From Verrucomicrobiia bacterium (lineage in GTDB: Bacteria > Verrucomicrobiota > Verrucomicrobiia > Limisphaerales > UBA11358), in NCBI GenBank assembly GCA_036490655.1, contig DASXDM010000029.1:146670-210669 (forward strand): a stretch of DNA of 64,000 bases, in the 5' to 3' direction. The position numbers and the translations under genes were made by a program. Shown here one piece after another: positions 1 through 64,000 of this stretch; the first letter of the stretch is position 1; the number at the start of each line of letters is the position of its first letter. The notes below the pieces were generated by a model. That model made no database searches and was not told where the DNA came from. It saw only the letters and a program-made list of their open reading frames with translations.

Positions 1-326
1 GATGGGATGCGTTATCCATGATCGAAAGTGGCGACAATGACCATGCCATTGGGTCCCATGGTGAAGTATCCCGGTTCCAAATCCTTCCTACCCTGTGGCC
101 GGGCGGAAACCCGCGAAACGAACAGGAGGCTCTTGGCGCGGCCAAGGCCATAATGGATGTCAGGTTGGCCCGGTTTGAGCGCCTGCATCACCGGTCAGCG
201 ACGGATTTTGAGTTTTATGTGCTCTGGAATGCGCCATGGGAGGTTGATCATCCCAGCAAGGCGGTCAGCGCGCGCGCCCAGCGGTTTGCCAACCTCGCTG
301 GGGTTGCCGACGTGGCAAGACATTAG
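1..326 (+). CDS. Lytic transglycosylase (SLT-domain) protein, C-terminal part; gene begins left of the window
   Basis: The frame is open back to the window edge. SMIESGDNDHAIGSHGEVSRFQILP fits the catalytic Glu-Ser ... G-x-x-G-x-x-Q core of SLT domains. The 3' end overlaps the convergent glgA 3' end by 62 nt. Confidence 0.45.
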   Translation, partial: WDALSMIESGDNDHAIGSHGEVSRFQILPTLWPGGNPRNEQEALGAAKAIMDVRLARFERLHHRSATDFEFYVLWNAPWEVDHPSKAVSARAQRFANLAGVADVARH

Positions 327-1758
327 ACTCATAAAGCTCCAAATAGTGTTCCACGGTTTTTTCCCACGAGAAGTCGGCCTTCATCCCATTGCGCCTGAAT
401 CTGCGGAGCAATTCGGGTTGCTGATACATGGCCAGGGCTTTCCGGATGGCCTTGGAGAGTGCCCGTGAGGAAAATTCGCTAAATTTTATCCCATTGGCGC
501 TTTCTGGATTCTCTTTGAAATCGATGATGCTGTCATCCAGCCCACCGGTGGCGCGGACGATCGGGATGGCGCCATAACGCAGGCTGTACATCTGGTTCAA
601 ACCGCTTGGTTCAAACCGGGATGGCATCAGATAAAAATCGCAGGCCGCCTCGATGCGGTGCGCCAATCCTTCATTATAACCGACTTTCACGGCGACTTTG
701 GTGGGAAATCGCCTCGCCAATTCATGGTAACCACGTTCATAGGCCGTTGAGCCGCTGCCGAGCAAGACAAATTGTATGTCCGCGCTGAGCATCTCCTCGA
801 GCGCGCCCAGTTGGATGTCCACGCCTTTTTGCTCGGCGAGCCGGGTGATGGTGCCAAACAGCGGCGTCGTTTGGGTCTGGGGCAGGTTCAGCTCATTTTG
901 GAGCGCCAACTTATTGGTCATTTTACCAGCGGGCCGTGTTGCGGAATAAGGTTTGGGCAAGGAAGGGTCGGTCTCGGGGTTCCATTCCTTGTAATCGACG
1001 CCATTAAGAATTCCGCAAAATGAATTTTTTCGCTTTCGCAACTGGTCGTCGAGCGCGCAACCGTATTCTTCAGTCATGATTTCCCGCGCATAACGAGGAC
1101 TGACCGTGGTGATGGTATCGGCCAGCGCGATGCCTGCTTTCAGACAATTCAAGTGTCCGTAAAATTCCGAGGTATCAATGGTGAAATAATTCGGGGGGAG
1201 ATCGGTCAACGCAAACGCCGCCGCGGGAAAGGTTCCCTGATACGCCAAATTGTGGATGGTCAGGCAGGTGCGGGGGGGACTCCCCCACCCTTCGTTCTGC
1301 TGCTGGTTTTGGATGAGCGCGGGCACGAGGGCCGCCTGCCAGTCATGGACGTGGACGATATCGGGCCGCCACGGCAGATAACGCGCCAGATGAGCCACGC
1401 ATTTCGAGAAAAAGATGAAACGCGCGTCATTGTCCGGATAGCTGACATCGTTTTCCAGATAGATGCCGGCGCGATCATAAAATTCCGGCTGCCGGATAAA
1501 ATAAACCGTCAGGTTTTTTTCAGGTTCCAGCGAATACAACTCCGCCTGGCGGCGCTGACCGCCGAGGGGCAGATCAAACGCCCAATCAATGCGCTGGAGT
1601 TGCGGAAACCGTTCTGGAATGCCGCGATATAACGGGGTGACGATGCGCGCTTCGTGGCCGGAACGGGCGAGCGCTTTGCCCAGCGCGCCGACCATGTCGG
1701 CAAGGCCGCCCGTCTTGGAGAACGGATGAACTTCGCTGCTCGCGAGCAAAATTTTCAT
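265..1758 (-). CDS. glgA: Glycogen (starch) synthase, ADP-glucose type
   Basis: 497-aa ORF. The N-terminus MKILLASSEVHPFSKTGGLADMVGALGKAL carries the K-T-G-G-L signature of bacterial glycogen synthases. Further typical blocks are HDWQAAL and PSRFEPSGLNQMY. Confidence 0.9.
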   Translation of the reverse strand: MKILLASSEVHPFSKTGGLADMVGALGKALARSGHEARIVTPLYRGIPERFPQLQRIDWAFDLPLGGQRRQAELYSLEPEKNLTVYFIRQPEFYDRAGIYLENDVSYPDNDARFIFFSKCVAHLARYLPWRPDIVHVHDWQAALVPALIQNQQQNEGWGSPPRTCLTIHNLAYQGTFPAAAFALTDLPPNYFTIDTSEFYGHLNCLKAGIALADTITTVSPRYAREIMTEEYGCALDDQLRKRKNSFCGILNGVDYKEWNPETDPSLPKPYSATRPAGKMTNKLALQNELNLPQTQTTPLFGTITRLAEQKGVDIQLGALEEMLSADIQFVLLGSGSTAYERGYHELARRFPTKVAVKVGYNEGLAHRIEAACDFYLMPSRFEPSGLNQMYSLRYGAIPIVRATGGLDDSIIDFKENPESANGIKFSEFSSRALSKAIRKALAMYQQPELLRRFRRNGMKADFSWEKTVEHYLELYESNVLPRRQPQRGWQTAGRAR

Positions 1759-1774
1759 TCGGAGGAAAAAACCA

Positions 1775-3082
1775 TCAAGGCGCCGGAACGATCCGGCCGG
1801 TTTTCATATAGGGCTGGAGCGGTTCCGGTATGAGCACGCTGCCATCGGCCTGCTGGTGAGTTTCCACCAGGGCGACGAACAATCGCGCCAGCGCTGTGCC
1901 GCTGCCATTGAGGATATGCGGAAATTTGTTTTCCCCGTCTTCCGTCTTGAAGCGGAGATGCATCCGGCGCGACTGGAAGTCCTCACAATTGGAACAACTG
2001 GAGACCTCCAGATACCCTCCCTGCCCCGGCGCCCAAACTTCGAGATCGTAGGTTTTTGCGCTGCCAAATCCCATGTCGCCCGTACAAAGCAGGATCACCC
2101 GGTAATGCAGCCCGAGCAATTGCAGGATCTTCTCCGCATTCGCCACCATCTTCTCGAGCTCATCGTAGCCGCTTTCGGGTTTCACGATCTTGATCAGTTC
2201 CACCTTGTCGAATTGGTGGACCCGGATCATGCCCCGTGTGCCCACACCCGCGGCGCCGGCTTCACCCCGAAAGCACGGCGTATAGGCGCAATAAAAGATC
2301 GGCAGATTTTTTTCCGCCAAAATCTCCTCGCGGTGAATATTGGCCACCGGCGTCTCGGCGGTCGGCACCAGATATAATTTCCCCAATTTTTCCTTATCGT
2401 CGCCTTCGGCCACGCCATAATACTGGTCTTTGAATTTTGGGAACTGCCCAACCCCTTCGAGGCAATGGGGGCCGACCATAAACGGCGGCGAAACTTCGGT
2501 ATACCCATGTTCGCCGACGTGCAAATCCAGCAGGAATTGGATCAAGGCGCGTTCAAGGCGCGCGCCCCAATTGGTATAGAGCAAAAATCCACTGCCAGAC
2601 AACTTGGCTCCGCGCGCGAAATCCACGAGCTTCAAGCTTTCGCAAAGTTCCACATGAGATTTGGCCTTGAAACTGAAATCCTTTTTTTCACCATGGGTGC
2701 GGATGAGCGGGTTGTCCTCCGCGGTTTTGCCGATCTTGACGGAATCGTGGGGCAGGTTCGGCAATTGGAGCATCAGCTCGTCACGCGCTTTCTCCGATGC
2801 TGCCGCTTCCTTGTCCAGTTCGGCAATCTTGTCGCCAAGATTTTTAGTTTCGGCCTTTTTAGCCTCGGCTTCGGCAAGTTTCTTTTGTCCCATCAAAGCG
2901 CCGATCTCTTTCGAGACACGATTACGCTGGGCCTTTAAGGATTCCACCTCGGCGAGGATTTTTCGGCGTTGATCGTCGAATTTAAGCAATTCATCAATCT
3001 TTGCCTCATCCCCTGCCCCGCGTGTCGCCAGGCGTTGGCGCACAAAATCCGTTTTTTCACGAATCAATTTGATGTCGAGCAC
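1775..3082 (-). CDS. serS: Seryl-tRNA synthetase
   Basis: 435-aa ORF with an N-terminal coiled-coil arm (MLDIKLIREK...). Class II core blocks are FRGEAGAAGVGTRGMIRVHQFDKVE and NGSGTALARL. It lies 16 nt upstream of glgA. Confidence 0.95.
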   Translation of the reverse strand: MLDIKLIREKTDFVRQRLATRGAGDEAKIDELLKFDDQRRKILAEVESLKAQRNRVSKEIGALMGQKKLAEAEAKKAETKNLGDKIAELDKEAAASEKARDELMLQLPNLPHDSVKIGKTAEDNPLIRTHGEKKDFSFKAKSHVELCESLKLVDFARGAKLSGSGFLLYTNWGARLERALIQFLLDLHVGEHGYTEVSPPFMVGPHCLEGVGQFPKFKDQYYGVAEGDDKEKLGKLYLVPTAETPVANIHREEILAEKNLPIFYCAYTPCFRGEAGAAGVGTRGMIRVHQFDKVELIKIVKPESGYDELEKMVANAEKILQLLGLHYRVILLCTGDMGFGSAKTYDLEVWAPGQGGYLEVSSCSNCEDFQSRRMHLRFKTEDGENKFPHILNGSGTALARLFVALVETHQQADGSVLIPEPLQPYMKTGRIVPAP

Positions 3083-3144
3083 TGTGAAATTATAGAAGTA
3101 AAAACCTTACCGGCAAGATTTCATGCGGCGGCCAGGTTTTCTGG

Positions 3145-4278
3145 TCAATGCAGAATAACATCGTAAAAACGGGCGTTGTTCGTCGCGTGGGTGTCGGTGA
3201 AGCGATATTGGCCAATCGGGCTTTCTACAGGAGTGCCCAAAGTGTTCCAATTTGTGAGCGCCGCGCTGAGGTTGGTCGTCCCGACGATGCTGAAACCCAT
3301 TCCGACGGTATTGGTGAACGTCAACTGAATCGTCTTGGGACCTGGCTGGCTCACCGCCTGGGTCGGCGGTTTGTAACTCAATTCAAAGCCGAGAATATTC
3401 AAGGTGATCAAGTCGGCCGAGGAGAGAGTGTCTCGATTGCCATCAAAGGAAAATGCGTCGTATGAATCCGAAGGTGTGCCTGGCGAATCCCAATCCTGAA
3501 TATCACCCTCGGGGTCGGAATTGAAATACTTCAAAGCGGTCACACCGTTATTGATGGAAAAATAGACATCCACATCGTTTGGATTCAAGGTCCGGCCGGC
3601 GCTGTTGGTGAACCGGAAGAGGTCGTAGGGCATATAATAAGTATCCAGGTCGTACGTTGAACGGCCCATCACTTCGGTGATTTCGTGTTCAGCACAGCCA
3701 ATGAAATCAAATTCACCCACGACGGCACGGTTCGTCGCGTTGAAAGTGAATGGAGTGCCGGGATCATCTGAAAAACCCACTGCGCCGTCCGAAGTCGGGT
3801 CCGTGGGGGAAATCCCAAAAACACCCAACGCCTTCGCTTCCGCGCGCGGAAGCAGCCAGGTGGATCCATCGGGGGTGGGATCCGTCAAAGGTAAACTGGC
3901 GTAGGCATTGGTTTGGGCGGAGGTTTTTCGAAGCGCCCATAAATCGTTGGTCACCTGCTTATACCCAAAACCGTTGGTGTATACCAATGAGGTTGAACTG
4001 GCGCCCAGGGCGATTCCGGTGCTGAAGGGATTGCTCGCGCCGTTGGTTCCCCAATAAACAGTGATGTTGATGGTGATCGGATTGGTATAAAGCGATTCGA
4101 TCGTATCCACGGCTATGGCAAATGCCCCCTCGATCTGCGAGGCGTTGGTGGCGGTGGTCACAGTCGTATCGTAGGTGGGATTGATGATCAAAGCACTGGC
4201 GGGAAAGCGGAATAGGAATAAAAACATCGCAAAAAAGGCCGCTCGTTTCGCAATTATGGGGACGCGATTGTTGAACAT
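3145..4278 (-). CDS. Secreted protein with an HExxE metalloprotease-like motif and a C-terminal FY-type module
   Basis: 377-aa ORF with a hydrophobic N-terminal signal-like segment (AAFFAMFLFLFRFPASA). It carries GCAEHEITEVMGR and the C-terminal tail ...TNWNTLGTPVESPIGQYRFTDTHATNNARFYDVILH. The family assignment is uncertain. Confidence 0.55.
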   Translation of the reverse strand: MFNNRVPIIAKRAAFFAMFLFLFRFPASALIINPTYDTTVTTATNASQIEGAFAIAVDTIESLYTNPITINITVYWGTNGASNPFSTGIALGASSTSLVYTNGFGYKQVTNDLWALRKTSAQTNAYASLPLTDPTPDGSTWLLPRAEAKALGVFGISPTDPTSDGAVGFSDDPGTPFTFNATNRAVVGEFDFIGCAEHEITEVMGRSTYDLDTYYMPYDLFRFTNSAGRTLNPNDVDVYFSINNGVTALKYFNSDPEGDIQDWDSPGTPSDSYDAFSFDGNRDTLSSADLITLNILGFELSYKPPTQAVSQPGPKTIQLTFTNTVGMGFSIVGTTNLSAALTNWNTLGTPVESPIGQYRFTDTHATNNARFYDVILH

Positions 4279-4340
4279 AATTTTGTGGGTTTCCTACTGC
4301 ATAAATTTTACCACCGTTCGTGACCGCGTCAAAGCGTTTG

Positions 4341-5039
4341 TCAGCGCAAGGGATATTCGCTAAGAATTCTTATTGTGTCAGCCGACGCATACCAATCTCC
4401 TTCAATCAGTTGTAAAGAGCGGACATGGGTCGCGCCAAAATCGTCATCCCGGTGCGCTTCCAGGAAGGATTTTAATCCTTTCCAGTCCATTGGGGTGGAA
4501 AAACGCGCAAGGGTCAGATGCGCCGCAATGATTTTGTAGCGTCGATCCAAATCATCGCCGAGACCATTTTCGGAGAATGCCTCACGCAAATCATTACGCA
4601 ATCGGCTCAACTCATCGCCAACAGGGAAACCCTGGATCATTATCGCGTCAGGCGAAGCGGTCACGCCCTGAAAATTGATGGAAAATGCAGGACGATTACT
4701 TAACACGTTGTCCAAGGTGGCCAGATATTCCGGCAATCTCTTTATGGATGTCTGCCAAAATTCCGAACCGGGAATGACGGCCAACACCGTCACGTGATAT
4801 TCTTCAGGTGTGTAAAAATGTTGGTCCGGCGCGACGGCGGCAATCTTATGCGAAAACCTTTGGATCCCGGCGCAGACTTCGAGACCCGGACGGGCGACCA
4901 GGGTGACTCCCCTGCGATTGTCCGCTGCCCGGTTTTTCAGGAATGGGTCCAACGTTGGGCCGCCCTTATCAAAAGACCCGGCTGCTTTTCCCCAAAGCTC
5001 CTCATATAGATCTTGCGCCTGATTTACGCTGCCGGCCAT
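4341..5039 (-). CDS. 2H phosphoesterase superfamily protein (LigT / 2'-5' RNA ligase-like)
   Basis: 232-aa ORF with two H-x-T-x motifs, YHVTVLAV and AAHLTLARF, at the spacing expected for the 2H fold. It overlaps the maf 3' end by 16 nt. Confidence 0.6.
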   Translation of the reverse strand: MAGSVNQAQDLYEELWGKAAGSFDKGGPTLDPFLKNRAADNRRGVTLVARPGLEVCAGIQRFSHKIAAVAPDQHFYTPEEYHVTVLAVIPGSEFWQTSIKRLPEYLATLDNVLSNRPAFSINFQGVTASPDAIMIQGFPVGDELSRLRNDLREAFSENGLGDDLDRRYKIIAAHLTLARFSTPMDWKGLKSFLEAHRDDDFGATHVRSLQLIEGDWYASADTIRILSEYPLR

Positions 5040-5599
5040 GATTCCAGTACTGATTGTAATTGTTCCATGGGCAATCCGATGACATTGCTGAATGAGCCTG
5101 AGATCTCGGAAACGATAAACTCCCCATGGTCCTGGATCGCGTAGGCGCCGGCCTTATCCAGCGGGTTGATTTTCGCCAGATACTCATCGATTTGAGCCGG
5201 GCTGAGCGGGCGAAACACGACATCCGTCTTCACGGCGAAGATCCGTTCATGATGCGGGCGCAAGTGGATCAGACTCACCCCCGTCACCACCTGATGCGTC
5301 TGGCCCTGCAACTGCATCAACATTTTTTTGGCTTCATCGAGGTTCGCCGGTTTGCCAAAGATTTTACGGTCAAGAAAAACCAGGGTGTCGGCGCCGAGCA
5401 CCAGGGCGTCTGGAATCCTTTTGGCGACCACCCGGGCCTTGCGATGGGCGTTAAGCTGGCAGAGTTCCTGGGGTGACAGAAATTCATCAAAAGCCTCCGG
5501 CGCGTCGCTGGGGACGGTCTCAAATTCGAGCTTCAATTGCCCAAGCAATTCCGCGCGTCGCGGGGAGGCTGAGGCCAAAATTAGCGGCGGCAGTTTCAC
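5024..5599 (-). CDS. maf: Maf-like nucleoside triphosphate pyrophosphatase
   Basis: 191-aa ORF with LILASASPRRAELLGQL at the N-terminus and DKAGAYAIQ, both typical Maf blocks. Confidence 0.9.
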   Translation of the reverse strand: MKLPPLILASASPRRAELLGQLKLEFETVPSDAPEAFDEFLSPQELCQLNAHRKARVVAKRIPDALVLGADTLVFLDRKIFGKPANLDEAKKMLMQLQGQTHQVVTGVSLIHLRPHHERIFAVKTDVVFRPLSPAQIDEYLAKINPLDKAGAYAIQDHGEFIVSEISGSFSNVIGLPMEQLQSVLESWPAA

Positions 5600-5665
5600 T
5601 CATCCAATTTATGCATGTCTTTCGAATTGTCGAATGCTTAAAATTGAATACTTGAAAGTGGAAAC

Positions 5666-6220
5666 TTGAAACTCGAAACTCCCCCTGTGCCGAACAAACG
5701 CCGCATCGTCAATATCGCCCTAATCGGTTTTATGGGCACCGGCAAGACTTCCGTGGGCCGGCTCGTTGCCGACCTGCTCCATTTTCATTTTCTTGATACG
5801 GATGAAATGATCCAGGCCGCCACCGGCAAGACAATCGCGGAGATCTTTTCGCGTGATGGCGAGCCGGCCTTTCGCGCGCTGGAGGAAAAGGCCGTTGCCG
5901 AACTGGCCGCCAAATCCAAGATCGTGATCTCCGCCGGCGGGGGCCTGCCGGTCAATCCCGCAAATCTTGCCGGTTTGAAAACTCACGCCCTCCTTGTCTG
6001 CTTGTGGGCATCACCGGAAAAGATCTGGGAACGGGTCAAAAACCAGACGCATCGTCCCCTGCTCCACGATCCCAATCCCCAGAAAAAGATTCGGGAGCTG
6101 CTCGCGTTCCGGGAACCGTTTTACAAGCAGGCTGACGTTCTTTTGAACACCGAATTGCGCTCGCAGCGCGAAGTGGCGCTTCAAGTCGTCCATCAATTCC
6201 GGCTGCAGTCCATCCCATGA
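5666..6220 (+). CDS. aroK: Shikimate kinase
   Basis: 184-aa ORF with the Walker A motif GFMGTGKTSVG in shikimate-kinase context (LLHFHFLDTDEMI). The start is TTG and uncertain by a few codons. It overlaps queG by 4 nt. Confidence 0.9.
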   Translation: MKLETPPVPNKRRIVNIALIGFMGTGKTSVGRLVADLLHFHFLDTDEMIQAATGKTIAEIFSRDGEPAFRALEEKAVAELAAKSKIVISAGGGLPVNPANLAGLKTHALLVCLWASPEKIWERVKNQTHRPLLHDPNPQKKIRELLAFREPFYKQADVLLNTELRSQREVALQVVHQFRLQSIP

Positions 6221-7251
6221 AGGAACGGATCCGCCAGCGCTCGTTGGAACTGGGGTTTGATGATTGCCGTTTCACAAATGCCGCCGCCCCGGACAGTGCC
6301 GCCCAATTCCAAAAATGGGTTGCCGACAAAAAATTCGGGGAAATGGCCTGGATCGAACGCAATGCAGAAAAACGCGTCGAACCCGGACGCGTCCTGGGCG
6401 GTATCAAAAGTGTGATTTGCCTCGCCGCGAACTATGCAAACGCCCACCCCTCAACTTCCAATCTTCGACCGATAGCAAGCAATCCAGGAGTCGTGGCCCG
6501 CTATGCGCGGTTTGATGATTATCATGATATACTCGCTGAACGGCTGAAATCACTGGCGAGATTTGTGGATGACATTGGCGGAGCCGGCACACGCTCGCTT
6601 TGGTACGTGGATACGGGGCCGATTTTAGAGCGTGATTTCGCCCAACGTGCCGGCCTGGGCTTCGTCGGCAAGCACACCAATCTTATCAGCCGTAAATCGG
6701 GCAACTGGATTTTTCTCGCCGAAATCCTGACGACCGCAGAACTTTCACCGGACGCACCCGAGAAGAATCATTGCGGCAAATGCACGCGTTGCATCGCTGC
6801 CTGTCCAACCGAGGCGATCACGGCGCCATTCGAACTGGATGCCCGCCGTTGTATTTCGTATCTCACCATCGAACTCAAAGGCCCTATTCCTGTCGAATTC
6901 CGCCGCGCCATTGGCAATCGTATCTATGGTTGCGACGATTGCCTGGCAGCTTGCCCGTGGAACAGATTTGCGCAAGAAGGTAAATTGATGAAAGCACATA
7001 CGCGAAACGATTTGGAGCAGCCTGATTTGCTGGAATTACTTTCGCTCGACGATAAACAGTTCAAGAGCCGTTTTACCGGCTCACCGATCTTGCGGACCAA
7101 ACGGCGCGGCTTCCTGCGCAATGTCTGCGTGGCCCTCGGAAATACCGGCGATGCCACCGCCCTGCCCCATCTCGAAAAGGCCGCACAGGATTCCGAACCG
7201 CTCATCGCCGAACATGCGCACTGGGCCATCGACGAAATAAAATCACGCTGA
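6217..7251 (+). CDS. queG: tRNA epoxyqueuosine(34) reductase
   Basis: 344-aa ORF with two 4Fe-4S cysteine clusters (CGKCTRCIAACP and CDDCLAACPWN). The overall layout matches QueG, including the C-terminal HEAT-like tail. Confidence 0.9.
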   Translation: MKERIRQRSLELGFDDCRFTNAAAPDSAAQFQKWVADKKFGEMAWIERNAEKRVEPGRVLGGIKSVICLAANYANAHPSTSNLRPIASNPGVVARYARFDDYHDILAERLKSLARFVDDIGGAGTRSLWYVDTGPILERDFAQRAGLGFVGKHTNLISRKSGNWIFLAEILTTAELSPDAPEKNHCGKCTRCIAACPTEAITAPFELDARRCISYLTIELKGPIPVEFRRAIGNRIYGCDDCLAACPWNRFAQEGKLMKAHTRNDLEQPDLLELLSLDDKQFKSRFTGSPILRTKRRGFLRNVCVALGNTGDATALPHLEKAAQDSEPLIAEHAHWAIDEIKSR

Positions 7252-7395
7252 ACATTACAAAAATGTCACAAACGCGAAAAAGCAGCGAAAAGCGTATTAA
7301 AAAAGATTTTTTATTCTCGCTGTTACAATAAGTTTAACTTGGTTTTTGACCCGGTTAAAGTTATTGTTTCCGGACAACCCTTAGAACCCGTGACC

Positions 7396-10300
7396 ATGCG
7401 GAGGAGCAAGACGATATTCCGTGTATTTCTGCCAGTCATTCTGGCGTTTTTGTCGTTGATATTCCTCGCTCCCGGCCAAGCTGCCGCCGCGAGTATTACC
7501 ACCCAGCCGCAAAACCAGACAAATATATTGGGATCAAATGCGGTATTCACCGTCATCGGCGGCGGACAAACACCCCTGTTATATCAGTGGTCGTTTTATA
7601 CCACGAACCTGACGAACAGCGCGCACATCGGGGGCGCCACCAACGCAACCCTGACAATCACCAACATCACCACCGCTGATGCCGGAGATTACAAGGTGGT
7701 CGTCAAGAACACTCATGGCAGTGTTACCAGTTCCATTGTGACCCTGACAGTGTTGCTCCCTGCCACCATTGGGACACAACCAGCCAACCAGGCGGTCAAT
7801 TGGATGGGCAACGCCGCGTTCGCTGTCGGCGCCACCGGAACCGGCCAGTTGAATTATCGCTGGCTTTTCAATGGCACGCGCCTTTCAGATAACAGCCAGA
7901 TTTCCGGTTCGGCGACTTCGCTCTTAAATATCTCCGGCGCATTGCCTGCGAATATCGGAAATTACCAGGTCGTTGTGACAAATAATTACGGTTCCGTCAC
8001 CAGCATCGTCGCCACGCTCAACGTCACGAACGTCTTTCATTATGTCAATCTCAACAACTCCGCGCCCCAGTCGCCTTACACGAATTGGAGCACCGCAGCG
8101 ACGAACATCCAATCCGCCGTTGACGTTGCCAATGCCGGCGATTCGATTTTTGTGACCAACGGCATGTACACACTGGGAAATCGCGTGACCTCCACGACGA
8201 CGAATTGTGTCGTCGTGACCAACGCAATTTCCATTTCCAGCGTCTCGGGCCCGGCGCAAACCGTGATCAATGGCGGCGGCACGAATCGCTGCATTTATCT
8301 GACAAATGGTTGTTCGCTGTCCGGCTTCACGATAACGAATGGAATGACCCCTGAAAATGGCGGCGGAATTTTTTGCTCCAGCACGAACGTCGTTATCACA
8401 AATTGTGTTGTTGCCGGCAGTTCCGCCTACATCCAGGGAGGGGGCGTTTACCAGGGCACGCTGTTCACTTGCGTGCTGACGAACAATTACGCGGGGGGCA
8501 ATGCGCAAGGTTATCCTGCCGGCGGCGGCGCAGGCTCAAGTGTTCTTTACAACTGTACCGTGAGTTGGAACTCGGGCGGCTCCGCGAGCGGCGGCGGTTT
8601 ATTCAATTGTACCGCGAACCAGTGTGTTCTCACCAATAATTCGACCGGCGCAAATGCAGGTGGCGGCGCTGCTCAAAGCACCTTGAACAATTGTCTGATC
8701 GCGAACAACAGTGGCTGTGGCGCGGGCGATTTCAGCACCTTGAACAATTGCACACTCATCGGGAACACCGCGCCGATCTACGGTGGCGGAGCGAGCTATT
8801 CCACGTTGACGAATTGCACGTTGATCGCCAACATCGGGGTTTGGGGCGGTGGTGCTGAACAGTCGACCCTTTACAATTGCACACTAATCTCAAACAGCGT
8901 TTCGTCGACCGGCGGCGCCGCATATATCTGCACCCTGAGCAATTGCACGCTCATTGCCAATACCGCCTCCAGTTATTATGGCGGCGGCGTTGACCAGTCC
9001 ACCCTTTATAATTCCACCCTTTGCAACAATTTCGCCGGCCAATGGGGCGGAGCCGCCTACAACTCCACGCTCTACAATTGCACGCTATCCAACAATATCT
9101 CCGACGGAGAAGGTGGCGGCGCTTATTCCTGCATATTGAGCAATTGTGTTTTGACAGCGAATGAAGCCACGTACGGCAGCGCCTACGGTGGCGGCGCATT
9201 TAACAGCACATTGATCACTTGCCTCGTGTCAAACAATGGGGCGTATGCAGGCGGTGGCGCGTATGGCGGCAGTCTTTCCAACTGTGTCATAATACAAAAC
9301 GACGCTGTGCTCGGCGGCGGCGCCCTGGGATCTACGCTGGTTCAGTGTTCCGTTTTAAACGGCCAGGCGCAGTATGGCGGGGGGCTGAATAGTTGTACTG
9401 CGAGCAATTGTATTTTGACCGGGAACCTGGCGATCATCGGCAGCACCGGCGCGGGCGCCGGAGCGTATACAAGCTCTCTCTACAACTGCATGCTTTACAG
9501 CAACAGGTCTTTTTTCACCGGCGGAGGCGCCGCCCTGAGCACACTCATCAATTGCACTATTGCCAGCAATACCGCCTACGGCATCACCGGTGGTGGCGGT
9601 GGTGGTGTGACGTCGTGCACCCTGACCAATTCCATCATCTATTTCAATACCACTGGTGGAAATTATTCCGGGTCCAATAACATGAGCTGGTGTTGCACGA
9701 CGCCGCTGCCCAATGACGGCTCGGGCGATGTGGTCGTCGGCGTCAATAATACTTCATCCGCGCCGCTGTTCGTGAATTTGGCCAATGGCAATTGCCGGCT
9801 CTATCCCGGTTCACCCGGCATTGACAGCGGCAACAATGCCGTTGTGCCCGTCACGGTTGACCTTGATGGCAACGCGCGCATCGTCAACGGCACGGTGGAC
9901 CTGGGAGCGTATGAATTTCAAAATTCGCCTTTTATCGAGGTCCAGCCGACCAACCAGACCGTCCCGCTGGGAGCGTATGTCACGTTCAGCGTCACCACCT
10001 ACGGTCCGGGATTGACCTATCAATGGCAATTTAATGGAACCAACATTTTGGGAGCGACCAGTTCCACTTATGTGCTGAGTTTTGCCCAATACAACTCCGC
10101 GGGCACTTATACTGTCACGGTGACCAATAGTTACGGCGTCGCGTCGAGTTCCAATGCGGTGCTGACAGTCGTGCCGCCGACGCCGCCTTCATTTACCCTG
10201 CAGCCGACCAATCAGACGGTTGCGGTCGCAGCCAATGTCACACTTGCCGCGGCTGCTTCCGGCGCGCCTCCAGCCGCTTATCAGTGGTATTTTAATAGCA

Positions 10301-13300
10301 CCGCCCTGTTCGACAACGGCCACTATTTCGGCACCGGCACTTCCACATTGCAGATCCAGTCCGTTCCAACCAATTACACTGGAAATTATTTCGTGGTCGC
10401 CACCAATACCGGAGGCTCGGTGACCAGTTCGGTGGCGAACATCACCGTCTTGATACCGCCGGCAATCACCCTGCAGCCAACCAACCAGACCGTTCTGGCA
10501 TCCTCCAACGTCACATTCAGCGTCCAGGTCACCGGCAGTGCGCCTTTGGGTTATCAATGGTATTTTAGTGGTGGGCAGTACAATGGCCCGCTCACCGATG
10601 GTGGACAGTTTAGCGGATCAACGGGCACGAATCTGACCATTTCAAATCTTCAATGGACGAACAATGGAACTTATTATCTGCTTGCGACCAACCTCGTTGG
10701 TACGGCGGCCAGTACCGTCGTCACGCTCACGGTGCTAAGTCCCCCGGTGCTGACTGCTCCATTCGTGAACCAGGTCGGCATGGTTTTCAATAATACGACG
10801 CTTGCGCTGTCCGTCACCGGCACACCAGCCTTGTATTACCAGTGGCAGAAAAATGGGACCAACTTGAGCGACGGCGGAAATATCAGCGGCTCCAGCGGAC
10901 CGGCCCTGACCATCACCAATTCGCAACTGGTCGACTCCGGTCAATATACCGCCATTGTCACCAACGCCTATGGCGCTCTCACCAACACGGCCACGCTGAC
11001 GGTGGTACCCATCTTCGACTGGGGCAATGATGTTCTGCTGCCGCCTGCCGATGCGACGAACGTCGTCGGCATCGCGTCGGCCGGCATCGAATTGAGCGCG
11101 GATTTCGCACTACGCGCGGATGGCTCATTGATTGGATGGGGAAATGACGCCTATGGGATTGTGGATATTCCAGCAAATGCGACCAACATCGTTTCCGTTA
11201 CCGGCGGTCCTGAGCAAACGATGGCTATTCGCCGGGATGGCACAGTGGTTACCTGGGGCGGGGGCGGAACCAATGTTCCCGATGCGGCAACAAATGTGGT
11301 TGCGGTTGCGATCCAGGGCTATACCGGTTGCATGGCATTGCGCCAGGACGGGTCTCTTGTCACCTGGAATGGCGTACCCACTCCTCCGGCTAATGCCACT
11401 AACCTGATCGCCATCGGCGCCGGTTTTTATCAATGTCTCGGCGTTCAGCAGAATGGAACAATCATTGCATGGGGCAGTAATTATTATGGTGAAGGGGCGC
11501 CCCCGGCGAATGCAACAAATGTCATCGCTGTGTCAGGTGGGATGAACGGCGCTTACCCCTACAGCGCCGCCTTGCGCGCCGACGGAACGGAGATAGGCTT
11601 CGGATACGCCCCCGGTTTGCCCGCTGCCGCAACTAATCTTGTCACCATCGCCGCGGGTAATAGCCATGTGATGGCATTGAGACAGGATGGGACCGCCTTT
11701 GGATATTCGGGGCCGACGACAACCAATTGCATCGCGATCGCAGTAAACGGGTACGGCTTCCATGACGTGGTTCTGACGCAGGATCCACGCGTGACCATGC
11801 CCCCGGCCATCATTCAATCACCGCTGGGCGCGGTCATTCAAACCAACCAGACTTTCCTTCTGCTGTCGCAAGCCGTGGGCGCCATGCCCATGCAGTCCCA
11901 GTGGTATCTCAATGGCACACCACTCGCCGGTCAAACAAACGGCTGGTTGCTTTTGCCTGCCATTCAAACCAGCCAAGGGGGAGCCTACCAGATTATTTAC
12001 ACGAATAATTTCGGTTCGGCAACCAGTTCGCCGGCCATTGTCTGGACGCCACCGGCTTTCACCAGCCCGCCTGCGACCATGGTTGCCTTTGGCTCGAATG
12101 CCATCTTTAGCGAGACCCTCGCCGGCACTTCGCCTTTCGGCTACCAATGGTATTTCAATGGGACGCCATTGAGTGACGGCGGTTTCGTCAGTGGCTCGGC
12201 TACGGCCAGTTTGATCGTATCAAATTTCCAATCAGCCAATTTAGGCAATTACACGCTGGCCGTCACCAATCTGGCCGGCTCCGTCACAAGTTCCCCCGCC
12301 CTCCTTACTATTGTCAATCCACTCGTAACAACCCAGCCGCAAGGCCAATCCGTCTTGGGCGGCGCAACCGTAGACTTTAGTGTGGCCGCGACCGGCCAGC
12401 AGCCGCTTGCCTATCAATGGGAGTTCGACGGAACCAATATCCTGAATGCGACGAACGACCCGCTGGTGTTAAGCAACGTCCTTGTGAGCCAATCCGGCCT
12501 TTACTCAGTCATCATCACCAACTCCTATGGCACGATTGTCAGTTCCAATGCCACGTTGACCGTGACCGCCTTGAGCTTCGCCAGGCAACCGGTGAATCAG
12601 ACGGTTTTGGGCGGTGGGACCGCAAACTTTACAGTGTCGATCAATGGCCAACAGCCCGTCTTCTACCAATGGGAATTCGATGGCACCAATCTGCCCGGAG
12701 CCACCAATGATCCACTGGTGATCACCAATGTATTGGTAAGCCAGTCGGGGCTGTATTCTGTTGTCGTCACCAATGCCTACGGCTCTGTCGTCAGTTCCAA
12801 TGGCACACTCACGGTTATGCCGCTGGCGTTCAAAACGCAGCCGGCCAACTGCATCACCTGGCCCAGTGGTTCGGCCACCTTCTCGGTGATTGTCTCCGGC
12901 CAGGCACCCTTTGGTTTTGACTGGCAATGCAACGGCGTGGATGTGCCCGGCATGTGGACCAATGTGCTGACCCTCACCAATGTCCAGTTCTCACAATTTG
13001 GGACGTACGATGTCATCGTCAGCAATGCCTACGGCAGCGTTGTCAGTACCAATGCATTCCTGTCCCTCTCTCAAGTTGCCGTTTGGGGAGGTCTTGATGG
13101 TGAATCCAATCTGGCGGCGGGTTTGACGAATATCATCGCCATCGCGGGTAATGGTCAGAGTGTCGTTGACTGCCTGGCGCTCAAGGCCAATTCCACAGTC
13201 ATCCATTGGCCGCGCACCAACTCTGTCACCATCAGCAACATCCTCTCCATGGCCGGTGGAGGGGGTGAGGGCCCGGCAATGGTGCTGACGGTCAGCAACA

Positions 13301-14115
13301 CGGCTGCCGAATTATTGAGCGACGATGTTTTGGAATCCATTTCCGGGTTTACCAATATCGTGGCGGTTGCTCCCTACATGTATTCGCCCCTGGCCATTCG
13401 GACCAATGGCATGCTTGTCTTTGGCGCCCAGTTGGCTGGCGGGCCTCCCAACCTGGGGTCGATAACCAATATAACCAATGCCGTTGCCGTCACGGAAGGC
13501 AATGGCTGGAGCATGGTGTTGAAAGCCGATGGAACAGTGACCGCCTGGGGAGGCAATACATATGGGCAAACCAACGTGCCACCAAATGCAACTAACGTTA
13601 TTGCCATCGCCGGCGGCTTTTATCATGGGCTCGCGCTCAGGAGCGATCACACTGTTATTGCCTGGGGACTTGATGCCAATGGCCAGACCAATGTGCCTCC
13701 CGGCTTGAGCAATGTGGTTGCCATCGCCGCCGGCTTTTATCATAGCCTTGCTTTGAGAGCGAATGGCACTGTCGTGGCCTGGGGCCAAAATACCTACGGC
13801 CAGACCAATGTGCCTCCCGGTTTGACCAACGTTATCGCCATCGCCGCCGGTGCGGCTCATAGCATGGCGTTGATTGGAAATGGGCCGCCCGTCGTCCAGG
13901 CATCCATCTCATCGCCCGCCGCCACTACCAATGGTTTCAGCCTGGCCGTGCCCAGCCAAAGCGGCAGGCTCTATATCCTGCAATTTGAAAACACTTTGTT
14001 CGACACCAACTGGAATTCCCTGCCGCCAGTGCCGGGCAATGGCGGGGTGTTACTCTTGAGCGATCCAACCGCAACCAACAATCTCCAGCGCTTCTATCGT
14101 GTTCAGCAATGGTGA
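7396..14115 (+). CDS. Giant secreted multidomain protein: Ig-like repeats, right-handed beta-helix, two RCC1-like repeat blocks, C-terminal FYRV module
   Basis: ATG at 7396 gives the signal peptide MRRSKTIFRVFLPVILAFLSLIFLAPGQAAAA. Ig-like modules (QPxNQT...YQW...NGT...Y.V.V.N..GS..S..A.LTV) lie at ~7.5-8.0, 9.9-11.0 and 11.8-13.07 kb. A beta-helix of ~20 coils (GGG...STL.NC.L..N) spans ~8.05-9.9 kb. RCC1-like repeats (WG.N.YGQTNVP...NV.AIAAG..HS.AL) lie at ~11.0-11.8 and 13.07-13.87 kb. The tail is ...NNLQRFYRVQQW. Confidence 0.85.
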   Translation: MRRSKTIFRVFLPVILAFLSLIFLAPGQAAAASITTQPQNQTNILGSNAVFTVIGGGQTPLLYQWSFYTTNLTNSAHIGGATNATLTITNITTADAGDYKVVVKNTHGSVTSSIVTLTVLLPATIGTQPANQAVNWMGNAAFAVGATGTGQLNYRWLFNGTRLSDNSQISGSATSLLNISGALPANIGNYQVVVTNNYGSVTSIVATLNVTNVFHYVNLNNSAPQSPYTNWSTAATNIQSAVDVANAGDSIFVTNGMYTLGNRVTSTTTNCVVVTNAISISSVSGPAQTVINGGGTNRCIYLTNGCSLSGFTITNGMTPENGGGIFCSSTNVVITNCVVAGSSAYIQGGGVYQGTLFTCVLTNNYAGGNAQGYPAGGGAGSSVLYNCTVSWNSGGSASGGGLFNCTANQCVLTNNSTGANAGGGAAQSTLNNCLIANNSGCGAGDFSTLNNCTLIGNTAPIYGGGASYSTLTNCTLIANIGVWGGGAEQSTLYNCTLISNSVSSTGGAAYICTLSNCTLIANTASSYYGGGVDQSTLYNSTLCNNFAGQWGGAAYNSTLYNCTLSNNISDGEGGGAYSCILSNCVLTANEATYGSAYGGGAFNSTLITCLVSNNGAYAGGGAYGGSLSNCVIIQNDAVLGGGALGSTLVQCSVLNGQAQYGGGLNSCTASNCILTGNLAIIGSTGAGAGAYTSSLYNCMLYSNRSFFTGGGAALSTLINCTIASNTAYGITGGGGGGVTSCTLTNSIIYFNTTGGNYSGSNNMSWCCTTPLPNDGSGDVVVGVNNTSSAPLFVNLANGNCRLYPGSPGIDSGNNAVVPVTVDLDGNARIVNGTVDLGAYEFQNSPFIEVQPTNQTVPLGAYVTFSVTTYGPGLTYQWQFNGTNILGATSSTYVLSFAQYNSAGTYTVTVTNSYGVASSSNAVLTVVPPTPPSFTLQPTNQTVAVAANVTLAAAASGAPPAAYQWYFNSTALFDNGHYFGTGTSTLQIQSVPTNYTGNYFVVATNTGGSVTSSVANITVLIPPAITLQPTNQTVLASSNVTFSVQVTGSAPLGYQWYFSGGQYNGPLTDGGQFSGSTGTNLTISNLQWTNNGTYYLLATNLVGTAASTVVTLTVLSPPVLTAPFVNQVGMVFNNTTLALSVTGTPALYYQWQKNGTNLSDGGNISGSSGPALTITNSQLVDSGQYTAIVTNAYGALTNTATLTVVPIFDWGNDVLLPPADATNVVGIASAGIELSADFALRADGSLIGWGNDAYGIVDIPANATNIVSVTGGPEQTMAIRRDGTVVTWGGGGTNVPDAATNVVAVAIQGYTGCMALRQDGSLVTWNGVPTPPANATNLIAIGAGFYQCLGVQQNGTIIAWGSNYYGEGAPPANATNVIAVSGGMNGAYPYSAALRADGTEIGFGYAPGLPAAATNLVTIAAGNSHVMALRQDGTAFGYSGPTTTNCIAIAVNGYGFHDVVLTQDPRVTMPPAIIQSPLGAVIQTNQTFLLLSQAVGAMPMQSQWYLNGTPLAGQTNGWLLLPAIQTSQGGAYQIIYTNNFGSATSSPAIVWTPPAFTSPPATMVAFGSNAIFSETLAGTSPFGYQWYFNGTPLSDGGFVSGSATASLIVSNFQSANLGNYTLAVTNLAGSVTSSPALLTIVNPLVTTQPQGQSVLGGATVDFSVAATGQQPLAYQWEFDGTNILNATNDPLVLSNVLVSQSGLYSVIITNSYGTIVSSNATLTVTALSFARQPVNQTVLGGGTANFTVSINGQQPVFYQWEFDGTNLPGATNDPLVITNVLVSQSGLYSVVVTNAYGSVVSSNGTLTVMPLAFKTQPANCITWPSGSATFSVIVSGQAPFGFDWQCNGVDVPGMWTNVLTLTNVQFSQFGTYDVIVSNAYGSVVSTNAFLSLSQVAVWGGLDGESNLAAGLTNIIAIAGNGQSVVDCLALKANSTVIHWPRTNSVTISNILSMAGGGGEGPAMVLTVSNTAAELLSDDVLESISGFTNIVAVAPYMYSPLAIRTNGMLVFGAQLAGGPPNLGSITNITNAVAVTEGNGWSMVLKADGTVTAWGGNTYGQTNVPPNATNVIAIAGGFYHGLALRSDHTVIAWGLDANGQTNVPPGLSNVVAIAAGFYHSLALRANGTVVAWGQNTYGQTNVPPGLTNVIAIAAGAAHSMALIGNGPPVVQASISSPAATTNGFSLAVPSQSGRLYILQFENTLFDTNWNSLPPVPGNGGVLLLSDPTATNNLQRFYRVQQW

Positions 14116-14200
14116 GCCACTGATAATTCGCCTCGTCTCCACTTGAAAAATGTCACTGATGGTGTACATTCTTTCATCAGGCAGGGTTAACCAGAATTCC

Positions 14201-15673
14201 ATGAATAAATTAATACAAAAAGTCCATGTCATCGTCGTTTTGTTCCTTGGTTTTATTCCAGTATTTCAGGCCACGGCGCAAACGTTCACGAACCTCCACA
14301 ACTTACTTTTCGCTGATGGAGCCAATCCGCACGCGGGTTTGATCGTTTCAAGCAATGTTCTGTTTGGCACTACGTCAAAAGATGGTGACGGGAGTTCATC
14401 AGATGGTTTTGGCACGGTATTCAGAATGAATACTACCGGCACGAGCTTCACGAATTTGTATGCGTTCAACCAGGGAACCGATGGTGGCGATATCGAGGGC
14501 GGCGTTGTCCTGTCAGGCAATACGCTGTATGGAACAGCGTATTTTGGCGGCGCGTCGAACGACGGTTGCATTTTTGCCATCCATACCGATGGCAGCGGTC
14601 GGACGAATATCTATAATTTTTCGACCGAATTGCCGCATGTGCCATTTTACACCAATAGCGATGGAGCGTACCCGTACTGCGGCCTTGCTTTGTCTGGCAA
14701 CACTTTGTTCGGCCCAGCAGAAGGTGGCGGCGCCCAGGGTTGGGGAACTCTTTTTGCCATCAATACCAATGGCACCCCATTTACCAACCTTGTCAATTTC
14801 GCCATCACGAATGGCCAGAATCCCGATTACAGCGTCGTTTTTTCGAGCAATGTGTTGTATGGAGTAACGGGTGGCGGCGGTACCAACAATTTTAGCGGTA
14901 ATGGCACGATATACCGGGTCAACGCAGATGGATCGAGCTTCACCAACCTTTACTATTTCTCTGTTCCGCTTTACGGCCCTGTTCCGGCGACCAACGCCGA
15001 CGGTGGTGATCCTTTGGGGACATTGGCTCTCTCTGGTAATACGCTCTATGGAGTCACCTATGACAACGGTTATTATGGCAATGGCACCATTTATAAAATC
15101 AATACCGACGGCTCGGCTTTCACTGTTATCCACGAGTTCACCGCCACTAACGGGATCAACTCTACCAATAGCGACGGTGCGTATCCCGAAGCCGGTTTGC
15201 TTTTATGGAGCAATGCCCTCTATGGGACTGCCTATCTCGGTGGAAAATTCGGCAATGGCACCGTGTTCAAACTGAATACTGACGGCAGCGGTTTCACGAC
15301 CTTGTACAGTTTCTCAGCGACCAACGCAGACATCAGCACCGACCCAACAATCTTCACCAATTCTGATGGCGCCCGGCCGCTCGGCAGCCTGATTGTTTCT
15401 GGAAGTACATTGTACGGCACCGCCAGCGTGGGTGGCACTAATGGTTTCGGCACCATCTTCAGCATCACCTTGCCAGTACAATTATATATCACTCGGTCCG
15501 GGACGAATGCCATCTTGTCCTGGCCGGTCGGCGTCAGCGGTTTCCAACCCCAGTACGCCACCAATATGGTATCGCCGGTGACCTGGAATACCATCATCTA
15601 CTCCGGCACCCAGAACATCGTGACCAATCCCATCACCAAGACCAACTTGTTCTTCCGGCTGATGCATCCGTAG
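14201..15673 (+). CDS. Secreted Gloeo_Verruco (GloVer) tandem-repeat protein with C-terminal FFRL module
   Basis: ATG at 14201 gives the signal peptide MNKLIQKVHVIVVLFLGFIPVFQATAQ. There are about 8 repeats of ...G..LYGTT..GG..G.GT.F..NTDGS.FT.LY.F.... The tail is NAILSWPVGVSGFQPQYATNMVSPVTWNTIIYSG...TNLFFRLMHP. Confidence 0.8.
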   Translation: MNKLIQKVHVIVVLFLGFIPVFQATAQTFTNLHNLLFADGANPHAGLIVSSNVLFGTTSKDGDGSSSDGFGTVFRMNTTGTSFTNLYAFNQGTDGGDIEGGVVLSGNTLYGTAYFGGASNDGCIFAIHTDGSGRTNIYNFSTELPHVPFYTNSDGAYPYCGLALSGNTLFGPAEGGGAQGWGTLFAINTNGTPFTNLVNFAITNGQNPDYSVVFSSNVLYGVTGGGGTNNFSGNGTIYRVNADGSSFTNLYYFSVPLYGPVPATNADGGDPLGTLALSGNTLYGVTYDNGYYGNGTIYKINTDGSAFTVIHEFTATNGINSTNSDGAYPEAGLLLWSNALYGTAYLGGKFGNGTVFKLNTDGSGFTTLYSFSATNADISTDPTIFTNSDGARPLGSLIVSGSTLYGTASVGGTNGFGTIFSITLPVQLYITRSGTNAILSWPVGVSGFQPQYATNMVSPVTWNTIIYSGTQNIVTNPITKTNLFFRLMHP

Positions 15674-15725
15674 AATTGCTTGCAGAGAATTGACGCCGCC
15701 GCGCTTCCGGCGCACACTCGCGGTT

Positions 15726-16505
15726 ATGGCTAATAAGTCAGAGGAAAAGCCGGTGACTGAGCAAGCCCACGCAGAAGAATTGGGGGTCTTTCAGATCATC
15801 ATCCTCGTGCTGTCGGTGCTGGTGCTGGGTGCTCTGGCCATCAATACCGCTTTTCAACTGCCTTCCGAGATTTCCGCCACTCTCCAAACGATCGACACCT
15901 TCGTCTGTTTTGTCTTTCTTTTCGACTTCATTTTGCGCTTCCATCGGGCCGAATCGAAATGGCGATTCATGAGATGGGGTTGGATCGATCTGATCTCCAG
16001 TATTCCCAATCTCTCCGGTCTTCCCTTCTTGAGTCATTTGCGTTGGGGGCGCCTTGTGCGCCTCTTCCGGATCATCCGGCTGATCCGCGCCCTGCGCGCG
16101 ACGCACAAGATCGCCAATCTGTTGCTCAAGGACGAATTCCAGAGCGGCGTGGCTGCCGTGGTGCTGGCTTCCATTCTCCTCCTGATCTTTTCCTCGCTCG
16201 GCATCCTGATCTGTGAGCGTTCGGATCCAAACGCCAGGATCAAAACTGCCGGGGACGCTGTTTGGTGGAGCGTAACCACGCTGACCACCGTCGGCTATGG
16301 TGACGTTTATCCCGTCACGACCGCCGGCCGATGCCTGGCGATAATCACGATGATCGGCGGCATGGGAGTGTTCGGCGGATTAAGCGGGCTGGCAGCGTCA
16401 TTTTTTATCGGCAGCAAGGAAAAAGGGATCGTCGTCGAGGAAAACAAAATCCTCGCCCGCCTCGAACATTTAGAGAAAAAAATCGATGCGTTGAAACGGG
16501 ACTAG
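15726..16505 (+). CDS. Voltage-gated-type (6TM) potassium channel
   Basis: The S4-like segment has Arg at every third position (RWGRLVRLFRIIRLIRALR). The K+ selectivity filter is TTLTTVGYGDVYP. ATG at 15726 is preferred over the TTG at 15690 in the ORF track. Confidence 0.85.
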   Translation: MANKSEEKPVTEQAHAEELGVFQIIILVLSVLVLGALAINTAFQLPSEISATLQTIDTFVCFVFLFDFILRFHRAESKWRFMRWGWIDLISSIPNLSGLPFLSHLRWGRLVRLFRIIRLIRALRATHKIANLLLKDEFQSGVAAVVLASILLLIFSSLGILICERSDPNARIKTAGDAVWWSVTTLTTVGYGDVYPVTTAGRCLAIITMIGGMGVFGGLSGLAASFFIGSKEKGIVVEENKILARLEHLEKKIDALKRD

Positions 16506-16644
16506 CCAGCAATTCGCGGAGCGTCGCTTTGGGATGGCACAGGAATTCGGCTGTTTGCCTGGTTGCCCGGGAATCTCCGATGATGTGAAAGCGGTGACAT
16601 GGCCACCACTCCAAAACCTAACGGAGAAAAGAATGTCCGTTACT

Positions 16645-17253
16645 TTATTCCTTGATCGCCTTGAGGCCCGCATCACCGGCAATGGCAGGATGGCCGGCAA
16701 TAGAGCCACGGATCGTCTTCACGTCGTCAGAAGAAATCGCATCGCCCTTGTTGCCCCAGGAACTGCGGACGTAGGTCAGCACGGCGGCCAAATCCGAATC
16801 GGATAGTCCCGCACCCATCGCCGCCATGGAAAGATTCCAGCTTTGGCCTTCCACCGTGACTTGTCCGTTAAGGCCAAGCTGGGGAATCTCAACGAGCCGT
16901 TGATGCCCGGCGGCATTGACCCATTCAGAGCCGGCCAATGGCGGAGCCTGACCGGGTTTGCCACTACCATCCGGTCCGTGACAGGCGGTGCAGATCGTAT
17001 CGTAGGTGTGTTTACCCTGCGCCAGAATCGCTGCCGCACCGGACACCGGCTGGTAAGATTCCAACTCATTGGCATCCGTGTACGGGGCATAAACCTGGGC
17101 GTTGAACCACCCGCTGTATTCATCGAAATATACGCCGCCGAGAAACAACAACAACAGCGCCACACAAAAGATCCAAACCGGCACGGCGAATCCATCGCCG
17201 GAAGATGGTTTTTCCGTCGCGGGCGAATGTTCTTTCAAATCGTCACTCATCAT
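16645..17253 (-). CDS. Membrane-anchored monoheme cytochrome c (last gene of the respiratory operon)
   Basis: 202-aa ORF with one N-terminal TM helix (VPVWIFCVALLLLFLGGVYF) and a single CTACH heme site with downstream Met (NLSMAAMG). It overlaps the upstream gene by 4 nt. Confidence 0.8.
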   Translation of the reverse strand: MMSDDLKEHSPATEKPSSGDGFAVPVWIFCVALLLLFLGGVYFDEYSGWFNAQVYAPYTDANELESYQPVSGAAAILAQGKHTYDTICTACHGPDGSGKPGQAPPLAGSEWVNAAGHQRLVEIPQLGLNGQVTVEGQSWNLSMAAMGAGLSDSDLAAVLTYVRSSWGNKGDAISSDDVKTIRGSIAGHPAIAGDAGLKAIKE

Positions 17254-18071
17254 TTTTTCGCTTGGGCAGTTGGCGCTGGCGCGGCGGCGGCCATGGTGAA
17301 CGGCGCGTCATGCAGCGGAACATCCGCGTGCAGGCTCAGCAGATATGCCGCCAAATTCCTGGCCGCATTGGACGGCACCACTTCAAAGCCGGACGGCGGC
17401 CCAAAGCCTGCCGGCAATTGCAAGGCATCCGGCGAGGGCGTAGCGCCAATTTTTTGCACGAGAAACATAAACCGGAACGGCGGCATGGCCGAGTCCTTCG
17501 CCGCCGCTTGCGGCGCATACAGGTGGAGCAACTGCCAACTGAAGCTGCCGAGGCGGCCGCCTACGTTTGCCAGATCCGGGCCCATGCGGAGGCTGCCAAG
17601 CTGGACCGGATAGTCCCACAGAAAATCTTCAGAAACACTGCGGCGGGCACCCCACCCTCGCGCAACGTCTCCCCCGGTTGGAATGATGTGGATCTCAGTC
17701 TTGCCACCGGCGCCAGTGATCTGGTCGGAGGCGGACTGGGCATCATCTTTATCCAGGTTTTTCAATGAGAGAGATGAGAGCAAATTGCTGACGGCGGTAG
17801 GATTTTTGCCCATGCCGGTCACTACGACGTCGCACGAAACTCCGCCCTGCTGAAGCTGGGTGGTATGACACGCCGCGCATCCGTACCGGCGGTAAACCTG
17901 CAAGCCGAGCGTGGCGTCGCCAGTGCGCTGCAAGGGATAGGTTTGAGATGAATTGAGCACGTCCGTCTGCTTCTGGGTGCCAAGCTGCTCCATCGGGGCC
18001 AGGACGAATCCGCCCCAGGAAAGGCCCAGCGCGATGAACGAGACCAGGAAAATGCGGCAACTGCTGGTCAC
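17250..18071 (-). CDS. ccoO: cbb3-type oxidase subunit II (CcoO)-like monoheme cytochrome c
   Basis: N-terminal TM helix, then GLQVYRRYGCAACHT (CcoO-type heme c site). RMGPDLANVGGR and WQLLHLYAPQ...SAMPPF match the conserved CcoO blocks. About 55 aa are inserted after the heme motif. Confidence 0.7.
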   Translation of the reverse strand: MTSSCRIFLVSFIALGLSWGGFVLAPMEQLGTQKQTDVLNSSQTYPLQRTGDATLGLQVYRRYGCAACHTTQLQQGGVSCDVVVTGMGKNPTAVSNLLSSLSLKNLDKDDAQSASDQITGAGGKTEIHIIPTGGDVARGWGARRSVSEDFLWDYPVQLGSLRMGPDLANVGGRLGSFSWQLLHLYAPQAAAKDSAMPPFRFMFLVQKIGATPSPDALQLPAGFGPPSGFEVVPSNAARNLAAYLLSLHADVPLHDAPFTMAAAAPAPTAQAKK

Positions 18072-19483
18072 GATTTCACCTCCTGCAATTTAACAGGCGG
18101 CCGAACGATGGCGATAAAGCCTTTCGCCAGCGCCAAATTCCATTTGATCGTCATGACAAAAATATTAGCGGCAAACATCAGGCTGCCGAGCAGCAGCAAA
18201 AACAGACCCAGGGTGCTGAAGCGAAGGAATGGCAGCGCGGACTGGAAATTATAATCATTCATCCCCTGCGCCAGGCCGCCGATCGCCAGCATGAGAACCA
18301 GCAGGACAGCTCCGGCCATAAAAGCCCAATGCTGGAAGCGGACGAATTTCGGGAAAGGCCACTCCATACCCATCACCGAAGGCATCAGCTCATAGATCGC
18401 ACCGCAGATGACGATGGTGAAAAAGCCGAGGATTTGAAGGGACGATTGCGCCTGGACATACCAGGTTATCCCGGCCCACGAGCCAAAATGAGGGCAGCCC
18501 AGCGGCAAAAGCATCAACGTGGCCAAAATGAAAGCGGTCGTGCCGAATTTGATGTAACAAAACGGGCCGCCTTTGCACTGCGGCTTCGTTCCTGTGAGCG
18601 AGGGGCCAGTAACGGTTCTGGCAAAAACCGTCAGGAGGGAAAAGATCGGAATGAGCATCAAGACCGAGGCAAAGGTACTGGCGGCCGGCAACCAGGCCGG
18701 GACGGGCGCGCCCTGCGGGATTCCGCACCACGTTGAGAACAGGATAAACGTCACAAAGCCGAACAGCGCCAGGTCAGGATTATGGAGCGGACGCCCGGCG
18801 AACTTTGGCAGGAAATAGAACGCCAATCCAAGGCCAACCAGAGCGAACCAGACAAAGATCAGGTTGTTGGTGAACCACCAATCGATCACCGCCTGGGCCA
18901 CACCGCGCACCGGCCAGGCGACGAGGAAAATATTTGCGGTCGTGTAAATCCATGGGAACCAGACCAATGCCGCGAGCAGGAACCAATGCGCCGGCTGCAA
19001 TTTGCGCTCGCGCCGCGCACCAAACGTCGCCATGGCGGAAATGGCGATCAGCATATAGGCGGAGAATAATAGAACGGAAGCGCCGCGGGGAAATTCCAGC
19101 CATTGAAATCCGGTGGTGTCCCCGATAAAGATCGCCACCAGCCCGACCAAAACACCCAGGTGCCAGATGTTCGCCGCCAGGACCGGCACCAGTGGCAAGA
19201 CCAGTTCAGATTCACTTAAGCGCGCGAACACCCAGAGGATCACTCCGAGTGCGGCGGGAATGCAAAAGCCATAAAGGACGGCATCATTGGCAGCGGCCTG
19301 CAAGCGGCCATAGGCGAGCCAGGAATGATCCGCAAACATTGACGGGTTATGGAAGGTGAGCGAGGCGGCCAACTCGATCGCCAACCCGACCACAAGCCAC
19401 AACGCTGCTCCGCCAAAAAGCGCCAGCAAAGGCACGCGACAAGTATCGCCGATCGCCGGATCAATTTTTTCGTTTCGGTTCAT
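18068..19483 (-). CDS. CcoN-like (heme-copper oxidase subunit I family) polytopic membrane protein lacking the canonical metal-ligand histidines
   Basis: 471 aa. Hand alignment to cbb3 subunit I blocks: YGRLQAAANDAV vs GRLRPLHTNAV, DWWFTNNLIF vs QWWYGHNAVGF, FYFLPKFAGRP vs YYFVPKQAERP, TWCGIPQ vs WAGPHH, WYVQAQSS vs WTIGHVHAG, GAIYELMPSVMG vs GALYHLVPKVFG. See finding. Confidence 0.75.
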   Translation of the reverse strand: MNRNEKIDPAIGDTCRVPLLALFGGAALWLVVGLAIELAASLTFHNPSMFADHSWLAYGRLQAAANDAVLYGFCIPAALGVILWVFARLSESELVLPLVPVLAANIWHLGVLVGLVAIFIGDTTGFQWLEFPRGASVLLFSAYMLIAISAMATFGARRERKLQPAHWFLLAALVWFPWIYTTANIFLVAWPVRGVAQAVIDWWFTNNLIFVWFALVGLGLAFYFLPKFAGRPLHNPDLALFGFVTFILFSTWCGIPQGAPVPAWLPAASTFASVLMLIPIFSLLTVFARTVTGPSLTGTKPQCKGGPFCYIKFGTTAFILATLMLLPLGCPHFGSWAGITWYVQAQSSLQILGFFTIVICGAIYELMPSVMGMEWPFPKFVRFQHWAFMAGAVLLVLMLAIGGLAQGMNDYNFQSALPFLRFSTLGLFLLLLGSLMFAANIFVMTIKWNLALAKGFIAIVRPPVKLQEVKS

Positions 19484-19489
19484 TCAAAT

Positions 19490-19867
19490 CTATTCAAAAA
19501 TGCTGGGTTTCGGCGCCACTTTTGGCAAAGGCGCGGTCGCTTTTTGTGAGCGTGCCAGCAATTCGGCGCGGGCTTGCGCCGGGTTCTGCCATTGCTCGAC
19601 TGACATCTGCAGCGCCATATCGATGGGCAATCGCACGATGCCCCGCTGTTTGTCCACCCAGCCCGGATGGTTGAGCGACGCGACTTCGTTGCTGCGAATA
19701 TTCATCAAGGTGCCGGCGATGACCGCGTTGCGATCGGCGTCGATCGCCGGAGGATGGACAGACAGTTTCGCGATGACGATAAGCACCACGAACAAAAGGC
19801 TGACGATGACAAATCCAACCGCCGCGCCGCTCGCGCGATTGATGCCGACATTGTCGTTCCTGTTCAT
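19490..19867 (-). CDS. Small single-pass membrane protein within the ACIII operon
   Basis: 125-aa ORF with one TM helix (AAVGFVIVSLLFVVLIVIA). Its start overlaps the actF stop by 4 nt. No family recognised. Confidence 0.5.
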   Translation of the reverse strand: MNRNDNVGINRASGAAVGFVIVSLLFVVLIVIAKLSVHPPAIDADRNAVIAGTLMNIRSNEVASLNHPGWVDKQRGIVRLPIDMALQMSVEQWQNPAQARAELLARSQKATAPLPKVAPKPSIFE

Positions 19868-21132
19868 TGCGCGCCTCCTTCATCCGGCAAGGTGCCGGGT
19901 AATTCCTCCGGCTCAAGCCCGATGCCCATCGCCTCGAGCACGCGCGGATCGCGTTGCGGGTAAGGCGGGTGGCTCAGGAATTTTTTCAAGAACACACACG
20001 ACAGAAAACCCAACATAAAAATAAAGCAGCCGAGATGCAGCCAGATCCATTGGAACGGATATCGGTCCGGGCTCACGCCGGGCAGGATGTTGAAGGCCAG
20101 GTCGGTGAAGGACATGAACCACGCCCACAGGCAGATGGGAACCATGATCTTGAAATTCATCTTTACGCGGATGGGCAGCAGAATAAAGAAGGGCAACATG
20201 AAATGCCCGAAAATCAAGAGCAGGCTGATCCCCCACCACGAACCATGTTCGCGGATGAGATACCAGAATGTTTCCTGGGGCATATTCGCGTTCCAGACGA
20301 CGAAATATTGGGCAAATTCATCGTACGCCTGGAACAGGGTGAATGCGAAAAGCAAGGTGCCGATGAAATAGAACGAATGGTCGTGCAGCACACGATCCAG
20401 GATGCGCTGGCGTTGCATGAGCACCATCAGGATATAAATCGTGGCAAGCGCGAGCCATCCACAGCTGGCAAAGTAATAGACTCCGTACTCCGCCGAATAC
20501 CAGCGATGCTCGATGGCCTGCATCCACAGTACCGGCGCCACATACATCATCAATCCCAGCACCACGATCCCCCACCCCGAATAAAAGCGCATCCGGTAAG
20601 TGCATACCGGCTCGCCGGTCACATCCTGCCGCAATGACCAATAATTGATGCGGCCGGTCATCAGCCACCAAATGGCAAAGAAAATGGCTGAAGTGACCCA
20701 GAAACCCGGGATTGTGAACACCGGCCATTTCACGACGACGCTCGGGTCAGTCGCAGGCAGGGACATCCAATGGTAAAGCTGTGTCACCTGCGGGAACTTT
20801 GTGGCAAGAACTGTTGCAAGGATGCCAACCGGCAAGAACAAGATCGCCAGCCACGGGAACAGCAACGACGCCAAGTGTTCATTGACGCGACGCGTCGCCA
20901 CGGACCAGCCGGCATCGCTCAAATGATGGATGAAGACGAAGGCCAACGCGCCGAGCGAGAGCGTCAGGAAAAACATGAAGGACAAGAGCCACGAATAGGC
21001 AAATTCACTGGGGCTGGCGATGAGGCCGATCAGCGACAAAATCCCGCCGATAGCCATCAGGACGGACGGCGCCTTGCGCCAGCCGGAGAGATCCAGCGGC
21101 GGCGGCAATTCATTTTGTACGTGCTTTTGCAT
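19864..21132 (-). CDS. actF: Alternative complex III subunit ActF (polytopic membrane subunit)
   Basis: 422-aa multi-TM protein placed directly after actE, as in described ACIII operons. The call rests on position, size and hydrophobicity. Confidence 0.7.
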   Translation of the reverse strand: MQKHVQNELPPPLDLSGWRKAPSVLMAIGGILSLIGLIASPSEFAYSWLLSFMFFLTLSLGALAFVFIHHLSDAGWSVATRRVNEHLASLLFPWLAILFLPVGILATVLATKFPQVTQLYHWMSLPATDPSVVVKWPVFTIPGFWVTSAIFFAIWWLMTGRINYWSLRQDVTGEPVCTYRMRFYSGWGIVVLGLMMYVAPVLWMQAIEHRWYSAEYGVYYFASCGWLALATIYILMVLMQRQRILDRVLHDHSFYFIGTLLFAFTLFQAYDEFAQYFVVWNANMPQETFWYLIREHGSWWGISLLLIFGHFMLPFFILLPIRVKMNFKIMVPICLWAWFMSFTDLAFNILPGVSPDRYPFQWIWLHLGCFIFMLGFLSCVFLKKFLSHPPYPQRDPRVLEAMGIGLEPEELPGTLPDEGGAQ

Positions 21133-21142
21133 CAGTAGGTAA

Positions 21143-21796
21143 TCATTTCAACGCGGCCTGCTGCTCACCGGACAGATCATTGATGTTGCCAAGCCAGCTC
21201 AATTGCAAGGCGCGCACATACGCCACGATCGCCCAACGGTCTTCAGTGGGGATGATCGGGCCGTAAGCGCCCATGGTGTTCTTGCCATGCGTGATGGTGT
21301 TGAAAATCTCGCCGTCGGTCAGTCCCACAATCCGGGCATCATGAAGGTTTGCCACAGCCGGCATGTCGCCAATGCTCTTGGTGATGCCGTTGCCGTCGCC
21401 CAGGCGTCCGTGGCAGGGCGAACAATAGATGTCAAAACGTTCACGGCCATGCGCGAGCATTGCGCTGCTCACCGGCAACGGGTTGTTCTCAATGAAGTTG
21501 GTCGTCCCGACAATCTTTCCGGTGTTCACTGGTGAATCTTCAAAATAATAGACCGAACCTTCCGTCGTTTGGATGGGATCGTTGCGCGCAATGGTACCGG
21601 CGGGCGGCAATTGCGAGCTGACGCCATTGGCAAAAAATTCGTCCGGCTTCTGCGGGCGCAATCTCGGCTGGCGGTTCATGTCGGCAAAGATCTCAATCGG
21701 CGGTTTGCGCGAGATACGCCCGCGCACTCCGACAATGGCAAATAACGCCACCGAGAGCACGATCACAACCAGGATGACAGAGATGAGATAACGCAT
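21143..21796 (-). CDS. actE: Alternative complex III subunit ActE (monoheme cytochrome c)
   Basis: 217-aa ORF with an N-terminal TM anchor and a single CSPCH heme site. It lies between actD and actF. Confidence 0.8.
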   Translation of the reverse strand: MRYLISVILVVIVLSVALFAIVGVRGRISRKPPIEIFADMNRQPRLRPQKPDEFFANGVSSQLPPAGTIARNDPIQTTEGSVYYFEDSPVNTGKIVGTTNFIENNPLPVSSAMLAHGRERFDIYCSPCHGRLGDGNGITKSIGDMPAVANLHDARIVGLTDGEIFNTITHGKNTMGAYGPIIPTEDRWAIVAYVRALQLSWLGNINDLSGEQQAALK

Positions 21797-22332
21797 CAGT
21801 TGTCCTCCACGATTTCGATGTTGGTCCCGCCGACCTCCTCAAGGAGTTTGCGGGTGGCAACCTCGGAGAATTTCGGATCAGCAGAGCCGATGACGAGGAA
21901 AAATTTATCGCGGGAGACCAGTTCAAAGCGTTTCTTGTTGAACAACGGATGGTGGTGCCGCGGCAGTTGGTTGAGCGCGACCATGCCGATAAACGTGCCG
22001 ACGCCCGCAGCCAATACGAGCAGGATGTAGGCCGGCACGAAAGACATAGGCAGACTGAACATCGGTTTGCCGCCGACGATGAGCGGATAATCGAAATCGT
22101 TGCAATACCAGATCAGGCCCAGGGTGCCAAGGAAGGCGCCCCCGCCGAACACCAGCGAAAACAAGCCGACGAGTGAATTGCCCAGGCCCATGACTTTGTC
22201 GAGGCCGTGGACGGGGAACGGAGAAAAGACGTCCCAACGGTGATAGCCCGCGTCACGGACTTTCTTCGCCGCGTCGAGGACTGCGCCGGGTGAATCAAAC
22301 TCGGCCATGATGCCGTAATTCTGTTCGCTCAC
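21796..22332 (-). CDS. actD: Alternative complex III subunit ActD (DUF3341 family)
   Basis: 178-aa ORF. The N-terminus YGIMAEFDSPGAVLDAAKKVRDAGY is typical of ActD/DUF3341 and is followed by two TM helices. It overlaps actC by 4 nt. Confidence 0.8.
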   Translation of the reverse strand: MSEQNYGIMAEFDSPGAVLDAAKKVRDAGYHRWDVFSPFPVHGLDKVMGLGNSLVGLFSLVFGGGAFLGTLGLIWYCNDFDYPLIVGGKPMFSLPMSFVPAYILLVLAAGVGTFIGMVALNQLPRHHHPLFNKKRFELVSRDKFFLVIGSADPKFSEVATRKLLEEVGGTNIEIVEDN

Positions 22333-23759
22333 GACTTGCCTCCTTTCGCCCCGCCGAGCGGGTGATGAGGATCGGCTTGCGGTGTGATGGCCTTGACTTC
22401 CGAGACAGGGACCATCGGCAAAAAGCGGATGAACAATAGATACATCGTGAAGAAGACGCCGAGCGTGCCGACATAGGTCATCACGTCCACCCAGGTCTGC
22501 TTATAAAAACCCCAGTTGGCGGGCAGAAAATCCTGGTAGAGCGAGCCGACAATGATGGTGAAGCGCTCGAACCACATGCCCAGGTTAATGAGCAGGCCGA
22601 GGACAAACACAAACTTGAGATTAGCGCGAAACTTCTTGAACCACAGCAATTGCGCCAGGCCGACGTTGACGACGAGCATGATCCAGCCGCCATACCAATA
22701 CGTGTGGCCCAACAGACGATGACTGAACACCCAGCGTTCATAAGGATCGCCGCTGTACCATGCGATGAAATATTCCATCAAGTAAATGTAGCCGATGGCC
22801 AAACTGCTCAAGAGGGTCAGCTTGCAGATGCGATCCATGTGCCGCATCGTGATGATGTCTTCCAGATTGCAAAGTTTTCGCAGCGGGATCAGCAGGACCA
22901 AAATCATGCCGAAGCCGCAATAAACTGCGCCGACGACGAAATACAGCGGGAAAATCGTCGCATGCCAGCCGGCGATCTGCGCCGTGGCAAAGTCCAGGCC
23001 GACGATCGAGCTGACGGTGAACACCAGCAACGTCGCCAAACCGGACAGGATGAGATAGGCCTTTTCGTAATTATGCCAGTGCCGGGCCGAACCGGTCCAA
23101 CCGAGGGCAAACAACCCATACGCGAATTTCTTCACCGGGGTTCTTGCACGGTCGCGCAGGAGCGCCAGATCGGGAATCAATCCCATGTACCAAAATACCG
23201 ATGAGATCACGAGATAGGTATTGACGGCAAAAACGTCCCACATCAGCGGCGAACGGAATTGCGGCCACATCCCCTCATACGTCGGCACGGGGAACATGAA
23301 CCAGTCGAACCACGCGCGACCGACGTGGATGCCTGGATAAAGCCCGGCCATCATCACGGCGAACACGGTCATCGCCTCGGCAGCGCGGCCGATGGCTGTG
23401 CGCCAATGTTGCCGCGTCAAAAATAACATCGCTGAAATGAGGGTGCCGGCGTGGGCCACACCGACCCACCAGACGAAATTGATGATGTCCCAGCCCCACA
23501 TGACCGGCTTGTTATTACCCCAGACACCGACGCCGGTGGAGATCTGGTAAGCCAACATCCCGGGCAGCACGAATGCCGCGCAGAATGCCGCCGGGGCAAA
23601 GGCAACCCACCACCAGAGCGGAGTTTTGCCGTCATTGAATGCGGTCAGCCTGTCCGTCAACCAGCCAAGGCCCTGATTGCCGATGATATTCGGCGAACGG
23701 CGCAGTTCCGGCGGCGGAGCAAGCGTTTTACGCAATTCAATCTGTGTCGTCTCTGGCAT
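22329..23759 (-). CDS. actC: Alternative complex III subunit ActC (NrfD/PsrC-type quinol-interacting membrane subunit)
   Basis: 476-aa polytopic membrane protein of NrfD-like character, placed immediately after actB. Confidence 0.85.
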   Translation of the reverse strand: MPETTQIELRKTLAPPPELRRSPNIIGNQGLGWLTDRLTAFNDGKTPLWWWVAFAPAAFCAAFVLPGMLAYQISTGVGVWGNNKPVMWGWDIINFVWWVGVAHAGTLISAMLFLTRQHWRTAIGRAAEAMTVFAVMMAGLYPGIHVGRAWFDWFMFPVPTYEGMWPQFRSPLMWDVFAVNTYLVISSVFWYMGLIPDLALLRDRARTPVKKFAYGLFALGWTGSARHWHNYEKAYLILSGLATLLVFTVSSIVGLDFATAQIAGWHATIFPLYFVVGAVYCGFGMILVLLIPLRKLCNLEDIITMRHMDRICKLTLLSSLAIGYIYLMEYFIAWYSGDPYERWVFSHRLLGHTYWYGGWIMLVVNVGLAQLLWFKKFRANLKFVFVLGLLINLGMWFERFTIIVGSLYQDFLPANWGFYKQTWVDVMTYVGTLGVFFTMYLLFIRFLPMVPVSEVKAITPQADPHHPLGGAKGGKS

Positions 23760-23766
23760 TTAAAAT

Positions 23767-26700
23767 TTAGCTGGTTGTTTTCGGCATTTCACCGCCGCGA
23801 TCTTCGTACTCCTCCGTGCTGAACGGCACATGGAAGTCCGGCATGGCCGGGTTCGGGTTGCGGATGCGCGCGAGATAACTCGTGCGCGGCTTCGTCAACA
23901 AGTTGCCGAGCAACAGGTAATTCTGGGATTGGTTTTTCCACTTCATCACGCTGCTTTCCGGATCGCTGATATCGCCGAAGACGATGGCGCCCGCCGGACA
24001 GGCCTGTTGGCAGGCCGTCTTGGGGACGGTGCCTTGAGCTTCAATGAGGCGAACGTCGTTGCCGGCGCCGGCCTTGACCTTCTGCGCGATCTTCGCGTGC
24101 TCGATCCGCTGCGTGCAGTACGTGCATTTTTCCATGACGCCGCGCATACGCACGGTCACGTCCGGATTCTTTGAAAGCTTGATCAGGTCCCACGTTTCCT
24201 CATCGGTCAAAGGCGCTTCGCGGTCTTTCCACCAGCGCACCAAGTCGGATTGGCCGTCAGTTTTGCTGAAGAGCGGCGTCGGATAGTACGGCCCCTTTAA
24301 TTCGTCCAGCGGACGCTTGTTGTAATCGAGGAAATTGAAATGGCGAACTTTGTACGGGCAATTGTTCGAGCAGTAACGCGTGCCGATGCAACGGTTGTAC
24401 GCCATCACGTTCAGGCCTTCCTGGTCGTGGACGGTGGCGTTCACGGGGCAGACGTTTTCGCACGGGGCGGCCTCGCACATCTGGCACATCACCGGCTGGT
24501 TCACGGCCTGCACTTCGTCGATCCAACTCGAAAACTGCTGCTCGTTGTCTTTGACGTAAGTCTCGGGGAATTTCTCAGTCTTGGGATCGGCGGTATAATA
24601 ACGGTCGATACGCATCCAATGCATCTCGCGGCCGCGCAACACCTGGTCTTTGCCCACGATGGGAATATTGTTCTCGCTCTGGCACGCCAACACGCACGTA
24701 TTGCAACCGACGCACGCGGTCAAATCCACTGCCATGCCCCATTGGTGCAAGGCGGTTTTCTCAGCGGCATCGAGCGGGTTGGGATAAAGAGACTGGACGA
24801 TCGGGGGCTCCGGCTCGTGCATCTCCGCCGCGTATGCCGGGTTTTTCTCGAAATCCGCCAGGTTGACTTCGCGCACCGCCGGGCGGCCTTCCATGGACCA
24901 ATGCGTCTGCGTAGTCGCAATGACGTGTGAATCTCCGGTCTTGCTGACCGTGGCGCCGGTCTCGACGTATTTACCGTTGAAAATTTTATAGGCGTTGAAT
25001 CCAACACCCGTGCCAATCCGCCCTGCTTTCTCGCGGCCATAACCGAGCGCGATGCCGAGCGAATAATCCGCCATGCCGGGCTGCGTCCAGACCGGGCCGG
25101 AAACTTTTTTACCATTCAACGAAATCTCCACGACGTCGCCGTTTTGGACACCGAGATCGCTTGCCGTTTTGCGGCTGACAAGGACCGCATTGTCCCAGAC
25201 AATTTTGGTGATTGGGTCCGGCAATTCCTGCATCCAGCCGTTATTGGCGTAGCAGCCGTCGTCCACTTTCGAATCACGATAGAAAACAACTTCGAGGGAA
25301 TTGGCAGAAGGCGCGGAGGCGCTCGCGACGCGAGGAATCGACGTCAATTGATCACTTGGAAGATTCACCGGGCCGCCAGCGGAACCTTCAAGAAAACCGT
25401 TATATAAAAATTTCTTCCAGCCTTCATCACTGCCGCGGAAAGTTTTTTGAACGATCTCGTGCGGGTTTGTCTCCGTTTCACCGGCCAGCCGCGCCAAAAA
25501 TTCCAAATCAGTCAATCCGCCGAAGAGCGGTTGGATCAATGGCTGGATGGCCACGGTAGTTCCATCGCTGGTCAGCGCATCGCCCCAGGACTCGAGATAA
25601 TGGGCGGCCGGGAAATGCCAGTTGGAACCATTCGCCGTTTCGTCTTCGTAATATCCGAGACGAATGACCTCCCCGCTTTTTGCCACACTGATGGATGAAT
25701 CGATCGACCGATGGTAAGCCGGGTTGCCGCCCAAAATCACCAATGACTGTATTGAGTAACCGGATTTAATCAATTGATTGAATTCATCGAGCCTGCCGCC
25801 GAAAGTTTCCGGCGACGGCACCAGGGTCATCGTTTTGCCGATTGCGCCGAGAACGGAATTGATGGCATGAGCAATCAGATGCACTTCCATGGGCTGGCGG
25901 TGTCCGGCGACGACTAAAGCATTTCCACGGTTGGCCAGCAAATCCCTGGCGCATTCCATGATCCAATTGGGATCCACTCCGCCAGGAATCTTGAGGGATT
26001 GCCCGGTGACACCGGCATAAAACGCCGCTGCGATCTGGGGAACCAAACTCGCCGCCACCCGCAGGCGATGGTCTGCATTCGCGCCGGTCAACGTGAACAA
26101 AGATTCGACGCTGTAAAGCCGGCTCATGCCGTCCTTAGCTTTACGGCCAGCAGCATATTTTTGGATATTATTATGCGCATTGTCCTCGCCGCCGATGAAA
26201 TCGCTGTCGAGCGACAGGATGACTTTCGCTTTATCAAAATTAAAGATGGGCTTGACCGCCTGGCCGTAGGCCTGCGTGGCCGCGCGCTGATGGATGCCGG
26301 AATCGATCGCGTCGTACGTGAACCACTTCGACTCGGGCAATTTTCGCGTGATGATCGCCTGCAAGCGCGCCCGTGAAGGCGACGTGCTGGTTTCCGCGAC
26401 GAAGACGAGCCCCCGCCCTCCGTTCGCCGAGAATTTTTGCGACAGGGCACTTAACGCGTTCAGCGCCTGGTCGCGAGAAACCGCCTGGCCATTGCTCACA
26501 AACCGGCGGGCGCGGTCAGGGTCGTAAAGATTCAGGATGGACGCCTGCGCAAAGCGATCGGTGCCGCCATTGCTTCCTGGATAAAGCGAATTGCCTTCAA
26601 CTTTTATCGGACGCCCGTCGTATGACTTGGCGACCAGCGGAATGGCGCCAGTGCGCGTGGGCATGGCGGTCGCATAATATTCGTAGGTGCCAAAAGTGTA

Positions 26701-26976
26701 ATTCTCCGGCTGCTGGCCGAACGGCTCCAGATGCTCTTCCGGACGACGGCAACCTGCGCCTGCGAGGCCCAAGCCCGCCAGCGCGAACGAGGCCGACATG
26801 ATTTTCAGGAAATGCCGGCGCGAAACGTCATCGGGAAATTCGCTGGCGCCTTTCGGAAATTCCCGGTGCAGCCATTCCTTGAACTCCGGCGTATCCGCGA
26901 GTTCGTCCATGCTGCGCCAGTAACGGCGGCCATTTCCATTTCCGGAAGTATGTGAAATTTCGTTCATCGATGACAT
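23767..26976 (-). CDS. actB: Alternative complex III subunit ActB (molybdopterin-oxidoreductase-like / 4Fe-4S fusion, Tat signal)
   Basis: 1069 aa with the twin-arginine signal SRRHFLKIMSASFALAGLGLAGAGC and a molybdopterin-oxidoreductase-like N-terminal half. The C-terminal ferredoxin-type clusters are CVGCNTCVLAC, CQMCEAAPCENVCP, CIGTRYCSNNCP and CTYC...CQQACP. Confidence 0.9.
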   Translation of the reverse strand: MSSMNEISHTSGNGNGRRYWRSMDELADTPEFKEWLHREFPKGASEFPDDVSRRHFLKIMSASFALAGLGLAGAGCRRPEEHLEPFGQQPENYTFGTYEYYATAMPTRTGAIPLVAKSYDGRPIKVEGNSLYPGSNGGTDRFAQASILNLYDPDRARRFVSNGQAVSRDQALNALSALSQKFSANGGRGLVFVAETSTSPSRARLQAIITRKLPESKWFTYDAIDSGIHQRAATQAYGQAVKPIFNFDKAKVILSLDSDFIGGEDNAHNNIQKYAAGRKAKDGMSRLYSVESLFTLTGANADHRLRVAASLVPQIAAAFYAGVTGQSLKIPGGVDPNWIMECARDLLANRGNALVVAGHRQPMEVHLIAHAINSVLGAIGKTMTLVPSPETFGGRLDEFNQLIKSGYSIQSLVILGGNPAYHRSIDSSISVAKSGEVIRLGYYEDETANGSNWHFPAAHYLESWGDALTSDGTTVAIQPLIQPLFGGLTDLEFLARLAGETETNPHEIVQKTFRGSDEGWKKFLYNGFLEGSAGGPVNLPSDQLTSIPRVASASAPSANSLEVVFYRDSKVDDGCYANNGWMQELPDPITKIVWDNAVLVSRKTASDLGVQNGDVVEISLNGKKVSGPVWTQPGMADYSLGIALGYGREKAGRIGTGVGFNAYKIFNGKYVETGATVSKTGDSHVIATTQTHWSMEGRPAVREVNLADFEKNPAYAAEMHEPEPPIVQSLYPNPLDAAEKTALHQWGMAVDLTACVGCNTCVLACQSENNIPIVGKDQVLRGREMHWMRIDRYYTADPKTEKFPETYVKDNEQQFSSWIDEVQAVNQPVMCQMCEAAPCENVCPVNATVHDQEGLNVMAYNRCIGTRYCSNNCPYKVRHFNFLDYNKRPLDELKGPYYPTPLFSKTDGQSDLVRWWKDREAPLTDEETWDLIKLSKNPDVTVRMRGVMEKCTYCTQRIEHAKIAQKVKAGAGNDVRLIEAQGTVPKTACQQACPAGAIVFGDISDPESSVMKWKNQSQNYLLLGNLLTKPRTSYLARIRNPNPAMPDFHVPFSTEEYEDRGGEMPKTTS

Positions 26977-27659
26977 GCCGAACAGTTTTGCAATGATTCC
27001 ACGTGCATATGGTCGACCAGTTTCTGGCCTTCCACGGCCTGGTCGTGCGCGGCTTCAACGGAATTTGTGCTCCAAACCCAGCCTAAATCCGTCACTTTGT
27101 CCACCGGGCGGATATGGGACGCCGGGTCGCGATGGCAATTCAGGCAAAAACTCATGCTCAACGGCTTGGCGTGATAGACGGTGTCCATCTCATCCACGCG
27201 CCCATGGCATTCCACGCAACTGATACCGCGGCGCACGTGCACGGAATGGTTGAAATACACATAATCGGGCGTGATATGGACCTGCACCCAGGCGATCGGC
27301 TTGCCGGTCGCGGCGCTGTCGCGGACAATGGCCAGTCGCGGATCGTCTTTCAGGACGGTGCTATGGCAGTTCATACAGGTTGAAGCGCCGGGCAGATTGG
27401 AGAACCATGATTTTTCCACTCCATTATGACAGTAACGGCAATCGATGCCGAGGGCGCCGGCGTGGACTTTGTGGGAAAAGGGCACCGGCTGCACTGGCTG
27501 ATAGCCAACTCGCGTGTAGCTGGGTGTACAATAGTAGGCAACCGCCGCCGTCACCACTCCGCCAGCGATGGCAAGAACAATGACGATCCATAACGGCAAC
27601 CAATTTGTCCATTTCGGGAAAATTGCAGGCATTTCAAACGGCCGTGAAGGCCAAACCAC
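26964..27659 (-). CDS. actA: Alternative complex III subunit ActA (pentaheme cytochrome c)
   Basis: 231 aa with an N-terminal TM helix and five CxxCH sites (CRYCH, CMNCH, CVECH, CLNCH, CSACH). It overlaps actB by 13 nt. Confidence 0.85.
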   Translation of the reverse strand: MVWPSRPFEMPAIFPKWTNWLPLWIVIVLAIAGGVVTAAVAYYCTPSYTRVGYQPVQPVPFSHKVHAGALGIDCRYCHNGVEKSWFSNLPGASTCMNCHSTVLKDDPRLAIVRDSAATGKPIAWVQVHITPDYVYFNHSVHVRRGISCVECHGRVDEMDTVYHAKPLSMSFCLNCHRDPASHIRPVDKVTDLGWVWSTNSVEAAHDQAVEGQKLVDHMHVESLQNCSACHR

Positions 27660-27732
27660 ACCTATTTAACACGCTTAAATCGTGTCGGGGGCAGATACTA
27701 AATAATTTGTTCCGGGCAGTGCAAGAAAAGTT

Positions 27733-27748
27733 TGTGAAATTTTTCACT
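27733..27748. promoter_or_regulatory. CRP/FNR-family-like palindrome TGTGA-N6-TCACT upstream of actA
   Basis: The sequence is tgtgaaatttttcact, centred ~81 nt upstream of the actA ATG in an AT-rich spacer. A second GTGAA-N7-TTCAC inverted repeat lies at 27806-27822. Confidence 0.3.
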
Positions 27749-28008
27749 TGGCTATGAAAAATTCGTAAAAAACCTTGGTTTTCGTGGGATGGCGAAAATT
27801 TGAATGTGAAATTCAAGTTCACGTTGGTTCCATCAACAATGGCTCAATCGGCTCCTTTACAACAATACCATTATCCCGGTAGGGATAAATCTTTTTTAGT
27901 GAGGTGTCCTTCTCAACACGACATGCCTGGCATTTTTGGTTCATATGAGAAGTGGCAGAATATCTAAACTGAAACTCAACGCAAAAACTGCAAGCGTGAA
28001 TTTTGAAG

Positions 28009-28818
28009 TCATTTCCAATCAAACACGGTTTCGGCGTCCAGATATTTCCATGAATTGCCTTTTTTCGTCATGGGCGCCGTGCGGCCGATATATTCCAGAA
28101 CTCGATGCGGTGCGGCCTGTTCGATGCCAAAGTAAATGGGATTTACGAATCGTGCGACGATCACATTGGCGGCGGTCATTTTCAGCCACACGGTTGGCTG
28201 CCCTGCCACCGGCTTTAATCCAGTAGTCTTGCGCAAGGTGAAGTTGAAAGCCCTGTCCCGCTCAAAGGCAACCATCGAAAATTTGAGCGTCGCTCCCTGC
28301 ATCAGCTCGTCCCAATGGATCAGGATGAAGGGATAGATCGAATCGTCAGTCAGCAGGTCTTTTGGAAGGTCTCGTGTTACGCCTTTGCCGCGGTCACCTG
28401 TGCCGGAGCCATGATTGATAATCAGTTTTTGCTGTCCGGCATGGTCGGGGTCGGCAACGATTTTCATTGTTCCCCACAGGCCGGCCTGGGGGTTATTCAT
28501 TTCAAAAGAGACCATGTTTCCAGATTCGTAGAGAACATGTTCCTGAGCAGCCACGCGGCCGTCTGGAGTGTTGAAGAGGCGGTCGACATGGACGGTGCTG
28601 CCTGAGCGCGTCGCGGTGCGACGAAAGGTGAACAGGATATTTGTCCGATCCGAACCGATGGCATACACAGTGCCGGTGAACAGGGGTATTTTAGCGTAAT
28701 CAAACGGTTCCGAAGCCGCCACCTGGTCCTGGCCTGACGCCAGACCGCGAGCGAGATACAAAATCAACAGGGTGATCACCTTAATGACGCCGCAGCATCG
28801 GTCGGTCAACTTATTCAT
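28009..28818 (-). CDS. Secreted hypothetical protein
   Basis: ATG at 28818 (MNKLTDRCCGVIKVITLLILYLARGLASG) gives a signal-like N-terminus. 269 aa with coherent non-repetitive composition. No family recognised. Confidence 0.55.
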   Translation of the reverse strand: MNKLTDRCCGVIKVITLLILYLARGLASGQDQVAASEPFDYAKIPLFTGTVYAIGSDRTNILFTFRRTATRSGSTVHVDRLFNTPDGRVAAQEHVLYESGNMVSFEMNNPQAGLWGTMKIVADPDHAGQQKLIINHGSGTGDRGKGVTRDLPKDLLTDDSIYPFILIHWDELMQGATLKFSMVAFERDRAFNFTLRKTTGLKPVAGQPTVWLKMTAANVIVARFVNPIYFGIEQAAPHRVLEYIGRTAPMTKKGNSWKYLDAETVFDWK

Positions 28819-28934
28819 GCGACACTGTAATCGTTGACGATGCCGAACTCCAAGACAGGTTTTCAAAAAAGTGATTTTTTGGAAGTCGACTCATTCCAGA
28901 GAGGTTGGGGTAAGAAAAGAAAACTGCTTTTACA

Positions 28935-29564
28935 TCACGGCCCGTTTAACTGAAAAAATAGATTTCCCGCGCCTGGCGTGACGTTGACACCTTCTGTGGT
29001 GCCATTAGTAAAAATGGGATCGCTATTCGTCGTCCAAGTCCCCGTCACCAAATTGCTGTTTTGCAGAACGATAAACCCGCCGGGAGGCACCGGCCAGGTC
29101 AGCATCAGATTCGTGCCGGTCGCCGCGATGGCCACGGATGGCGGCACGAGTGAGATCTGAAAGCTCACATCGGCAAGGTCATTTGTCGCAAGCTCATCCC
29201 CTCCCCCTGCCACGCTGGCCGTTCCGGAAAAAATTCCCACGGGAGCGGACGGATTGATATAAACGCCCATCGCGACGTCGCTGTATGTTTGATTGGAGGA
29301 AAAGATGCCCGGAATGTTTTGAAAGAAAAAATTGGTGTCTCCGGCCAGATAATTGGTCGCCGCATTGGTGAAGCTGAACTGGATGTTGTTCAGATACAGA
29401 TTTGTCAACGAGTTGTTGGTGAACGTACCGATAAAGATCACTTCATTGCTACCGCTCCCAGGCAGCGCTGCCGGGGTGAGTGAAAAAGTCAGGTTCGCCC
29501 GGGCCGGCATGGCCAACAGCGCCAGCGCGGCCAGCAATGCGGGAAGTATCAATCGTGTGCGCAT
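28935..29564 (-). CDS. Small secreted protein with C-terminal FFQL module
   Basis: ATG at 29564 gives the signal peptide MRTRLILPALLAALALLAMPARA. The tail is NLMLTWPVPPGGFIVLQNSNLVTGTWTT...GAGNLFFQLNGP. The start lies 1 nt after the stop of the upstream gene. Confidence 0.6.
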   Translation of the reverse strand: MRTRLILPALLAALALLAMPARANLTFSLTPAALPGSGSNEVIFIGTFTNNSLTNLYLNNIQFSFTNAATNYLAGDTNFFFQNIPGIFSSNQTYSDVAMGVYINPSAPVGIFSGTASVAGGGDELATNDLADVSFQISLVPPSVAIAATGTNLMLTWPVPPGGFIVLQNSNLVTGTWTTNSDPIFTNGTTEGVNVTPGAGNLFFQLNGP

Positions 29565-29565
29565 A

Positions 29566-31119
29566 TCATTGTCCGATCGCGAACAGCTTGGCGTTGTTGA
29601 TGGCATAAACGACACCGTTCACCCCGATGATGGTGGGTGTATACGCCTCGCCGATGCCGGTAGTGAGGACGTTCGTCTGGGTCAGCGTACTGGAAGTCAT
29701 GTCCCAGCGGTACAGTTTGCCATCCTCGTTATTGGCCAGGATGGATTTGGTGAAAGGATCGACGGCAGCGGAATTGATGCACCATTCGCGGACGGCGCCG
29801 GGATAACTATTGGTATATTCCGGGTCGGGCGTGGGACCCGCAATGGTCAGGACCTCGTTCATCACTGTACTACCGGAAATGGGATCGATTTCGCTGTTTT
29901 GCGGATCCAGGACGGCAATCTTATTTATACCATTGCCTCCCCCAAACCCGGCATAGTTATTATATTTGGTCATCAAAAGATAAGGCGATCCGCCATGATA
30001 CGACGGCACCATGGTGGCCGGCACAACCGAAGCGGTATCGTCCCAGCCAAACGCCCCGGGGAGTTTGAGTTGCGTCAATGTGCTGTTGAAGTGCAACAGC
30101 CAACCGCGGCTGTGGTTCGAACCCGAGGGCGATTCCAGCACGCCATAATAGACGTCGCCATCCGGCCCGACGGTGGGTGAAGCGGTGCCATTATCATTCA
30201 CGTTGGCGCTGGTGCCAGGACTCTTAACATCCTTGAGGAGGACATTGTGCAACGGGGTCAACGTCTGGCTGTCGAGCGCGGCCAGATAACCGGCACCGGA
30301 AATCCCGACAGTGGCAGCGACATAGAGCGTCTTGTGGTCATTGCTCAGAGCCGGGGAACAATTCAACGCAATGTTTGTGACGGTCGTCTTGCCCACGATA
30401 TTGCTGGCGGCCAGCCAAATGCCCGTGCCGTTGTAATCGATCCGCGCAATCCCGCCTTGAAGGTTAAGCGGGTTTGGGCCGGTGACCATAAATCCAAAGA
30501 AAATATCTCCGTACCGGTCAGATGTGATGGGCGTATTGATGAAGACGTTGGTTTGATACGCATTCGTGTTGGCGAGATAATTGGCCAGTCCATAGAACGC
30601 GATTTGGCCGATGACCGGAGAACTGCCCGCCTGATCCGGAGTATCGCAATAATAGATCGTCCCACCTGCTCCGGCGAAATAGAGCCGGTTGTTTGGCGTG
30701 AGCGCCGGTGAATAACCCGGAATCCAGGTTCCCGCCGCCAGGGGCGGCAAAATATAATCCGTGGATGCTGTCCAATTGGTTGCGCCAGTTGCGCCGGTCA
30801 ATGCCTCAACTTCAAATCCACCGTTGGTGCCGGTCTTGACGGGGATGATGACGGTGTTGGCGCGGGTGATGATTGGGGAGCCGTAATGGATGAGCAATTC
30901 GCTCCCGCTGTAATGGGGCGCCAGATCTACCGGCGTCTGCCATAAAATGCGATTGATGGACTGGGATGGCACGGGCGCGATGGCATCATGCTGCGCGTCA
31001 TGGCTGTAGCTGCTCCAGGGAATCCGAATGCTTTGCGCCGGCAAATTTTGCAGAAGCAAAAAAAACAGGGACAAAAGCAATACGAAGCATTTGGAGACGG
31101 CGCCGGCAAACCTCAACAT
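29566..31119 (-). CDS. Secreted beta-propeller-like (PQQ/BamB-type repeat) protein
   Basis: ATG at 31119 gives the signal peptide MLRFAGAVSKCFVLLLSLFFLLLQNLPAQS. Recurrent strand blocks (GTIYYCD, LYVAATVG, GDVYYGV, GVVYAINNAKLFAIGQ) suggest a propeller. The fold call is tentative. Confidence 0.65.
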   Translation of the reverse strand: MLRFAGAVSKCFVLLLSLFFLLLQNLPAQSIRIPWSSYSHDAQHDAIAPVPSQSINRILWQTPVDLAPHYSGSELLIHYGSPIITRANTVIIPVKTGTNGGFEVEALTGATGATNWTASTDYILPPLAAGTWIPGYSPALTPNNRLYFAGAGGTIYYCDTPDQAGSSPVIGQIAFYGLANYLANTNAYQTNVFINTPITSDRYGDIFFGFMVTGPNPLNLQGGIARIDYNGTGIWLAASNIVGKTTVTNIALNCSPALSNDHKTLYVAATVGISGAGYLAALDSQTLTPLHNVLLKDVKSPGTSANVNDNGTASPTVGPDGDVYYGVLESPSGSNHSRGWLLHFNSTLTQLKLPGAFGWDDTASVVPATMVPSYHGGSPYLLMTKYNNYAGFGGGNGINKIAVLDPQNSEIDPISGSTVMNEVLTIAGPTPDPEYTNSYPGAVREWCINSAAVDPFTKSILANNEDGKLYRWDMTSSTLTQTNVLTTGIGEAYTPTIIGVNGVVYAINNAKLFAIGQ

Positions 31120-31464
31120 GGTAATCTGTTTAGCACGATAAATTGCCGCAAACAAACTTTTTTGGGTGTTTTTTATCATTTCGTTCAAGAGGCTTGATTT
31201 TTTCTTGCTGATGCCTTCGCCAAGCCCGTAAAAACGGTTAAATTTAATCTTCTTTTCAAATTGAACTCGACACGCCAACCATAGCACGCATGGTGCCAAC
31301 GAAATAAACGTTGAAATGGCTTCTCGGCTACGAACGAAGTCAAAGCTCGCCTACATCAAACTAAACCGCCAAACGCCTTGCCCACCTCGTGGCGCTGTCC
31401 CGGTCAACACAAGGACATTGCAGGAGGTTCTTTCACTCGCAACGTCCGGATCGCTTTCGGTCAT

Positions 31465-31528
31465 GGCGGCGACCCTTTCAACTATGTCCGGACAAAATAA
31501 ACGTGCTGACCACAATCGCAACATCAGA
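31465..31528. repeat. 64-nt repeat module C, copy 1
   Basis: ggcggcgaccctttcaactatgtccggacaaaataaacgtgctgaccacaatcgcaacatcaga recurs at 32030-32093 with 3 mismatches. Confidence 0.8.
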
Positions 31529-31967
31529 AGCAGATTTAACAGGAGGAAACGGAGTAGCCTGAAAAAGCGGAAAACGGAAGGCGGAAATAACCGCAAAGAA
31601 CGCAAGGAACGCAAAAGACGGGGATTTGATCCGCATCCCGCAGGGCGGGAGCAGATATCCGCAGATTTTTTGGGCGGAACGCTGCTCCCGGCCAGCGCCA
31701 TTTGAAATGGTCATCGCATTCATACAGCATGATTTTAGCTTAAAACAGGAAAGTGTAATGTTGCCGGGCAACATAAAATGAATAGGCGGGTTGGCCGCGA
31801 AAAAGGGAGTTTAGACAGAATCAACAGAATGGACACAATTGCGGGTTGAGAAAACCGGATAGTACGCAGGGAGTTCTGTAGTCCCGACGGGACTCCGTCG
31901 GTAATGAATCACAAACCCACCGATAAATCAGTGGGCTATGGTCTCTCGCCCTGCCGGGCTTTCCCAG

Positions 31968-32027
31968 GGAGAGGGAACAGCGAGAGGACGATTTGCGTCG
32001 ATTGAATGCCTGGAAGAATGCGGCAGG
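31968..32027. repeat. 60-nt repeat module B, copy 1
   Basis: ggagagggaacagcgagaggacgatttgcgtcgattgaatgcctggaagaatgcggcagg recurs at 32184-32243 with 2 mismatches. Confidence 0.8.
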
Positions 32028-32029
32028 TT

Positions 32030-32093
32030 GGCGGCGACCCTTTCAACTATGTTCGAAGAAAATAAACGTGCTGACCACAATCGCAACATCAGA
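32030..32093. repeat. 64-nt repeat module C, copy 2
   Basis: Direct copy of 31465-31528. Confidence 0.8.
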
Positions 32094-32150
32094 GTTAATC
32101 TCGATGTGCGAAGACACCCCTTTTCCTTGAAAGAAGGCCTTTCTCTTTTC

Positions 32151-32196
32151 TCACCCCTCACCCTAACCCTCTCCCCGTTGAGGGGAGAGGGAACAG
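32151..32196. repeat. 46-nt hairpin element (REP-like), copy 1
   Basis: tcacccctcaccctaaccctctccccgttgaggggagagggaacag has a 10-bp stem (ccctctcccc / ggggagaggg). It is identical over 46/46 nt to 45255-45300. Confidence 0.85.
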
Positions 32197-32243
32197 TGAG
32201 AGGACGATTTGCGTCGATTGAATGCCTGGAAGAATGTGGCAGG
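32184..32243. repeat. 60-nt repeat module B, copy 2
   Basis: Direct copy of 31968-32027. It is fused to the 3' arm of the hairpin element. Confidence 0.8.
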
Positions 32244-32380
32244 CGTGAGTGCGCTCGCCCTACTAATTATTCAGAGACTCGTTACCTCGTCTCCTACCAG
32301 GATTTTATGGCTCGGCAGGAGCCTCGCCCTACCGGTGGGATTGAAGAAGAACCACCATGGCACAAGGAAAGATGGGAGGT

Positions 32381-32480
32381 ATTTCCGCCGCCCCGTTGGG
32401 GCGGATTCGTCTTTCTGAATTCGATTCCACGGGTTCCGCTGCGCTCCACCCGTGGCTACCGGCCTGCATCCCTTCGGATG
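32381..32480. repeat. 100-nt repeat module E, copy 1
   Basis: atttccgccgccccgttggggcggatt...ccacgggttccgctgcgctccacccgtggctaccggcctgcatcccttcggatg contains two internal hairpins. A second copy lies at 47003-47103 in the same orientation. Confidence 0.8.
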
Positions 32481-32662
32481 CGGAGAGCGTGGAAACTGAT
32501 TCAACTCTTTCAGAGTTGATGGCGGTGGATTGGTATCCCGGGGTAGCTCGTGCCTCGCAACCCCGGGCTGAATGATTTAATCCCTTCGGGATTAGTGTTT
32601 CTACAACGACGCTCGTTTTGGATTTCAGGGCTCGACGCTCGCCCCACCAGGCCGCTCGCTTA

Positions 32663-34003
32663 TCACTGCAGTTGCTGTGGCATTTGAAAAACGTAATCGT
32701 AGAGGGATGCCAGGGTCACACCGGTGGGCTTCAGGTTTTTGTTGAAGACAAACGTTGCCGCGGTCTCAAAATCACGGATGGTCAGGCAATAGGTATTATT
32801 GACCATGATGCCGAGCAACTCCCCTGCTCCACTGAAAACAAAGTCTCCACGCGACGGGTTGAATTGCCCAAAGAGTCCCTTAAGCAGGTTGCGATCCAGT
32901 TTCACGTATTGCGGCGTGTTCAGTTCGATCTGGAAACTGCATTGGCCGTAGTATCCCTCGTCAGCACCGATCAGGACGGCATCCTGGAATTTATAGGGGT
33001 CCGAAGAGAGACGATATATTTTGCTGCCAAGCTGGCGCGCTTCGTCTTGTGAAACGGGGATCATCACGACGCGCGGATCCTGGGCGTTGAACGAGAGCGC
33101 ATGGACCGGCACCTGTTCCGCATTGAAACTCAAATCGCCGGTCAACTTGTTCCAATCGGTGCCGGGGTCCCAAAGCTTCAAGGGGGTGGCATCCACATGG
33201 CAAACCGCATAAATATTGGTGCCATCGGTGACGAGGATCGTTTTGGTCTGTTTGTCCCGGGAAGTGTCCATGCTGAAAAAGCTGGTGCGCTCGCCGGAGA
33301 TGGCCGCATCGACGCGGTTGGAAACAAAGTCACTAAAGATGGTGTTCGGCGCGAGCACGGTGTTGTTGCGGATTTCGGCGGTCAATTCAGCCGAATTGGT
33401 CGCGAGAGATTTGAATCCTTCGGCCAGGCGGGCGTTTTCGGCCCGGGCCGCATCGATCTCCTGCTGCATGAGGTCGGCCTTCTGGGTCGCGGCCGTCTTC
33501 TCCACTTCAGCCAATTGCAGCTGGTTGACCAGTTGTTGCTGTTGCGCATCGGCCAACTGATTGCTCTGCGAAAGCTCTTTGAGTTGTGACCGGAGCGAAT
33601 CGGCCAATTGCGCCTGCTGCCGCTCTTCCGCCGTCCGCTCGGCGATCTGCTGCTGGGAGAGGGTTGAAGTATTTTGCAATTGTTGGTTCAGGCTGGCGAT
33701 ATTGGTCTGGGCGGCGGAAAATTGCTGCTGTAATTGTTCGTTTTGCGATTCCTGCGTCGTGGCCGTTTGGCGGGCGGAAGCGAGTTGCTGTTGCAGCTGC
33801 GCCTGGTTCTTGTGTTCATCCTGCAACGCCATTTTCATGACTGCCGCCAGATCGGTGTTGGCATTGGCCACTGGATTGGTGACGACTTCCATCGTGGCGA
33901 CCTGCCGCGAATTCTGGTTGGCCATGTGGTTGATGTCCGTTGAGAAGGTCAACAGGCTCAACAACAGGAAGTCACAAATGACGATGAGGATGCTGCGGTT
34001 CAT
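32663..34003 (-). CDS. Single-pass membrane protein with ExbD/TolR-like Asp-containing TM, long Gln-rich coiled coil and C-terminal globular domain
   Basis: 446 aa. The N-terminus MNRSILIVICDFLLLSLLTF has a lone Asp in the TM helix. About 170 aa of Gln-rich heptad-like sequence follow (QAQLQQQLASARQ...QQQQLVNQLQLAEVEK), then ~230 aa of non-repetitive sequence. The start overlaps the upstream stop (ATGA). Confidence 0.7.
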   Translation of the reverse strand: MNRSILIVICDFLLLSLLTFSTDINHMANQNSRQVATMEVVTNPVANANTDLAAVMKMALQDEHKNQAQLQQQLASARQTATTQESQNEQLQQQFSAAQTNIASLNQQLQNTSTLSQQQIAERTAEERQQAQLADSLRSQLKELSQSNQLADAQQQQLVNQLQLAEVEKTAATQKADLMQQEIDAARAENARLAEGFKSLATNSAELTAEIRNNTVLAPNTIFSDFVSNRVDAAISGERTSFFSMDTSRDKQTKTILVTDGTNIYAVCHVDATPLKLWDPGTDWNKLTGDLSFNAEQVPVHALSFNAQDPRVVMIPVSQDEARQLGSKIYRLSSDPYKFQDAVLIGADEGYYGQCSFQIELNTPQYVKLDRNLLKGLFGQFNPSRGDFVFSGAGELLGIMVNNTYCLTIRDFETAATFVFNKNLKPTGVTLASLYDYVFQMPQQLQ

Positions 34004-35724
34004 GACACGGCGGGCGTTGGGGTGGGCGTGAGGCGCGCGGGGGCGACCTGTCGTTCTTCATTGATGCTCTGGACTTCGGCATCCATCAGCAATCGCCGGC
34101 GCAGCGGGCGCAGATGGAAGATCTTGAAGATGACCACGAAAATGATCCCGAACGACGTGGAGGAGTAGGCGGCCATCAGGCTGAATTTGATCAACCCGAG
34201 CGAGGCGACGATCAGGGACACAATGGTCCCGACGAAGCCCAGATACAGGCCCGCGTCGAAGAGATGGTCTTCGTTCTCGAGCAGTTTCAATTTCATGCGC
34301 GGCGGGATTTTCTGGCGGCGGATCTCCGCCAGTTTCACGAGGCACGAGGTGTAGAGCAGCGCTTGCAGGACAAAAAACACCAGCAAGGTGATGAATATGG
34401 TTGGGTTCATAACAGTTTGGGTGACACCGGCGATTCCTGCGGGGACGCTTCCGCCCAACTGGGGCGACAGCAGTCGAAAAGAAAAATGTTGTCCTTTCTG
34501 GCTCTCCTGGGCGAGAAACGGCTCGCTCAAGAGCAACACGGCCAGCAGAAAACCGACGGAAAATAAAAATTCGCGCGCCAGGTGAAACCCGCGCACTTGC
34601 AAGGTCTTGTCGACCGGCGGGACCGCATAATGCAGCGCCATCGCCAGCGAAAATCCCGCGAGCAGATATAAAAGCCACTTTACCACCATCGCCAGCCAAA
34701 AATTTTGAACCGCCAGGCGCGCCGCCAAATGATAGATCCCCCCGGCCGGATGATAGGCCGTCACGCGACGTTCCAGAGCGGGGTTATATAATCGCACGCC
34801 GCCGACGGCCAATTTGCCCACGCCTCCCGCGCCATCCCGCAAGCTGACGCCGAGGTCCGCATAACCCGTGTCCGGAAATTTGACCACATAGTCCGAGACG
34901 GCCGCCGGATCGCCGGAGAGTTGCACCGCCGCGAACAAGACCGGAAGATTATCATTCGCATTTCGCACCAGGTTCGCCAGGTTATCGAGCGTCTCCGCGT
35001 CGGGGACGTCGGCCACAAACGCCGTCAATTGATCCCAGTTGAATCGTTGTCCGAGCGAAAGGAAATCCATCAGGGTCCGCTCCAGGGGGGCGGAATTCCC
35101 CACGTTGTTGGCCTGGCCGGCAAAATCCGAAATATCATTGTCCAAACTTTTTTGGAGCTTGTTGTTGTCCAGCAACAAGCCGCAGAGGCTGACCCCGGCA
35201 TCAAACGCTTGCCCCGAATCGGAAGTCGAGGAAGGCAAAGCAACGGTATTATTCAAGGAGCGGGTATGTAAAAGCGCAGAGACCGCGGGATTGGGAGAAT
35301 TTTCCAGGTGGGCGAGCGCGGCCTCGCGGTTTTCGCGCTGGATAAGAAATTGGGTCATCGAGGCCGAGGGGCTGGAATTGAAGATGTGTTCCGTGCCGGT
35401 ATCCGTCCCCCAAAAGAATGCCGTGGGATTTTGCATCACGAGGTTGGTGAGAGTCGCAGTCAATGACCCAACGCCGGGGATGTTTTCCATTTGCGCAGCC
35501 TGGGCCAGGAAGGCCGCCGCCCCCAATCGATTCCCTGCCGCAAGTGTTTTGGTTTGTCCGAGCAGCGATGAGGTACCCTGCCCCGCGGTGCGCAAAACGC
35601 CGCCGTCCACTGCGCTCCAATGCGCGGGGATCAGCAGGCCGCAGCCCAAAAGCACAATGCCCAGGACAGCGCAGATCAAAAAACCATAGAGCCGGCGAGG
35701 CTTCCTCGAATTGTTCACAACCAT
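34000..35724 (-). CDS. Polytopic membrane protein with MotA/ExbB/TolQ-like C-terminal channel helices
   Basis: 574 aa: an N-terminal TM, a ~300-aa soluble domain, then five TM helices. The last two (GLYLGFVGTIVSLIVASLGLI and SLMAAYSSTSFGIIFVVIFKIF) resemble the conserved helices of the MotA/TolQ/ExbB family. An AGGAG lies just upstream of the ATG. Confidence 0.7.
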   Translation of the reverse strand: MVVNNSRKPRRLYGFLICAVLGIVLLGCGLLIPAHWSAVDGGVLRTAGQGTSSLLGQTKTLAAGNRLGAAAFLAQAAQMENIPGVGSLTATLTNLVMQNPTAFFWGTDTGTEHIFNSSPSASMTQFLIQRENREAALAHLENSPNPAVSALLHTRSLNNTVALPSSTSDSGQAFDAGVSLCGLLLDNNKLQKSLDNDISDFAGQANNVGNSAPLERTLMDFLSLGQRFNWDQLTAFVADVPDAETLDNLANLVRNANDNLPVLFAAVQLSGDPAAVSDYVVKFPDTGYADLGVSLRDGAGGVGKLAVGGVRLYNPALERRVTAYHPAGGIYHLAARLAVQNFWLAMVVKWLLYLLAGFSLAMALHYAVPPVDKTLQVRGFHLAREFLFSVGFLLAVLLLSEPFLAQESQKGQHFSFRLLSPQLGGSVPAGIAGVTQTVMNPTIFITLLVFFVLQALLYTSCLVKLAEIRRQKIPPRMKLKLLENEDHLFDAGLYLGFVGTIVSLIVASLGLIKFSLMAAYSSTSFGIIFVVIFKIFHLRPLRRRLLMDAEVQSINEERQVAPARLTPTPTPAVS

Positions 35725-35848
35725 CTCTCCTTTTTTCTTTTATCGCGCACTCACCCCCAAGACGGAGCCAACCTCGCACAAAAAGTTTTCTTGTCTAAAA
35801 AATTTTTGAAAAAATAAAAAAACGAAGTGTAAAGAATTCCGACAGCTC

Positions 35849-36796
35849 TCAATCGCGATTTTTGATATCCCAGGCGTCGCGCAAACCATCGCCGAGAAAG
35901 TTGAGCGCGAGCAGTGTCGCCACCAAAATGCCACCAGGGAAAAGGATGAGCCACCAATAAATCCGGATGGGATTGATCTGCGAAACGCCCTCAGCCATAA
36001 GCGTACCCCAACTGGCCATCGGCGGTTCGACGCCCAGCCCGAGAAAACTCAAAAATGATTCATAAAGGATGATCGCCGGCAGCGAAAGCGCGAGATAGGT
36101 GATGACCACTCCGAAAATGTTCGGGATGATGTGACGCGCAATGACCCAATGCGGTTTGGCCCCCAACGCGCGGCTGGCCTCCACAAACGCGCGGGAACGC
36201 AATGACAGCACTTGTCCGCGCACAATGCGCGCCATCGTCAGCCACGAAACGGCCCCCAGGGCGGCAACCAACAAAGCGACGCGCAAACCACTTTCAAGAG
36301 ACGGAGAGTTTTTGACGAGGCTCGATTCTTTGATGACTTCACCCAGAGTCGCCAGCAGCACGATGACAAAAATGATCGTCGGCAGGGAATAAAGAACATC
36401 CACAATGCGCATGAGGATGGCATCGATGCGCCCGCCGGCGTAACCGGCGATCGCTCCCCATAAAACCCCGATGACAAGGCTGAGCAGCGCCCCAACGACA
36501 CCGACCAACAGTGAAATTTGCGCGCCAAAGAGCACGCGCGAAAACAGGTCGCGTCCATGCACGTCGGTGCCGAACCAATGTTGGGCGCCCGGCGGGGCAA
36601 ATTGCGCATCAGAAAGCTGGTCCGGGGCATGGGTCTGGGCAAATCGAGCCCCGCTCATTTTTAAGACAAACGGCCATAGCACCACTACGGCCAGCAGCGC
36701 GATCAGAAACCAGGCGCTGATGACCGCCGGACGATTTTTTAAAAATCGCAGCCAGGCCCTTCGGGCCGGGGAAATATGTCCGTGAAGGTCACTCAT
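35849..36796 (-). CDS. Oligopeptide/dipeptide-type ABC transporter permease (OppC/DppC-like)
   Basis: 315-aa, 6-TM permease with the EAA-type loop region FVEASRALGAKPHWVIARHIIPN. It overlaps the upstream permease gene by 8 nt. Confidence 0.9.
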   Translation of the reverse strand: MSDLHGHISPARRAWLRFLKNRPAVISAWFLIALLAVVVLWPFVLKMSGARFAQTHAPDQLSDAQFAPPGAQHWFGTDVHGRDLFSRVLFGAQISLLVGVVGALLSLVIGVLWGAIAGYAGGRIDAILMRIVDVLYSLPTIIFVIVLLATLGEVIKESSLVKNSPSLESGLRVALLVAALGAVSWLTMARIVRGQVLSLRSRAFVEASRALGAKPHWVIARHIIPNIFGVVITYLALSLPAIILYESFLSFLGLGVEPPMASWGTLMAEGVSQINPIRIYWWLILFPGGILVATLLALNFLGDGLRDAWDIKNRD

Positions 36797-37703
36797 ATTT
36801 CACCCGCGGGTCCAGCAAGGTGTAGGCGAAGTCAACGACCAGATTCATCCCAATCAACAAGATGGCGTAGAGCAGCGAGAGGCCGACCAGCAAGGGATAG
36901 TCCAAATTTTGCGAACTGTTCACTAAAAAGACGCCAATGCCAGGAATCTGGAAAATGTTTTCGATGACAAATGAGCCCGTCAGCAGGTCCGCAAGCATCG
37001 GCCCGGCAAAGGAAACCACGGGCAGGATGGCGATGCGGACAGCGTGTTTGAGCAACAATTTATTCTCAGAAAGTCCCTTCGCGCGGGCGGCGGTCACAAA
37101 TTCGGATTGGACGGCGTTCAACATCCCTTCACGCATCAGGCGCGCAACTTTTCCGGCGAAGAACAGGCCAAGGGCGATCGGCGGCAACACCATATGCCAG
37201 GGCGTTTCCCAAAGCCCGACCGGCAACAGTTGCCATTTGATCGAGAACACCAGGATGAGGATCGGGGCGACGACGAAGCCGGGAATGCAAACGGCGAGGA
37301 TGGCCAGAAAACTTCCCGCATAATCCTCCCAGCGACCACGGCGGGCGGCGGTAAAAAATCCCAGGGGCAGCCCGAGACCCATCGCAAATCCAAAGGCAAG
37401 AATCCCGAGCGTGGCCGAGATGGGCAATCCCTGCTCAATGATATCACTGACACTGTGGTCGAGGTATTTGTAAGAGACACCGAAATCCCCATGAGCCAGG
37501 CCCCGGAGATATTCCAGGTATTGTTTCCAGACCGGTTCATCCGCGTGATATTTTGCGCGAATGTTATGCTCGATCTGGGGTGAGGCGGGCGCGCGTTCGC
37601 TGTCAAAAGGGCCGCCCGGCGCCAGATGCATCAGGAAAAACGACAGCGCGCTGACGACCAGCAACAGCGGAATGGCGAAAATGAGCCGGCGGACAAAATA
37701 CAT
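36789..37703 (-). CDS. Oligopeptide/dipeptide-type ABC transporter permease (OppB/DppB-like)
   Basis: 304-aa permease with the N-terminus MYFVRRLIFAIPLLLVVSALSFFLMHLAPGGPF and the loop FVTAARAKGLSENKLLLKHAVRIAILPVV, typical of OppB/DppB. Confidence 0.9.
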   Translation of the reverse strand: MYFVRRLIFAIPLLLVVSALSFFLMHLAPGGPFDSERAPASPQIEHNIRAKYHADEPVWKQYLEYLRGLAHGDFGVSYKYLDHSVSDIIEQGLPISATLGILAFGFAMGLGLPLGFFTAARRGRWEDYAGSFLAILAVCIPGFVVAPILILVFSIKWQLLPVGLWETPWHMVLPPIALGLFFAGKVARLMREGMLNAVQSEFVTAARAKGLSENKLLLKHAVRIAILPVVSFAGPMLADLLTGSFVIENIFQIPGIGVFLVNSSQNLDYPLLVGLSLLYAILLIGMNLVVDFAYTLLDPRVKYE

Positions 37704-37748
37704 CGGGGATTATTTAAGCGTAGAGACACGCCAACGCAGAGAAAAAAA

Positions 37749-39440
37749 TCATTTCACTTTGGCGATGCTCTGCAGGGGATGGTCGTCCAGGATGTTCTCG
37801 TAGATGCCTTGCACCTTGTTCGTGTCGAAATAATTGATGCCCTCATAAAAATAGAGGGGAATAACTGGAAGCTGGTCACGGACCAGGATGGTCTCCGCCT
37901 GTTGAAAAAGTTGCCCGCGCTTTTTCACATTCACTTCCGCGTTGGCCTGATGGACGAGCGAGTCGTATTGCGGGTTTGACCAACCGGTACGGTTGTTGCC
38001 GTCGCCGGTGACGAAACACCCCAGAAAGGTGTTCGCATCGTCGTAATCGCCGACCCAACTGGAGCGGGCCACATCGTAATTCAACGATGTCAGCGCATCC
38101 AGGTACGCGGTCCATTCGACCTGGTGCAGTTCCATGTTGATGCCCAACTGATCGTGCCACATCTGCTGTAATTCGATGGCGACTTTTTCATGGATCTTTG
38201 AGCTGCCGCCGGCGGAAGCGTTATACAGGTAAGTGAACGGCGGAAAGCCTTTGCCGCCGGGATAACCCGCCTCGGCCAGTAATTTCCGCGCCAAAACCGG
38301 ATCATAACCCCAGCCATCCGGCGACGTGTAGTCGGCGGTGCCGTCCGGGACCAAATGGGTGGCGACTTCCTCACCGCCCTTGCTGATCCGTTCCACGATG
38401 CGCTTTTTATCGATGGCCATGGCCAAAGCCTGCCGCACGCGCGGGTCGTCGAACGGTTTGCGGGTCACATTGAAGCGGACAAAATATGTACCGAGATAAT
38501 TGAAGGTATGGAAGTCCGGGCGCTGGAGGAGCACATCAAGGATTTCCGCGGGGATCAAATCCTTATCCCAAACGATATCCGCCTCGCCGTGTTCATAAAG
38601 ATTGATGGCCACGTTCGCCGAGCCGACCGGCAGGATGTCGATGATCTCCGATTTCGTATTGGCGGCGTCCCAATAGAGCGGGTTCTTTTTAAAACGCACC
38701 TTGTCGTTCAGTCGCCAATAAACCAGTTCAAACGGCCCGCTGCTGGGCAGAGGTTTGGCCATCAGCCAATGGTCGCCATACTTTTCTATCGTCGCGCGCG
38801 GCACGACATACGACATGGGCATATCGCAGATATCCAGGAAAAAGGGAGTTGGATGGTTCAATTCGACGCGCACGGTAAATGGATCCAACGCATGGACACC
38901 CACTTGCGAAGGGTCCTTGATCCGGCCGGTGTTGAAGGCCTCGGCATTCGTAAGGTAATACAACTGGCCAGCGTATTCCGCTGCCGTGGCCGGCTCCAAC
39001 GTCCGGATCCAGGAATAAACCACATCGTCGGCGCGGATCGGTTCCCCGGTGGACCAGACCAGGTTTGTCCGCAAGTGAAACGTGTAAACGGTCCCGTCCG
39101 GGGAGATGTCCCAGCTTTCCGCCAATCCCGGGATGGCTTGCGCGTTTGTGGGGTCGAGCCTGGTCAGGCCTTCAAACATCCCGATCGCCACACGCATATC
39201 AGCCTGGCCGGTGAGGAGAGCGGGATCAAGCGATTGCGGTTCGGCGCCGTTAAGGATGGTGATATCGGCAGGGGCTTCTTGCCGCATGCAACCTGAAATG
39301 AAGAGGCTGGCGATGGAAAGCAGGCAGCCAAAAAAAATCCTGGCGACCTGCGCGAACCGGGCCTGAACTGTCCCCTGCCCTCCGGCGGCCGGTCGATGAC
39401 TTCCGGCCCCAGGCCTTTGTCTTCCGGCTTCCGTGACCAT
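37749..39440 (-). CDS. ABC transporter substrate-binding lipoprotein, family 5 (peptide/nickel type)
   Basis: 563 aa with the lipobox LFISGC. The size and blocks (NLVWSTGEPI.ADDVVYSW, YF.RFN...PFDD.RVRQA) match family-5 binding proteins. Confidence 0.9.
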   Translation of the reverse strand: MVTEAGRQRPGAGSHRPAAGGQGTVQARFAQVARIFFGCLLSIASLFISGCMRQEAPADITILNGAEPQSLDPALLTGQADMRVAIGMFEGLTRLDPTNAQAIPGLAESWDISPDGTVYTFHLRTNLVWSTGEPIRADDVVYSWIRTLEPATAAEYAGQLYYLTNAEAFNTGRIKDPSQVGVHALDPFTVRVELNHPTPFFLDICDMPMSYVVPRATIEKYGDHWLMAKPLPSSGPFELVYWRLNDKVRFKKNPLYWDAANTKSEIIDILPVGSANVAINLYEHGEADIVWDKDLIPAEILDVLLQRPDFHTFNYLGTYFVRFNVTRKPFDDPRVRQALAMAIDKKRIVERISKGGEEVATHLVPDGTADYTSPDGWGYDPVLARKLLAEAGYPGGKGFPPFTYLYNASAGGSSKIHEKVAIELQQMWHDQLGINMELHQVEWTAYLDALTSLNYDVARSSWVGDYDDANTFLGCFVTGDGNNRTGWSNPQYDSLVHQANAEVNVKKRGQLFQQAETILVRDQLPVIPLYFYEGINYFDTNKVQGIYENILDDHPLQSIAKVK

Positions 39441-39444
39441 CGGA

Positions 39445-39852
39445 TTATTTCGCAGGCGAATTCGTGGCGGCCGGCAATGGCATCGAGAGCAAACTATTGG
39501 TCGGCGGAGCCGAAGTGGCGGGCGTGGCCGGCGGAGCGGTCGGCGACATCGTCGGGCCTGCCGTTTGCAATTGCTGAACGTCTTTGGTGAATTGCGAATT
39601 GTTGCTGCGATGGGCGTGCATTTCCACGTATCCCAGAATCAATGCGAGAGCAAAGAAAACACCGGTCGCGTATTTGGTCACTTTGGTCAGCGAATTGCCG
39701 GAGCCCGCGCCGAACAAAGCGTCGGCCGCCCCGCCGCCGAAAGCCAGTCCGGCTCCGGCATCTTTTTTGGGCAATTGGACGAGCACCAATAAAATCAGAA
39801 GTGCGCTATTGAGCAAAAGCAACACCGTCAAAAGTCCTGCGATATAAATCAT
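39445..39852 (-). CDS. secG: Preprotein translocase subunit SecG (with extended Pro/Thr/Ala-rich tail)
   Basis: LLILLVLVQLPKKDAGAGLAFGGGAADALFGAGSGNSLTKVTKYATGVFFALALILG matches the SecG two-TM core. It lies directly downstream of tpiA, as in many bacteria. Confidence 0.8.
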   Translation of the reverse strand: MIYIAGLLTVLLLLNSALLILLVLVQLPKKDAGAGLAFGGGAADALFGAGSGNSLTKVTKYATGVFFALALILGYVEMHAHRSNNSQFTKDVQQLQTAGPTMSPTAPPATPATSAPPTNSLLSMPLPAATNSPAK

Positions 39853-39860
39853 ATGATAGT

Positions 39861-40625
39861 TTAGATTGAATTCTTGATGATGTCAGCAAAACTCCGCGCC
39901 TCAAGTGAAGCGCCCCCGACCAGCGCGCCGTCCACGTCCGGCTGGCCCATCAGCTCCTTCGCATTATTTGGCTTCACGCTACCGCCGTATTGGATGCGGA
40001 CTTTTTTGGCGACGGCCGGGTCAAAGATCTGTCCCAACACTTTGCGGATGAACGCATGGGCGTCCTGCGCCTGCTGGGTGGTCGCGGTTTTACCCGTGCC
40101 GATGGCCCAGACAGGCTCATAAGCGACGACAGTTTCCGTCATTTGGTCCTTGGTCAAACCGGCGAGGCTCCCGCGAACCTGGGTCTCCAGGACCTTTTCG
40201 GTGAGGTTACCTTCCCGCTCGGCCAGCGTTTCGCCCACGCATACGATCGGTTTCAACGTCGCCACATGTGCCGCGGCCGTTTTTTTGGCGATCAACGCGT
40301 CGGATTCTTTTTGATACTGCCGGCGTTCGCTGTGGCCCAGGATGACATAACGCACTGAAAATTCTTTGAGCATCCCGGCGCAGATCTCGCCCGTGTGCGC
40401 GCCAAAATTATTCTCGCTCATGTTTTGCGCGCCGAGCCGGATATTTTTTGTTTCCAGGATCGCCTTCGACACTGATTCCAGCGCGGTGAACGGCGGACAA
40501 ACCACGACATCCACTTCTTTCACTTTGGCCAGCTCCAATTTCAAATCGTTCACCAGCGCAATCGCCTCGGCGACGGTCTTGTTCATCTTCCAGTTTCCCG
40601 CAATGATCAATTTTCGTTCTTTCAT
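39861..40625 (-). CDS. tpiA: Triosephosphate isomerase
   Basis: 254 aa with IIAGNWKMNK, ILGHSERR and YEPVWAIGTG active-site blocks. Confidence 0.95.
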   Translation of the reverse strand: MKERKLIIAGNWKMNKTVAEAIALVNDLKLELAKVKEVDVVVCPPFTALESVSKAILETKNIRLGAQNMSENNFGAHTGEICAGMLKEFSVRYVILGHSERRQYQKESDALIAKKTAAAHVATLKPIVCVGETLAEREGNLTEKVLETQVRGSLAGLTKDQMTETVVAYEPVWAIGTGKTATTQQAQDAHAFIRKVLGQIFDPAVAKKVRIQYGGSVKPNNAKELMGQPDVDGALVGGASLEARSFADIIKNSI

Positions 40626-40646
40626 AATAATTAATAAATCAAAAAA

Positions 40647-40798
40647 TTAACGCAAAGACGCAAAGGGACTAAGACGCAATGTTATAGCCCATTGACGACG
40701 CGCCTGATTCCGTTCTTCACGTATTGCTCGCCAAAATCGTTTACTGATCTCGTTTTCACTCATCTTTGCGCCTTCGCTCCCCTGCGCCTTTGCGTTAA
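40647..40798. repeat. ~150-bp MITE-like element with imperfect terminal inverted repeats (TTAACGCAAAG...)
   Basis: The left end is ttaacgcaaagacgcaaaggg. The right end, cctgcgcctttgcgttaa, is the reverse complement ttaacgcaaaggcgcagg. It fills the tpiA-pgk spacer. The cgcaaagacgcaaagg motif recurs at ~62966-62984 and in degenerate form at ~31590-31620. Confidence 0.45.
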
Positions 40799-40800
40799 AG

Positions 40801-42054
40801 TCATTTTTCAGACAGAGCTGCGACACCCGGCAGGACGGCGCCTTCCAAAAATTCCAGGCTCGCGCCGCCGCCAGTGCTCATGAAACTCACTTTATCGCCC
40901 AACTTCGCTTTGTTGATGGCCTTCACACTGTCGCCGCCGCCGATGATGCTCTTGGCACCATTCTTTTGGGTGGCGTCCGCCACGGCTTGCGCCACGGCAT
41001 TGGTTGCCGCCGCAAAACGCGGGTCCTCGAACATTCCCAAGGGGCCGTTCCAGAGGATGGTCCTGGCGCCCGCAATGATCTGCGCGTAATTCGTCGCGGT
41101 CTCGGGGCCGGCGCTGAAGCCTTCGGCTTCGTCCGGAATCTCTTTCGTAACGGTATGAATGTTGGCGAAATCGAAAACCGGTTTGCCTTTCTTGTTCAGT
41201 TTGCCGGTATCCACAGGCGTTGCGACGATGATGTCGGTGGGCAATTGAAAATTCACGCCAAGTTTTTTGGCTTTGGTCTCGGCGTCGAGCGCCGTTTGTT
41301 TGTGATCGGGTTCCACCAGGGACTTCCCGACCTTGTCGCCATGCGCCAGCCTGAAGGTATAGGCCATGGCGCCACCGATCAAAATGGTATCCGCCTTCTC
41401 CAGCAAGCGGTCGATGACTTTGATCTTGTCGGAAACTTTCGCGCCGCCAAGGATGACGACAAACGGGCGCGCCGGATTTTCCAGTTCGTCCCCGAGGAAT
41501 TTCAATTCGAGTTCCATCAACAGGCCGGCGGCGCATTTACCGCCGCGTTTGGCGACGAGACGCGCGACCCCTTCCGTGCTGGCGTGGGCGCGATGCGCTG
41601 CCCCGAAAGCATCGTTCACATAGACATCGGCGACCTTGGCCAATTTTTCCGCAAAGGCAGGATCGTTCTTCTCCTCTTCATTGTAATAGCGGACGTTTTC
41701 GAGCAAGGTCACGTCGCCGTCTTTCATGCCGGCCACGGCTTTCTCGACTTTCTCGCCGATGCAATCGTCCACGAAGTTCACGGGCTTGCCGAGCAACTCG
41801 GACAATTTGGCCGCGACGGGCTTCAGGGACATCGTGGCTTCGCGTTTGCCCTTGGGCCGTCCCATGTGCGCGGTGAGAATGATTTTGCCACCCTTTTCGA
41901 TGAGCAATTTCAGCGTGGGCAGCGTGGCGACAATGCGAGTGGCATCAGTGATGACCATCTCGCCGTTTTTTTCTTCCAGCGGCACATTATAATCCACGCG
42001 CGCGAAAACGCGCTTGCCACGAACATCCAAGTCTCGAACCGTAAGTTTAGCCAT
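40801..42054 (-). CDS. pgk: Phosphoglycerate kinase
   Basis: 417 aa with RVDYNVPL, ILGGAKVSDKI and STGGGASLEFLEG blocks. Confidence 0.95.
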   Translation of the reverse strand: MAKLTVRDLDVRGKRVFARVDYNVPLEEKNGEMVITDATRIVATLPTLKLLIEKGGKIILTAHMGRPKGKREATMSLKPVAAKLSELLGKPVNFVDDCIGEKVEKAVAGMKDGDVTLLENVRYYNEEEKNDPAFAEKLAKVADVYVNDAFGAAHRAHASTEGVARLVAKRGGKCAAGLLMELELKFLGDELENPARPFVVILGGAKVSDKIKVIDRLLEKADTILIGGAMAYTFRLAHGDKVGKSLVEPDHKQTALDAETKAKKLGVNFQLPTDIIVATPVDTGKLNKKGKPVFDFANIHTVTKEIPDEAEGFSAGPETATNYAQIIAGARTILWNGPLGMFEDPRFAAATNAVAQAVADATQKNGAKSIIGGGDSVKAINKAKLGDKVSFMSTGGGASLEFLEGAVLPGVAALSEK

Positions 42055-42314
42055 AAATCGAAAATTCTAAATAAATCGAACAAACAGGTTATCTACCCGC
42101 GAAAAAGAGTAAAGAAGTTTCCATAGCCGTCTTTTGTCCATTGTTTTGAAAAGATTAGCTTCGGTGCCGTGAAAACGGCGGAAATGCCTGAAAAAGACGG
42201 GGCTTTGGATCCGTTTTTGCAACGTTAGCCGGGGTGGCGCGCGCTCAGACTCGCGCTTATCCCGGGCTACTTTCGGGTGCCCTTCCAGGGCATCCAATCA
42301 GAGCGGTTAAAAGC

Positions 42315-42336
42315 GGCGCGCAACGGAGTGCGCGCC
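42315..42336 (-). terminator. Possible intrinsic terminator after the YlbF-like gene
   Basis: ggcgcgca-acggag-tgcgcgcc forms an 8-bp GC stem 13 nt past the stop. On the minus strand it is followed by gcttttaacc, a short T run. Confidence 0.4.
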
Positions 42337-42348
42337 CGACCGTACGCC

Positions 42349-42747
42349 TTAATGATGGCAACCGCAGCCGGAGCCACAGGAGCCGCCCTCAAAATCCGTA
42401 TCCGCCGGCACGCGCCCAAGCTCGAAGGTCTTGGTGACGTATTTCTGGATCATTTGCTGCATCTCATGCAATTCATCCTGGGCTTCAAGAAATCCGCGGG
42501 CGACGGGGTTCTTCAGCAAGGCATCGCGATGCTTCTCAAAATCAGCGATCTCCTCGCCGCTCAGCGGTTGTCCGGCGTGCTGTTTCTGGTGAAGGGATTG
42601 TCCCTTGGTGTTCACCACTTCGTATTGTCCCTTGGAGGTGGGATCGGCCAAAAAGGTGTCGATGCGTTTGCGGATGTCCAGCATTTCCGGCTGGGCAACG
42701 ATGGTGGCGCAAAGCTCTTGTGTTTTTTCTTCAATTTTTGATGACAT
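42349..42747 (-). CDS. YlbF/YmcA-like small helical protein with Cys/His-rich C-terminus
   Basis: ATG at 42747 (MSSKIEEKTQELCATIVAQPEMLDIRKRIDTF...). The composition and length resemble the YlbF family. It ends GGSCGSGCGCHH. The family call is tentative. Confidence 0.5.
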   Translation of the reverse strand: MSSKIEEKTQELCATIVAQPEMLDIRKRIDTFLADPTSKGQYEVVNTKGQSLHQKQHAGQPLSGEEIADFEKHRDALLKNPVARGFLEAQDELHEMQQMIQKYVTKTFELGRVPADTDFEGGSCGSGCGCHH

Positions 42748-42813
42748 AAATGTCGGCAAAATAAAACATAAGTTTGCCTGAAAAGCAATTGACATTATGG
42801 CGCTCAATCCGAA

Positions 42814-44769
42814 ATGATGGACTTATCTCTTATGCAGCCAATCCAACTTCAGTGGATCGATTACACAATTCTCATCGCGTATGTCGCCTTCGTGCTCGGA
42901 ATCGGATGGACGCTGGCGCGTTACATGAAAACCTCCGCGGATTTTCTGACATCCGCGCGCTCGATCCCCACGTGGGTCACCGGCCTGGCATTCATTTCCG
43001 CCAACCTGGGCGCGCTTGAACTCGTCGGCATGGCCGCGAGCGGCGCCAAATACGGCATCGCCACCGCACATTTCTATTGGGTCGGCGCGATCCCCGCCAT
43101 GATCTTTCTGGCGGTATTCATGATGCCGTTCTATTACGGCTCCAAGGCGAGGTCGGTCCCGGAATACCTGAAGATGCGCTTTGATGAACGGGTTCGCGCG
43201 CTGAATTCCATCGCCTTTGCCGTGATGACGATTTTTGCCTCGGGAATCTCGATGAACGCCCTGGCCAAATTATTGAACCAGCTCCTGGGCTGGGATTACA
43301 ATTTCGCCCTGATCATCTGCTCGGCGGTCGTGTTGCTCTACGTTTTGAAAGGCGGCCTGACCTCGGCGATCTACACGGAGGTGTTGCAATTTTTCATGAT
43401 CGTCCTGGGCTTCGCGCCGGTCGTGTGGCTCGGTTTAAAGGACATCGGCGGCTGGGGGGCGATGAACCATTCGCTGCAGGCCGTTGCGACGAATCCCTCC
43501 GCTCTTTATCTCAAGGATGCCGGCATAACGTACGCGCCCAATGCCTGGACGAGCGCGTGGCATCCGGTGCTTGCGGGTCCGGCCAATAACCCAATGGGCG
43601 TGGATTGGTTTGCGATGATCTTCGGGCTTGGGTTCGTACTTTCCTTCGGTTACTGGTGCACAAACTTCCTGGTCGTCCAGCGCGCGATGGCAGCCAAGAA
43701 CATGGCGGCGGCCCGCAATACTCCCCTCGTGGCAGCAGTTCCGAAAATGTTCTTCCCGTTCCTGGTCATCGTGCCGGGCATGATCGCGGTGGCCCTGACT
43801 TCGATGCCGGACAAGAATTATCGCATCCCGCCCCCGATCATCGCACAGGCGAATTACGACCAGGCCACTGAAGTGATCAAGAATGCCACCGCCGCCGATG
43901 ATGCCACCGTGAAAGCGGTGGGTGATGCCCTCGGCAAAAAGGTGGATTCCGGGAAAATTGTTTCGCTGATTGAGTCTGAAAAGGCGCATTCTTTGACGAC
44001 CACACAGATCCAACAAGGGCTCTACAACAGCGTCGCCGAGAATTATTACGACGGCGTGATCCTTTCCCTGGTCAAACGTTATTGCCCTCCCGGACTGTTC
44101 GGCCTGGCGCTGACCGCGTTGCTGGCTTCGTTTATGTCCGGCATGGCGGGTAACGTCACTGCGTTCAACACTGTTTTCACCTACGACCTTTACCAGGCTT
44201 ACTTTGCCCCGGGCAAAACCGACCGGCATTATTTCCTGACCGGCAAGGTCATCACGGTGGTCGGCATCGCATTGAGCATGGGGGCGGCTTATTTCGCCTC
44301 GATGTATGACAATGCCATGGACATCATCCAATTGGTCTTCGGCTTTGTGAATGCCCCTCTATTCGCCACGTTCCTGCTGGGCATGTTCTGGAAACGCACC
44401 ACCGGCACCGGCGCGTTCCTGGGGCTGTTCGCCGGCATCGCGGGTTCGGCGCTCTTTCATTCGCTGACGATCGCGCACGGCAATCTTCCGGGCGTCAAAG
44501 GCGGTTACCTGCATGTGGCGGGTGAATTTCCCAGTGAAATGGCCCAGAATTTCTGGCTCGCCGCGTTTGCCTTCACGGTTTGCTTCACTTTCACCCTGGT
44601 GATCTCCCTGGCGACGGCACGCACTAAATCCGATATGGATCTGAAAGGCCTGGTGTATTCGCTGACGCCAAAAATCGTGGATAACAACCAGCCCTGGTAT
44701 CAGCGCCCGGCCATCGTCGGTTCGTTGCTGCTGGTGGTCTGTGTCATCTTGAACCTCATTTTCTGGTGA
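42814..44769 (+). CDS. Sodium:solute symporter family transporter (SGLT-like)
   Basis: 651 aa with ~14 TM helices. The N-terminus IDYTILIAYVAFVLGIGW and blocks such as GGLTSAIYTEVLQ are typical of the SSS family. Confidence 0.9.
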   Translation: MMDLSLMQPIQLQWIDYTILIAYVAFVLGIGWTLARYMKTSADFLTSARSIPTWVTGLAFISANLGALELVGMAASGAKYGIATAHFYWVGAIPAMIFLAVFMMPFYYGSKARSVPEYLKMRFDERVRALNSIAFAVMTIFASGISMNALAKLLNQLLGWDYNFALIICSAVVLLYVLKGGLTSAIYTEVLQFFMIVLGFAPVVWLGLKDIGGWGAMNHSLQAVATNPSALYLKDAGITYAPNAWTSAWHPVLAGPANNPMGVDWFAMIFGLGFVLSFGYWCTNFLVVQRAMAAKNMAAARNTPLVAAVPKMFFPFLVIVPGMIAVALTSMPDKNYRIPPPIIAQANYDQATEVIKNATAADDATVKAVGDALGKKVDSGKIVSLIESEKAHSLTTTQIQQGLYNSVAENYYDGVILSLVKRYCPPGLFGLALTALLASFMSGMAGNVTAFNTVFTYDLYQAYFAPGKTDRHYFLTGKVITVVGIALSMGAAYFASMYDNAMDIIQLVFGFVNAPLFATFLLGMFWKRTTGTGAFLGLFAGIAGSALFHSLTIAHGNLPGVKGGYLHVAGEFPSEMAQNFWLAAFAFTVCFTFTLVISLATARTKSDMDLKGLVYSLTPKIVDNNQPWYQRPAIVGSLLLVVCVILNLIFW

Positions 44770-44806
44770 CCTTTGTTAAACTAAACCAATAAATTTAAAT
44801 AAAAAT

Positions 44807-45013
44807 ATGGGACTCGATATACGCTGGCCAATCGGACTGATGTTCTCGCTCATCGGCGCCCTGCTCATCATTGAAGGGATCGTCACCGGCGCCTCTGACA
44901 AGGCATTGGGCACCAACATCGACTTGCTTTGGGGTATCGTTCTCCTCATTTTCGGCGCGCTCATGCTGTTTGGTGCGATTAGCGGCGGGAAGAAAAATAC
45001 CGGCGGAAAATAG
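44807..45013 (+). CDS. Small two-TM membrane protein (hypothetical)
   Basis: 68 aa with two hydrophobic helices (IGLMFSLIGALLIIEGIV and LLWGIVLLIFGALMLFGAI). It lies 37 nt after the symporter stop. It is a short ORF with moderate support only. Confidence 0.45.
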   Translation: MGLDIRWPIGLMFSLIGALLIIEGIVTGASDKALGTNIDLLWGIVLLIFGALMLFGAISGGKKNTGGK

Positions 45014-45077
45014 CACGTCTCAAGGAAGTGGTCCTGTCTGGTTTCTCAACCCTCACCCCGTTGAGGGAGATGGAGAC

Positions 45078-45230
45078 GAACAATTTTCACGCGCATCCCG
45101 TTGGCGAAAGGAAAGCGGCAGAGGACTGCCGCACTCCACAACCTCGCGGAATTTCGACCGGGGCTCGTGTTCTCGCGGCGACAGTTTTTCTTTAGACGCT
45201 CTAGTTCATAACGGCGGTCAAATGGCATGG
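45078..45230. repeat. ~150-nt direct repeat module D, copy 1
   Basis: gaacaattttcacgcgcatcccgttggcgaaaggaaagcggcagaggactgccgc...cataacggcggtcaaatggcatgg. Copy 2 lies at 45448-45598, with 8 differences by my count. A partial third copy lies at 47286-47329. Confidence 0.85.
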
Positions 45231-45254
45231 CAGGAAGGGTAGTTTTCTGGTGTC

Positions 45255-45300
45255 TCACCCCTCACCCTAACCCTCTCCCCGTTGAGGGGAGAGGGAACAG
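45255..45300. repeat. 46-nt hairpin element (REP-like), copy 2
   Basis: Identical to 32151-32196. Related variants lie at ~47186-47222 (ccctctcccccgagggggagaggg) and ~50537-50578 (ccttctcccccaagggggcgaagg), with a degenerate one at ~45045-45077. Confidence 0.85.
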
Positions 45301-45447
45301 GGAGAGAACGCTTCACAGTGATTGGAAAGGCAGATGGCGGACGAGGCTCATCCGTCTTCGCTGTGCTACGACGCGACAAGGGGGTTCAATACATGGCGCG
45401 CAAGGGACTGCGCCAGTTTCCCGGGGCTTTTAAGGAAGGCTGGCATG

Positions 45448-45598
45448 AACAATTTTACGCGCATCCCATTGGCGAAAGGAAAGCGGCAGAGGACTGCCGC
45501 AGTCCACAACCTCGCGGAATTTCGACCGGGGCTTGTGTTCTCGCGGCGACAGTTTTTCTTCAGACGCTCCAGTTCATAACGGCGGCCAAAAGGCATGG
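45448..45598. repeat. ~150-nt direct repeat module D, copy 2
   Basis: Direct copy of 45078-45230. It contains the hairpin gcggcag-agga-ctgccgc. Confidence 0.85.
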
Positions 45599-45712
45599 CG
45601 ATTCGTGGAACTCGTCTCTCCGAATTTTTTGGTGCGAAAGCGCAGCGCGTCTTCCCGATCACCGCATTTATTGACATCTCCATCTTCAATTCCCTACTCT
45701 CCTTGGATTAAC

Positions 45713-46879
45713 ATGACACTTCAGGAACTTTCCGCCCGGGTCTCCGCCGACTTCCAAAAGAAATATGGTCGCCCTGCCCGCTGGCTGGTCGCCGCGCCCG
45801 GCCGCGTCAATGTCATCGGCGAACACACGGATTATAACGACGGCTTCGTCCTGCCCATGGCGATCGAACGCTACGCGGTGATGGCTGCCGACCTTTCCCC
45901 ATCCTCGACGATTTCGATTTACGATTCGCACGCCAAAGCGAGCGCCCAGATTAATGTTTCCAAAGAGGTCACCAAGGGTGAACCGAAATGGTCTAATTAC
46001 GTTCGCGGAGTGATCGCGGGATTTCAGAATCGCGGGCTGGCGATCCCCGCACTCGATGTTGTCCTGGAATCTACCGTGCCGCTGGGCGGCGGTTTGAGCA
46101 GCAGCGCCGCGCTCGAAGTCTGTACCGCCACGTTGCTGGAAACAGCGATCGGCGCCCCGATGGATCCTGTTGAGAAAGCATTGCTGTGCCAGAAGGCCGA
46201 GCATGAATTTGCCGGTGTCCCCTGCGGCATCATGGACCAGTTCATTTCTGTCATGGGCCGGGAAGGCCAATTGCTGTTGCTCGATTGCCGCACCCGCAAA
46301 ACCGAGTTGGTCCCGATGAACGATCCATCGGTCGGCATCCTCGTCATCAATTCCAATGTCCGGCACGAATTGGGCAGCGGTGAATACGCCAAACGGCGCT
46401 CTGAATGCGAGGCTGCGGCAAAGGTCCTGGGAGTGAGCTCACTCCGCGATGCCACCGCCGACGCTCTCGAAGCTGCCCAAGGCCGAATGGACAACGTGAA
46501 TTTCCGTCGCGCCCGGCATGTCATCGGCGAGATCGAGCGCACTGTGCATGCGGCGGAAGGCTGTCGCGAATCAAATTGGACGGCAGTCGGCCAATTGATG
46601 TACGCCAGCCATTATTCCCTGCGCGACGATTACGAGGTCAGTTGCCCTGAACTCGATGCCATCGTGGAGATCGCCGAGTCCATTGGCACCCGGGGCGGTG
46701 TGTTTGGCTGCCGCATGACGGGTGGAGGTTTTGGCGGCTGTTGTGTGGCGCTGGTGAAGACTGACGCCGTGGATGGGATTTCCAAAATCATTGCAGAAGA
46801 ATATAAAAAGAAAACCGGCGTGGAAGCTTCGCTCTTCATGTCGCGTCCGGCAGCGGGTGCGACGGTTTTGAAGGGTTAG
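45713..46879 (+). CDS. galK: Galactokinase
   Basis: ATG at 45713 (MTLQELSARV...). It carries the galactokinase signature GRVNVIGEHTDYNDGFVLPMAI and the GHMP kinase motif PLGGGLSSSAAL. The longer track ORF from 45533 runs through repeat module D. Confidence 0.92.
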   Translation: MTLQELSARVSADFQKKYGRPARWLVAAPGRVNVIGEHTDYNDGFVLPMAIERYAVMAADLSPSSTISIYDSHAKASAQINVSKEVTKGEPKWSNYVRGVIAGFQNRGLAIPALDVVLESTVPLGGGLSSSAALEVCTATLLETAIGAPMDPVEKALLCQKAEHEFAGVPCGIMDQFISVMGREGQLLLLDCRTRKTELVPMNDPSVGILVINSNVRHELGSGEYAKRRSECEAAAKVLGVSSLRDATADALEAAQGRMDNVNFRRARHVIGEIERTVHAAEGCRESNWTAVGQLMYASHYSLRDDYEVSCPELDAIVEIAESIGTRGGVFGCRMTGGGFGGCCVALVKTDAVDGISKIIAEEYKKKTGVEASLFMSRPAAGATVLKG

Positions 46880-47002
46880 CAGGCAGTATGTCACCGGAAT
46901 GGCTCGCGAGGACGCTCGCCCCACCAGGCCTTCCGTTTTCCCTGCTTCCTCCTGGTAAATCATCTCCGCGCTGAGGACTTATGGGAGTTGAGCCCATGAA
47001 TC

Positions 47003-47103
47003 ATTTCCTCCGCCCCGTTGGGGCGGATTGTCTCTTTTGAATTTCTATCCACGGGTTGCGCTGCGCTCCACCCGTGGCTACCAGCCTACATCCCCTCGGG
47101 ATG
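47003..47103. repeat. 100-nt repeat module E, copy 2
   Basis: Direct copy of 32381-32480, roughly nine in ten positions identical by eye. Confidence 0.8.
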
Positions 47104-47348
47104 ATGAGGGCGAGTCTGTCAGCACAACTTTGCAAGGAATCGCAGTTTGCATAGATCACATGCTGCGCCGCATTCCGGATGCCCCCTCACCCCGTCCCTC
47201 TCCCCCGAGGGGGAGAGGGTGAACGCTCTCTGTGGGGCTAACAGGCTGCTTCCATTCGAAATGATGTGGATGATGGGTTGGTTCAGAAAGCGGCAGAGGA
47301 CTGCGCAGTCCACAACCTCGCGGAATTTTGGTGCGGGCTTTTTCGAGG

Positions 47349-50300
47349 TTACGGACTGACGAGGCGATAGAACATCGCGTTATTGGTCGTGCTGTTGGTG
47401 ACGAGGTTGTGGTTGGTGATCGTCAAGAGGAGGTTGGTGACTGCGATCCAGTTGGCGGGAACAAGATTGGTGCTGGCGAGCAAGCGATAGGTGCTGGTCG
47501 GCACCGGCCAATTCAAAATCCGGTTCTGGCCGGCGCTGGTGATGGCCAGGGATGGAATGGTGACCTGGGCCACGTGCCCGACGCGAATGGTGTAATTGAA
47601 GGTGTCATCGAGATAAATATTTCCGAAGGGATCGAGCGCGATGCCGTAGGGATAATTAAAGCCGGCGGCGGTGTAAAAGCCATCCGCAGAACCGTAGCTC
47701 CCGGCAAGAGTGGTGACCGCGCCGTTGGTGGCGATTAACCGGATCACGTCATTGCCATCGTCGGCGACATAAAGATTGCCGGCTGAATCGGAGACCAAGG
47801 CGTAGGGCTGGCCTAAAATGGCATTGGTGCCCATGCCATCGCTATGCCCATAAATGCCCGCCTGCCCGGCAATGGTGGTGACAATCCAGTTGGTTCCCGT
47901 GGAATCTTTGGTGAGTTTGCGCACAGTGTCATTGCCGGTATCCGCCACGTAAACATTGCCCGCGGGATCGCAGGCCAGGCCGGTCGGTTGATTAAATCGG
48001 GCCTGGCTGTTGGTGCCATCCGCGCTGCCGGGCTGGCCGGGCGAACCGGCAATGGTGGTCACGGCCCAACTGGAGGTGGCCCCAATGCGGGAGATTTTGC
48101 GGATGACATTGCTGTTGTTATCGGAGACGTAGATATTGGTGAGGCTATCCACCGCAATGCCCCAGGGTCCGGAGAATACGGCATTGGCATTGGTGCCATC
48201 TGCCCAACCGGCGGCACCGGAACCAGCCAGGGTGGTGATCGCTCCCCCGGGAGCTACCCGCTTGATCTGGTTATCACCCGAATCACAGATGTACAGATTC
48301 GAGGAGACATCGATGGTCAGCCCTTCAGGGCCGTTGAAACTGAATTCGGGGACATAATAACTGGCGGTGCCAGTGGGCGTGATTTTTCGGATGGTGCCGT
48401 CGTAGTATTCGGCCACATAAATGTTACCCGCTGCATCGCAGACCATTCCCCAGGGATAGGCAAAAGTGGCATTTGTTCCGGTGCCATTGGCAACGCCAAG
48501 ATTCCCGGTTTGTCCGGCCAGGGTGGAGATGACCAGAGCGGCATTGATCGTCAAAGAGGCGGGCGGCGCGCTGGTCGTTGATCCCTGGCTATTTGATGCG
48601 ACGCAGCGGTAGAGGTCTCCGGACAGGCCCATGGTGGTCAGGTTGACGCCCAGGTTAGTGGTGGTGCTGCCGGCAAAGGTGCTGTTGTTGGATAATGGCG
48701 TCCAATTAGAGGTGCCGACCGCCTGACGCTGCCATTGATAGGCCGGCAACGGATTGCCGCCCGCACTGGCGCCAAAATTCGCGGTCTGGCCGAGGATGCC
48801 GGACTGGCTGGCCGGCGTGAGAGTGAAGGTGGGAGCAATGGGAGGGGCGACGCCGAAGGTGATCTGAACATCCCGATATTCATTGGGCGGGGTGCCACCG
48901 CGGTCCACGGGATAAATGGTGATGCCCTGCCCGCTCGCAGCGGCCACGTCCGTAAAAGGACTGCCGACATAAAGTCCCGCGTCCTGGTCGCTGACGCCGG
49001 TGGTGTTCATGTCCAGCAAATCGCTTTGGCGGGTGTAGTTGTAGCCCCATTGCACATATACCCCATTGGACATGGAGTAGTTATTGGTGAAATCCGTGCG
49101 GCAGGAGACCCAGTAGTTATAGGTGCTGTCTTTGACAATTTTGAGCGCGACCAATTCCCCGGGGGCAGTGGCATAATTATTCTGGTCGAAGGCATAAATG
49201 CGATAGGTCCCACTGGTGGTGACGGTTTTGACCTGCGAATCGGAAACCCAGCCCAAGAGGTTTTTGAACCAGGGACAAAAATCTGTCCCCATATTGTTGG
49301 CGTTATTGGCGCCCATGGTATCGAAATCGTCGCCGTATTCAGTGTCCACACCGGAGGGGCTGATGGGATTGCCGTCGTTCACCTGCCAGAGGTTGCCGTG
49401 GTAAAGGCCGTAGGTATGGCCGAGTTCGTGGGCAATGACACGGAAATCGAATTCGCCGTTACACCAGACTTCTTTGCCGCCGATATTGGCGAGGCCACCG
49501 TAGTTGATCTGGGAATTGGGGAGGCTGCCCATGCTGGCAAAGAACACGATGATGCGGTCGTAGTTGCCAATAGTGTAATTGGCGGCGGCGGCATTTTCGG
49601 CGTCGGAGTGCAGGGTATCATTGTCATCGTTGGTGGCGTAATAGGCGGCGGTTTGCGGCAGGCGATAAACGGAAGCGGTCACAGTATTCGTCATCGAAGT
49701 GAGGCCGTAAGAGCTTCGAATGTAATAAGGGGCGATTTGGGTGTCGGCGATGTTCTGGACGGTGGCGGCCGAATAACCTTCGGGCGCACCCGCCAGGTCG
49801 GAAAAATCCACGCGGATGATCAAAACATTTTTTCCGCCCGTGGTCCACGCGGTCGGTGGATCGGGCTGCTCAGCCCCGGGTGAGGCAGCGGGTTCTGACA
49901 GGACGGCGTCATGGTCCAGGGTGATGCCGGTCAACGGCACATCAAATTGGCTGACGCCGCCAAGGCGTTCACCAAAGGCATGCACCCGATAGGTCTGGGC
50001 GCCAAGCCGCACAAAGCGGCGCAGTGATTCGACTTTCGGTCCGCGCAAGGCGGTCATGGCTCCCTGCACAATAAAATCACCGCGCGTGTTGAAAGGCGTT
50101 TCCAGCTCACGCTGGATTTCCGGCGGCAAATCGGCCGCATTCGTGAGGGACCGGCTGAGGGCGAGGGCGGTTTGCGGATCGGATTCCATCAGGGACTTCA
50201 GCAGAGCGCGGCGTTGGCGGGCGGCGGTAATGCCTTCGGCCACCATGGTGGAACGGACCTGAGGATTGGGTTCGGCGTGGTAGCGTTCCGACCAGTTGGA

Positions 50301-50417
50301 AAAGGCGGAAACGGCGGGCGACACCGTGCTTTGGCCATGAACTGGATCAACGGATAAAGTAAGGAGGAATACGGTAATCGCCCCGATCACCGCCAAGGGT
50401 TTATATGCTGGCCGCAT
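47349..50417 (-). CDS. Secreted metzincin-type zinc metalloprotease with Ig-like domain, NHL-repeat beta-propeller and C-terminal FYRL module
   Basis: 1022 aa with the signal peptide MRPAYKPLAVIGAITVFLLTLSVDPVHG. HELGHTYGLYH (nt 49398-49430) is an exact HExxHxxGxxH match. There is one Ig-like module (YQWQRQ...) and NHL-type repeats (P.G.A.D..GN.YV.D..N..IRK). The tail is NRILNWPVPTSTYRLLASTNLVPANWIAV...NNAMFYRLVSP. Confidence 0.85.
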   Translation of the reverse strand: MRPAYKPLAVIGAITVFLLTLSVDPVHGQSTVSPAVSAFSNWSERYHAEPNPQVRSTMVAEGITAARQRRALLKSLMESDPQTALALSRSLTNAADLPPEIQRELETPFNTRGDFIVQGAMTALRGPKVESLRRFVRLGAQTYRVHAFGERLGGVSQFDVPLTGITLDHDAVLSEPAASPGAEQPDPPTAWTTGGKNVLIIRVDFSDLAGAPEGYSAATVQNIADTQIAPYYIRSSYGLTSMTNTVTASVYRLPQTAAYYATNDDNDTLHSDAENAAAANYTIGNYDRIIVFFASMGSLPNSQINYGGLANIGGKEVWCNGEFDFRVIAHELGHTYGLYHGNLWQVNDGNPISPSGVDTEYGDDFDTMGANNANNMGTDFCPWFKNLLGWVSDSQVKTVTTSGTYRIYAFDQNNYATAPGELVALKIVKDSTYNYWVSCRTDFTNNYSMSNGVYVQWGYNYTRQSDLLDMNTTGVSDQDAGLYVGSPFTDVAAASGQGITIYPVDRGGTPPNEYRDVQITFGVAPPIAPTFTLTPASQSGILGQTANFGASAGGNPLPAYQWQRQAVGTSNWTPLSNNSTFAGSTTTNLGVNLTTMGLSGDLYRCVASNSQGSTTSAPPASLTINAALVISTLAGQTGNLGVANGTGTNATFAYPWGMVCDAAGNIYVAEYYDGTIRKITPTGTASYYVPEFSFNGPEGLTIDVSSNLYICDSGDNQIKRVAPGGAITTLAGSGAAGWADGTNANAVFSGPWGIAVDSLTNIYVSDNNSNVIRKISRIGATSSWAVTTIAGSPGQPGSADGTNSQARFNQPTGLACDPAGNVYVADTGNDTVRKLTKDSTGTNWIVTTIAGQAGIYGHSDGMGTNAILGQPYALVSDSAGNLYVADDGNDVIRLIATNGAVTTLAGSYGSADGFYTAAGFNYPYGIALDPFGNIYLDDTFNYTIRVGHVAQVTIPSLAITSAGQNRILNWPVPTSTYRLLASTNLVPANWIAVTNLLLTITNHNLVTNSTTNNAMFYRLVSP

Positions 50418-50908
50418 AACAACCGAGGGTGAATGTTACCCTGGTGAACCGCAATAAAAAATATTTGGACTGCGGACTGACCACTTCGACAGCGTCCTAA
50501 TTTGAGATTGCACTTTACCTCGAACGGCAGCACTACCCCCTCATCCCAGCCTTCTCCCCCAAGGGGGCGAAGGAACTCGCGACCAGTTTCTCCCGTAGTC
50601 GCAGGACAAGGGGCGTGCGCTCTCTTATCAGGACACTGCCACCACTTCCGGCCGGTTGACAAATTTAAAAGTTTTTTTGGGAGGAAAATCACAACCTTAA
50701 ATCTTGTTTCTGCAAAATAAATTTTTAACAATCGCGGGCATGACCACCCGCCAAATCACCAGGGTCCTGTTGCCAGAGCATTTTAAAAAATACTGCAGCC
50801 ATTCGTGGGGAAGAAGGGGGGGAAGCGGTCTTTTTGGGTTTTGGCGTCGTTTCGGCTCCGGCCTTCGCCTAGGCTATGACCCGGCGGGCAGTCACAGGGT
50901 TTTCAAAC

Positions 50909-52710
50909 ATGCTCCCTCACTCAGCCTCGCCAAAACACCAAAAATCCTCGCTCCGAACGGCCGCATTATTTTTTTAAATGCTCTAGTCCTTTTGGGTCTG
51001 TCCGGCATGGCGGAACGTGTTTGCGCGCAAGACGCCGCGGGCAAGCCCGCGATTTTCGTCTGCGGCGACTCGACCGCAAAAAACTCCGGCAAAGGAAAGA
51101 ACGGCGAACCGATGGTCGGCTGGGGCACGCCGATCACAAATTTTTTTGACTCCGGGAAGGCGGTGATCAAAAACGTGGGGCATGCCGGGAGATCGAGCCG
51201 GACCTACTACGACGGTGACTGGCCAAAGGTCCTCCCGCAGATCAAGGTCGGCGATTATGTGCTGCTGGTTTTTGGCATCAATGACGGTTCCACTCCTCCG
51301 GGACTGGGCGACGAAACTGTCATGCGTGATGGCCAGCTCGCGCATACCTACGGCTGGTATATGACGAAGATGGCCACTGACGCGCAGGCGAAGGGCGCAC
51401 AGGTTTTCCTGCTCACCGTCACCACCCGCAATATCTGGAGCAATCCGAAAGTGAAATTCAACGATGCGACGCCGGCTGGTCCATTGCCCGGCGACTACGA
51501 TCCCAGGCAGGACAGAATCGAACGCGGCACGGGGAGCGGCGAATTCACCCAATGGACGAAGGAGATTGGCCAGAAATTACATCTGCCCGTGTTCGATCTC
51601 ACCGACTTTTGCGCCGACAAATACGAAGTGATGGGCCGCGAAGAAGTGAACAAGCTCTACAGCGATCATAACCATACTTACATGCCCGGCGCGGAAATCG
51701 TCGCCGCTTCAATCGTCTCCGGCCTCAAAGCTTTCGACAACAGCCCGTTCCTTCCGCTGCTTTCGGACAAGGGCAAGTCGCTGGAAACCGCCGACGCCAA
51801 ATATGTGAGCGACAATCCCGCGCCGGCCGCTTTTCCGCCGGTCCAAATCAGCGAGGTGCCGCGCAACACGCAAATGGGCAATCCGCCCGCGCCAGACGGC
51901 GCTCCCGGCAACGGCAGATACTTCCCGCCCATTCCCGCGAATCCCGCGTTGCCCACTTTGTGGATCATCGGCGATTCGACGGTGCGCAACGGCACATTGG
52001 GCGACGGCTCCAACCAGGGGCAGTGGGGCTGGGGCGCGCCGGTGGTGGCTTATTTCGACCTCGAAAAAATCAACGTCGTGAACCGCGCCTTCGGCGGCAC
52101 CAGCAGTCACAGCTTTTACACCGGTTTTTTCTGGCAGAATTTGCGGCCGCAAATCAAAAAGGGCGATTTTGTGATCATGCAATTCGGCGCGAACGACAAC
52201 GGCAGCGCCAGCGGCAAGGGCACCGGCCCGGAAACACAAAAGGTGGTGAGGAACGGCAAGACGGAAACGGTCCACACGTTCGGCTGGTATCTGCAGCAGT
52301 TTGTGAATGAAACCCGCGAGCAAGGCGCCACTCCGATCATTTGCTCGCTGACACCCCGCAAGAATTGGACGAGCGACGGTCATTTTCGACGGGACAATAC
52401 CACTCATGCCGCCTGGGCCGCTGAAATCGCAAAGGCGAACGATACAGCTTTGGTGGATCTTTACGAACTCATCGCGCGGAAGTATGAGAGTCTCGGCACG
52501 AACGAAGTGGACAAGCTCTATGTCCCTTCGCCAGGAGAGAAGCTCCATACCGGTTGGGACGGTGCGGTGATCAATGCTGAATGCGTCATCGCAGGGTTGA
52601 AGGGATTGAAAGAAAATCCGCTCGCGCCGTTCCTGTCCGCCCGCGGCAAGGCGGTTGCGCCCATTGTTCTCACTCCGCCCGTCCCGGCACCGGCAGCCAG
52701 TCGTGAGTAA
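50909..52710 (+). CDS. Tandem SGNH/GDSL hydrolase (rhamnogalacturonan acetylesterase, CE12-like); 5' end interrupted by a 1-nt frame discontinuity at a T7 run
   Basis: Two SGNH domains are present, with IFVCGDSTAKN...GWG and LWIIGDSTVRNG...WGWG blocks. The ATG at 50909 encodes a good signal peptide but is out of frame with the main ORF (in frame from ~50977). The frames join if the T7 run at 50969-50975 were T8. The track ORF start at 50704 lies in repeat-derived sequence. Confidence 0.8.
50969..50975 (+). other. T7 homopolymer at the frame junction of the esterase gene 5' end
   Basis: The sequence is gca tta ttt ttt taa in the ATG frame. A -1 slip or one extra T gives ...AALFFLNALVLLGLSG... 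continuous with the SGNH ORF. Confidence 0.5.
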
Positions 52711-52742
52711 TTCCGGAAACTAAAGTCAGTAACAATCACATA
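52515..52742. repeat. 228-bp direct repeat, copy 1 (3' end of the esterase gene plus 32 nt downstream)
   Basis: It matches 62686-62913 with 6 mismatches and no indels at a constant offset of 10171 nt. Confidence 0.95.
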
Positions 52743-52922
52743 ATTACATGGGGACATATAGGGCCAGCCAGATTACTCGTTATCCTCCCGTGCGAATAAA
52801 AGGGTCGGTCCGGAGTATTTATTCGAACATTAATTCATTTTGGCTGCTTGCCTCCAAGGAGAGGGAGAAACGCCCGGCGCTTTTGTTTGAAATACGGTCG
52901 CGGAATCGCTTAGTGAGCCACT

Positions 52923-54479
52923 TCAGCTAAATCTGAAGTAGTCGAAATCGGCGCAACCCGCAGTGGCATTTTCAATCCGTTTCAGGCTGTACAGACCCAA
53001 TTTGGCCCCGATCCACATTCCCTTCTGCGACTGGAAGCGTTGCGGGATGGTGATCCAATCACCGTTTTCTAAAAAACCAAAGGTGCACCAGCCGTGGTTA
53101 TCAAATTCCAAGCGAAACTTCAGCCTGCCGGCGGCGGCTTGAAAAAGACATTGCTCACCGTCGCGGCTATGCAAGACAAGGTTGGTGTTTCCGTTTCCAT
53201 CAAAACGCGCCCCGAGAAAAACAGGTGAAGCGCCCATCAACACCAGCCCGGCTTCCTCGCCCCATTGCATGGCAAACAATTCCAACGCAGTTTCGACACG
53301 GAAAACGCGTGCGGGAAGTTTTTGCAACAGCAGGTTCGGCTGGGCGGTTAAATTGGATGCCGCCAGGTGCGGCTTCAACCGAAGCCAACCCTGGCGCGCA
53401 ACGAGCGAATGCCAGTCGTCGCCATGATTGGCCTGCCATTGCCATTGGAGGCCGAGCGTTGGGCGGTCGAATTCATCGCTGGTTTGCGGGAGGCAAATAG
53501 ACTGAGAGGGGGTGAGGTGCGGTTTGGGATGATGCAGGACCGGCCGGCCTTCTTTGCCCATGAGCGGCCAGCCATCCTTCCATTCGACCGGCTGCAAATG
53601 GGTGATGCGACCGTAAACATCAGCATCCTGAAAATGAACGAACCACCAGCCATCGTCCGGGGTATCCACCAACGCGCCCTGGTGCGGGCCGTTCACCGGA
53701 CTGGCGCCCTGGGCAAGGACAATCCGGTCCTCGTAAGGGCCGTAGATGTTTTTTGAGCGCAAGGCCACCTGCCAGCCGGTTTCCACGCCACCGGCCGGCG
53801 CCAAAATGTAATACCAGCCGTCCTTCTTCAGGAACTTCGGTCCCTCCAGGGTGGGATGTCTTTCCGGTTCCTCGAAAACGACCTGGCCATCTCCAAGCAA
53901 TTTGGACCCGTCCGGCGCCATCGGACAGACGCGCAGGCGGTGTTTGATACCTGCGCGCGATCCGGCGTAGGCGTGGACCAGATACGCGTGGCCATCGTCA
54001 TCCCACAAGGGACACGGATCAATCAGCCCCTTGCCTTCCTGCACCAGGTGAGGTTCCGACCACGGCCCCGCCGGATGTTTCGCAGTAACGAAGTAAATGC
54101 CTTCGTCAGGCATGGGAAAGAAAATCCAATGTCTTCCAGCATGAAAGCGAATCGACGGCGCCCAGACCCCGCAGCCGGGTTGAACCTTTTCATAGCGCGG
54201 ATGGGGGAGGTTTTTTAACGCATGACTGATGATCGTCCAGTTGACCAAATCTTTGGAATGAAGAACCGGCAATCCCGGTGTACAATTGAAACTGGAAGCC
54301 GTAAGATAAAAATCATCGCCCACGCGAACCACGTCCGGATCGGAATAATCAGCGTAAATTATTGGATTGCGGTAAGTGCCATCGCCCTGGTCTGGCGTCC
54401 ATGGGTAGGCAAAACTGCAGGCCATGGCCATGGGACTGGCCCCCTCCCGGGCAACTTCAACTGATGATGGAGTATTCAT
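52923..54479 (-). CDS. Glycoside hydrolase family 43 (beta-xylosidase/alpha-L-arabinofuranosidase type) with C-terminal beta-sandwich
   Basis: 518 aa. YRNPIIYADYSDPDVVRVGDDFYLTASSF, VWAPSIRFH and EGPKFLKKDGWYYI are typical GH43 five-bladed propeller blocks. Confidence 0.9.
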   Translation of the reverse strand: MNTPSSVEVAREGASPMAMACSFAYPWTPDQGDGTYRNPIIYADYSDPDVVRVGDDFYLTASSFNCTPGLPVLHSKDLVNWTIISHALKNLPHPRYEKVQPGCGVWAPSIRFHAGRHWIFFPMPDEGIYFVTAKHPAGPWSEPHLVQEGKGLIDPCPLWDDDGHAYLVHAYAGSRAGIKHRLRVCPMAPDGSKLLGDGQVVFEEPERHPTLEGPKFLKKDGWYYILAPAGGVETGWQVALRSKNIYGPYEDRIVLAQGASPVNGPHQGALVDTPDDGWWFVHFQDADVYGRITHLQPVEWKDGWPLMGKEGRPVLHHPKPHLTPSQSICLPQTSDEFDRPTLGLQWQWQANHGDDWHSLVARQGWLRLKPHLAASNLTAQPNLLLQKLPARVFRVETALELFAMQWGEEAGLVLMGASPVFLGARFDGNGNTNLVLHSRDGEQCLFQAAAGRLKFRLEFDNHGWCTFGFLENGDWITIPQRFQSQKGMWIGAKLGLYSLKRIENATAGCADFDYFRFS

Positions 54480-54628
54480 AATTTGACACGGTTGATATGC
54501 GTGGCCTCATTCACTGCTGATCAGTCCCTCCGGAAGCTCGTTGGCGTTGTAATATTTGAGTACGGATGGATTTTTCGATTTGGGTCGTTCGCAGGTGGTT
54601 TGATTGATTTTGGGAACGTCGATTTCAT

Positions 54629-55105
54629 TTATTGAATGACTTCTTGAAATTGGGAGTTTTTCCGGAAACTGGCGGAGCGATAGACCGACAACCAGGCGTG
54701 GCGCTGAAATGTTTTTGGCGTCACGCCGGTTTCTCGATGAAAAGCAACATAAAATGAGTTATGGCTGCGAAATCCAGTAATTGAAGCGATAGTCTTCAGT
54801 GGCAAATCATGTTCAGTCAGCAACCGCTTTGCTAATTCGATTCTCGCCTGCCGTATAAATAATCCAGGGGCACGGCCAAAAAATTTGCGGAATGCCTTCA
54901 AAAACCCGCGGCGTGACATTTCCGAAGCTATCACCACATCTGCTACTTGAATCGGGCGCGTGTAATTTCGTTCCATAAACTCAAGGCTTCGAGAAAGCGC
55001 CTGATGATTTGGCACGTCCAATGTATCTCGAAATCCGAGGCCCTTGAAAGGGATTGGGGACGGTAGTTGCTTCAATTCAAGCTTAACGCCATTTGCAGAT
55101 TTCAT
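54629..55105 (-). CDS. AraC-family HTH protein lacking a sensor domain
   Basis: 158 aa. EMSRRGFLKAFRKFFGRAPGLFIRQARIELAKRLLTEHDLPLKTIASITGFRSHNSFYVAFHRETGVTPKTF is a complete AraC dual-HTH module preceded by only ~55 aa. Confidence 0.8.
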   Translation of the reverse strand: MKSANGVKLELKQLPSPIPFKGLGFRDTLDVPNHQALSRSLEFMERNYTRPIQVADVVIASEMSRRGFLKAFRKFFGRAPGLFIRQARIELAKRLLTEHDLPLKTIASITGFRSHNSFYVAFHRETGVTPKTFQRHAWLSVYRSASFRKNSQFQEVIQ

Positions 55106-55349
55106 ATTGCCATCAATTCACATTGCCACTGGCTGGGACCCATCACGCCGAACCAATCAAGATGTTTCTGACTTTAAACGCGTTAGTTTCGTCATCGATC
55201 ACCTCACACGGTAAAATTTTATCTATCCGGTTGACCTCCTCCATCATGAGGCATGGGATCTTTTTTGAACCAATTGGACTCATTGAGCCAGAAAAGCAGG
55301 GTGTCCTCACACCCTGCTTTGATGGAATGCAATGTTTCTTAGCCTCAAC

Positions 55350-58300
55350 TTAGTATTCGAGACGATAAAAGACGCTTCCGTTTGTGGGAGAAAACGGGAC
55401 CGTGACCATGTCAGTGGCCGAGCTGCCGGACACGTTATACCAAGTGGCCGTGAGACCCACCCCCGGTGCGTTGGTCTGCGATTGCAGCGTCCAGCCGGTA
55501 TGATCGGCCGGCCAGCTCAAACTCAATGATCCGCCAGAGACGCTGAACACGATGTTGGTGGGGTTGGGATTCACCGTCACGATCGGGGTCACACTGGCCA
55601 CAATGACCTGGCCAGCGCCAACAATGTTGGTAGTCCAGGTATAAACGACCTGGTTGACAGTATCGGTCGTTTCCAGATTGTAGGCGGTGAATGCACTGGT
55701 CGGACTGACCACAGAGAAGGTATCCCCAACCTGCAAGGCCGCACCCACATTGGTCACGGCGAGTGTGCCGGCGTAGGTGATCCCGCTTGAATCGGACAGT
55801 TTGCTGTAATTGGGCGAGCCGGCCCGGTTAAGGTTCACCAGATAGGTGCTGCCGCTATTCATGGTCACTGAGCCACCGGACACGGTCAGTGTGCCCATGG
55901 GCAGGCCAGGGTTAAGGGTGGCACCCGAGCTGATCACGACGTTGGCAGAAACCGTTCCGTTGCCCGCAAGCCGTTGGCCGCTGTTAAGGGTCAAGGTGCT
56001 GCTGTCGCTGAGGTTTGCGCCGCTGCCGACGGCGAGCAGTGAAGCCCTGGTAAAGGCCCCCGAGGTGTAGATCGGTCCCCCGGTGGTCAGTGCGAGGGTG
56101 CCACCACTGACGGTTACCGGCCCTGAATTCGTGTTGAGGGCGGTCAGCGTCAAGGTGCCACTGCCCACTTTGGTCAAACCGAGCGAGGCAGCCGCGCCAT
56201 CAAGGAAGGTTCCGTCATATTCCTGGTAGGTGTTATCACCACCGACGGTCAACACGGCCGCATTGGTCGCATTGTTGTTGCGAACGGTCGGACCGGCCAT
56301 CCAGGTCGGATACCCGATGTTACCCGAGTCATCAATGCTGCTCAGATCGGCCACAGTGATGTTATTTCCATTCAACTGGAAGTCCCCGCCGGCGTCCTCG
56401 GTCAAGGAACCGGTGCTGACGGCGTTGGTATTGGCGCAACCGATCGCGCCGGAGGTGATCAACGTGGAGGAATATCCCTGGGGCGAGCCGTTGGTAGGCC
56501 CCAACACCAACACAAACGAATTGGTGTTGCCATAAATTTCAAGCTGGTGAGAACCGGAGATAACGGCCTGAACGGTGGCGCCGTTGATGGTTCCGCCGAT
56601 ACGGGAGTCCGACTGCAGGATGATCGAACCGGTAAAGGTGCTGTTGTAGATGCGCAAGGCCCCGGTGTATGGGGGCGGCGTCTGGTCGGCCCAACCGGTT
56701 CCGTTAAGGTAGACGGTCATATTGTAAGGCACGGTCGTGTTGTCGAGATACAACTGGGCGCCGCTGGGCACGTAAACCGTGCTTCCATAGCCAAAGGGAT
56801 CGCCCGGATTTCCAGCGCTGGCATGAAGGGAGGTCGATCCCTGAATGTTGATCGTGCCATTAAAATTGCTGCTGACGAGACCTGAGGCGGTGACAATTGT
56901 GGCGCCACCGGTTTCATTGAAGTTAATGGTGCCACTACCGGCAAACCCGTTTTCAATCGGATCCGCGCCGGTTATGGTCGCACTGCCATAGTTATAATTC
57001 AGGATGGCCGACGGGGAGACGTTGATGATGCCGCCAAGCTCACCGGCGGTGCCCGTACCAGTGCCCAGGGTCAGGGTGGCCCCGTTATTGACAGTTGTCC
57101 CACCAATGAAGGTATTATTGTTCCCGATCGTCAGTACTCCTGAACCCGCATCGACCAACGCGCCAACTCCCGATAATTGCCCGTTCCCGGTGAAGGTATA
57201 AGCTTGTGACGAATTAACCGTGATCAATGTCGGAGTGACATTGTTGGTATCGATCGTCACGGTGGTGTTACCGGAAGTGTTATCAAAGAGGGCATTGTCC
57301 CCGTTGGTGAACAACGAGGTAGCGCCGGAAAGATTGGTAAAGTTCATGCTGGAGAAATCCCAGGTGGCGCCATTGTTCCCCTGCCAGACCAGGGTGGATG
57401 CCGGAATCAAGGTGAGGGTCGCATTGGGCGCGGAAGTGATCGAGTCGCCACAGGGATCGGTCATCACAATATAATAGGCACCAGCATCGCCTGCCTGCGT
57501 GGGAGCGATCACGAGATTGGTGGTTGTCACTCCGGAATCGTCACCGCCATTGGTGAGGGCGTTTCCATTGAGATACCATTGATAAGTATAAGCCGCCGGA
57601 TTTCCGCTGGCTGCTACTGAAAACGTGGCCGTGACATTGGTCACACAGGTGACGGAGGACGGCTCGGTCGTAAAGATGGGCACCCCGATAGAAACGATGG
57701 CGCTTCCAAGCATCGGACCTGATTCCCCGATTGTGTTGGTAGCCTCAATCGTATAGATGCCACTGTTGGTTTCCAGGCCAAAACTAAGCGGGCTCCCGGT
57801 GCCGGCCAGAGATTGGCCAGTGTAAACGTTGTTGGTATAAAGCAAGTAGCTGTTGGTCGTCACTGATCCGCTTAACCCGATGATCGAACCGTTGCAACCA
57901 GTGCCGCTGGTGGTCACAAAGAAGTAAGGTCCCGCCTGGGCCGCCAACCCCGCGACGACGGTGATGTCAGTGATATTATTCGTCCACGCGACGCCGCCTC
58001 CCGTCGCGCGAAAGCCAAAGGCCAGACCGTCAAAATTAGTGGTCATCACATTTGCGCCAGTAACGGTGTTGGCCACATTGCTAAAAAGGATGGTCCCGGA
58101 GGTGCCTACCCCCGTGTAGAGAGCGTTTGAAATCGTGAGCGTGTTCGCCGCGGACAGTGTGATTCTCAATTGGCCGGTATATTGCGAGCCAATGGTCAGG
58201 TTCGGAGTCGGAAAGGTCGTCGGCGACGTACTGGCGAGAGTAGCACCGCTGGGATGCGTATAATTGTATAATAGTTCCTGGTCACTATTTTGTGCAATCG

Positions 58301-58910
58301 GTTGCACCGGCCTGGTAAAAAGCCCCCAGGCTGAGCCGGCGGTCTGTGAAAATACCATTTGCGCAGCGAAGCCGACCCAATTCGAAGTGCCCCCAATGTA
58401 AGCGGTCGTCGCACTGCCCACCCCCCCATTCTGAAGAGTGCCTCCACTCTGGGGCGCCACTCCGCCTGAATTGTACAGCCCCATGTGAAAACCGCTTCCA
58501 TTCCCGCCGACGTTATTCATTTGGTTGGTCTCGTCCGTGAATGTGTAGGTCAACTCGATATAGTCACCCACCGAAGCCAGCGTGACCGGATATTTGGTGA
58601 ACAATGCCTGGACCTCGCTGTTCGCAGAACTCGTCGAGGGGCAATAGATTTGAAGGAGCCCGGGAGAAATTGAAAAACTGGGCGCCGCTTTGGCCGAAGC
58701 GCAGGTATAGCTCGTCTGGCTGACCGTGGGCGTGCCGCCAGGGATGCCGCCGGTGATATTGGTCTGGTTCAAAGAGCTTGTTCCAAAGGTGTCGTTAAAT
58801 ACCGTTTGCTGGGCGGGCGCGGCTAAAGGAGTGACCAGCGCCACGAGAGCGCACATCATGAGGTGCTTTAGGAACAACCGGGTTCGTTGTTGGGAGGAGG
58901 TGATTTTCAT
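55350..58910 (-). CDS. Giant secreted PATR (autotransporter-associated beta-strand) repeat protein with Ig-like domain and C-terminal FYRL module
   Basis: 1186 aa with the signal peptide MKITSSQQRTRLFLKHLMMCALVALVTPLAAPAQ. PATR-type units include GSGVLTIGNNNTFIGGTTVNNGATLTLG and VGSGTLTLTALNTNSGPVTVSGGTLAL. The tail is SLSLSWPADHTGWTLQSQTN...TNGSVFYRLEY. Confidence 0.85.
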   Translation of the reverse strand: MKITSSQQRTRLFLKHLMMCALVALVTPLAAPAQQTVFNDTFGTSSLNQTNITGGIPGGTPTVSQTSYTCASAKAAPSFSISPGLLQIYCPSTSSANSEVQALFTKYPVTLASVGDYIELTYTFTDETNQMNNVGGNGSGFHMGLYNSGGVAPQSGGTLQNGGVGSATTAYIGGTSNWVGFAAQMVFSQTAGSAWGLFTRPVQPIAQNSDQELLYNYTHPSGATLASTSPTTFPTPNLTIGSQYTGQLRITLSAANTLTISNALYTGVGTSGTILFSNVANTVTGANVMTTNFDGLAFGFRATGGGVAWTNNITDITVVAGLAAQAGPYFFVTTSGTGCNGSIIGLSGSVTTNSYLLYTNNVYTGQSLAGTGSPLSFGLETNSGIYTIEATNTIGESGPMLGSAIVSIGVPIFTTEPSSVTCVTNVTATFSVAASGNPAAYTYQWYLNGNALTNGGDDSGVTTTNLVIAPTQAGDAGAYYIVMTDPCGDSITSAPNATLTLIPASTLVWQGNNGATWDFSSMNFTNLSGATSLFTNGDNALFDNTSGNTTVTIDTNNVTPTLITVNSSQAYTFTGNGQLSGVGALVDAGSGVLTIGNNNTFIGGTTVNNGATLTLGTGTGTAGELGGIINVSPSAILNYNYGSATITGADPIENGFAGSGTINFNETGGATIVTASGLVSSNFNGTINIQGSTSLHASAGNPGDPFGYGSTVYVPSGAQLYLDNTTVPYNMTVYLNGTGWADQTPPPYTGALRIYNSTFTGSIILQSDSRIGGTINGATVQAVISGSHQLEIYGNTNSFVLVLGPTNGSPQGYSSTLITSGAIGCANTNAVSTGSLTEDAGGDFQLNGNNITVADLSSIDDSGNIGYPTWMAGPTVRNNNATNAAVLTVGGDNTYQEYDGTFLDGAAASLGLTKVGSGTLTLTALNTNSGPVTVSGGTLALTTGGPIYTSGAFTRASLLAVGSGANLSDSSTLTLNSGQRLAGNGTVSANVVISSGATLNPGLPMGTLTVSGGSVTMNSGSTYLVNLNRAGSPNYSKLSDSSGITYAGTLAVTNVGAALQVGDTFSVVSPTSAFTAYNLETTDTVNQVVYTWTTNIVGAGQVIVASVTPIVTVNPNPTNIVFSVSGGSLSLSWPADHTGWTLQSQTNAPGVGLTATWYNVSGSSATDMVTVPFSPTNGSVFYRLEY

Positions 58911-58997
58911 ATTTGTTTTCTTTTTGTTTGGGTTTGGACCGGGCTTAATCAGATGGCTCTGCCGTTTTTTAGGTTAAAGGTTTAATACAAATAGAGG

Positions 58998-59867
58998 TTA
59001 TAGGGACTGGCCAGCCTTCAGCACTGGCTGTGTGCAATGGTTATAAAGCCATGCTAAATCCGCGTTGTTGCTCTGTGGCCGCAAACCGGTGGCCTGAAGA
59101 AAGAATGTCGTCCCCCATTTGTGAGGTTGAACATGGCCGTCGGCATAGGAAAACACGGTCACCGCGCCGCCATGCGCCCATTGGGGCATATCGTAAAGCG
59201 TTGGAATGGGGTAACCCTGCGGGGGCCAAAAGAAACCGTCGTTCAAACTGTCATAGCGTTCTTCGAGAAAAACAATCGCATCGCTGGCGTGGAGCCGGAG
59301 AAAACTGGTGTCTTTCTCATAATACTCAGTATTTTCCTGCGTCAAATTATAGCTGATCTGACTTTCCGCAGCGGAAGTAGCCGGGGCGATATACCCGTTC
59401 ATAGAATAGGACCGGTCACGAAGCTGGCTTTGGCCTTGACCCACGGTAGGATCCGCAGGGCAATGATAGATGTTGTAATTCTTGGCGTAAATTCCCAGCG
59501 AACCATCCGGCCCCCACTCAGGGCCCACCAATTCATCCGTGTTGGTGTTATCTGCGCTATTGCCGGCGCTCAGGTTCCCCGCAACCCATGCCGGCCGGGC
59601 GGTAGTCTGGCCGGCGGCCGGTGTTCCACCCGCGTCATCACAATTCGGCGACAGATATCCGTTATAATCCTGGCTATATTCAATCGCTGCCAATTGGAGC
59701 TGCCTGAGATTATTCATGCAACTCGTCTCCTGGCCCTTGACCTTGGCCCTGGCGAGCACCGGCAGGAGGAGGGCCGCCAAAATCGCGATGATCGCAATCA
59801 CTACCAGTAACTCAATTAATGTGAAGCCGAGAGCGCTATGCTTCTTTTTGCAGACTTGTGGGTACAT
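58998..59867 (-). CDS. Prepilin-type N-terminal cleavage/methylation domain protein (DUF1559-like pseudopilin)
   Basis: 289 aa with the class III signal [23 protein letters not shown] and the C-terminal motif [14 protein letters not shown]. It is typical of the expanded PVC-group family. Confidence 0.85.
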
Positions 59868-60123
59868 CTAGGCTGAGCCTACCACCGGTCTATAAATCTA
59901 CAATTGAGAGTTTATGCAATAGACATCCAAAAAGTTGCGCGACTTTCCTATGTAACTATCAATGATAATCTATAGACAAACAGGCTAGATATTTTTGCCT
60001 ACACCGTAGCCGGCTATGATATACCACTTGCCACAAAACCGTCACTCCATAGTTTATGCAAAGCAGATTTGATTTTCTGTAGAAGCGTCGTTTATGAAAG
60101 GCCGGCCGGCGGCGGGAAAACGG

Positions 60124-61275
60124 CTAAATCCGCCAGCGGTTCTTGGCACGGAATTCCTTGGGCGACATGCCGATGGCCTGCTTGAAGGCAAACCAAAATG
60201 TGTTGGGGTTTTGATAACCGCATAGTTCGCCCACCACCGCCAGTTTTTGATCCGACTGGACCAATAGTTTTTTAGCGTGCTCGATGCGGACCCGCTGCAG
60301 TTCATGGCCGGGCGGGCGGCCGATCTGCTCAAGAAACGCCTTATGAAACCCGCGGCGGGACATGGAGGCCGCCCGGGCCATATCGTCCACCCCGATCAAC
60401 TTGTGATAATTCTCCAATAGAAATTTCAGCCCTTTGGCCACGCCGGGATCATTCACGGCGATCAGGTCGCTGCTCTTGCGGGTGATCAGGCCGGCGACTG
60501 GCACCCGGACCGGTTCAGCCGGCGGCGGTTTGCCGTGCATCAGATCATCCAACAACTTTGCGCCACGATATCCCAACAACGATAGATTGGTATCCACACT
60601 GGAAATGGGAGTGCGCATGGCATCCACGGCCCGCAGCGAGTTGTCCATCCCGATGATGCTGACCTGCTCCGGCACGGCCAGACCCGCCGAATCGCAAATC
60701 TCAAGGATTTCCACTGCCTGGTCGTCGGAAGCGGCAAAGACCGCCAGCGGTTTGGGGGCCTTTTTCAGCTCCGCCGCCAGCCACTTGCGCTTGATCTTCC
60801 ATTGCTCCTGCTCCTTGGTGTACGACGGCGAGCGTTGCCAGCACAACCAGGTGCAGGAATGGCCGGCGCGCTCAATGGCCTGGATAAATGCCCGGCCCCC
60901 CTCTTCATAAGCCCAATTTTCCACATCGGAGTAAAAAATAAAATTCGTCAAGCCGCGCAAAAGAAAATGTTCCGCCGCCAGATTTGCGGCGCTGACATGG
61001 TCGACGAGCACGCGCGGAAAGGCGAGTTGGGGGCGGCGAAAACTGAAGTCCACCGTTGGCTTGTGAGCGTGGTTCACAAATTCAGCCAGGTCATCACCCG
61101 CCCCCAGCCACGCGAGGATGCCGTCACCCTGCCAGCCCCAGGGGATCACTTTTTCCTTGGTCGTATCCGGACACAAATGCCAGCCATGTTCCAGGGCATA
61201 TTTGGCGATGCCATCGTGAAGCCGATAATCATACCAGCCCAAAGCCAGTAGAATACGCTTTTGACGTTTTGACAT
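60124..61275 (-). CDS. XylR-type regulator: sugar-binding (LacI/PBP-like) sensor domain fused to an AraC HTH
   Basis: ATG at 61275 (MSKRQKRILLALGWYDY...). The ~270-aa N-terminal domain has PBP type-I character. The C-terminal AraC HTH is SMSRRGFHKAFLEQIGRPPGHELQRVRIEHAKKLL...GYQNPNTFWFAFKQAIGMSPKEF. Confidence 0.8.
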   Translation of the reverse strand: MSKRQKRILLALGWYDYRLHDGIAKYALEHGWHLCPDTTKEKVIPWGWQGDGILAWLGAGDDLAEFVNHAHKPTVDFSFRRPQLAFPRVLVDHVSAANLAAEHFLLRGLTNFIFYSDVENWAYEEGGRAFIQAIERAGHSCTWLCWQRSPSYTKEQEQWKIKRKWLAAELKKAPKPLAVFAASDDQAVEILEICDSAGLAVPEQVSIIGMDNSLRAVDAMRTPISSVDTNLSLLGYRGAKLLDDLMHGKPPPAEPVRVPVAGLITRKSSDLIAVNDPGVAKGLKFLLENYHKLIGVDDMARAASMSRRGFHKAFLEQIGRPPGHELQRVRIEHAKKLLVQSDQKLAVVGELCGYQNPNTFWFAFKQAIGMSPKEFRAKNRWRI

Positions 61276-61481
61276 TTTCGCTATCCTAACTTGTGTCGAA
61301 TTATTTTCAACTGTGAAGTGTTGCCGCAATATCTTCTACGGCATATTTCACTCAATCTATCGCTCCTGCTCTCCAGTCTAGACCTGTACAATCATTTAAC
61401 TTCTCTCGTTTGGCCCAACCGATGCAAAAATAGAAAACGAGCGCCGTAATTTGCGCGCTCGCTTCGTTGATCGCATCATTA

Positions 61482-62333
61482 TTAACTATGGCGACGAGAG
61501 CGAATCAAACCCACCAATCCAAGTCCGGCGCCGGCCAGTGCCAGAGCGGAAGGTTCGGGCGCCGCACCCGGAACCAGCTGGAACCCGTTCAAATAGGCGG
61601 CGCTCCCGGCCCCATTTAATTCAAAACTAAAATTTCCTGTAGCGTCAGATTGACCTTGCAGTTCCAACCATGTCGTCCCGGAAGCCATCAGCGAGTAAGA
61701 CCCGGGCGACCCGGTGAACAAGCTCCCAAAGGCGCCATTGGAATTTGCGGTGGTATTGACCGTCGTGCCGGTGCTGGGATCAGAACCCAAGACATTCCCC
61801 GCAGCCAGGGTGATTCCAGCGCCTTGTCCAGATGTGGTCGTGCCGCCTTCAATATAAAGATCAAACGGCGAGGAATCAGCCAGGCCGACGATGTCGTAGG
61901 TAAGATAGTAACCCGCGCTGTTATTATAATTCCTCCAGGCCTGGGCCATCACTCCGCCAGACTGGATGGTATTTTCCCCTATGGCGGAAGCTGGATTGGC
62001 GTGGGTGCTCGTCGTGGTCTGCGTCAGGGAAATAGTGAGCGTCTCGCTAATACTTGTTCCAGCGGAATCATCCAATGGAGAAGCATTAAACAAAGTGTAG
62101 GTACCGGCAACTGTGCCGCTTGCCTTTGCCACGGGAGTTTCATTGAAGAAGTTCCATGTGGTTCCGGAAACCGGCGCTGCCGCGCTATAGCTGTAACCGC
62201 TGGGCGCATTGATGGTTTGAGTTCCGGTCGTGCTTCCCGAAGAGGTCAGGTTGACAAAGATATCCTGCGCCTGGACCCGATGCCCACAAAGGTAAAGTGC
62301 CGAACAATAAAACACGACTTTGATTATTTTCAT
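61482..62333 (-). CDS. PEP-CTERM sorting-domain secreted protein
   Basis: 283 aa with an N-terminal signal peptide. The C-terminus VPGAAPEPSALALAGAGLGLVGLIRSRRHS has the PEP motif, a TM helix and a basic tail. Confidence 0.85.
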   Translation of the reverse strand: MKIIKVVFYCSALYLCGHRVQAQDIFVNLTSSGSTTGTQTINAPSGYSYSAAAPVSGTTWNFFNETPVAKASGTVAGTYTLFNASPLDDSAGTSISETLTISLTQTTTSTHANPASAIGENTIQSGGVMAQAWRNYNNSAGYYLTYDIVGLADSSPFDLYIEGGTTTSGQGAGITLAAGNVLGSDPSTGTTVNTTANSNGAFGSLFTGSPGSYSLMASGTTWLELQGQSDATGNFSFELNGAGSAAYLNGFQLVPGAAPEPSALALAGAGLGLVGLIRSRRHS

Positions 62334-62685
62334 GGTTTGCTTTGATTATGGACTCGCGGCACCGGTGCTTCGGTTTGGGTTTGATTCGATATTACCCCGG
62401 TTCTGCTCCCGGTCACTAAATGTCATCTTGGATTTGTTGCATATCACATTGGAATTGTTGCAGGCATGTGAAGGTTTGGCGCTGCCGTCAGAGGCCGGCG
62501 AATTTCGCGATAAACGGGTATTTGGCTCGTAATGACGAGCGATTTATCGTTTTTGGGGAGCGATTTTTTTTGCCGAGTTGTAATCATCATTCAATCCCTT
62601 TCCCCTGAGGATCTGCGGAATATATTTTTCGACCCTTGACTGCCGGGTGATGGATTGTTTGGGCGCGGAAAAATGAAGAAGATAG

Positions 62686-62881
62686 GCTCTATGTCCCTTC
62701 GGCAGGAGAGAAGCTCCATACCGGTTGGGACGGGGCGGTGATCAATGCTGAATGCGTCATCGCAGGGTTGAAGGGGCTGAAAGAAAATCCGCTCGCGCCG
62801 TTCCTGTCCGCCCGCGGCAAGGCGGTTGCGCCCATTGTTCTCATTCCGCCCGTCCCGGCACCGGCAGCCAGTCGTGAGTAA
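62686..62881 (+). pseudogene. 5'-truncated fragment (last ~64 codons plus stop) of a paralog of the SGNH esterase gene; coding part of direct repeat copy 2 (repeat extends to 62913)
   Basis: It encodes ...YVPSAGEKLHTGWDGAVINAECVIAGLKGLKENPLAPFLSARGKAVAPIVLIPPVPAPAASRE*, against ...YVPSPGEK...VLTPP... in the intact gene. Homology ends abruptly upstream of 62686. Confidence 0.85.
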
Positions 62882-63132
62882 TTCCGGAAACTAAAGTCAT
62901 TAACAATCACATACAGCGGGCTGACCCCTCCCCGGCTTGCGTGGGGCGCAACAGATTTTGACGGATTAAAAAGGCCTCACGCAAAGACGCAAAGGGGATG
63001 AAGAGCGACGAAGACGATGTTTGGGCGGCGCAGCAGCACCGCCCTACCAAATGAAGAGGCGGCTTCCACCTTCGCTAAAGCGATGGCGCGACAGGCGCGG
63101 GTACGTACGCCCCACCACCGTCACTCATGCGC

Positions 63133-64000
63133 TTAGGGTCCGGAGAAACGCAGGCGATAGAAGCCATTGGTACCAACCTTTTCGAGGGGAACGATATATT
63201 GATTGCCGATTTGCAGAGGGGTCACGGGCACGGCCGACCAGACTGCCGGGAACAGGTTGCTGGATTCTTCCAACTCAAAAGAGGAATAGTCCAGGGGCCA
63301 ATTGAGCAGCAGAAAGTTTCCTGAAATTTGAAGATCAACCGAAGGCAAGGCCAGGGCATTGAACGGATTGGACAGGCCGGTGTGACCCAATCCATCATCA
63401 GCCTGCAATACGATATTTGTTCCGGTCTGGGGGATGACGACCATCCCCGTCCAGACACCCTGCATGAAATTGCCGGAAGCCACCGGACTGATCGGAATAT
63501 CATTAGTCGAATCCAGCATGACCGAATCATCATAGGTGAGGACGGTCCCGTTGGTGGCATCCTGTGCGACAATCGTGACCGGGAAGGGAACATTGAGGAA
63601 CCTCGGCGACGGAACGGCGGCCCAACTGAAATGGTCCAAAGGACTGACGGTCAGCAGAGCGTTGGAACTGACGAGACCGTCAACCATATTGGTGACCGCA
63701 ACATCATAATACCCTGCCTCGTTCACCTGGACATCGCTTAGAGTCAACGTGGTATTGGTCGCATCCAAGATATTTGTGCCATCAAACTGCCATTGATAGG
63801 TCACAGGCGTTGTGCTCATAACGGACACATTTAAGGAAACGGTGTTACCCACAAAGGCGGTCTGATTGGTGGGTTGGATGATGATAACCGGTGGGGTTGG
63901 CGTGAAGCATTTGCCTGCGCTCCCGGCGTTGTAAATGGCCTGGACCTCCGCATGCGAAAGCGCACGGTTGTACAACGAAACTTCATCAATGTCTCCCGTG
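63133..64000 (-). CDS. Secreted LamG/Ig-like domain protein with C-terminal FYRL module; 5' part lies right of the window
   Basis: The frame is open to the window edge (...TGDIDEVSLYNRALSHAEVQAIYNAGSAGKC is a typical LamG-domain end). One Ig-like module follows (QPTNQTAFVG...YQWQFDGTNIL...). The tail is NFLLLNWPLDYSSFELEESSNLFPAVWSAV...GTNGFYRLRFSGP. Confidence 0.8.
   Translation of the reverse strand, partial: TGDIDEVSLYNRALSHAEVQAIYNAGSAGKCFTPTPPVIIIQPTNQTAFVGNTVSLNVSVMSTTPVTYQWQFDGTNILDATNTTLTLSDVQVNEAGYYDVAVTNMVDGLVSSNALLTVSPLDHFSWAAVPSPRFLNVPFPVTIVAQDATNGTVLTYDDSVMLDSTNDIPISPVASGNFMQGVWTGMVVIPQTGTNIVLQADDGLGHTGLSNPFNALALPSVDLQISGNFLLLNWPLDYSSFELEESSNLFPAVWSAVPVTPLQIGNQYIVPLEKVGTNGFYRLRFSGP

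Follow-up and report, generated by a model that had tools for sequence, protein, structure and literature searches.

A 64,000-nucleotide stretch of DNA from an uncultured soil Verrucomicrobium (hereafter, the window) raises the question of whether seven otherwise unrelated secreted proteins end in the same C-terminal module and, if so, what this module is and whether it could sort its carriers. Here, we describe the shared tail as a family of ~70-residue beta-sandwich domains derived from the fibronectin type III (FN3) fold and fixed at the very C-terminus of Sec-exported proteins of Verrucomicrobiota (Verrucomicrobiia, Limisphaerales and Pedosphaera-type MAGs). The domain is uncatalogued and very common in this lineage.

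Seven tails in one window

All seven carrier ORFs were confirmed, with C-termini that match the sequence-only reading exactly, and a six-frame scan found these seven terminal copies and no others in the window (no eighth match better than E 0.16). The tail modules are as follows.

p1: 3148..3366, minus strand; tail of carrier ORF 3145-4278; ends ...ARFYDVILH
p2: 13888..14112, plus strand; tail of carrier ORF 7339/7396-14115; ends ...QRFYRVQQW
p3: 15473..15670, plus strand; tail of carrier ORF 14150-15673; ends ...NLFFRLMHP
p4: 28938..29141, minus strand; tail of carrier ORF 28935-29564 (209 aa); ends ...NLFFQLNGP
p5: 47352..47555, minus strand; tail of carrier ORF 47349-50417; ends ...AMFYRLVSP
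p6: 55353..55562, minus strand; tail of carrier ORF 55350-58910; ends ...SVFYRLEY
p7: 63136..63345, minus strand; tail of carrier ORF running from 63133 past the window end; ends ...NGFYRLRFSGP

The start codons of p2 and p3 are shifted slightly from those first read (7339 rather than 7396, and 14150 rather than 14201), and that of p4 is most likely 29564. Signal peptides are recognisable from sequence on 6/6 N-terminally complete carriers, as had been claimed. The p1 carrier is an HExxE metalloprotease (NF038122 match), that of p2 is of giant size and combines 9 Ig domains with a beta-helix, choice-of-anchor Q and RCC1 repeats, and p3 carries GloVer "choice-of-anchor" tandem repeats; the signal peptide of p4 is followed by a ~120-aa domain without a known family. 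An M6/metzincin-like protease, Ig and an NHL propeller make up p5, Ig and PATR repeats p6, and LamG-like and Ig domains p7, whose N-terminus lies beyond the window end and whose close relative P0014 ends in YYYRLRFSGP.

The module is ~66-75 aa long, rather than the ~55-60 aa first estimated, and starts with a conserved Pro, which precedes an additional strand on the N-terminal side. Its proposed F/Y-F/Y-R end motif is present in most copies but is replaced by FYD in p1 and by FFQ in p4.

Family HMMs were built from database sequences alone, without any window sequence, and run over the 937 six-frame fragments of the window, recovering p3-p7 with E-values from 2e-16 to 4e-5. The tandem-repeat HMM matched p3 (2.4e-16), p5 (1.1e-13), p7 (1.9e-9), p4 (9.4e-9) and p6 (6e-8), and the p6-type HMM matched p3, p5, p7 and p4 at 1.6e-8 to 4e-5 (p5 1.8e-7) and the p6 tail itself at 1.6e-35. 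Neither matched p1 or p2 among these fragments, and p2, the weakest of the seven members, was lost in a leave-one-out test; the p1-type HMM matched p5 (E 1.9e-4) and p2 (E 3.2e-4). The shared tail is a real homologous domain, in which p1 and p2 form a divergent sister subtype (p1 pattern FTN...NWN.LG...RFY.V; p6 pattern LSWPADHTGW...NGSVFYRL) and p5 bridges the two subtypes. The p1/p2 subtype is joined to the family because its profile aligns with the tandem-type profile in hhalign (87%, E 4e-6, 71 columns) and because p1 shares its six-strand AF2 topology and its FN3 matches in Foldseek with p6. Pairwise tail identities are 21-41%, with three invariant columns only.

Fold of the tail

Searches of Pfam-A (2025) and NCBIfam r20 returned no model of the tail even at E<=10, and the tail also escapes the fn3 model of Pfam. 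The view that the tail belongs to no named family thus holds for these databases, but the tail is recognisable as a divergent FN3-type beta-sandwich. A beta-sandwich had been anticipated, and AF2 predicts one of six strands with pLDDT 87-94 (p6 tail, 87.5; full-length p1, 94.4, with a pTM of 0.90), the same six strands appearing in both models (in p1, 307-313, 316-322, 329-334, 345-348, 357-362 and 371-376). Foldseek against the PDB gave FN3 domains as top matches for the p6 and p1 models (Tencon, integrin beta4, LAR, PelI FN3); probabilities were about 1.0 and TM 0.43-0.59, but E-values were weak (at least 0.018), and the p1 matches aligned to the tail part of the full-length model. In hhalign, the tail profile aligned with 24 bona fide FN3 repeats (85%, E 6e-6), placing tail positions 1-72 on FN3 positions 3-77 of 96 and FYRL on the F-strand "tFRI", and it cross-matches P0049, which carries 24 genuine FN3 repeats.

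Alignment with FN3 (PF00041, an E-set/Ig-like beta-sandwich) extends to the P-T-x-L/I start of strand A, L-x-W of strand B, aromatic-x-L/Y-Q of strand C, the C-C' Trp and F-R-L/I of strand F. The tail's signature elements L-x-W-P, aromatic-x-L-Q, W and F-Y-R-L occupy core positions of FN3 (B, C, C-C' and F strand, respectively). They determine the fold and do not constitute a recognition motif, which leaves no obvious motif of that kind on the surface and counts against a sorting handle. The predicted models retain strands A, B, C, C', E and F but no FG loop or G strand, as read from DSSP strings and the profile alignment, because the chain runs on for just 2-6 residues beyond strand F and usually closes with Pro. 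The tail is also shorter than FN3 (about 70 versus about 90 aa), and it is confined to the C-terminus and to one lineage, while FN3 is found in all kingdoms and at any position in a protein.

Position, abundance and cargo

The sequence-only reading held the module to be always terminal, and this is so for its last copy. The last or only copy lies <=5 residues from the protein end in 147/148 top representatives and <=6 residues from the stop codon in 104/104 ORFs at other Verrucomicrobiota loci (79 loci, 833 kb, about 40 other MAGs; 27 of the 104 ORFs not seeded by the search), and no non-terminal last copy of the subfamily was found in 251 proteins examined. Between FYR[LM] and the end lie 2-6 residues, and the final residue is Pro in 59%. 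It is not so for the inner copies of rare tandem arrays (six copies in P0041, eight in P0042, two in P0043), in which the final copy is still terminal. A match to an already characterised domain with internal occurrences as well had been named as evidence against a sorting tag, and half of this was found: the FN3 superfamily is internal everywhere and tandem arrays exist, but the last tail is terminal throughout these 251 proteins.

At these other loci, about 69 of 76 complete ORFs have signal peptides, the remainder being interrupted fragments. Passengers are as unrelated as had been stated and include GloVer, choice-of-anchor Q, NF038122 protease, PATR, LamG, Ig, GH26/27/30 and cadherin-like domains as well as CBMs. 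Among orthologues, the p1 tail subtype is kept in 120/120 closest passenger homologues and the p4 tail in 21/21 complete homologues down to 50% identity, which end in FYRLKYP or similar; in none of the nearest p1 and p4 orthologues was the tail exchanged for another sorting signal, so that no direct case of slot equivalence with PEP-CTERM emerged. Conservation of the tail nearly reaches that of the passenger (51% vs 59% for p1 and 53% vs 62% for p4), with signal-peptide conservation at 22% and 44%, respectively.

The domain occurs many times per genome. An exhaustive HMMER scan yielded up to 11,647 clusters, a figure inflated by ordinary multi-FN3 proteins, and the p6 subtype has 327 confirmed genomic matches, of which the best 79 loci come from MAGs nearly all labelled Verrucomicrobiota. 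In about 900 kb, 113 FN3-like tails were counted against 3 PEP-CTERM-like ends (about 40-fold rarer), and the FN3-like tail is the dominant C-terminal element in the DNA examined.

A putative C-terminal handle and its alternatives

The best explanation of the whole, which we hold at a probability of about one half, is that the G-less FN3-derived tail is a common C-terminal handle that sets the localisation of its exported carriers. An uncatalogued, very common and nearly always final domain makes a good candidate for a handle that many proteins share for export or surface attachment. Once the carrier has passed through Sec and lost its signal peptide, the tail would fold in the periplasm, and the folded tail would decide the carrier's final location by being recognised for outer-membrane passage, cell-surface retention or both. 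The free F-strand edge and the required free C-terminus suggest, speculatively, that an envelope partner could bind the tail by beta-strand augmentation. Against such a role, no cognate machinery, conserved neighbour gene or boundary cleavage motif was found, and the Pro-rich stretch at the module boundary is no more than the linker customary for FN3.

Our best inference is a part in sorting or anchoring that parallels that of the T9SS C-terminal domain (CTD); the handle would be a functional analogue of that folded domain and not of the short tripartite sortase-type signals. T9SS CTDs (TIGR04183/PF18962 Por_Secre_tail, CHU_C type) are likewise folded Ig-like beta-sandwiches (70-100 aa) at the extreme C-terminus of signal-peptide proteins, number dozens to hundreds per genome, follow unrelated passengers (proteases, glycosidases, giant adhesins) and overlap with the tail in NCBIfam "choice-of-anchor" passenger families. 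The tail differs in lacking a sequence match to any T9SS CTD model, in its six predicted strands, where the CTD is usually described as seven-stranded, and in its verrucomicrobial host; to our knowledge, T9SS is confined to Bacteroidota and relatives, and no T9SS genes were seen in the 64-kb window. The tail also differs in occurring in tandem arrays, an arrangement that structural or binding repeats typically show and secretion signals do not, and that counts against a sorting role.

With PEP-CTERM/exosortase, LPXTG/sortase, GlyGly-CTERM and MYXO-CTERM signals, the tail shares C-terminal position, multiple copies per genome and diverse exported cargo (Haft criteria 1 and 2), but it is a folded soluble domain without the short signature motif, TM helix and Arg cluster that make up the tripartite definition of sortase-type signals (Haft). 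A genuine PEP-CTERM protein is encoded in the same window (61482-62333), and the tail is clearly different from its terminus, as first noted, failing the tripartite pattern. Chaperone-usher pilins, incomplete Ig-fold subunits that a donor strand completes, provide, by analogy, an idea of mechanism and not a family assignment: the tail would resemble them as a beta-sandwich without a C-terminal G strand and with its F-strand edge open, but AF2 predicts it as a confident stand-alone fold, and neither a donor N-terminal extension nor genes for a chaperone or usher could be identified.

A tentative alternative, to which we give less weight than to the handle, is an FN3-like end-cap that serves structure or adhesion only and plays no part in sorting, a lineage-specific variant spread by 3'-terminal domain accretion. 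The tail would then be a stalk, spacer or generic binding domain (e.g. for glycans or matrix), and its terminal position would simply reflect that nothing but another copy can follow a G-less domain. The stalk-like look of arrays of 2, 6 and 8 copies, the coincidence of every conserved tail position with an FN3 core position, the abundance of Ig, FN3 and Big domains in carriers, a weak structural likeness to carbohydrate-binding beta-sandwiches (beta-GRP N-domain, CBM56) and a non-significant discoidin/CBM32 sequence match (E 0.08) are consistent with such a cap. However, the ordinary FN3, Ig and Big domains of the same proteins are internal (Pfam fn3 matches occur in 2/35 carriers, internally), whereas the subfamily's last copy is terminal in 251/251 proteins. 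A stalk also makes little sense on soluble enzymes (GH26/27/30, metalloproteases) or a 120-aa single-domain protein, the tail is kept in every orthologue with conservation nearly like that of the catalytic domain, and the short conserved terminus with its frequent final Pro suggests that the free end matters.

We consider it improbable that the tail acts as a C-terminal pro-domain or intramolecular chaperone, aiding folding or type II-like secretion before being clipped off. PPC (PF04151), the model for this idea, is likewise a C-terminal beta-sandwich of ~70 aa that secreted enzymes carry, at times in duplicate, the tail is present on secreted proteases and glycosidases, and a prepilin/pseudopilin-type gene in the window (58998-59867) implies that T2SS/T4P-like components exist in the organism. 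Against this, Pfam PPC and related models do not match the tail, its carriers are mostly non-enzymatic, giant adhesin-like proteins in no need of a pro-domain, the boundary has no conserved cleavage site, and the pTM of the p1 model suggests that in the mature protein the tail is firmly built into the fold.

The reading that Thr/Asn/Ser-rich C-termini look alike by chance or composition and share no real element, which the low identities, the few invariant columns and the leave-one-out failure of p2 might favour, is refuted for p3-p7 by the independent HMMs and has a negligible probability overall, given their E-values, the absence of any further good match in the six-frame scan, the confident and concordant AF2 folds, and the occurrence of the same termini in thousands of database relatives.

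A C-terminal module shared by seven exported proteins

The seven ORFs of the window whose C-termini were quoted in the sequence-only reading, here called p1 to p7, are present and their sequences match exactly. Their passengers, as assigned with Pfam and NCBIfam, are as follows.

p1, 3145-4278: NF038122 metalloprotease
p2, 7339/7396-14115: nine Ig domains, beta-helix, choice-of-anchor Q, RCC1
p3, 14150-15673: GloVer 'choice-of-anchor tandem repeat'
p4, 28935-29564 (-): no match
p5, 47349-50417: M6/metzincin-like protease, Ig, NHL
p6, 55350-58910 (-): Ig, PATR
p7, 63133 to the window end: Ig

Alignment of the last 80 residues gives a module of ~66-75 aa, longer than the 55-60 aa first proposed, that begins at a conserved Pro followed by an additional N-terminal strand. 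Its approximate consensus is P-[ST]-[VL]-x-[IL]-x-x-x-G-x-x-[LI]-x-L-[ST]-W-P-x(4)-G-[FYW]-x-L-[QE]-x-[ST]-x-N-L-x(3-8)-W-x-x-V for the N-terminal part and ...-V-x-[VP]-...-N-x-[FY]-[FY]-R-[LV]-x(2-5)-COOH for the C-terminal part. A profile of the seven tails, searched against a six-frame translation of the window, recovers just the seven, each at the extreme end of its ORF, with the next best match at E 0.16.

Because self-hits prove nothing, HMMs were also made from database sequences alone, and the window tails were scored with them in a search space of 937 fragments. An HMM of the tandem repeats of P0041 and P0042, two metagenomic proteins among the database representatives, matched p3 (2.4e-16), p5 (1.1e-13), p7 (1.9e-9), p4 (9.4e-9) and p6 (6.2e-8), and an HMM of 'LSWPADHTGW' fragments matched p3, p5, p7 and p4 at 1.6e-8 to 4.3e-5. 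Both HMMs missed p1 and p2 in this space, and p2 was also lost on leave-one-out. An HMM from 118 p1-orthologue tails matched p5 at 1.9e-4 and p2 at 3.2e-4, and profile-profile comparison of p1-type with tandem-type tails gave 87% probability (E 3.9e-6, 71 columns). Judged by sequence, these independent scores place p3-p7 securely in one family, for which chance resemblance is excluded, and indicate that p1 and p2 belong to a divergent sister subtype ('FTN...NW[NT].LG...RFYRV'), with p2 its weakest member.

The impression that this is not a named family held up: Pfam-A (2025 copy) and NCBIfam release 20 gave nothing consistent for the tail, whether searched with whole proteins, with isolated tails at E<=10 or with the 44 members of the extended alignment. 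No account of the module was found in the full-text literature, and NCBI names for its relatives, where any exist, are 'hypothetical protein' or derived from the passenger. A PDB sequence search with the profile returned only discoidin/CBM32 glucanase matches at a non-significant E of ~0.08, attributable to chance or beta-sandwich patterning, and this identity was rejected.

A beta-sandwich had been expected from sequence, and AlphaFold2 returned six-strand, all-beta models. The p6 tail, modelled from the 44-sequence alignment, gave a confident structure (pLDDT 87.5, pTM 0.73) with strands at 11-15, 18-22, 30-37, (48-49), 58-62 and 69-75, and full-length p1, modelled with 93 orthologues (pLDDT 94.4, pTM 0.90), shows the same succession in its tail (307-313, 316-322, 329-334, 345-348, 357-362, 371-376). 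Foldseek searches of the PDB with both models placed fibronectin type III (FN3) domains on top (probability 0.99-1.0, TM 0.43-0.59), with weak E-values (0.018-0.03) and none <=1e-3; the matches include Tencon variants and the FN3 domains of integrin beta4, LAR/PTP-F, cytokine receptors and the pectate lyase PelI. Alignment of the tail profile to the 24 classical FN3 repeats of P0049, another database representative, with hhalign (probability 85%, E 6e-6) set tail columns 1-72 on FN3 columns 3-77 of 96, with the following correspondences.

Tail elements and their FN3 counterparts in the hhalign alignment
'PTNI': start of strand A
'LSW': Trp of strand B
'GW.LQ': strand C
invariant Trp: Trp of C-C'
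'FYRL': 't-F-R-I' of 'YTFRIRA', strand F

Like FN3 (PF00041), the tail keeps the core signature in FN3 order (B-strand Trp, C-strand aromatic and the F-strand Y/F-x-F/V-R-V tyrosine-corner region). The residues that the sequence-only reading took for a signature motif align to FN3 columns and are therefore FN3 core, not a recognition motif. The Pfam fn3 HMM matched none of the seven tails and none of the 44 alignment members, even at E<=10; the same model detects internal fn3 domains in 2 of 35 carriers. FN3 is a seven-stranded sandwich, A-B-C-C'-E-F-G, whereas the tail models show A, B, C, (C'), E and F only, the predicted chain ending at F. The FN3 FG loop and G strand are unmatched because the protein ends there, and in tandem arrays the next Pro-rich linker and A strand follow 3-8 residues after FYRL, so that no G strand would be present there either. 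The peculiarities of the tail are this modelled truncation after strand F, its lock to the C-terminal position and its short, often Pro-terminated end. On the predicted structures, the module is a new position-locked FN3 variant without a G strand, uncatalogued despite thousands of members.

Position, abundance and conservation

When 1.84 billion representative proteins were searched exhaustively by HMMER with the extended profile, 11,647 clusters passed E<=1e-3, of which 3,797 passed E<=1e-10. Both counts are upper bounds, since proteins with many ordinary FN3 repeats, P0049 among them, also build up score against the untrimmed profile. When the best 148 representatives were re-scanned with a profile trimmed to the module, it was found in 147, and in 147/147 the last copy lies <=5 residues from the C-terminus. 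One copy is present in 143 of these proteins, two in two, six in one and eight in one. P0041 (511 aa) consists solely of a signal peptide, ~70 aa and six tandem modules, in that order; P0042 (960 aa) has N-terminal tandem repeats, GloVer-like by eye only, followed by eight modules; and P0043 (279 aa) has two adjoining copies. In P0052 (2370 aa), a module at residues 84-153 accompanies a second at the C-terminus, and this protein could be two ORFs fused by frameshift or read-through.

Genomes were scanned with two exact peptide patterns of the p6 subtype only, which gave 327 confirmed matches. The 79 best loci come from ~40 MAGs whose labels are Verrucomicrobiia, Limisphaerales, Pedosphaera or 'subdivision 3', apart from a handful that carry other taxon labels, and >20 of the p6-subtype loci listed are from a single MAG (JOPF050). 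The other labels (Bifidobacterium, Bifidobacteriaceae, Candidatus Sulfotelmatobacter and Candidatus Acidoferrum, for loci L007, L027, L028, L060, L067 and L076) probably reflect mislabelled taxa or contaminated bins in public records.

Five tail HMMs matched 106 ORFs in total across 833 kb of these loci. In 104 of them the stop codon falls within the locus, and in 104/104 the module lies <=6 residues from the end; these 104 hold no internal or second copy, and 27 of them were not seeded by the scan pattern. The [FY][FY]R[LMIV] motif is followed by 2-6 residues, the final one being Pro in 59%. Classical signal peptides are found on ~69/76 N-terminally complete ORFs, and the remaining seven start mid-repeat and look like interrupted fragments. 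What the sequence-only reading observed is borne out, in amended form. Passengers in 35 tail proteins from other loci include LamG (16), Ig_3 (17) and PATR (12), along with Big_7, GH27, GH30, GH26, cadherin-like domains, sortilin/BNR, CBM4_9 and NPCBM. Several passengers are families that NCBIfam explicitly names 'choice-of-anchor', a naming for families that, in other lineages, carry different C-terminal anchors.

The window itself is unremarkable housekeeping chromosome on a 523-kb contig (JGI metagenome 3300036790), with genes for glycogen synthase, SerRS, Maf, shikimate kinase, QueG, alternative complex III, cytochrome c oxidase (COX1/FixO-type subunits), an oligopeptide ABC transporter, TIM, PGK, galactokinase, GH43, AraC regulators and one prepilin-like protein. 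Since the seven carriers are dispersed among these genes and form no island, the whole genome is suggested to carry about a hundred such proteins or more, as extrapolated roughly from 7 in 64 kb here and 27 unseeded in 833 kb elsewhere.

The tail is kept in 120/120 of the closest p1 homologues (best 120 matches; 47-66% identity) and in 21/21 complete p4 homologues (50-83% identity). Mean pairwise identity of orthologues is 51% in the tail, 59% in the passenger and 22% in the signal peptide for the p1 family, and 53%, 62% and 44%, respectively, for the p4 family. This retention and conservation argue that selection keeps the tail as a folded part of its carriers and that it is neither a linker nor a decaying remnant.

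Proposed role and alternatives

The tail is an FN3-derived domain that is specific to exported proteins, obligately terminal, abundant per genome and carried on unrelated cargo. Export, terminal position, abundance and unrelated cargo together make it resemble C-terminal localisation domains, and its interpretation as a sorting tag is plausible. By analogy, we give a probability of about 0.5 to the view that the carriers share the tail as a handle by which they cross the outer membrane, are kept at the surface, or both.

The nearest analogue would be the T9SS CTD, itself a folded domain, rather than the short tripartite signals. Both the T9SS CTD and the tail are beta-sandwiches at the extreme C-terminus of many signal-peptide proteins with unrelated passengers, and in T9SS the CTD is removed by a sortase-like peptidase and the cargo attached to a surface glycolipid. 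The T9SS CTD models (TIGR04183/PF18962/CHU_C) matched no tail in Pfam or NCBIfam at E<=10, and no PorK/L/M/N, SprA/Sov or PorU/V was seen within the 64-kb window. Like the tripartite signals (PEP-CTERM, LPXTG, GlyGly-CTERM, MYXO-CTERM), the tail occurs in many copies (7 in the 64-kb window) and is terminal, in 104/104 ORFs, but the tails have neither a hydrophobic stretch or TM helix nor an Arg/Lys cluster and end 2-6 residues after FYRL. The tail fails the tripartite architecture as summarised by Haft because it has no TM helix and no basic cluster. The PEP-CTERM tail of the window, which ends in ...APEPSALALAGAGLGLVGLIRSRRHS, is quite different, as the sequence-only reading had remarked. PEP-CTERM-type ends number 3 versus 113 FN3-like tails in ~900 kb (window plus loci), ~40-fold rarer, and the following proteins coexist with FN3-like tails.

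Window 61482-62333 (-): PEP-CTERM-type protein
Locus L050, 10415-11017: PEP-CTERM-type protein
Locus L053, 6545-7261: PEP-CTERM-type protein

The tail may also resemble the incomplete Ig fold of chaperone-usher systems, whose missing G strand is supplied by a donor strand, as its own G strand is predicted to be absent; in the window, neither a donor strand nor chaperone or usher genes were recognised. Speculatively, the open F edge or the free C-terminus of the tail could be bound by strand augmentation. In a more specific and tentative form of the proposal, the tail may be the cargo signal of an undescribed Verrucomicrobiota outer-membrane export or surface-anchoring system, a counterpart of the T9SS CTD evolved independently from FN3, whose free C-terminal F strand would be recognised through strand augmentation by a dedicated envelope component and which, in each genome, would mark about a hundred or more proteins that are secreted or sit on the surface.

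Counting against a handle, no cognate machinery, cleavage motif at the module boundary or tail swap was found: inspection of the window neighbourhood gave no candidate dedicated machinery, and among the 120 best p1 and 21 complete p4 homologues, all close relatives, none has exchanged the tail for another sorting signal. The three PEP-CTERM-type proteins of the window and loci were too few for a comparison of paralogues. The main rival, a structural or adhesive end-cap without a localisation role, would be better suited by the tandem arrays, which fit a structural or avidity role more than a signal, and we regard it as rather unlikely. A removable pro-domain like the pre-peptidase C-terminal domain (PF04151), whose HMM matched no tail, is a minor and quite improbable rival.

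Verrucomicrobiota are one of the most abundant soil phyla, and their Limisphaerales/Pedosphaera-type members are abundant soil and freshwater bacteria, mostly uncultured, with genomes full of giant 'hypothetical' exoproteins; we know of essentially no described route by which their adhesins, proteases and glycoside hydrolases reach the surface. Since a large share of these exoproteins carries one and the same uncatalogued C-terminal domain, a tail HMM is directly useful: with it, thousands of proteins could be annotated and the exoproteome of MAGs recognised, and it would supply a 'yes/no' profile for phylogenetic profiling towards cognate machinery, the approach by which exosortase, rhombosortase and myxosortases were discovered. 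If it is a sorting handle, the tail would be a second independent folded C-terminal domain serving as outer-membrane cargo signal, beside the T9SS CTD, and could double as a surface-display tag; if not, it would still be a clean case of an FN3 variant that has, on the models, lost its last strand and become position-locked.

Passengers and neighbouring genes

The HExxE motif reported for p1 is confirmed, with H198, E199 and E202 invariant among 93 orthologues. The catalytic part (window 3367-4190) is the NF038122 domain, in the model with pLDDT 94.4 and pTM 0.90. Foldseek found no PDB structure matching this domain; the only credible matches of the p1 model (probability >0.9) are FN3-type and other small beta-sandwich domains of ~75-90 columns, which presumably fall on the tail, and the NF038122 catalytic fold may be structurally uncharacterised. 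Among tail-bearing proteins of other loci, a large group of paralogous LamG proteins of ~1,700-1,950 aa (L014, L032, L037, L041, L056, L062, L072, L073 and others) shares a near-identical mature N-terminus (AQS-AYSNAV-x-SLNPAGYWPMHE) directly after the signal peptide.

The prepilin-like gene encodes a prepilin-type N-terminal cleavage/methylation protein with weak GspG and Verru_Chthon cassette protein D matches (58998-59867 (-)). It adjoins the p6 gene (55350-58910) on the same strand, where we place it directly downstream of p6, and its presence shows that the organism has components like those of type II secretion or type IV pili; no link between it and the tail was established.

The p4 gene (209 aa) begins 1 nt after a gene for a signal-peptide protein and is followed by one for an unannotated exported protein. 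This three-gene arrangement (window 28009-31299 (-)) also occurs on the independent contigs of L080-L082 and may be an operon. Its neighbours and the gene-poor 1.4 kb beside it, which an Rfam scan of the window left, like the rest, with no match, are as follows.

29566-31299 (-): 570-aa signal-peptide protein, no Pfam/NCBIfam match
28009-28866 (-): unannotated exported protein, 269 aa
31300-32660: gene-poor stretch with two dispersed direct-repeat families and a 24-nt imperfect inverted repeat, no Rfam match
31464 and 32029: direct repeat 1, 65 nt x2, 95% identity
31967 and 32183: direct repeat 2, 61 nt x2, 97% identity

A 193-aa 'ORF' at 31938-32519, with the duplicated peptide GEGT.RGRFASIECLEECGR, is probably a mere translation of these repeats.

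Follow-up and report, generated by a model that had tools for sequence, protein, structure and literature searches.

An ACIII-linked CcoN-like subunit of Verrucomicrobiota that lacks the heme and copper ligands of cbb3 oxidases

Results

Gene organization of the locus

The window, a 64-kb stretch of DNA from a Verrucomicrobiia bacterium, carries a complete ACIII cluster (actA, actB, actC, actD, actE and actF, recognized by Pfam matches and synteny) that runs directly into a group of genes resembling a cbb3 oxidase locus (Table 1). The spacing from actA to the last cytochrome c gene consists of 4-bp overlaps or gaps of at most 10 nt. Overlaps of 4 bp join the small TM protein gene to actF, the start of the CcoO-like gene to the stop of the CcoN-like gene, and the cytochrome c gene to the CcoO-like gene. 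A promoter and terminator scan of the operon gave counts equal to the shuffle expectation, and no other oxidase is found among the 20 further ORFs of the window. This arrangement is best explained if the CcoN-like protein is co-translated with the ACIII genes, the small TM protein and the two monoheme cytochromes c. The synteny and the translational coupling implied by the 4-bp overlaps suggest that the CcoN-like, CcoO-like and cytochrome c proteins would be physical subunits or partners of ACIII.

Table 1. Genes of the ACIII and CcoN-like cluster, with positions in the window.
Feature	Position	Strand	Basis
Membrane-anchored monoheme cytochrome c, 202 aa, CTACH, in the CcoP position	16645..17253	minus	Pfam Cytochrom_C / Cytochrome_CBB3
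CcoO/FixO-like monoheme cytochrome c, 273 aa	17250..18071	minus	Pfam FixO, E=8e-16
CcoN-like putative pseudo-oxidase subunit, 471 aa, ATG start	18068..19483	minus	COX1, alignments, AF2 model
Small single-TM protein, 125 aa	19490..19867	minus	Conserved size and position
ActF, ACIII membrane subunit, 422 aa	19864..21132	minus	Position and synteny in 40+ loci
ActE, ACIII monoheme cytochrome c	21143..21796	minus	Pfam Cytochrome_CBB3
ActD	21796..22332	minus	Pfam ActD, E=4.8e-56
ActC, NrfD/PsrC-like quinol-binding membrane subunit	22329..23759	minus	Pfam NrfD, E=4.8e-17
ActB, 1069 aa, molybdopterin-like B1 domain and FeS B2 domain	23767..26976	minus	ORF and synteny
ActA, pentaheme cytochrome c	26964..27659	minus	Pfam Cytochrome_C7/c3

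The same order, ActABCDEF, small TM protein, CcoN-like, CcoO-like and cytochrome c, was found at all 51 loci whose contig extends upstream. These included 43 genome loci and seven more places (L044-L048 and two JGI contigs), and the order was identical in each. The CcoN-like gene is thus strictly conserved behind the ACIII genes in many Verrucomicrobiota. ActA carries five CxxCH motifs at 26 of 27 loci and ActE one at 41 of 42. ActF has no Pfam match, and neither does the equivalent gene in other loci; the ActB equivalents in L045 and L046 contain Fer4 domains. Searches of Pfam and NCBIfam returned no match for the small TM protein. A small gene of similar size is nevertheless kept between actF and the CcoN-like gene across loci, with tblastn matches in L001-L011, L033, L035 and L041, and with genes of 98-153 aa called at this place in L044-L047 and in one JGI contig. 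The 153-aa gene of Telmatocola matches its counterparts in L046 and L041 weakly.

The two downstream cytochromes retain their heme-c sites, as had been claimed in an earlier reading of the same DNA made without database searches (the sequence-only reading). The CcoO-like protein has an N-terminal TM helix, a CAACH motif, GPDL and MPPF blocks and an insert of about 65 aa; the MPPF block, which holds the axial Met, aligns with solved CcoO structures in the PDB. Together with its FixO domain, these features identify it as a CcoO partner. A single CxxCH is present in the CcoO-like protein at 45 of 47 loci and in the downstream cytochrome c (CTACH in the window) at 43 of 44. The locus therefore resembles a cbb3 locus in its N-O-cytochrome c order and in its heme-c-bearing CcoO partner, but no ccoS, ccoI or other assembly gene lies near the CcoN-like gene.

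Homology and fold of the CcoN-like protein

That the 471-aa protein is a homolog of CcoN, as first proposed from its sequence blocks, was borne out by every comparison. It matches Pfam COX1 with E=8.4e-23, and its best PDB match by phmmer is P. stutzeri CcoN (3mk7_A, E=5e-17). The AF2 model (pLDDT 93.9, pTM 0.92) has the heme-copper-oxidase subunit I fold with 12 TM helices, and Foldseek aligned it to seven cbb3 CcoN chains with TM-scores of 0.83-0.85, the range that also describes its likeness to P. stutzeri CcoN (3MK7/5DJQ), with 0.83 for 3mk7_A. Matches to NorB (4xyd_A, 3o0r_B) were weaker than those to CcoN. All the quoted blocks were located in the ORF, both those resembling CcoN (YGRL at 58, LEFP at 129, DWW at 201, FYFLPK at 222 and GAIYELMPSVMG at 361) and those that are altered (AAANDAV at 63, WWFTNN at 202, WCGIPQ at 252 and WYVQAQS at 341). 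The protein also shares with cbb3 CcoN the equivalents of W24, G54, R55, R83, W102, E125, R152, W162 and W204, and of Y224, P227, P265, W267, G352, P367, G391, G403 and Q406. Its identity to solved CcoN structures is about 20%, and it scores 85.9 bits against TIGR00780, the ccoN equivalog model, for which the cut-off is 583.15.

Loss of cofactor ligands and catalytic residues

We take the ligands of P. stutzeri CcoN to be His60 and His347 for heme b, His345 for heme b3, and His207, His257 and His258 for CuB. In the window protein, the heme b columns hold A65 (H60) and S348 (H347), the proximal heme b3 column holds Q346 (H345), and the CuB columns hold N206 (H207), P256 (H257) and Q257 or a gap (H258). 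Five alignments agree on this: the phmmer pairwise alignment; MAFFT alignments with 120 homologs, with 43 genome loci and with 125 diverse representatives; and an hmmalign profile alignment, which the sequence-only reading had proposed as a check and which used an HMM built exclusively from canonical CcoN sequences. None puts a His in a ligand column, so the loss of all six ligands holds. The individual residues first quoted were right for Ala65, Asn206, Pro256 and Gln257, whereas "about Ala345 and Ser347" was one residue off (Q346 and S348). This offset is immaterial, since there is no His between 332 and 385.

Could histidines occupy the ligand positions after all, hidden by a misplaced alignment? 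The low identity to solved CcoN structures leaves some room for this, and the pairwise alignment is least secure in the TM10 block. However, the protein contains seven His in total, at exactly the positions first listed (45, 53, 108, 166, 234, 332 and 385), and none is near the ligand positions in TM2, TM6, TM7 or TM10; moreover, relatives in which some ligands remain align in the expected columns. The five agreeing alignments and the seven His positions rule out a shifted alignment, and we give an artefact a vanishingly small probability.

The losses extend beyond the ligands. The cross-linked tyrosine Y251 is replaced by Ser, the propionate-binding R437 by Ser, E323 by Met, and Y317 by Phe or a gap. 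NorB offers no alternative identity, as the columns that would supply its six His and Glu for heme b, heme b3 and FeB are equally free of His. Compared with cbb3 CcoN, the protein thus lacks the ligands for heme b, heme b3 and CuB as well as the cross-linked Tyr, R437, E323 and the K_C channel. The ligand-adjacent glycines G211, G349 and G324, invariant in five canonical sequences, have given way in most ligand-less representatives, often to bulkier side chains (mean change in volume +58 to +86 cubic angstroms), which is consistent with filled heme pockets. Judged by its residues, the CcoN-like protein is a non-catalytic relic subunit; having lost heme b, heme b3 and CuB, it should be unable to reduce O2 or NO, in agreement with the sequence-only reading, which had denied it a catalytic role.

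It had also been suggested that the subunit might serve as a proton-channel scaffold. Subunit I of the HCO superfamily is a proton pump scaffold, ACIII has been proposed to move protons via ActC and ActF (PMC5928083), and a few polar intramembrane residues (N108/H108, E130, R157, Q197, T340 and Q406) are conserved, so that the subunit might be envisaged as a conduit for protons or ions, or as a pump module coupled to ACIII through conformational change. Nevertheless, E130 and R157 correspond to E125 and R152, are common to canonical CcoN as is Q406, and sit in loops or helix ends. The K_C channel residues of cbb3 oxidases are presumably Y223, T215, S240, H243, Y317, Y251 and E323. Those not dealt with above are likewise replaced in the window protein (Y223 by F, T215 by A, S240 by A and H243 by G), and the relatives show the same trend, mostly towards small or apolar residues (Y223 to F, T215 to A/G, S240 to A, H243 to A/G, Y317 to a gap or F, Y251 to G/A/S and E323 to L/M). 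Furthermore, a subunit with no redox centre has no known driving force within it. We therefore regard such a role as improbable, and this part of the earlier proposal is not upheld.

Conservation and selection across the family

The loss is shared by the close homologs: all 120 lack the six His ligands, with A/G at H60 and Q/Y/F/M/L at H347, and among 125 diverse representatives (50%-identity clusters) about 120 do not keep the full ligand set. The family comprises 282 clusters at 50% identity (E<1e-30). The CcoN-like gene is full-length and intact in 40 of 43 genome loci, and likewise in about 125 representatives; L011, L033 and L038 gave shortened ORFs, and three other loci are cut at a contig end. 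Its dN/dS of 0.11-0.18 equals that of ActF and the CcoO-like gene. The former ligand columns vary freely; at an overall identity of about 35%, some 30 further positions show 90% conservation or more. Hence, the gene is a member of a very large, old family under purifying selection, not a single oddity, and it has the marks of a pseudoenzyme: homology to an enzyme, loss of the cofactor residues and purifying selection. Since every ligand is lost yet the gene is strictly conserved behind the ACIII genes, the product would be a relic subunit, not an oxidase.

The loss of all catalytic features and the drift of the ligand columns might instead mark a decaying remnant that has no function of its own and is kept through its embedding among needed ACIII and cytochrome c genes. 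Such decay would hardly leave the gene intact in nearly all loci, under the same constraint as its neighbours, with its conserved positions and a confidently modelled fold, and never lost among deeply diverged clades. A pseudogene is ruled out by the dN/dS and the family-wide conservation, and passive retention is highly improbable.

A scaffold role gives no obvious account of why a 12-helix protein is kept at such dN/dS. Constraint of about 0.1-0.2 over deep divergence could point to an additional activity.

Canonical and half-degenerate relatives

The planctomycete Telmatocola sphagniphila (L045) encodes a fully liganded CcoN (WP_213498146.1) in the same synteny as the window: ActA-F, small TM protein, CcoN, FixO and cytochrome c. 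In a rough NJ distance tree it is the closest fully liganded relative of the window protein, with which it shares the N-terminal signature ID.SCR.P. The Telmatocola protein keeps the residue set HHYHHHH, and its cluster adds FixS/CcoS and a P-type ATPase; the window protein and cluster have none of these, and neither a ccoS nor a P-type ATPase gene lies less than 10 kb from the CcoN-like gene in the window or at the 47 other loci. Half-degenerate forms occur in Udaeobacter, Opitutales and Prosthecobacter and fall near the base of the same distance tree. In the Udaeobacter form, both His ligands of heme b (H60/H347) and R437 remain, and Tyr occupies the proximal b3 position 345. Given that the same synteny exists with a liganded CcoN and that partial-loss intermediates are basal, it is more likely that the window subunit degenerated in place from a canonical cbb3 oxidase already linked to ACIII; the recruitment into ACIII that the sequence-only reading had proposed is thus probably not what happened.

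These intermediates also bear on whether the site has been refitted instead of emptied, with non-His or relocated ligands holding heme (Met/Lys/Tyr/Cys) or another metal (Asn/Gln/Asp), or with a quinone in the vacated heme cavities, for a new reaction or for transmembrane electron transfer. Strong purifying selection would suit such a role, as would the Udaeobacter form, and other HCO families use Lys/Met at the low-spin heme and Asp/Asn at the active site (PMC11214002). Within the close clade, N206/N207, Q257 and Q346 are conserved together with H45, H108, H166, H385, C15, C303, C309 and C330. Across about 120 diverse representatives, however, nearly every kind of residue occurs in the ligand columns (A/G/S/Q/F in one, N/H/G/Q/S in another, P/H/Q/T in a third, and so on), and hence there is no common replacement site; nor are the four His and four Cys universal in the wider family. 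Neither R437 nor the glycines that pack against the heme survive, and the locus no longer contains ccoS or Cu-ATPase genes. The DSSP helices of the AF2 model would place H45 at the periplasmic end of TM1, and H166 and H385 where TM5 and TM11 end on the cytoplasmic side. A relocated His pair drawn from H45, H108, H166 and H385 was rejected, as these residues are confined to the close clade and lie on opposite membrane faces by topology. On balance, we consider a new cofactor in the window protein unlikely.

Discussion

The reading that we favour, with a probability of about 0.6, is that the CcoN-like protein is a cofactor-less membrane scaffold on ACIII, a former cbb3 CcoN that holds a heme-c electron relay; this adopts the scaffold and electron-exit idea of the sequence-only reading. 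Its ancestor would have been the CcoN of an ACIII-linked cbb3-type oxidase, and the protein would have been retained as a folded 12-helix membrane subunit after losing heme b, heme b3 and CuB. Its most likely role would be a structural one, to anchor and position the two c-type cytochromes and probably to dock both onto ACIII. Electrons would pass from menaquinol through the ActA/ActE heme wire to the hemes of the CcoO-like protein and the cytochrome c. The onward acceptor would be separate, e.g. a soluble cytochrome c, a caa3 oxidase or a periplasmic reductase. We infer both this path through the heme-c module and the absence of a replacement cofactor in the CcoN-like protein.

A bolder version, which we put forward tentatively and hold to be rather unlikely, is that the ligand-less CcoN-like protein, the CcoO-like protein and the cytochrome c are integral subunits of an unrecognised ACIII type found widely among Verrucomicrobiota, in which the scaffold may have a new activity. 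It might, for instance, gate the exit of electrons by means of a cavity occupied by quinone or lipid, or offer ions a path that is coupled to conformational change. The Udaeobacter, Opitutales and Prosthecobacter forms could have a heme b or a Tyr-ligated heme site with new chemistry. If a new activity were true, this would be the first heme-copper-oxidase fold to work without hemes and copper, with living intermediates that reveal the way in which a terminal oxidase is taken apart.

NCBI and JGI records name these proteins "cbb3-type cytochrome c oxidase subunit I", as the sequence-only reading had foreseen, and genome papers on Verrucomicrobiota, e.g. on Limisphaera (PMC13608581), count a cbb3 oxidase among the terminal oxidases. 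Where the CcoN-like protein is the only "cbb3" of a genome, inferences of high-affinity microaerobic respiration would be wrong. This concerns Limisphaerales/Pedosphaerales, Ca. Udaeobacter, Opitutales and Prosthecobacter, lineages to which some of the most abundant soil bacteria belong. In the literature searched, we found no prior description of ligand-less CcoN homologs, although an earlier mention in papers on ACIII or cbb3 evolution is possible; an "unknown group" of COX1 proteins is credited to Muntyan et al. 2015 (PMC5492636). A survey of the HCO superfamily reported the active-site His as fully conserved except in gNOR (PMC11214002), a picture that a family of hundreds of 50%-identity clusters without the six His contradicts. 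Together with its relatives, canonical or half-degenerate, whose genes have the same operon setting, this family documents the stepwise dismantling of a terminal oxidase, and an ACIII variant with a heme-c exit module on an inert oxidase scaffold is predicted.

Close counterparts are the ACIII-caa3 of R. marinus and the ACIII-aa3 of F. johnsoniae, where an oxidase-type cluster likewise lies directly downstream of the act genes (PMC5928083). ACIII passes electrons directly to the adjacent oxidase (PMC5928083), and for the window a comparable association with direct heme-to-heme transfer from ActE/ActA would be expected. In those two systems, however, the partner is an active A-family oxidase, whereas here it is a C-family derivative whose subunit I lacks a redox centre, and the module could not, for this reason, be the terminal acceptor.

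A precedent for a retained relic lies within ACIII itself. The B1 domain of ActB resembles molybdopterin enzymes and binds no prosthetic group (PMC5928083); like the CcoN-like protein, it descends from a catalytic subunit and is kept free of cofactor as a structural part, and it belongs to the same complex. B1 differs in its fold and origin, which are those of the CISM family, and its loss is ancestral to all ACIII, while the loss in CcoN is lineage-specific with visible intermediates.

Finally, gNOR, nNOR, eNOR and sNOR (Murali et al. 2024, PMC11214002) are members of the HCO superfamily that, like the CcoN-like protein, lack the active-site Tyr and carry substituted metal ligands, and His to Asp/Asn substitutions occur in divergent HCO families (PMC11214002). 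In these four NOR families one ligand is changed, and both hemes and the metal site are kept (PMC11214002); in the CcoN-like family, by contrast, all six ligands are gone with no common replacement.

An ACIII operon with a CcoN-like subunit

The CcoN-like gene (ATG start, 471 aa) is the eighth gene of a compact minus-strand operon that also encodes alternative complex III (ACIII, ActABCDEF), with junctions that are overlaps of 1-13 bp or gaps of at most 10 nt. Homology of its product to cbb3 oxidase subunit I is beyond doubt: the Pfam COX1 match has E=8.4e-23, the best solved relative is Pseudomonas stutzeri CcoN (3mk7_A, E=5e-17), and the AlphaFold2 model (mean pLDDT 93.9, pTM 0.92) shows helices as expected for a 12-TM bundle, giving Foldseek TM-scores of 0.83-0.85 against seven cbb3 CcoN chains, with NorB and A/B-family subunit I ranking behind.

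Features of the window and of the Telmatocola sphagniphila locus (L045, CP074694.1)
Feature	Position	Strand	Remarks
actA	26964-27659	-	multiheme, Pfam support
actB	23767-26976	-	
actC	22329-23759	-	Pfam NrfD
actD	21796-22332	-	Pfam ActD
actE	21143-21796	-	monoheme, Pfam support
actF	19864-21132	-	
Small single-TM protein, 125 aa	19490-19867	-	no Pfam or NCBIfam match
CcoN-like gene	18068-19483	-	Pfam COX1
CcoO/FixO-like gene, 273 aa	17250-18071	-	Pfam FixO
Cytochrome c, 202 aa	16645-17253	-	Pfam cytochrome c
Two repeat proteins	7339-15673	+	2258 aa, then 507 aa
Two adjacent ORFs	31316-32519	+	putative repeated element
Telmatocola FixS/CcoS	L045:9729-9989		flanks ccoN-ccoO-cytochrome c
Telmatocola P-type ATPase, 933 aa	L045:13027-15828		flanks ccoN-ccoO-cytochrome c

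Adjoining the respiratory operon region are a secreted protein with many Ig-like and RCC1-like repeats and a beta-propeller-like repeat protein. Elsewhere in the window, near-identical peptide stretches ('ATLSTM..NKRADHNRNIR') recur in two neighbouring ORFs, one of which contains 'RGRFASIECLEECGR' twice; the sequence suggests a repeated DNA element rather than real genes.

Loss of the heme and CuB ligands

Residues 22-453 of P. stutzeri CcoN were rebuilt from the alignment, and H60, H207, H257, H258, H345 and H347 were confirmed at those numbers. Phmmer pairwise alignment, MAFFT with three sequence sets and hmmalign to an HMM from fully liganded CcoN only all place A65, N206, P256, Q257 (or a gap), Q346 and S348 of the window protein in the six ligand columns. 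The sequence-only reading, which had proposed the loss of all six His, therefore holds under profile alignment (no His at these columns with the canonical HMM), and every sequence block and His position that it quoted was found correct on re-reading the protein. Its assignment in TM10 was off by one residue, which is immaterial because no His lies between residues 332 and 385.

Other catalytic residues are also replaced. The cross-linked Y251 is S in the MAFFT and hmmalign alignments, E323 is M, Y317 is F or a gap, and R437, invariant in five canonical sequences and presumably a heme propionate binder, is S. The remaining K_C-channel residues are changed as well (Y223 to F, T215 to A, S240 to A, H243 to G). 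For R437 and E323, for the glycines and K_C residues, and for CcoS and CcoI, the roles given here and below are taken from the cbb3 literature. A proton-channel role for the subunit, offered as one form of scaffold in the sequence-only reading, is disfavoured because these channel residues are gone. In most ligand-less representatives the ligand-adjacent glycines G211, G349 and G324, invariant in canonical CcoN, have given way to other, commonly larger, residues, which is what filled porphyrin pockets would predict; judging from residue volumes, the pockets may well be filled. We conclude from the sequence, with high confidence, that the subunit would be unable to hold either heme (b or b3) or CuB, and therefore to reduce O2 or NO.

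The protein departs from CcoN in defining traits, namely its ligands, Tyr, channel and TIGR00780 score (85.9 against a cut-off of 583); it behaves like a pseudoenzyme subunit. As had been predicted of automatic annotation, public sources call it cbb3 oxidase subunit I. A 2026 Limisphaera genome paper gives cbb3 beside caa3 and bd oxidases (PMC13608581).

Family-wide absence under selection

None of the 120 nearest database homologs, which are 62-100% identical, has any of the six His. Among 1.84 billion cluster representatives at 50% identity, 282 clusters were matched at E<1e-30, and our diverse set is made up of the full-length sequences, about 125, in the best 150. The full HHYHHHH pattern occurs in just three of these (P0206, P0215 and P0235), and some ten more retain H60, H347 or both, the His of heme b. 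The rest keep at most three of the six His each, most of them none or one, and have almost any residue at the ligand columns, versus at least 90% conservation at about 30 other positions. Measured against five orthologs, dN/dS of the CcoN-like gene is 0.11-0.18; the ranges for ActF (0.11-0.18) and for the CcoO-like gene (0.11-0.20) cannot be told apart from it. Family-wide absence and this dN/dS together rule out chance or decay as the cause of ligand loss; the CcoN-like subunit is a functional protein whose metal ligands are no longer needed. A literature search, with several relevant subscription papers outside its coverage, found no earlier account of ligand-less CcoN homologs.

Separately, C15, C303, C309, C330, H45, H108, H166 and H385 are at least 95% conserved in the 120 close homologs, but ligand-less proteins at large do not all share them; C303 and C309 map to the predicted cytoplasmic TM8-TM9 loop or its vicinity.

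Conserved partners and a proposed scaffold role

Across 43 loci from species-representative genomes, actF lies 5' of the CcoN-like gene, together with actA-E where the contig extends, and CcoO-like and then cytochrome c genes lie 3' wherever the contig is long enough; the synteny is the same in seven additional places picked for sequence diversity. Exactly one CxxCH is present in the CcoO-like protein at 45 of 47 loci and in the cytochrome c at 43 of 44, and alignment of the CcoO-like protein with solved CcoO structures takes in the GPDL...MP(F/Y) block, which carries the axial Met, as well as the heme motif. In the window, this protein has about 65 extra residues between CAACH (residues 66-70) and the conserved GPDL...MPPF block, which begins at residue 144. 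The length of canonical CcoO is 203-210 aa; called genes at other loci are longer still than the window's, to about 300 aa.

In ligand-less and canonical (Telmatocola, 153 aa) clusters alike, actF is separated from the CcoN(-like) gene by a gene of 98-153 aa. Over the 43 loci, tblastn with the window's small protein matched only in the closer clade and at two distant loci. This single-TM protein may be an additional subunit of the ACIII-cbb3 unit or a factor in its assembly.

Fold, partner cytochromes and operon have all survived the ligand loss. In ACIII supercomplexes, an adjacent oxidase receives electrons straight from the ActA/ActE heme wire, and ACIII already holds one cofactor-less relic, the molybdopterin-like B1 domain of ActB (PMC5928083). 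Given this retention and these precedents, we favour a model in which the CcoN-like protein would be an inert membrane scaffold holding the CcoO-like protein and the second cytochrome c beside ACIII, their two extra hemes c perhaps lengthening the exit wire toward a separate acceptor.

Intermediate forms and origin

Named carriers of ligand-less or partly degenerate proteins are all verrucomicrobial (Limisphaerales, Pedosphaera, Ca. Udaeobacter/Chthoniobacterales, Opitutales, Prosthecobacter), except for two MAG labels, Candidatus Acidoferrum and Baltobacteraceae. Verrucomicrobial-type ACIII/CcoN-like operons also occur in MAGs labelled Bifidobacteriaceae, Nitrospirota, Alphaproteobacteria, Bryobacteraceae and Dormiibacterota (L009, L012, L027, L034, L035), for which contamination during binning is a likelier explanation than horizontal transfer, the sequences being all but identical in type to those of Udaeobacter.

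The Udaeobacter-clade form (L012-L043, e.g. L013:10001-11344; 492 aa, 35% identity to the window protein) keeps the low-spin heme b site (H60, H347, R437). In it, H207 is N, H257 is T or Q, H258 is R, H345 is Y and Y251 is S. With Arg/Asn close by, this Tyr in the proximal b3 position could indicate a one-heme protein or a Tyr-ligated heme. It is especially in such half-degenerate forms that the scaffold might have gained a new cofactor or chemistry; against this, there is no family-wide conserved site, and an inert scaffold remains our preferred reading. An Opitutales MAG protein (L047, P0173; HHAQYHH) has lost only two CuB His and the Tyr, and a Prosthecobacter sp. cluster (P0261; HHGQKLT) retains only H60 and H207; the same ACIII context surrounds both where it is visible, and their sequences look like stages of stepwise dismantling. 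In a rough, distance-only neighbour-joining tree, canonical and partial forms lie near the base and fully ligand-less forms radiate from them; canonical-HMM scores drop in the same order (489, 472, 350, 257 and 252 bits). The simplest history is that an ACIII-cbb3 'superoperon' oxidase lost its binuclear centre first and heme b second.

Among fully liganded proteins, the closest relative is Telmatocola sphagniphila CcoN (WP_213498146.1), from a planctomycete. Neither FixS/CcoS nor the P-type ATPase, which we take to be cbb3 cofactor-assembly genes, was found by tblastn within 10 kb in the window and 47 other loci, consistent with a lost requirement for cofactor assembly. The Telmatocola locus has the same order as the window, with ActA-F, a small TM protein, CcoN, FixO and cytochrome c; unlike the window, it carries FixS/CcoS immediately 5' of ccoN and a P-type ATPase immediately 3'.

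Follow-up and report, generated by a model that had tools for sequence, protein, structure and literature searches.

Two open reading frames were found on the minus strand of the window, i.e. the whole stretch of 64,000 nucleotides analysed. The upstream gene, here called A (34000-35724), encodes an inner-membrane protein of 574 aa, and the downstream gene B (32663-34003) a bitopic protein of 446 aa; both belong to unannotated families. Strand, positions and lengths agree with those of a first-pass annotation, and the ATGA overlap that it had claimed between the two genes is present (34000-34003, minus strand), with the ATG of B placed on the TGA of A. To judge from the sequence, the overlap is a translational coupling of A and B. 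Upstream of the pair, Pfam identified an Opp-type ABC transporter, secG and tpiA, while the downstream ORFs had no Pfam match. Inspection of the neighbouring genes also bears out the earlier statement that TonB, Pal, flagellar, gliding and T9SS genes are all missing from the immediate surroundings.

For A, 1392 close homologs were collected, and its large family amounts to 748 clusters at 50% identity. The AlphaFold2 (AF2) model of A (pLDDT 81.7) starts with a transmembrane (TM) helix, followed by a soluble domain made of alpha helices only and by another five TM helices, in agreement with the layout previously proposed (one N-terminal TM helix, a soluble domain of about 300 aa, five TM helices). 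The soluble domain (residues ~36-338; 34711-35619, minus strand) is modelled with a pLDDT mostly above 90. The charge distribution in the sequence assigns these 300 aa to the periplasm; on the cytoplasmic side it puts both termini and the loops TM2-TM3 and TM4-TM5. Few columns of the periplasmic domain are conserved across the wider family, at a median identity of 30%, and no fold match was found for it by Foldseek.

The most conserved region of the family is a C-terminal three-helix unit (residues ~438-548; 34081-34413, minus strand), which, on sequence grounds, is the part of A resembling ExbB/TolQ. It is composed of TM4, a cytoplasmic segment (KLKLLENEDHLFDAG), TM5, and TM6 with its cytoplasmic extension; TM4 and TM5 are separated by about 20-25 residues (KLAEIRRQKIPPRMKLKLLENEDHLFDAG). 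The two helices quoted in the first-pass annotation, GLYLGFVGTIVSLIVASLGLI and SLMAAYSSTSFGIIFVVIFKIF, are found in the sequence. The last helix carries the signature T-x-x-G, and the one before it G-x-x-G-T: G496-F-V-G499-T500 of TM5 (34225-34239, minus strand) matches the G-L-x-G-T of ExbB/TolQ TM2, and T523-S-F-G526 of TM6 (34147-34158, minus strand) matches the T-x-x-G of ExbB/TolQ TM3. Conservation was counted in 118 divergent representatives, with a median identity of 30%. G496, G499 and G526 are each found in 118/118; T500 is kept in 109, with S in another 8, and T523 in 101, with N in 13 and S in 3. These Gly and Thr positions, whose conservation had been proposed as a check, are the most conserved of the whole family. 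The invariant set at this divergence consists of E401, Q454, G496, G499 and G526, and at least 85% conservation is reached by T500, T523, Y520, S522, D490, E485, K534 and R539; K349 and Q454 are invariant or near-invariant polar residues within TM helices. In both A and B, the TM segments are the most conserved parts, above the soluble domains.

For B, 1713 homologs were collected, and searches against Pfam, NCBIfam and PADLOC returned coiled-coil noise only. From the ORF and its AF2 model, the protein is composed of a TM anchor, a linker, a coiled-coil stalk and a chymotrypsin-fold domain. The start claimed earlier, MNRSILIVICDFLLLSLLTF, is present, and residues 1-23 (MNRSILIVICDFLLLSLLTFSTD; 33935-34003, minus strand) form a single N-in TM helix. 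This segment is at least 98% invariant in 120 homologs, with 21 of its 23 residues invariant. The buried Asp to which attention had been drawn, D11 (codon 33971-33973), is retained in orthologs: it occurs in 77/77 close partners, and the dipeptide D11-F12 in 65/65 divergent partners at 22-35% identity, where the neighbouring C10 varies, so that D11-F12 is invariant across all 142 partners examined.

The Gln-rich coiled coil described earlier is, as indicated by AF2 and by its periodicity, built of true heptads; it is rich in Gln and Ala and about 165 residues long (residues ~50-217; 33353-33856, minus strand). It would measure about 25 nm if straight, contains 21.7% Gln and no Pro, and is strongly periodic, with maxima of power at 3.5 and 7 residues and a heptad phase that runs through except for a single shift near residues 110-120; AF2 models residues 52-189 as a single continuous helix. 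Stalk lengths among B homologs fall in a 7-residue series. The indels are mostly multiples of 7, which points to selection acting on the register between anchor and head.

The C-terminal domain of about 230 aa had been assigned to no known family. Its fold, missed at that stage, is by the model comparison chymotrypsin/HtrA-like, with two barrels (residues ~225-446; 32666-33331, minus strand; pLDDT mostly 75-94), and this predicted assignment is new here. A Foldseek search against the PDB gave 73 matches at E<=0.001, the best with E 7e-7 and probability 1.0, and target-normalised TM-scores up to 0.56. Among the best 50 of the 73, the 49 best are HtrA/DegP/DegS/DegQ/Deg chains, DegP, Deg2, DegS, DegQ and HtrA1 being at the top, and the remaining one is the trypsin-like domain of an IgA1 protease. 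A candidate triad, H269, D309 and S384, lies at the expected places of the predicted secondary structure. The three residues are conserved in 76/77, 77/77 and 74/77 close homologs, and in 57/65, 65/65 and 54/65 divergent partners, respectively, H269 being replaced in 8/65 and S384 in 11/65 of the latter; D309-P-R311, G353 and G386-D387 are invariant in the head. At the sequence level, no Trypsin, Trypsin_2 or PDZ match was found in 50 B family members at E<=10, phmmer of the head against the PDB found nothing, and hhalign against DegP/Q/S was not significant (P 0.15). In that non-significant alignment, S384 falls on S210 of DegP and GELLGI of B on GELIGI. Features common to the head and the HtrA family (DegP, DegQ, DegS, HtrA1; MEROPS S1C) are the two-barrel fold with a C-terminal helix and the canonical His, Asp, Ser order, spaced by 40 and 75 residues in B and by 30 and 75 residues in standard DegP numbering. 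DegS is also anchored to the membrane by its N-terminus. B differs from this family in lacking a PDZ domain, in the coiled coil, about 165 residues long, that separates its protease domain from the anchor, and in that His and Ser are not universal among its members. HtrA-type proteases are usually trimers, a poor fit to a dimeric axle.

The adjacency of A and B is kept in about 145 of 160 related loci. B lies directly 3' of A in 76 of 80 species-level genomes, the four loci without B being contig ends; the same holds for about 70 of the 80 divergent loci from metagenomes. The 4-nt overlap is retained in most of the 76 genome loci with B and in many of the metagenome ones. Recurrence at this frequency of the pair, of its order and, mostly, of the 4-nt overlap makes these features far beyond chance. 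No other gene is conserved around A-B across the related loci, where the neighbours vary. The co-conservation that had been put forward as a check is that of two adjacent, mostly coupled genes in changing surroundings. In 8/80 divergent loci A stands alone, with no B within 6 kb and lpxA next instead; the genes found downstream of lone A are lpxA, pdxA, tig, clpP and clpX, and lone A still carries every core motif. All named genome matches are Verrucomicrobiota. The housekeeping neighbours, together with the large family and its distribution in Verrucomicrobiota, suggest that A-B serves a core envelope function rather than being a defence or mobile system.

In order to evaluate the resemblance to known motors, A and B were compared with the MotA/ExbB/TolQ and ExbD/TolR families. 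Searches of A against Pfam, NCBIfam and PADLOC, including the ZorA models, gave no match, and PF01618 was not found at E<=10 in A or in any of 49 members of its family. Among PDB sequences, profile searches returned no 5:2-motor chain, and whole-chain Foldseek of A gave no MotA/ExbB. An ExbB/TolQ HMM built on 118 sequences scored A at E ~4. The first-pass annotation had named, as grounds against its proposal, a failure to find significant similarity to the MotA/ExbB or ExbD families by profile or structure and, formally, this is the outcome: none was found. By using hhalign, the C-terminal unit of A was aligned to ExbB/TolQ with P 0.0037-0.009 and a probability of 4-9% over several runs (7-9% at P about 0.004); with an ExbB/TolQ profile of 118 sequences as reference, P was 0.0037. 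The alignment is colinear over three helices (TM4 on TolQ TM1, TM5 on TM2, TM6 on TM3) but needs gaps of about 80 columns between TM4 and TM5. It pairs LYLGFVGTIVS of A with PYIGLFGTVWG and AAYSSTSFGI with AEALIATAIGL, so that the TM5 motif falls on G141-L-F-G144-T145 and the TM6 motif on T178-A-I-G181 of TolQ. In controls, the forward alignment gave 24.3 and the reversed one 13.5, and 1/200 block-shuffles was as high; within a small decoy set of eight TM families the best P was 0.1, and A is not sharply separated from these. The TM of B against TolR/ExbD was not significant (P 0.05-0.1), the best local alignment placing D11 on TolR D23.

Further points of likeness concern topology. According to AF2 and positive-inside charges, the core hairpin of A would run from cytoplasm to periplasm and back, and the preceding helix would enter from the periplasm; no sizeable cytoplasmic domain separates the first core helix from the second. 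B, encoded right after A, has a single N-in TM with its conserved Asp in the cytoplasmic half, and no ExbD/TolR periplasmic domain or OmpA-like peptidoglycan-binding domain was found in it by Pfam, NCBIfam or AF2. Clade-level co-variation, weak and confounded by phylogeny, was seen between B16 and A523 (T-S 89, N-N 34, N-T 8) and between B14 and A498; with the same reserve, TM5 and TM6 of A account for 10/25 top inter-protein pairs against 22% of positions. Canonical ExbB and ExbD genes are easily detected, at E ~1e-10, in related genomes carrying the pair, so that A and B are not simply fast-evolving copies of them, a point against the stator reading. All together, the resemblance to MotA/ExbB/TolQ systems is real and in register, and statistically suggestive. 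Of the earlier proposal that the pair may be a member of the 5:2 superfamily, the motifs, D11, the co-conservation, the topology and the gene order stand, whereas significant profile or structural similarity does not.

The pair has the look of a new relative, or else an analogue, of proton-driven motors of ExbB/ExbD type. We put at somewhat below one half (about 45%) the probability that A-B is an ExbBD-like, ion-conducting inner-membrane module energising a periplasm-spanning arm. A and B would form one inner-membrane complex, a stator of ExbB/ExbD or TolQ/TolR type, in which the TM helices of B are enclosed by the last two helices of several A copies, with a putative 5:2 stoichiometry of A to B. 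Within the cytoplasmic half of the membrane, D11 would be at the height of T500 and T523 of A, and would be protonated and deprotonated during ion passage. The resulting movement of B against A, by rotation or pulling, would be transmitted through the short linker to a rigid shaft of about 25 nm, the coiled coil, which would take the chymotrypsin-fold head over the periplasm towards peptidoglycan or outer membrane, where the head might cleave or grip a target. The periplasmic helical domain of A may act as a collar around the base of the shaft.

The main rival, which we consider a serious if somewhat doubtful alternative, dispenses with an ion-driven motor: the pair would be a tethered complex with a protease, or a pseudoprotease, in the periplasm. 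B would then be a signal-anchored, stalked S1-like protease and A a membrane scaffold, sensor or regulator; D11 would be a structural polar contact locking B to A within the membrane, e.g. via K349 or Q454, polar TM residues that could pair with an Asp, and GxxGT and TxxG would be ordinary helix-packing motifs of small residues, small-xxx-small motifs being common in the packing of TM helices. This explanation draws on the only statistically solid structural assignment of the pair, the HtrA/chymotrypsin-like fold of B, on the near-complete conservation of the triad in close homologs (76/77, 77/77 and 74/77), and on the lack of significant similarity to stator families in profile and fold searches. 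It leaves unexplained the in-register motifs, the order and topology that they share with ExbB/TolQ, and their position at the same membrane depth as the partner Asp. The soluble domains are, moreover, far less conserved than the TM core, which would be unusual for a mere anchor, and among the 65 divergent partners another residue takes the place of H269 in 8 and of S384 in 11, but of D11 in none.

Two further explanations bear on the role of B. That A alone is a channel or transporter for an envelope-related substrate, with B as a lineage-specific accessory or processing partner that can be lost or relocated, is improbable in our view. It agrees with the 8/80 divergent loci where A keeps its core motifs with no adjacent B, and with the six TM helices and invariant polar ladder of A (E401, Q454, T500, Y520, S522, T523). 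However, B may be encoded elsewhere in these genomes, the pair is intact in about 90% of loci and mostly translationally coupled, the TM of B is as conserved as the core of A, and A matches no transporter family in Pfam, NCBIfam or Foldseek. We regard as very improbable that the N-terminus of B is a cleaved Sec signal peptide, leaving a soluble periplasmic coiled-coil protein linked to A only at the operon level. The segment does have the shape of a signal peptide, its n-region being short and positive and its hydrophobic run some 16 residues long, and in divergent B it ends, by eye, with Ala-Leu-Ala or Ala-Leu-Thr before Arg, like a signal-peptidase site. Signal peptides, however, are normally poorly conserved, with h-regions free of acidic residues, whereas here 21/23 residues are invariant in the 120 homologs and D11-F12 is kept by all 142 partners.

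A stronger form of the ion-driven reading, which we hold to be unlikely, is that A-B represents a previously unrecognised class of 5:2-type ion-driven motors, common among Verrucomicrobiota, whose Asp-bearing axle subunit is a 25-nm coiled-coil shaft with a serine-protease-like head. If true, the proton-motive force would drive the rotation or pulling of a head that sits across the periplasm and cleaves or grips its substrate, and the system could be the phylum's own solution for energised maintenance of outer membrane or cell wall.

With ExbB-ExbD and TolQ-TolR (PF01618, PF02472) the pair shares the order of pore subunit first and Asp-TM subunit second, three last helices of A that align colinearly with the TM helices of TolQ/ExbB, GxxGT and TxxG being in register, a single N-in TM in the second protein, the invariant Asp of B lying about 7 residues from the cytoplasmic face, and, as proposed here, an output into the periplasm. 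The differences are that the large cytoplasmic domain of ExbB, TolQ and MotA (about 90 residues in ExbB/TolQ) is reduced to about 20 in A, that A has three extra TM helices and the 300-aa periplasmic domain, and that B is devoid of the periplasmic fold of ExbD/TolR. Unlike in the Ton and Tol systems, the chain of B joins the Asp-TM, a TolA/TonB-like periplasm-spanning element and the chymotrypsin-fold head, and TonB, TolA, TolB and Pal genes are not adjacent.

The B subunits of 5:2-type motors are described as sharing a conserved Asp in mid-membrane (PMC9389320), and in GldL-GldM and PorL-PorM the bitopic second subunit is a long periplasm-spanning shaft conveying motor motion to the outer membrane (e.g. 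PMC9389320, PMC8986121). The likeness of A-B to this type IX secretion/gliding motor, drawn from descriptions, is a functional analogy only; the shaft of B consists of a coiled coil and not, as in GldM/PorM, of folded domains in a row, and T9SS genes are not adjacent. GldL, for its part, spans the membrane twice, and the placement of its key charged residues differs.

The anti-phage Zorya system, in which ZorA-ZorB is MotAB-like, also combines a stator-like pair with a very long coiled coil. The Zorya coiled coil belongs to ZorA and is cytoplasmic, whereas that of A-B is on the Asp-TM subunit and periplasmic. PADLOC assigned no Zorya family to A, and for B only an overlap with ZorA within the coiled-coil range (E 0.004). 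As no ZorA/ZorB profile matched outside the coiled coil, no effector genes of ZorC/D type lie nearby and the neighbours are housekeeping genes, a Zorya defence system was rejected.

Alignment of A to E. coli MotA by hhalign gave nothing, and A-B differs from MotA-MotB in that A lacks the cytoplasmic torque-generating domain, B has no OmpA-like peptidoglycan-binding domain and no flagellar genes are nearby. As in A-B, the second gene of MotA-MotB and PomA-PomB encodes the Asp-bearing single TM, and it is the last two helices of the first protein that make up the conserved core. In E. coli, tolQ-tolR and exbB-exbD are adjacent with short gaps, and motA and motB have a 4-nt start/stop overlap, as found here for A and B.

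Both genes are read from the minus strand. Gene A (34000-35724) encodes 574 aa and precedes gene B (32663-34003), which encodes 446 aa and whose ATG overlaps the TGA of A as ATGA. Residues of A are numbered on the 574-aa window ORF; its modelled twin, the homologous protein P0001, starts 2 residues later, so that 2 must be subtracted for it. In the AlphaFold2 model of A, based on a 49-sequence alignment (mean pLDDT 81.7, pTM 0.72), a TM helix at the N-terminus leads into an all-alpha domain (about 300 residues, pLDDT above 90); two TM helices come next, then a loop of about 35 disordered residues and finally three long helices, the last of which extends about 20 residues past the membrane. Charged stretches are found before TM1 (RKPRR), after TM4 (KLAEIRRQK..RMKLK) and after TM6 (HLRPLRRR); because of this distribution the large domain is predicted to be periplasmic, and both termini cytoplasmic. 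The model of B has a mean pLDDT of 68 overall, with the C-terminal domain mostly at 75-94, and consists of a TM helix (residues 4-21), a disordered linker, a continuous helix (52-189) and a beta-rich domain with a terminal helix. ORFs and models together bear out the anatomy proposed for the two proteins by the first-pass annotation, which had recognized the C-terminal globular domain of B, overlooking its chymotrypsin fold (Foldseek probability 1.0).

Comparison of the B model with the PDB by Foldseek produced 73 matches at E<=0.001, with a best E of 7e-7, a probability of 1.0 and target-normalised TM-scores up to 0.56. The best 50 of the 73 are 49 HtrA-family chains and one IgA1-protease trypsin-like domain; the HtrA-family chains matched are DegP, DegS, DegQ, HtrA1, HtrA3, AlgW and plant Deg1/2/9. 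The order of secondary structures in the head, two barrels followed by a C-terminal helix, fits the chymotrypsin fold, and because of these two lines of evidence the predicted chymotrypsin/HtrA-like fold can be regarded as secure. The third strand (AVCHV) carries H269 at its end, D309 immediately precedes the strand VVMIPV, and S384 is part of NPSRGD, ten residues ahead of GELLGI; by position and order, these candidate residues correspond to the DegP triad. A non-significant hhalign alignment of the head with DegP (P 0.15) placed S384 on S210 and GELLGI on GELIGI, His and Asp being left unaligned. In close homologs, the candidate triad is kept in 76/77 (H269), 77/77 (D309) and 74/77 (S384) sequences. 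Divergent B partners keep H269 in 57 cases out of 65 and S384 in 54, the strictly invariant head residues being D309-P-R311, G353 and G386-D387. Catalytic competence of the head encoded in the window is plausible, and some family members may no longer be active.

Periods of 3.5 and 7 dominate the power spectrum of the family-averaged hydrophobicity of the stalk. One heptad phase holds for residues 50-119 and another for 106-217, the register shifting once; the composition includes 21.7% Gln, 17% Ala and no Pro. As judged from its sequence, the stalk is a true coiled coil spanning about 165 residues; if straight, it would measure roughly 25 nm, long enough to cross the periplasm. Length differences among B homologs (homologous proteins P0121-P0240 and related loci L008-L167) are mostly multiples of 7, and are located in the stalk (window 33353-33856). 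The distance between the DF motif and the start of the head, in 164 homologs, forms the 7-residue series 203/210/217/224/231/238 and 207/214/221/228, so that the heptad register between anchor and head tends to be preserved by the indels. Two of the seven residue classes account for 133 of the 164 homologs, a count that overstates the independent events because the sequences are related. This points to selection on the angular register between the TM anchor and the head.

Conservation is highest in the membrane parts of both proteins. Across 120 homologs of B, residues 1-23 are invariant to at least 98%, against an identity of about 60% elsewhere. D11 is present in 77/77 sequences of the genome set, and D11-F12 in 65/65 partners at 22-35% identity, where the neighbouring C10 is C, V, S or I. 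Conservation of A was evaluated on 117 full-length representatives, at 25-54% identity (median 30%); because they were found by profile, and not by motif patterns, the result, unlike the genome-set counts, is free of ascertainment bias. In this set hardly any column of the periplasmic domain is conserved. E401, Q454, G496, G499 and G526 never vary, position 500 is T or S in 117/118, T523 is T in 101/118 and otherwise N or S, while E485, D490, Y520, S522, K534 and R539 reach at least 97%. The GxxGT (TM5) and TxxG (TM6) motifs, which had been picked by eye from the single sequence, turn out to be the most conserved A positions of the family and, because of their conservation across these representatives, are its predicted functional core.

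Searched with a profile, 1.84 billion cluster representatives yielded 748 clusters (50% identity) of the A family at E<=1e-3, of which 328 also pass E<=1e-30. The best 150 of the 748 show the full-length architecture or are fragments. Two cluster representatives (within P0361-P0509) lose frame near the end of A, one of them running into the N-terminus of B (...MNRSILIVICDFLLVSLL...); these are probably assembly frameshifts, which incidentally confirm the A-B adjacency. At least 157 species-level genomes carry the pair, in a scan of species-representative genomes with motif patterns specific to this clade, so that the true taxonomic range is wider. All belong to Verrucomicrobiota, Limisphaerales/Pedosphaera group, bar some record titles naming other phyla, presumably from mis-binned MAGs. 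With divergent members as seeds, a scan of metagenomes added at least 499 further loci from marine, soil, freshwater, bioreactor and human gut samples. B directly follows A in 76/80 genome loci, the 4 misses being contig ends, and in about 70/80 divergent loci; the 4-nt overlap is kept in most. In 8/80 divergent loci (L103, L107, L108, L121, L151, L153, L157 and L162) lpxA comes directly after A, B being absent within 6 kb. They form one divergent clade, including human-gut metagenome contigs, and their A proteins keep every core motif; in L153 the order is A, lpxA, pdxA, tig, clpP, clpX.

Neither A nor B matched any family in Pfam, NCBIfam or PADLOC, B gathering coiled-coil noise only. One-by-one scans of aligned family members (49 for A, 50 for B) were equally negative for family matches, and Pfam PF01618 (MotA_ExbB) was never matched by the 49 A members, even at E<=10. 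Profile hmmsearch of PDB sequences, with full-length A, with B and with a diverse A C-terminal unit, detected no 5:2-motor or protease chain; phmmer gave no match for the C-terminal domain of B, and whole-chain Foldseek of A returned only non-specific helical membrane proteins (E>=0.06). The close homologs, 1392 for A and 1713 for B, are unnamed or 'hypothetical', except for three coiled-coil-type automatic JGI labels on B; named homologs come nearly all from Verrucomicrobiota MAGs. No source provided a meaningful name for A or B, neither family being annotated in the libraries searched, and a literature search found no described system combining a stator-like pair with a protease-fold arm.

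Relationship to stator families was evaluated by using E. coli TolQ/R, ExbB/D and MotA/B as references, the ExbB/TolQ reference being enlarged to 118 sequences. Ordinary ExbBD are easy to recognize in genomes carrying the pair, since canonical verrucomicrobial ExbB/ExbD, found by chance in the flanks of five loci, were detected at E of about 1e-10. With hhalign, the C-terminal unit of A produced a single colinear alignment to the ExbB/TolQ profile, in which TM4 falls on TolQ TM1, LYLGFVGTIVS on PYIGLFGTVWG, AAYSSTSFGI on AEALIATAIGL, and the part of TM6 that extends into the cytoplasm on its counterpart in TolQ TM3. Statistical support is weak, with P values of 0.009, 0.0044 and 0.0037 as alignment diversity grows (probability 4.5-8.9%); a second run (P 0.0048) was confident over the GxxGT stretch only. 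Forward scores were 24.3-24.7, compared with 13.5-17.6 for the reversed profile; block-shuffled columns had a mean of 14.4-15.6 (sd about 3), the observed score being reached by 1/200 and 2-3/150 shuffles. TM families from the flanks were used as decoys, in a small set of only 8; the best decoy reached P 0.1, and A does not stand out sharply from this set. The TM helix of B aligned to TolR/ExbD with P 0.05-0.1, D11 falling on TolR D23, and hhalign to E. coli MotA and MotB gave nothing. The resemblance of A to ExbB/TolQ thus appears weak: it lies in the expected place and beats about 99% of composition-matched shuffles, at a level far below that needed to establish homology. The first-pass annotation had tentatively proposed a 5:2 stator-type pair, MotA/ExbB-like plus ExbD/TolR-like. 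Conservation of D11 and co-conservation of the two genes, which it had named as checks, are both clear, whereas significant profile or structural similarity to MotA/ExbB or ExbD was not found, and by its own standard the claim of membership fails.

Differences in architecture are also evident. ExbB/TolQ feature a cytoplasmic domain of about 90 residues between the first and second core helices, whereas A has about 20, as well as three extra TM helices and the periplasmic domain. Mutual information over 133 A-B pairs showed a T523/S16 coupling and a mild enrichment of TM5/TM6 in the highest-ranking pairs; both are essentially clade splits, not evidence of contact. Zorya was rejected on the basis of no profile matches, no effector genes and housekeeping neighbours, and an FtsX/EnvC-like or PqiAB-like pair on the basis of no family matches and a different domain order.

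As a working hypothesis the pair is considered stator-like, a candidate and not a demonstrated member, and we assign a probability of about 0.45 to an ExbBD/TolQR-like ion-conducting complex driving a protease-fold arm. TM5-TM6 hairpins of several A subunits would surround the TM helices of B, D11 would be the ion-binding residue, and movement would pass via the coiled coil to the protease-fold head on the distal side of the periplasm; we infer alike A-B contact, ion flow, stoichiometry, motion, catalysis and substrate. B would then do the work of TolR/ExbD (Asp-TM) as well as that of TolA/TonB (periplasm-spanning arm), and would add a new terminal domain. The most constrained residues of the pair are exactly those conducting ions in known motors. 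The main rival, doubtful and yet a serious contender, is a stalked, membrane-tethered S1-like protease, with A as a polytopic scaffold or regulator and D11 as a structural polar contact; built on the sole statistically solid structural assignment, the fold of the B head, it accounts less well for the invariance lying in the membrane core rather than in the head, and for both motifs being in register with ExbB/TolQ. The eight lone-A loci suggest that A could be an autonomous channel and B a dispensable partner, which we consider improbable, while a cleaved signal peptide at the N-terminus of B, contradicted by the invariance of this segment, is very improbable.

The stator-type ion-driven motors named in reviews such as PMC9389320 include MotAB, ExbBD, TolQR, GldLM, ZorAB (Zorya) and AglRQS. 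Each known motor of this type revealed a distinct way to export inner-membrane energy. If a motor, the pair would use a coiled-coil shaft to link the proton-motive force with a protease-fold domain, and would offer an entry point into the envelope biology of a poorly studied phylum; to our knowledge, none of these 5:2-motor families has a coiled-coil-driven protease-fold output. If not a motor, it would still represent a new architecture, in which an S1-like protease is tethered to the membrane on a stalk and has an obligate polytopic partner.

Clustering of all flanking ORFs of the loci revealed no third conserved gene. MacB-type ABC genes (at most 22/81 loci), a peptide-deformylase-like gene recognized by eye (36/80) and lpxA (8/80) were rejected as constant partners. 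Neighbours in the window are pgk (from translation only), tpiA, secG and an Opp-type ABC transporter; elsewhere, they are the deformylase-like gene or lpxA-pdxA-tig-clpP-clpX. The 192-aa deformylase look-alike, judged by its N-terminus, is transcribed divergently from A, about 0.5-1.2 kb upstream, in those 36 of the 80 divergent loci (L088-L167). In some subdivision-3 genomes, a MacB/FtsX-type ABC exporter and a membrane-fusion protein are found upstream of A on the same strand, at 6494-9861 in locus L001 and, in L014 and about 20 other loci, between -2.5 and -6 kb; in L001, two unannotated genes (690 and 432 aa, 4-nt overlap) separate the exporter from A. Five related genomes carry a canonical exbD, joined by exbB in four of them, about 6-8 kb downstream of the A-B pair on the other strand (L012, about 16.3-17.4 kb; L019, 15.6-16.7; L022, 15.9-17.0; L030, 15.9-17.1; L034, 17.0-17.5), which may be plain synteny.

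Downstream of B, a region of 1.35 kb (31290-32650) contains no convincing gene and two local direct-repeat families, one of 65 nt (31464-31528 and 32029-32093, 95% identical) and one of 61 nt (31967-32027 and 32183-32243, 97% identical), with no further copies within the 64-kb window. It is followed by three consecutive minus-strand ORFs (28009-31299) of 285, 226 and 577 aa, with no Pfam match at E<=0.001 and with hydrophobic N-termini, signal-peptide-like by eye. The six-frame listing also includes two long open reading frames, at 7252-14112 on the plus strand (about 2286 codons) and at 23770-27054 on the minus strand (about 1094 codons).
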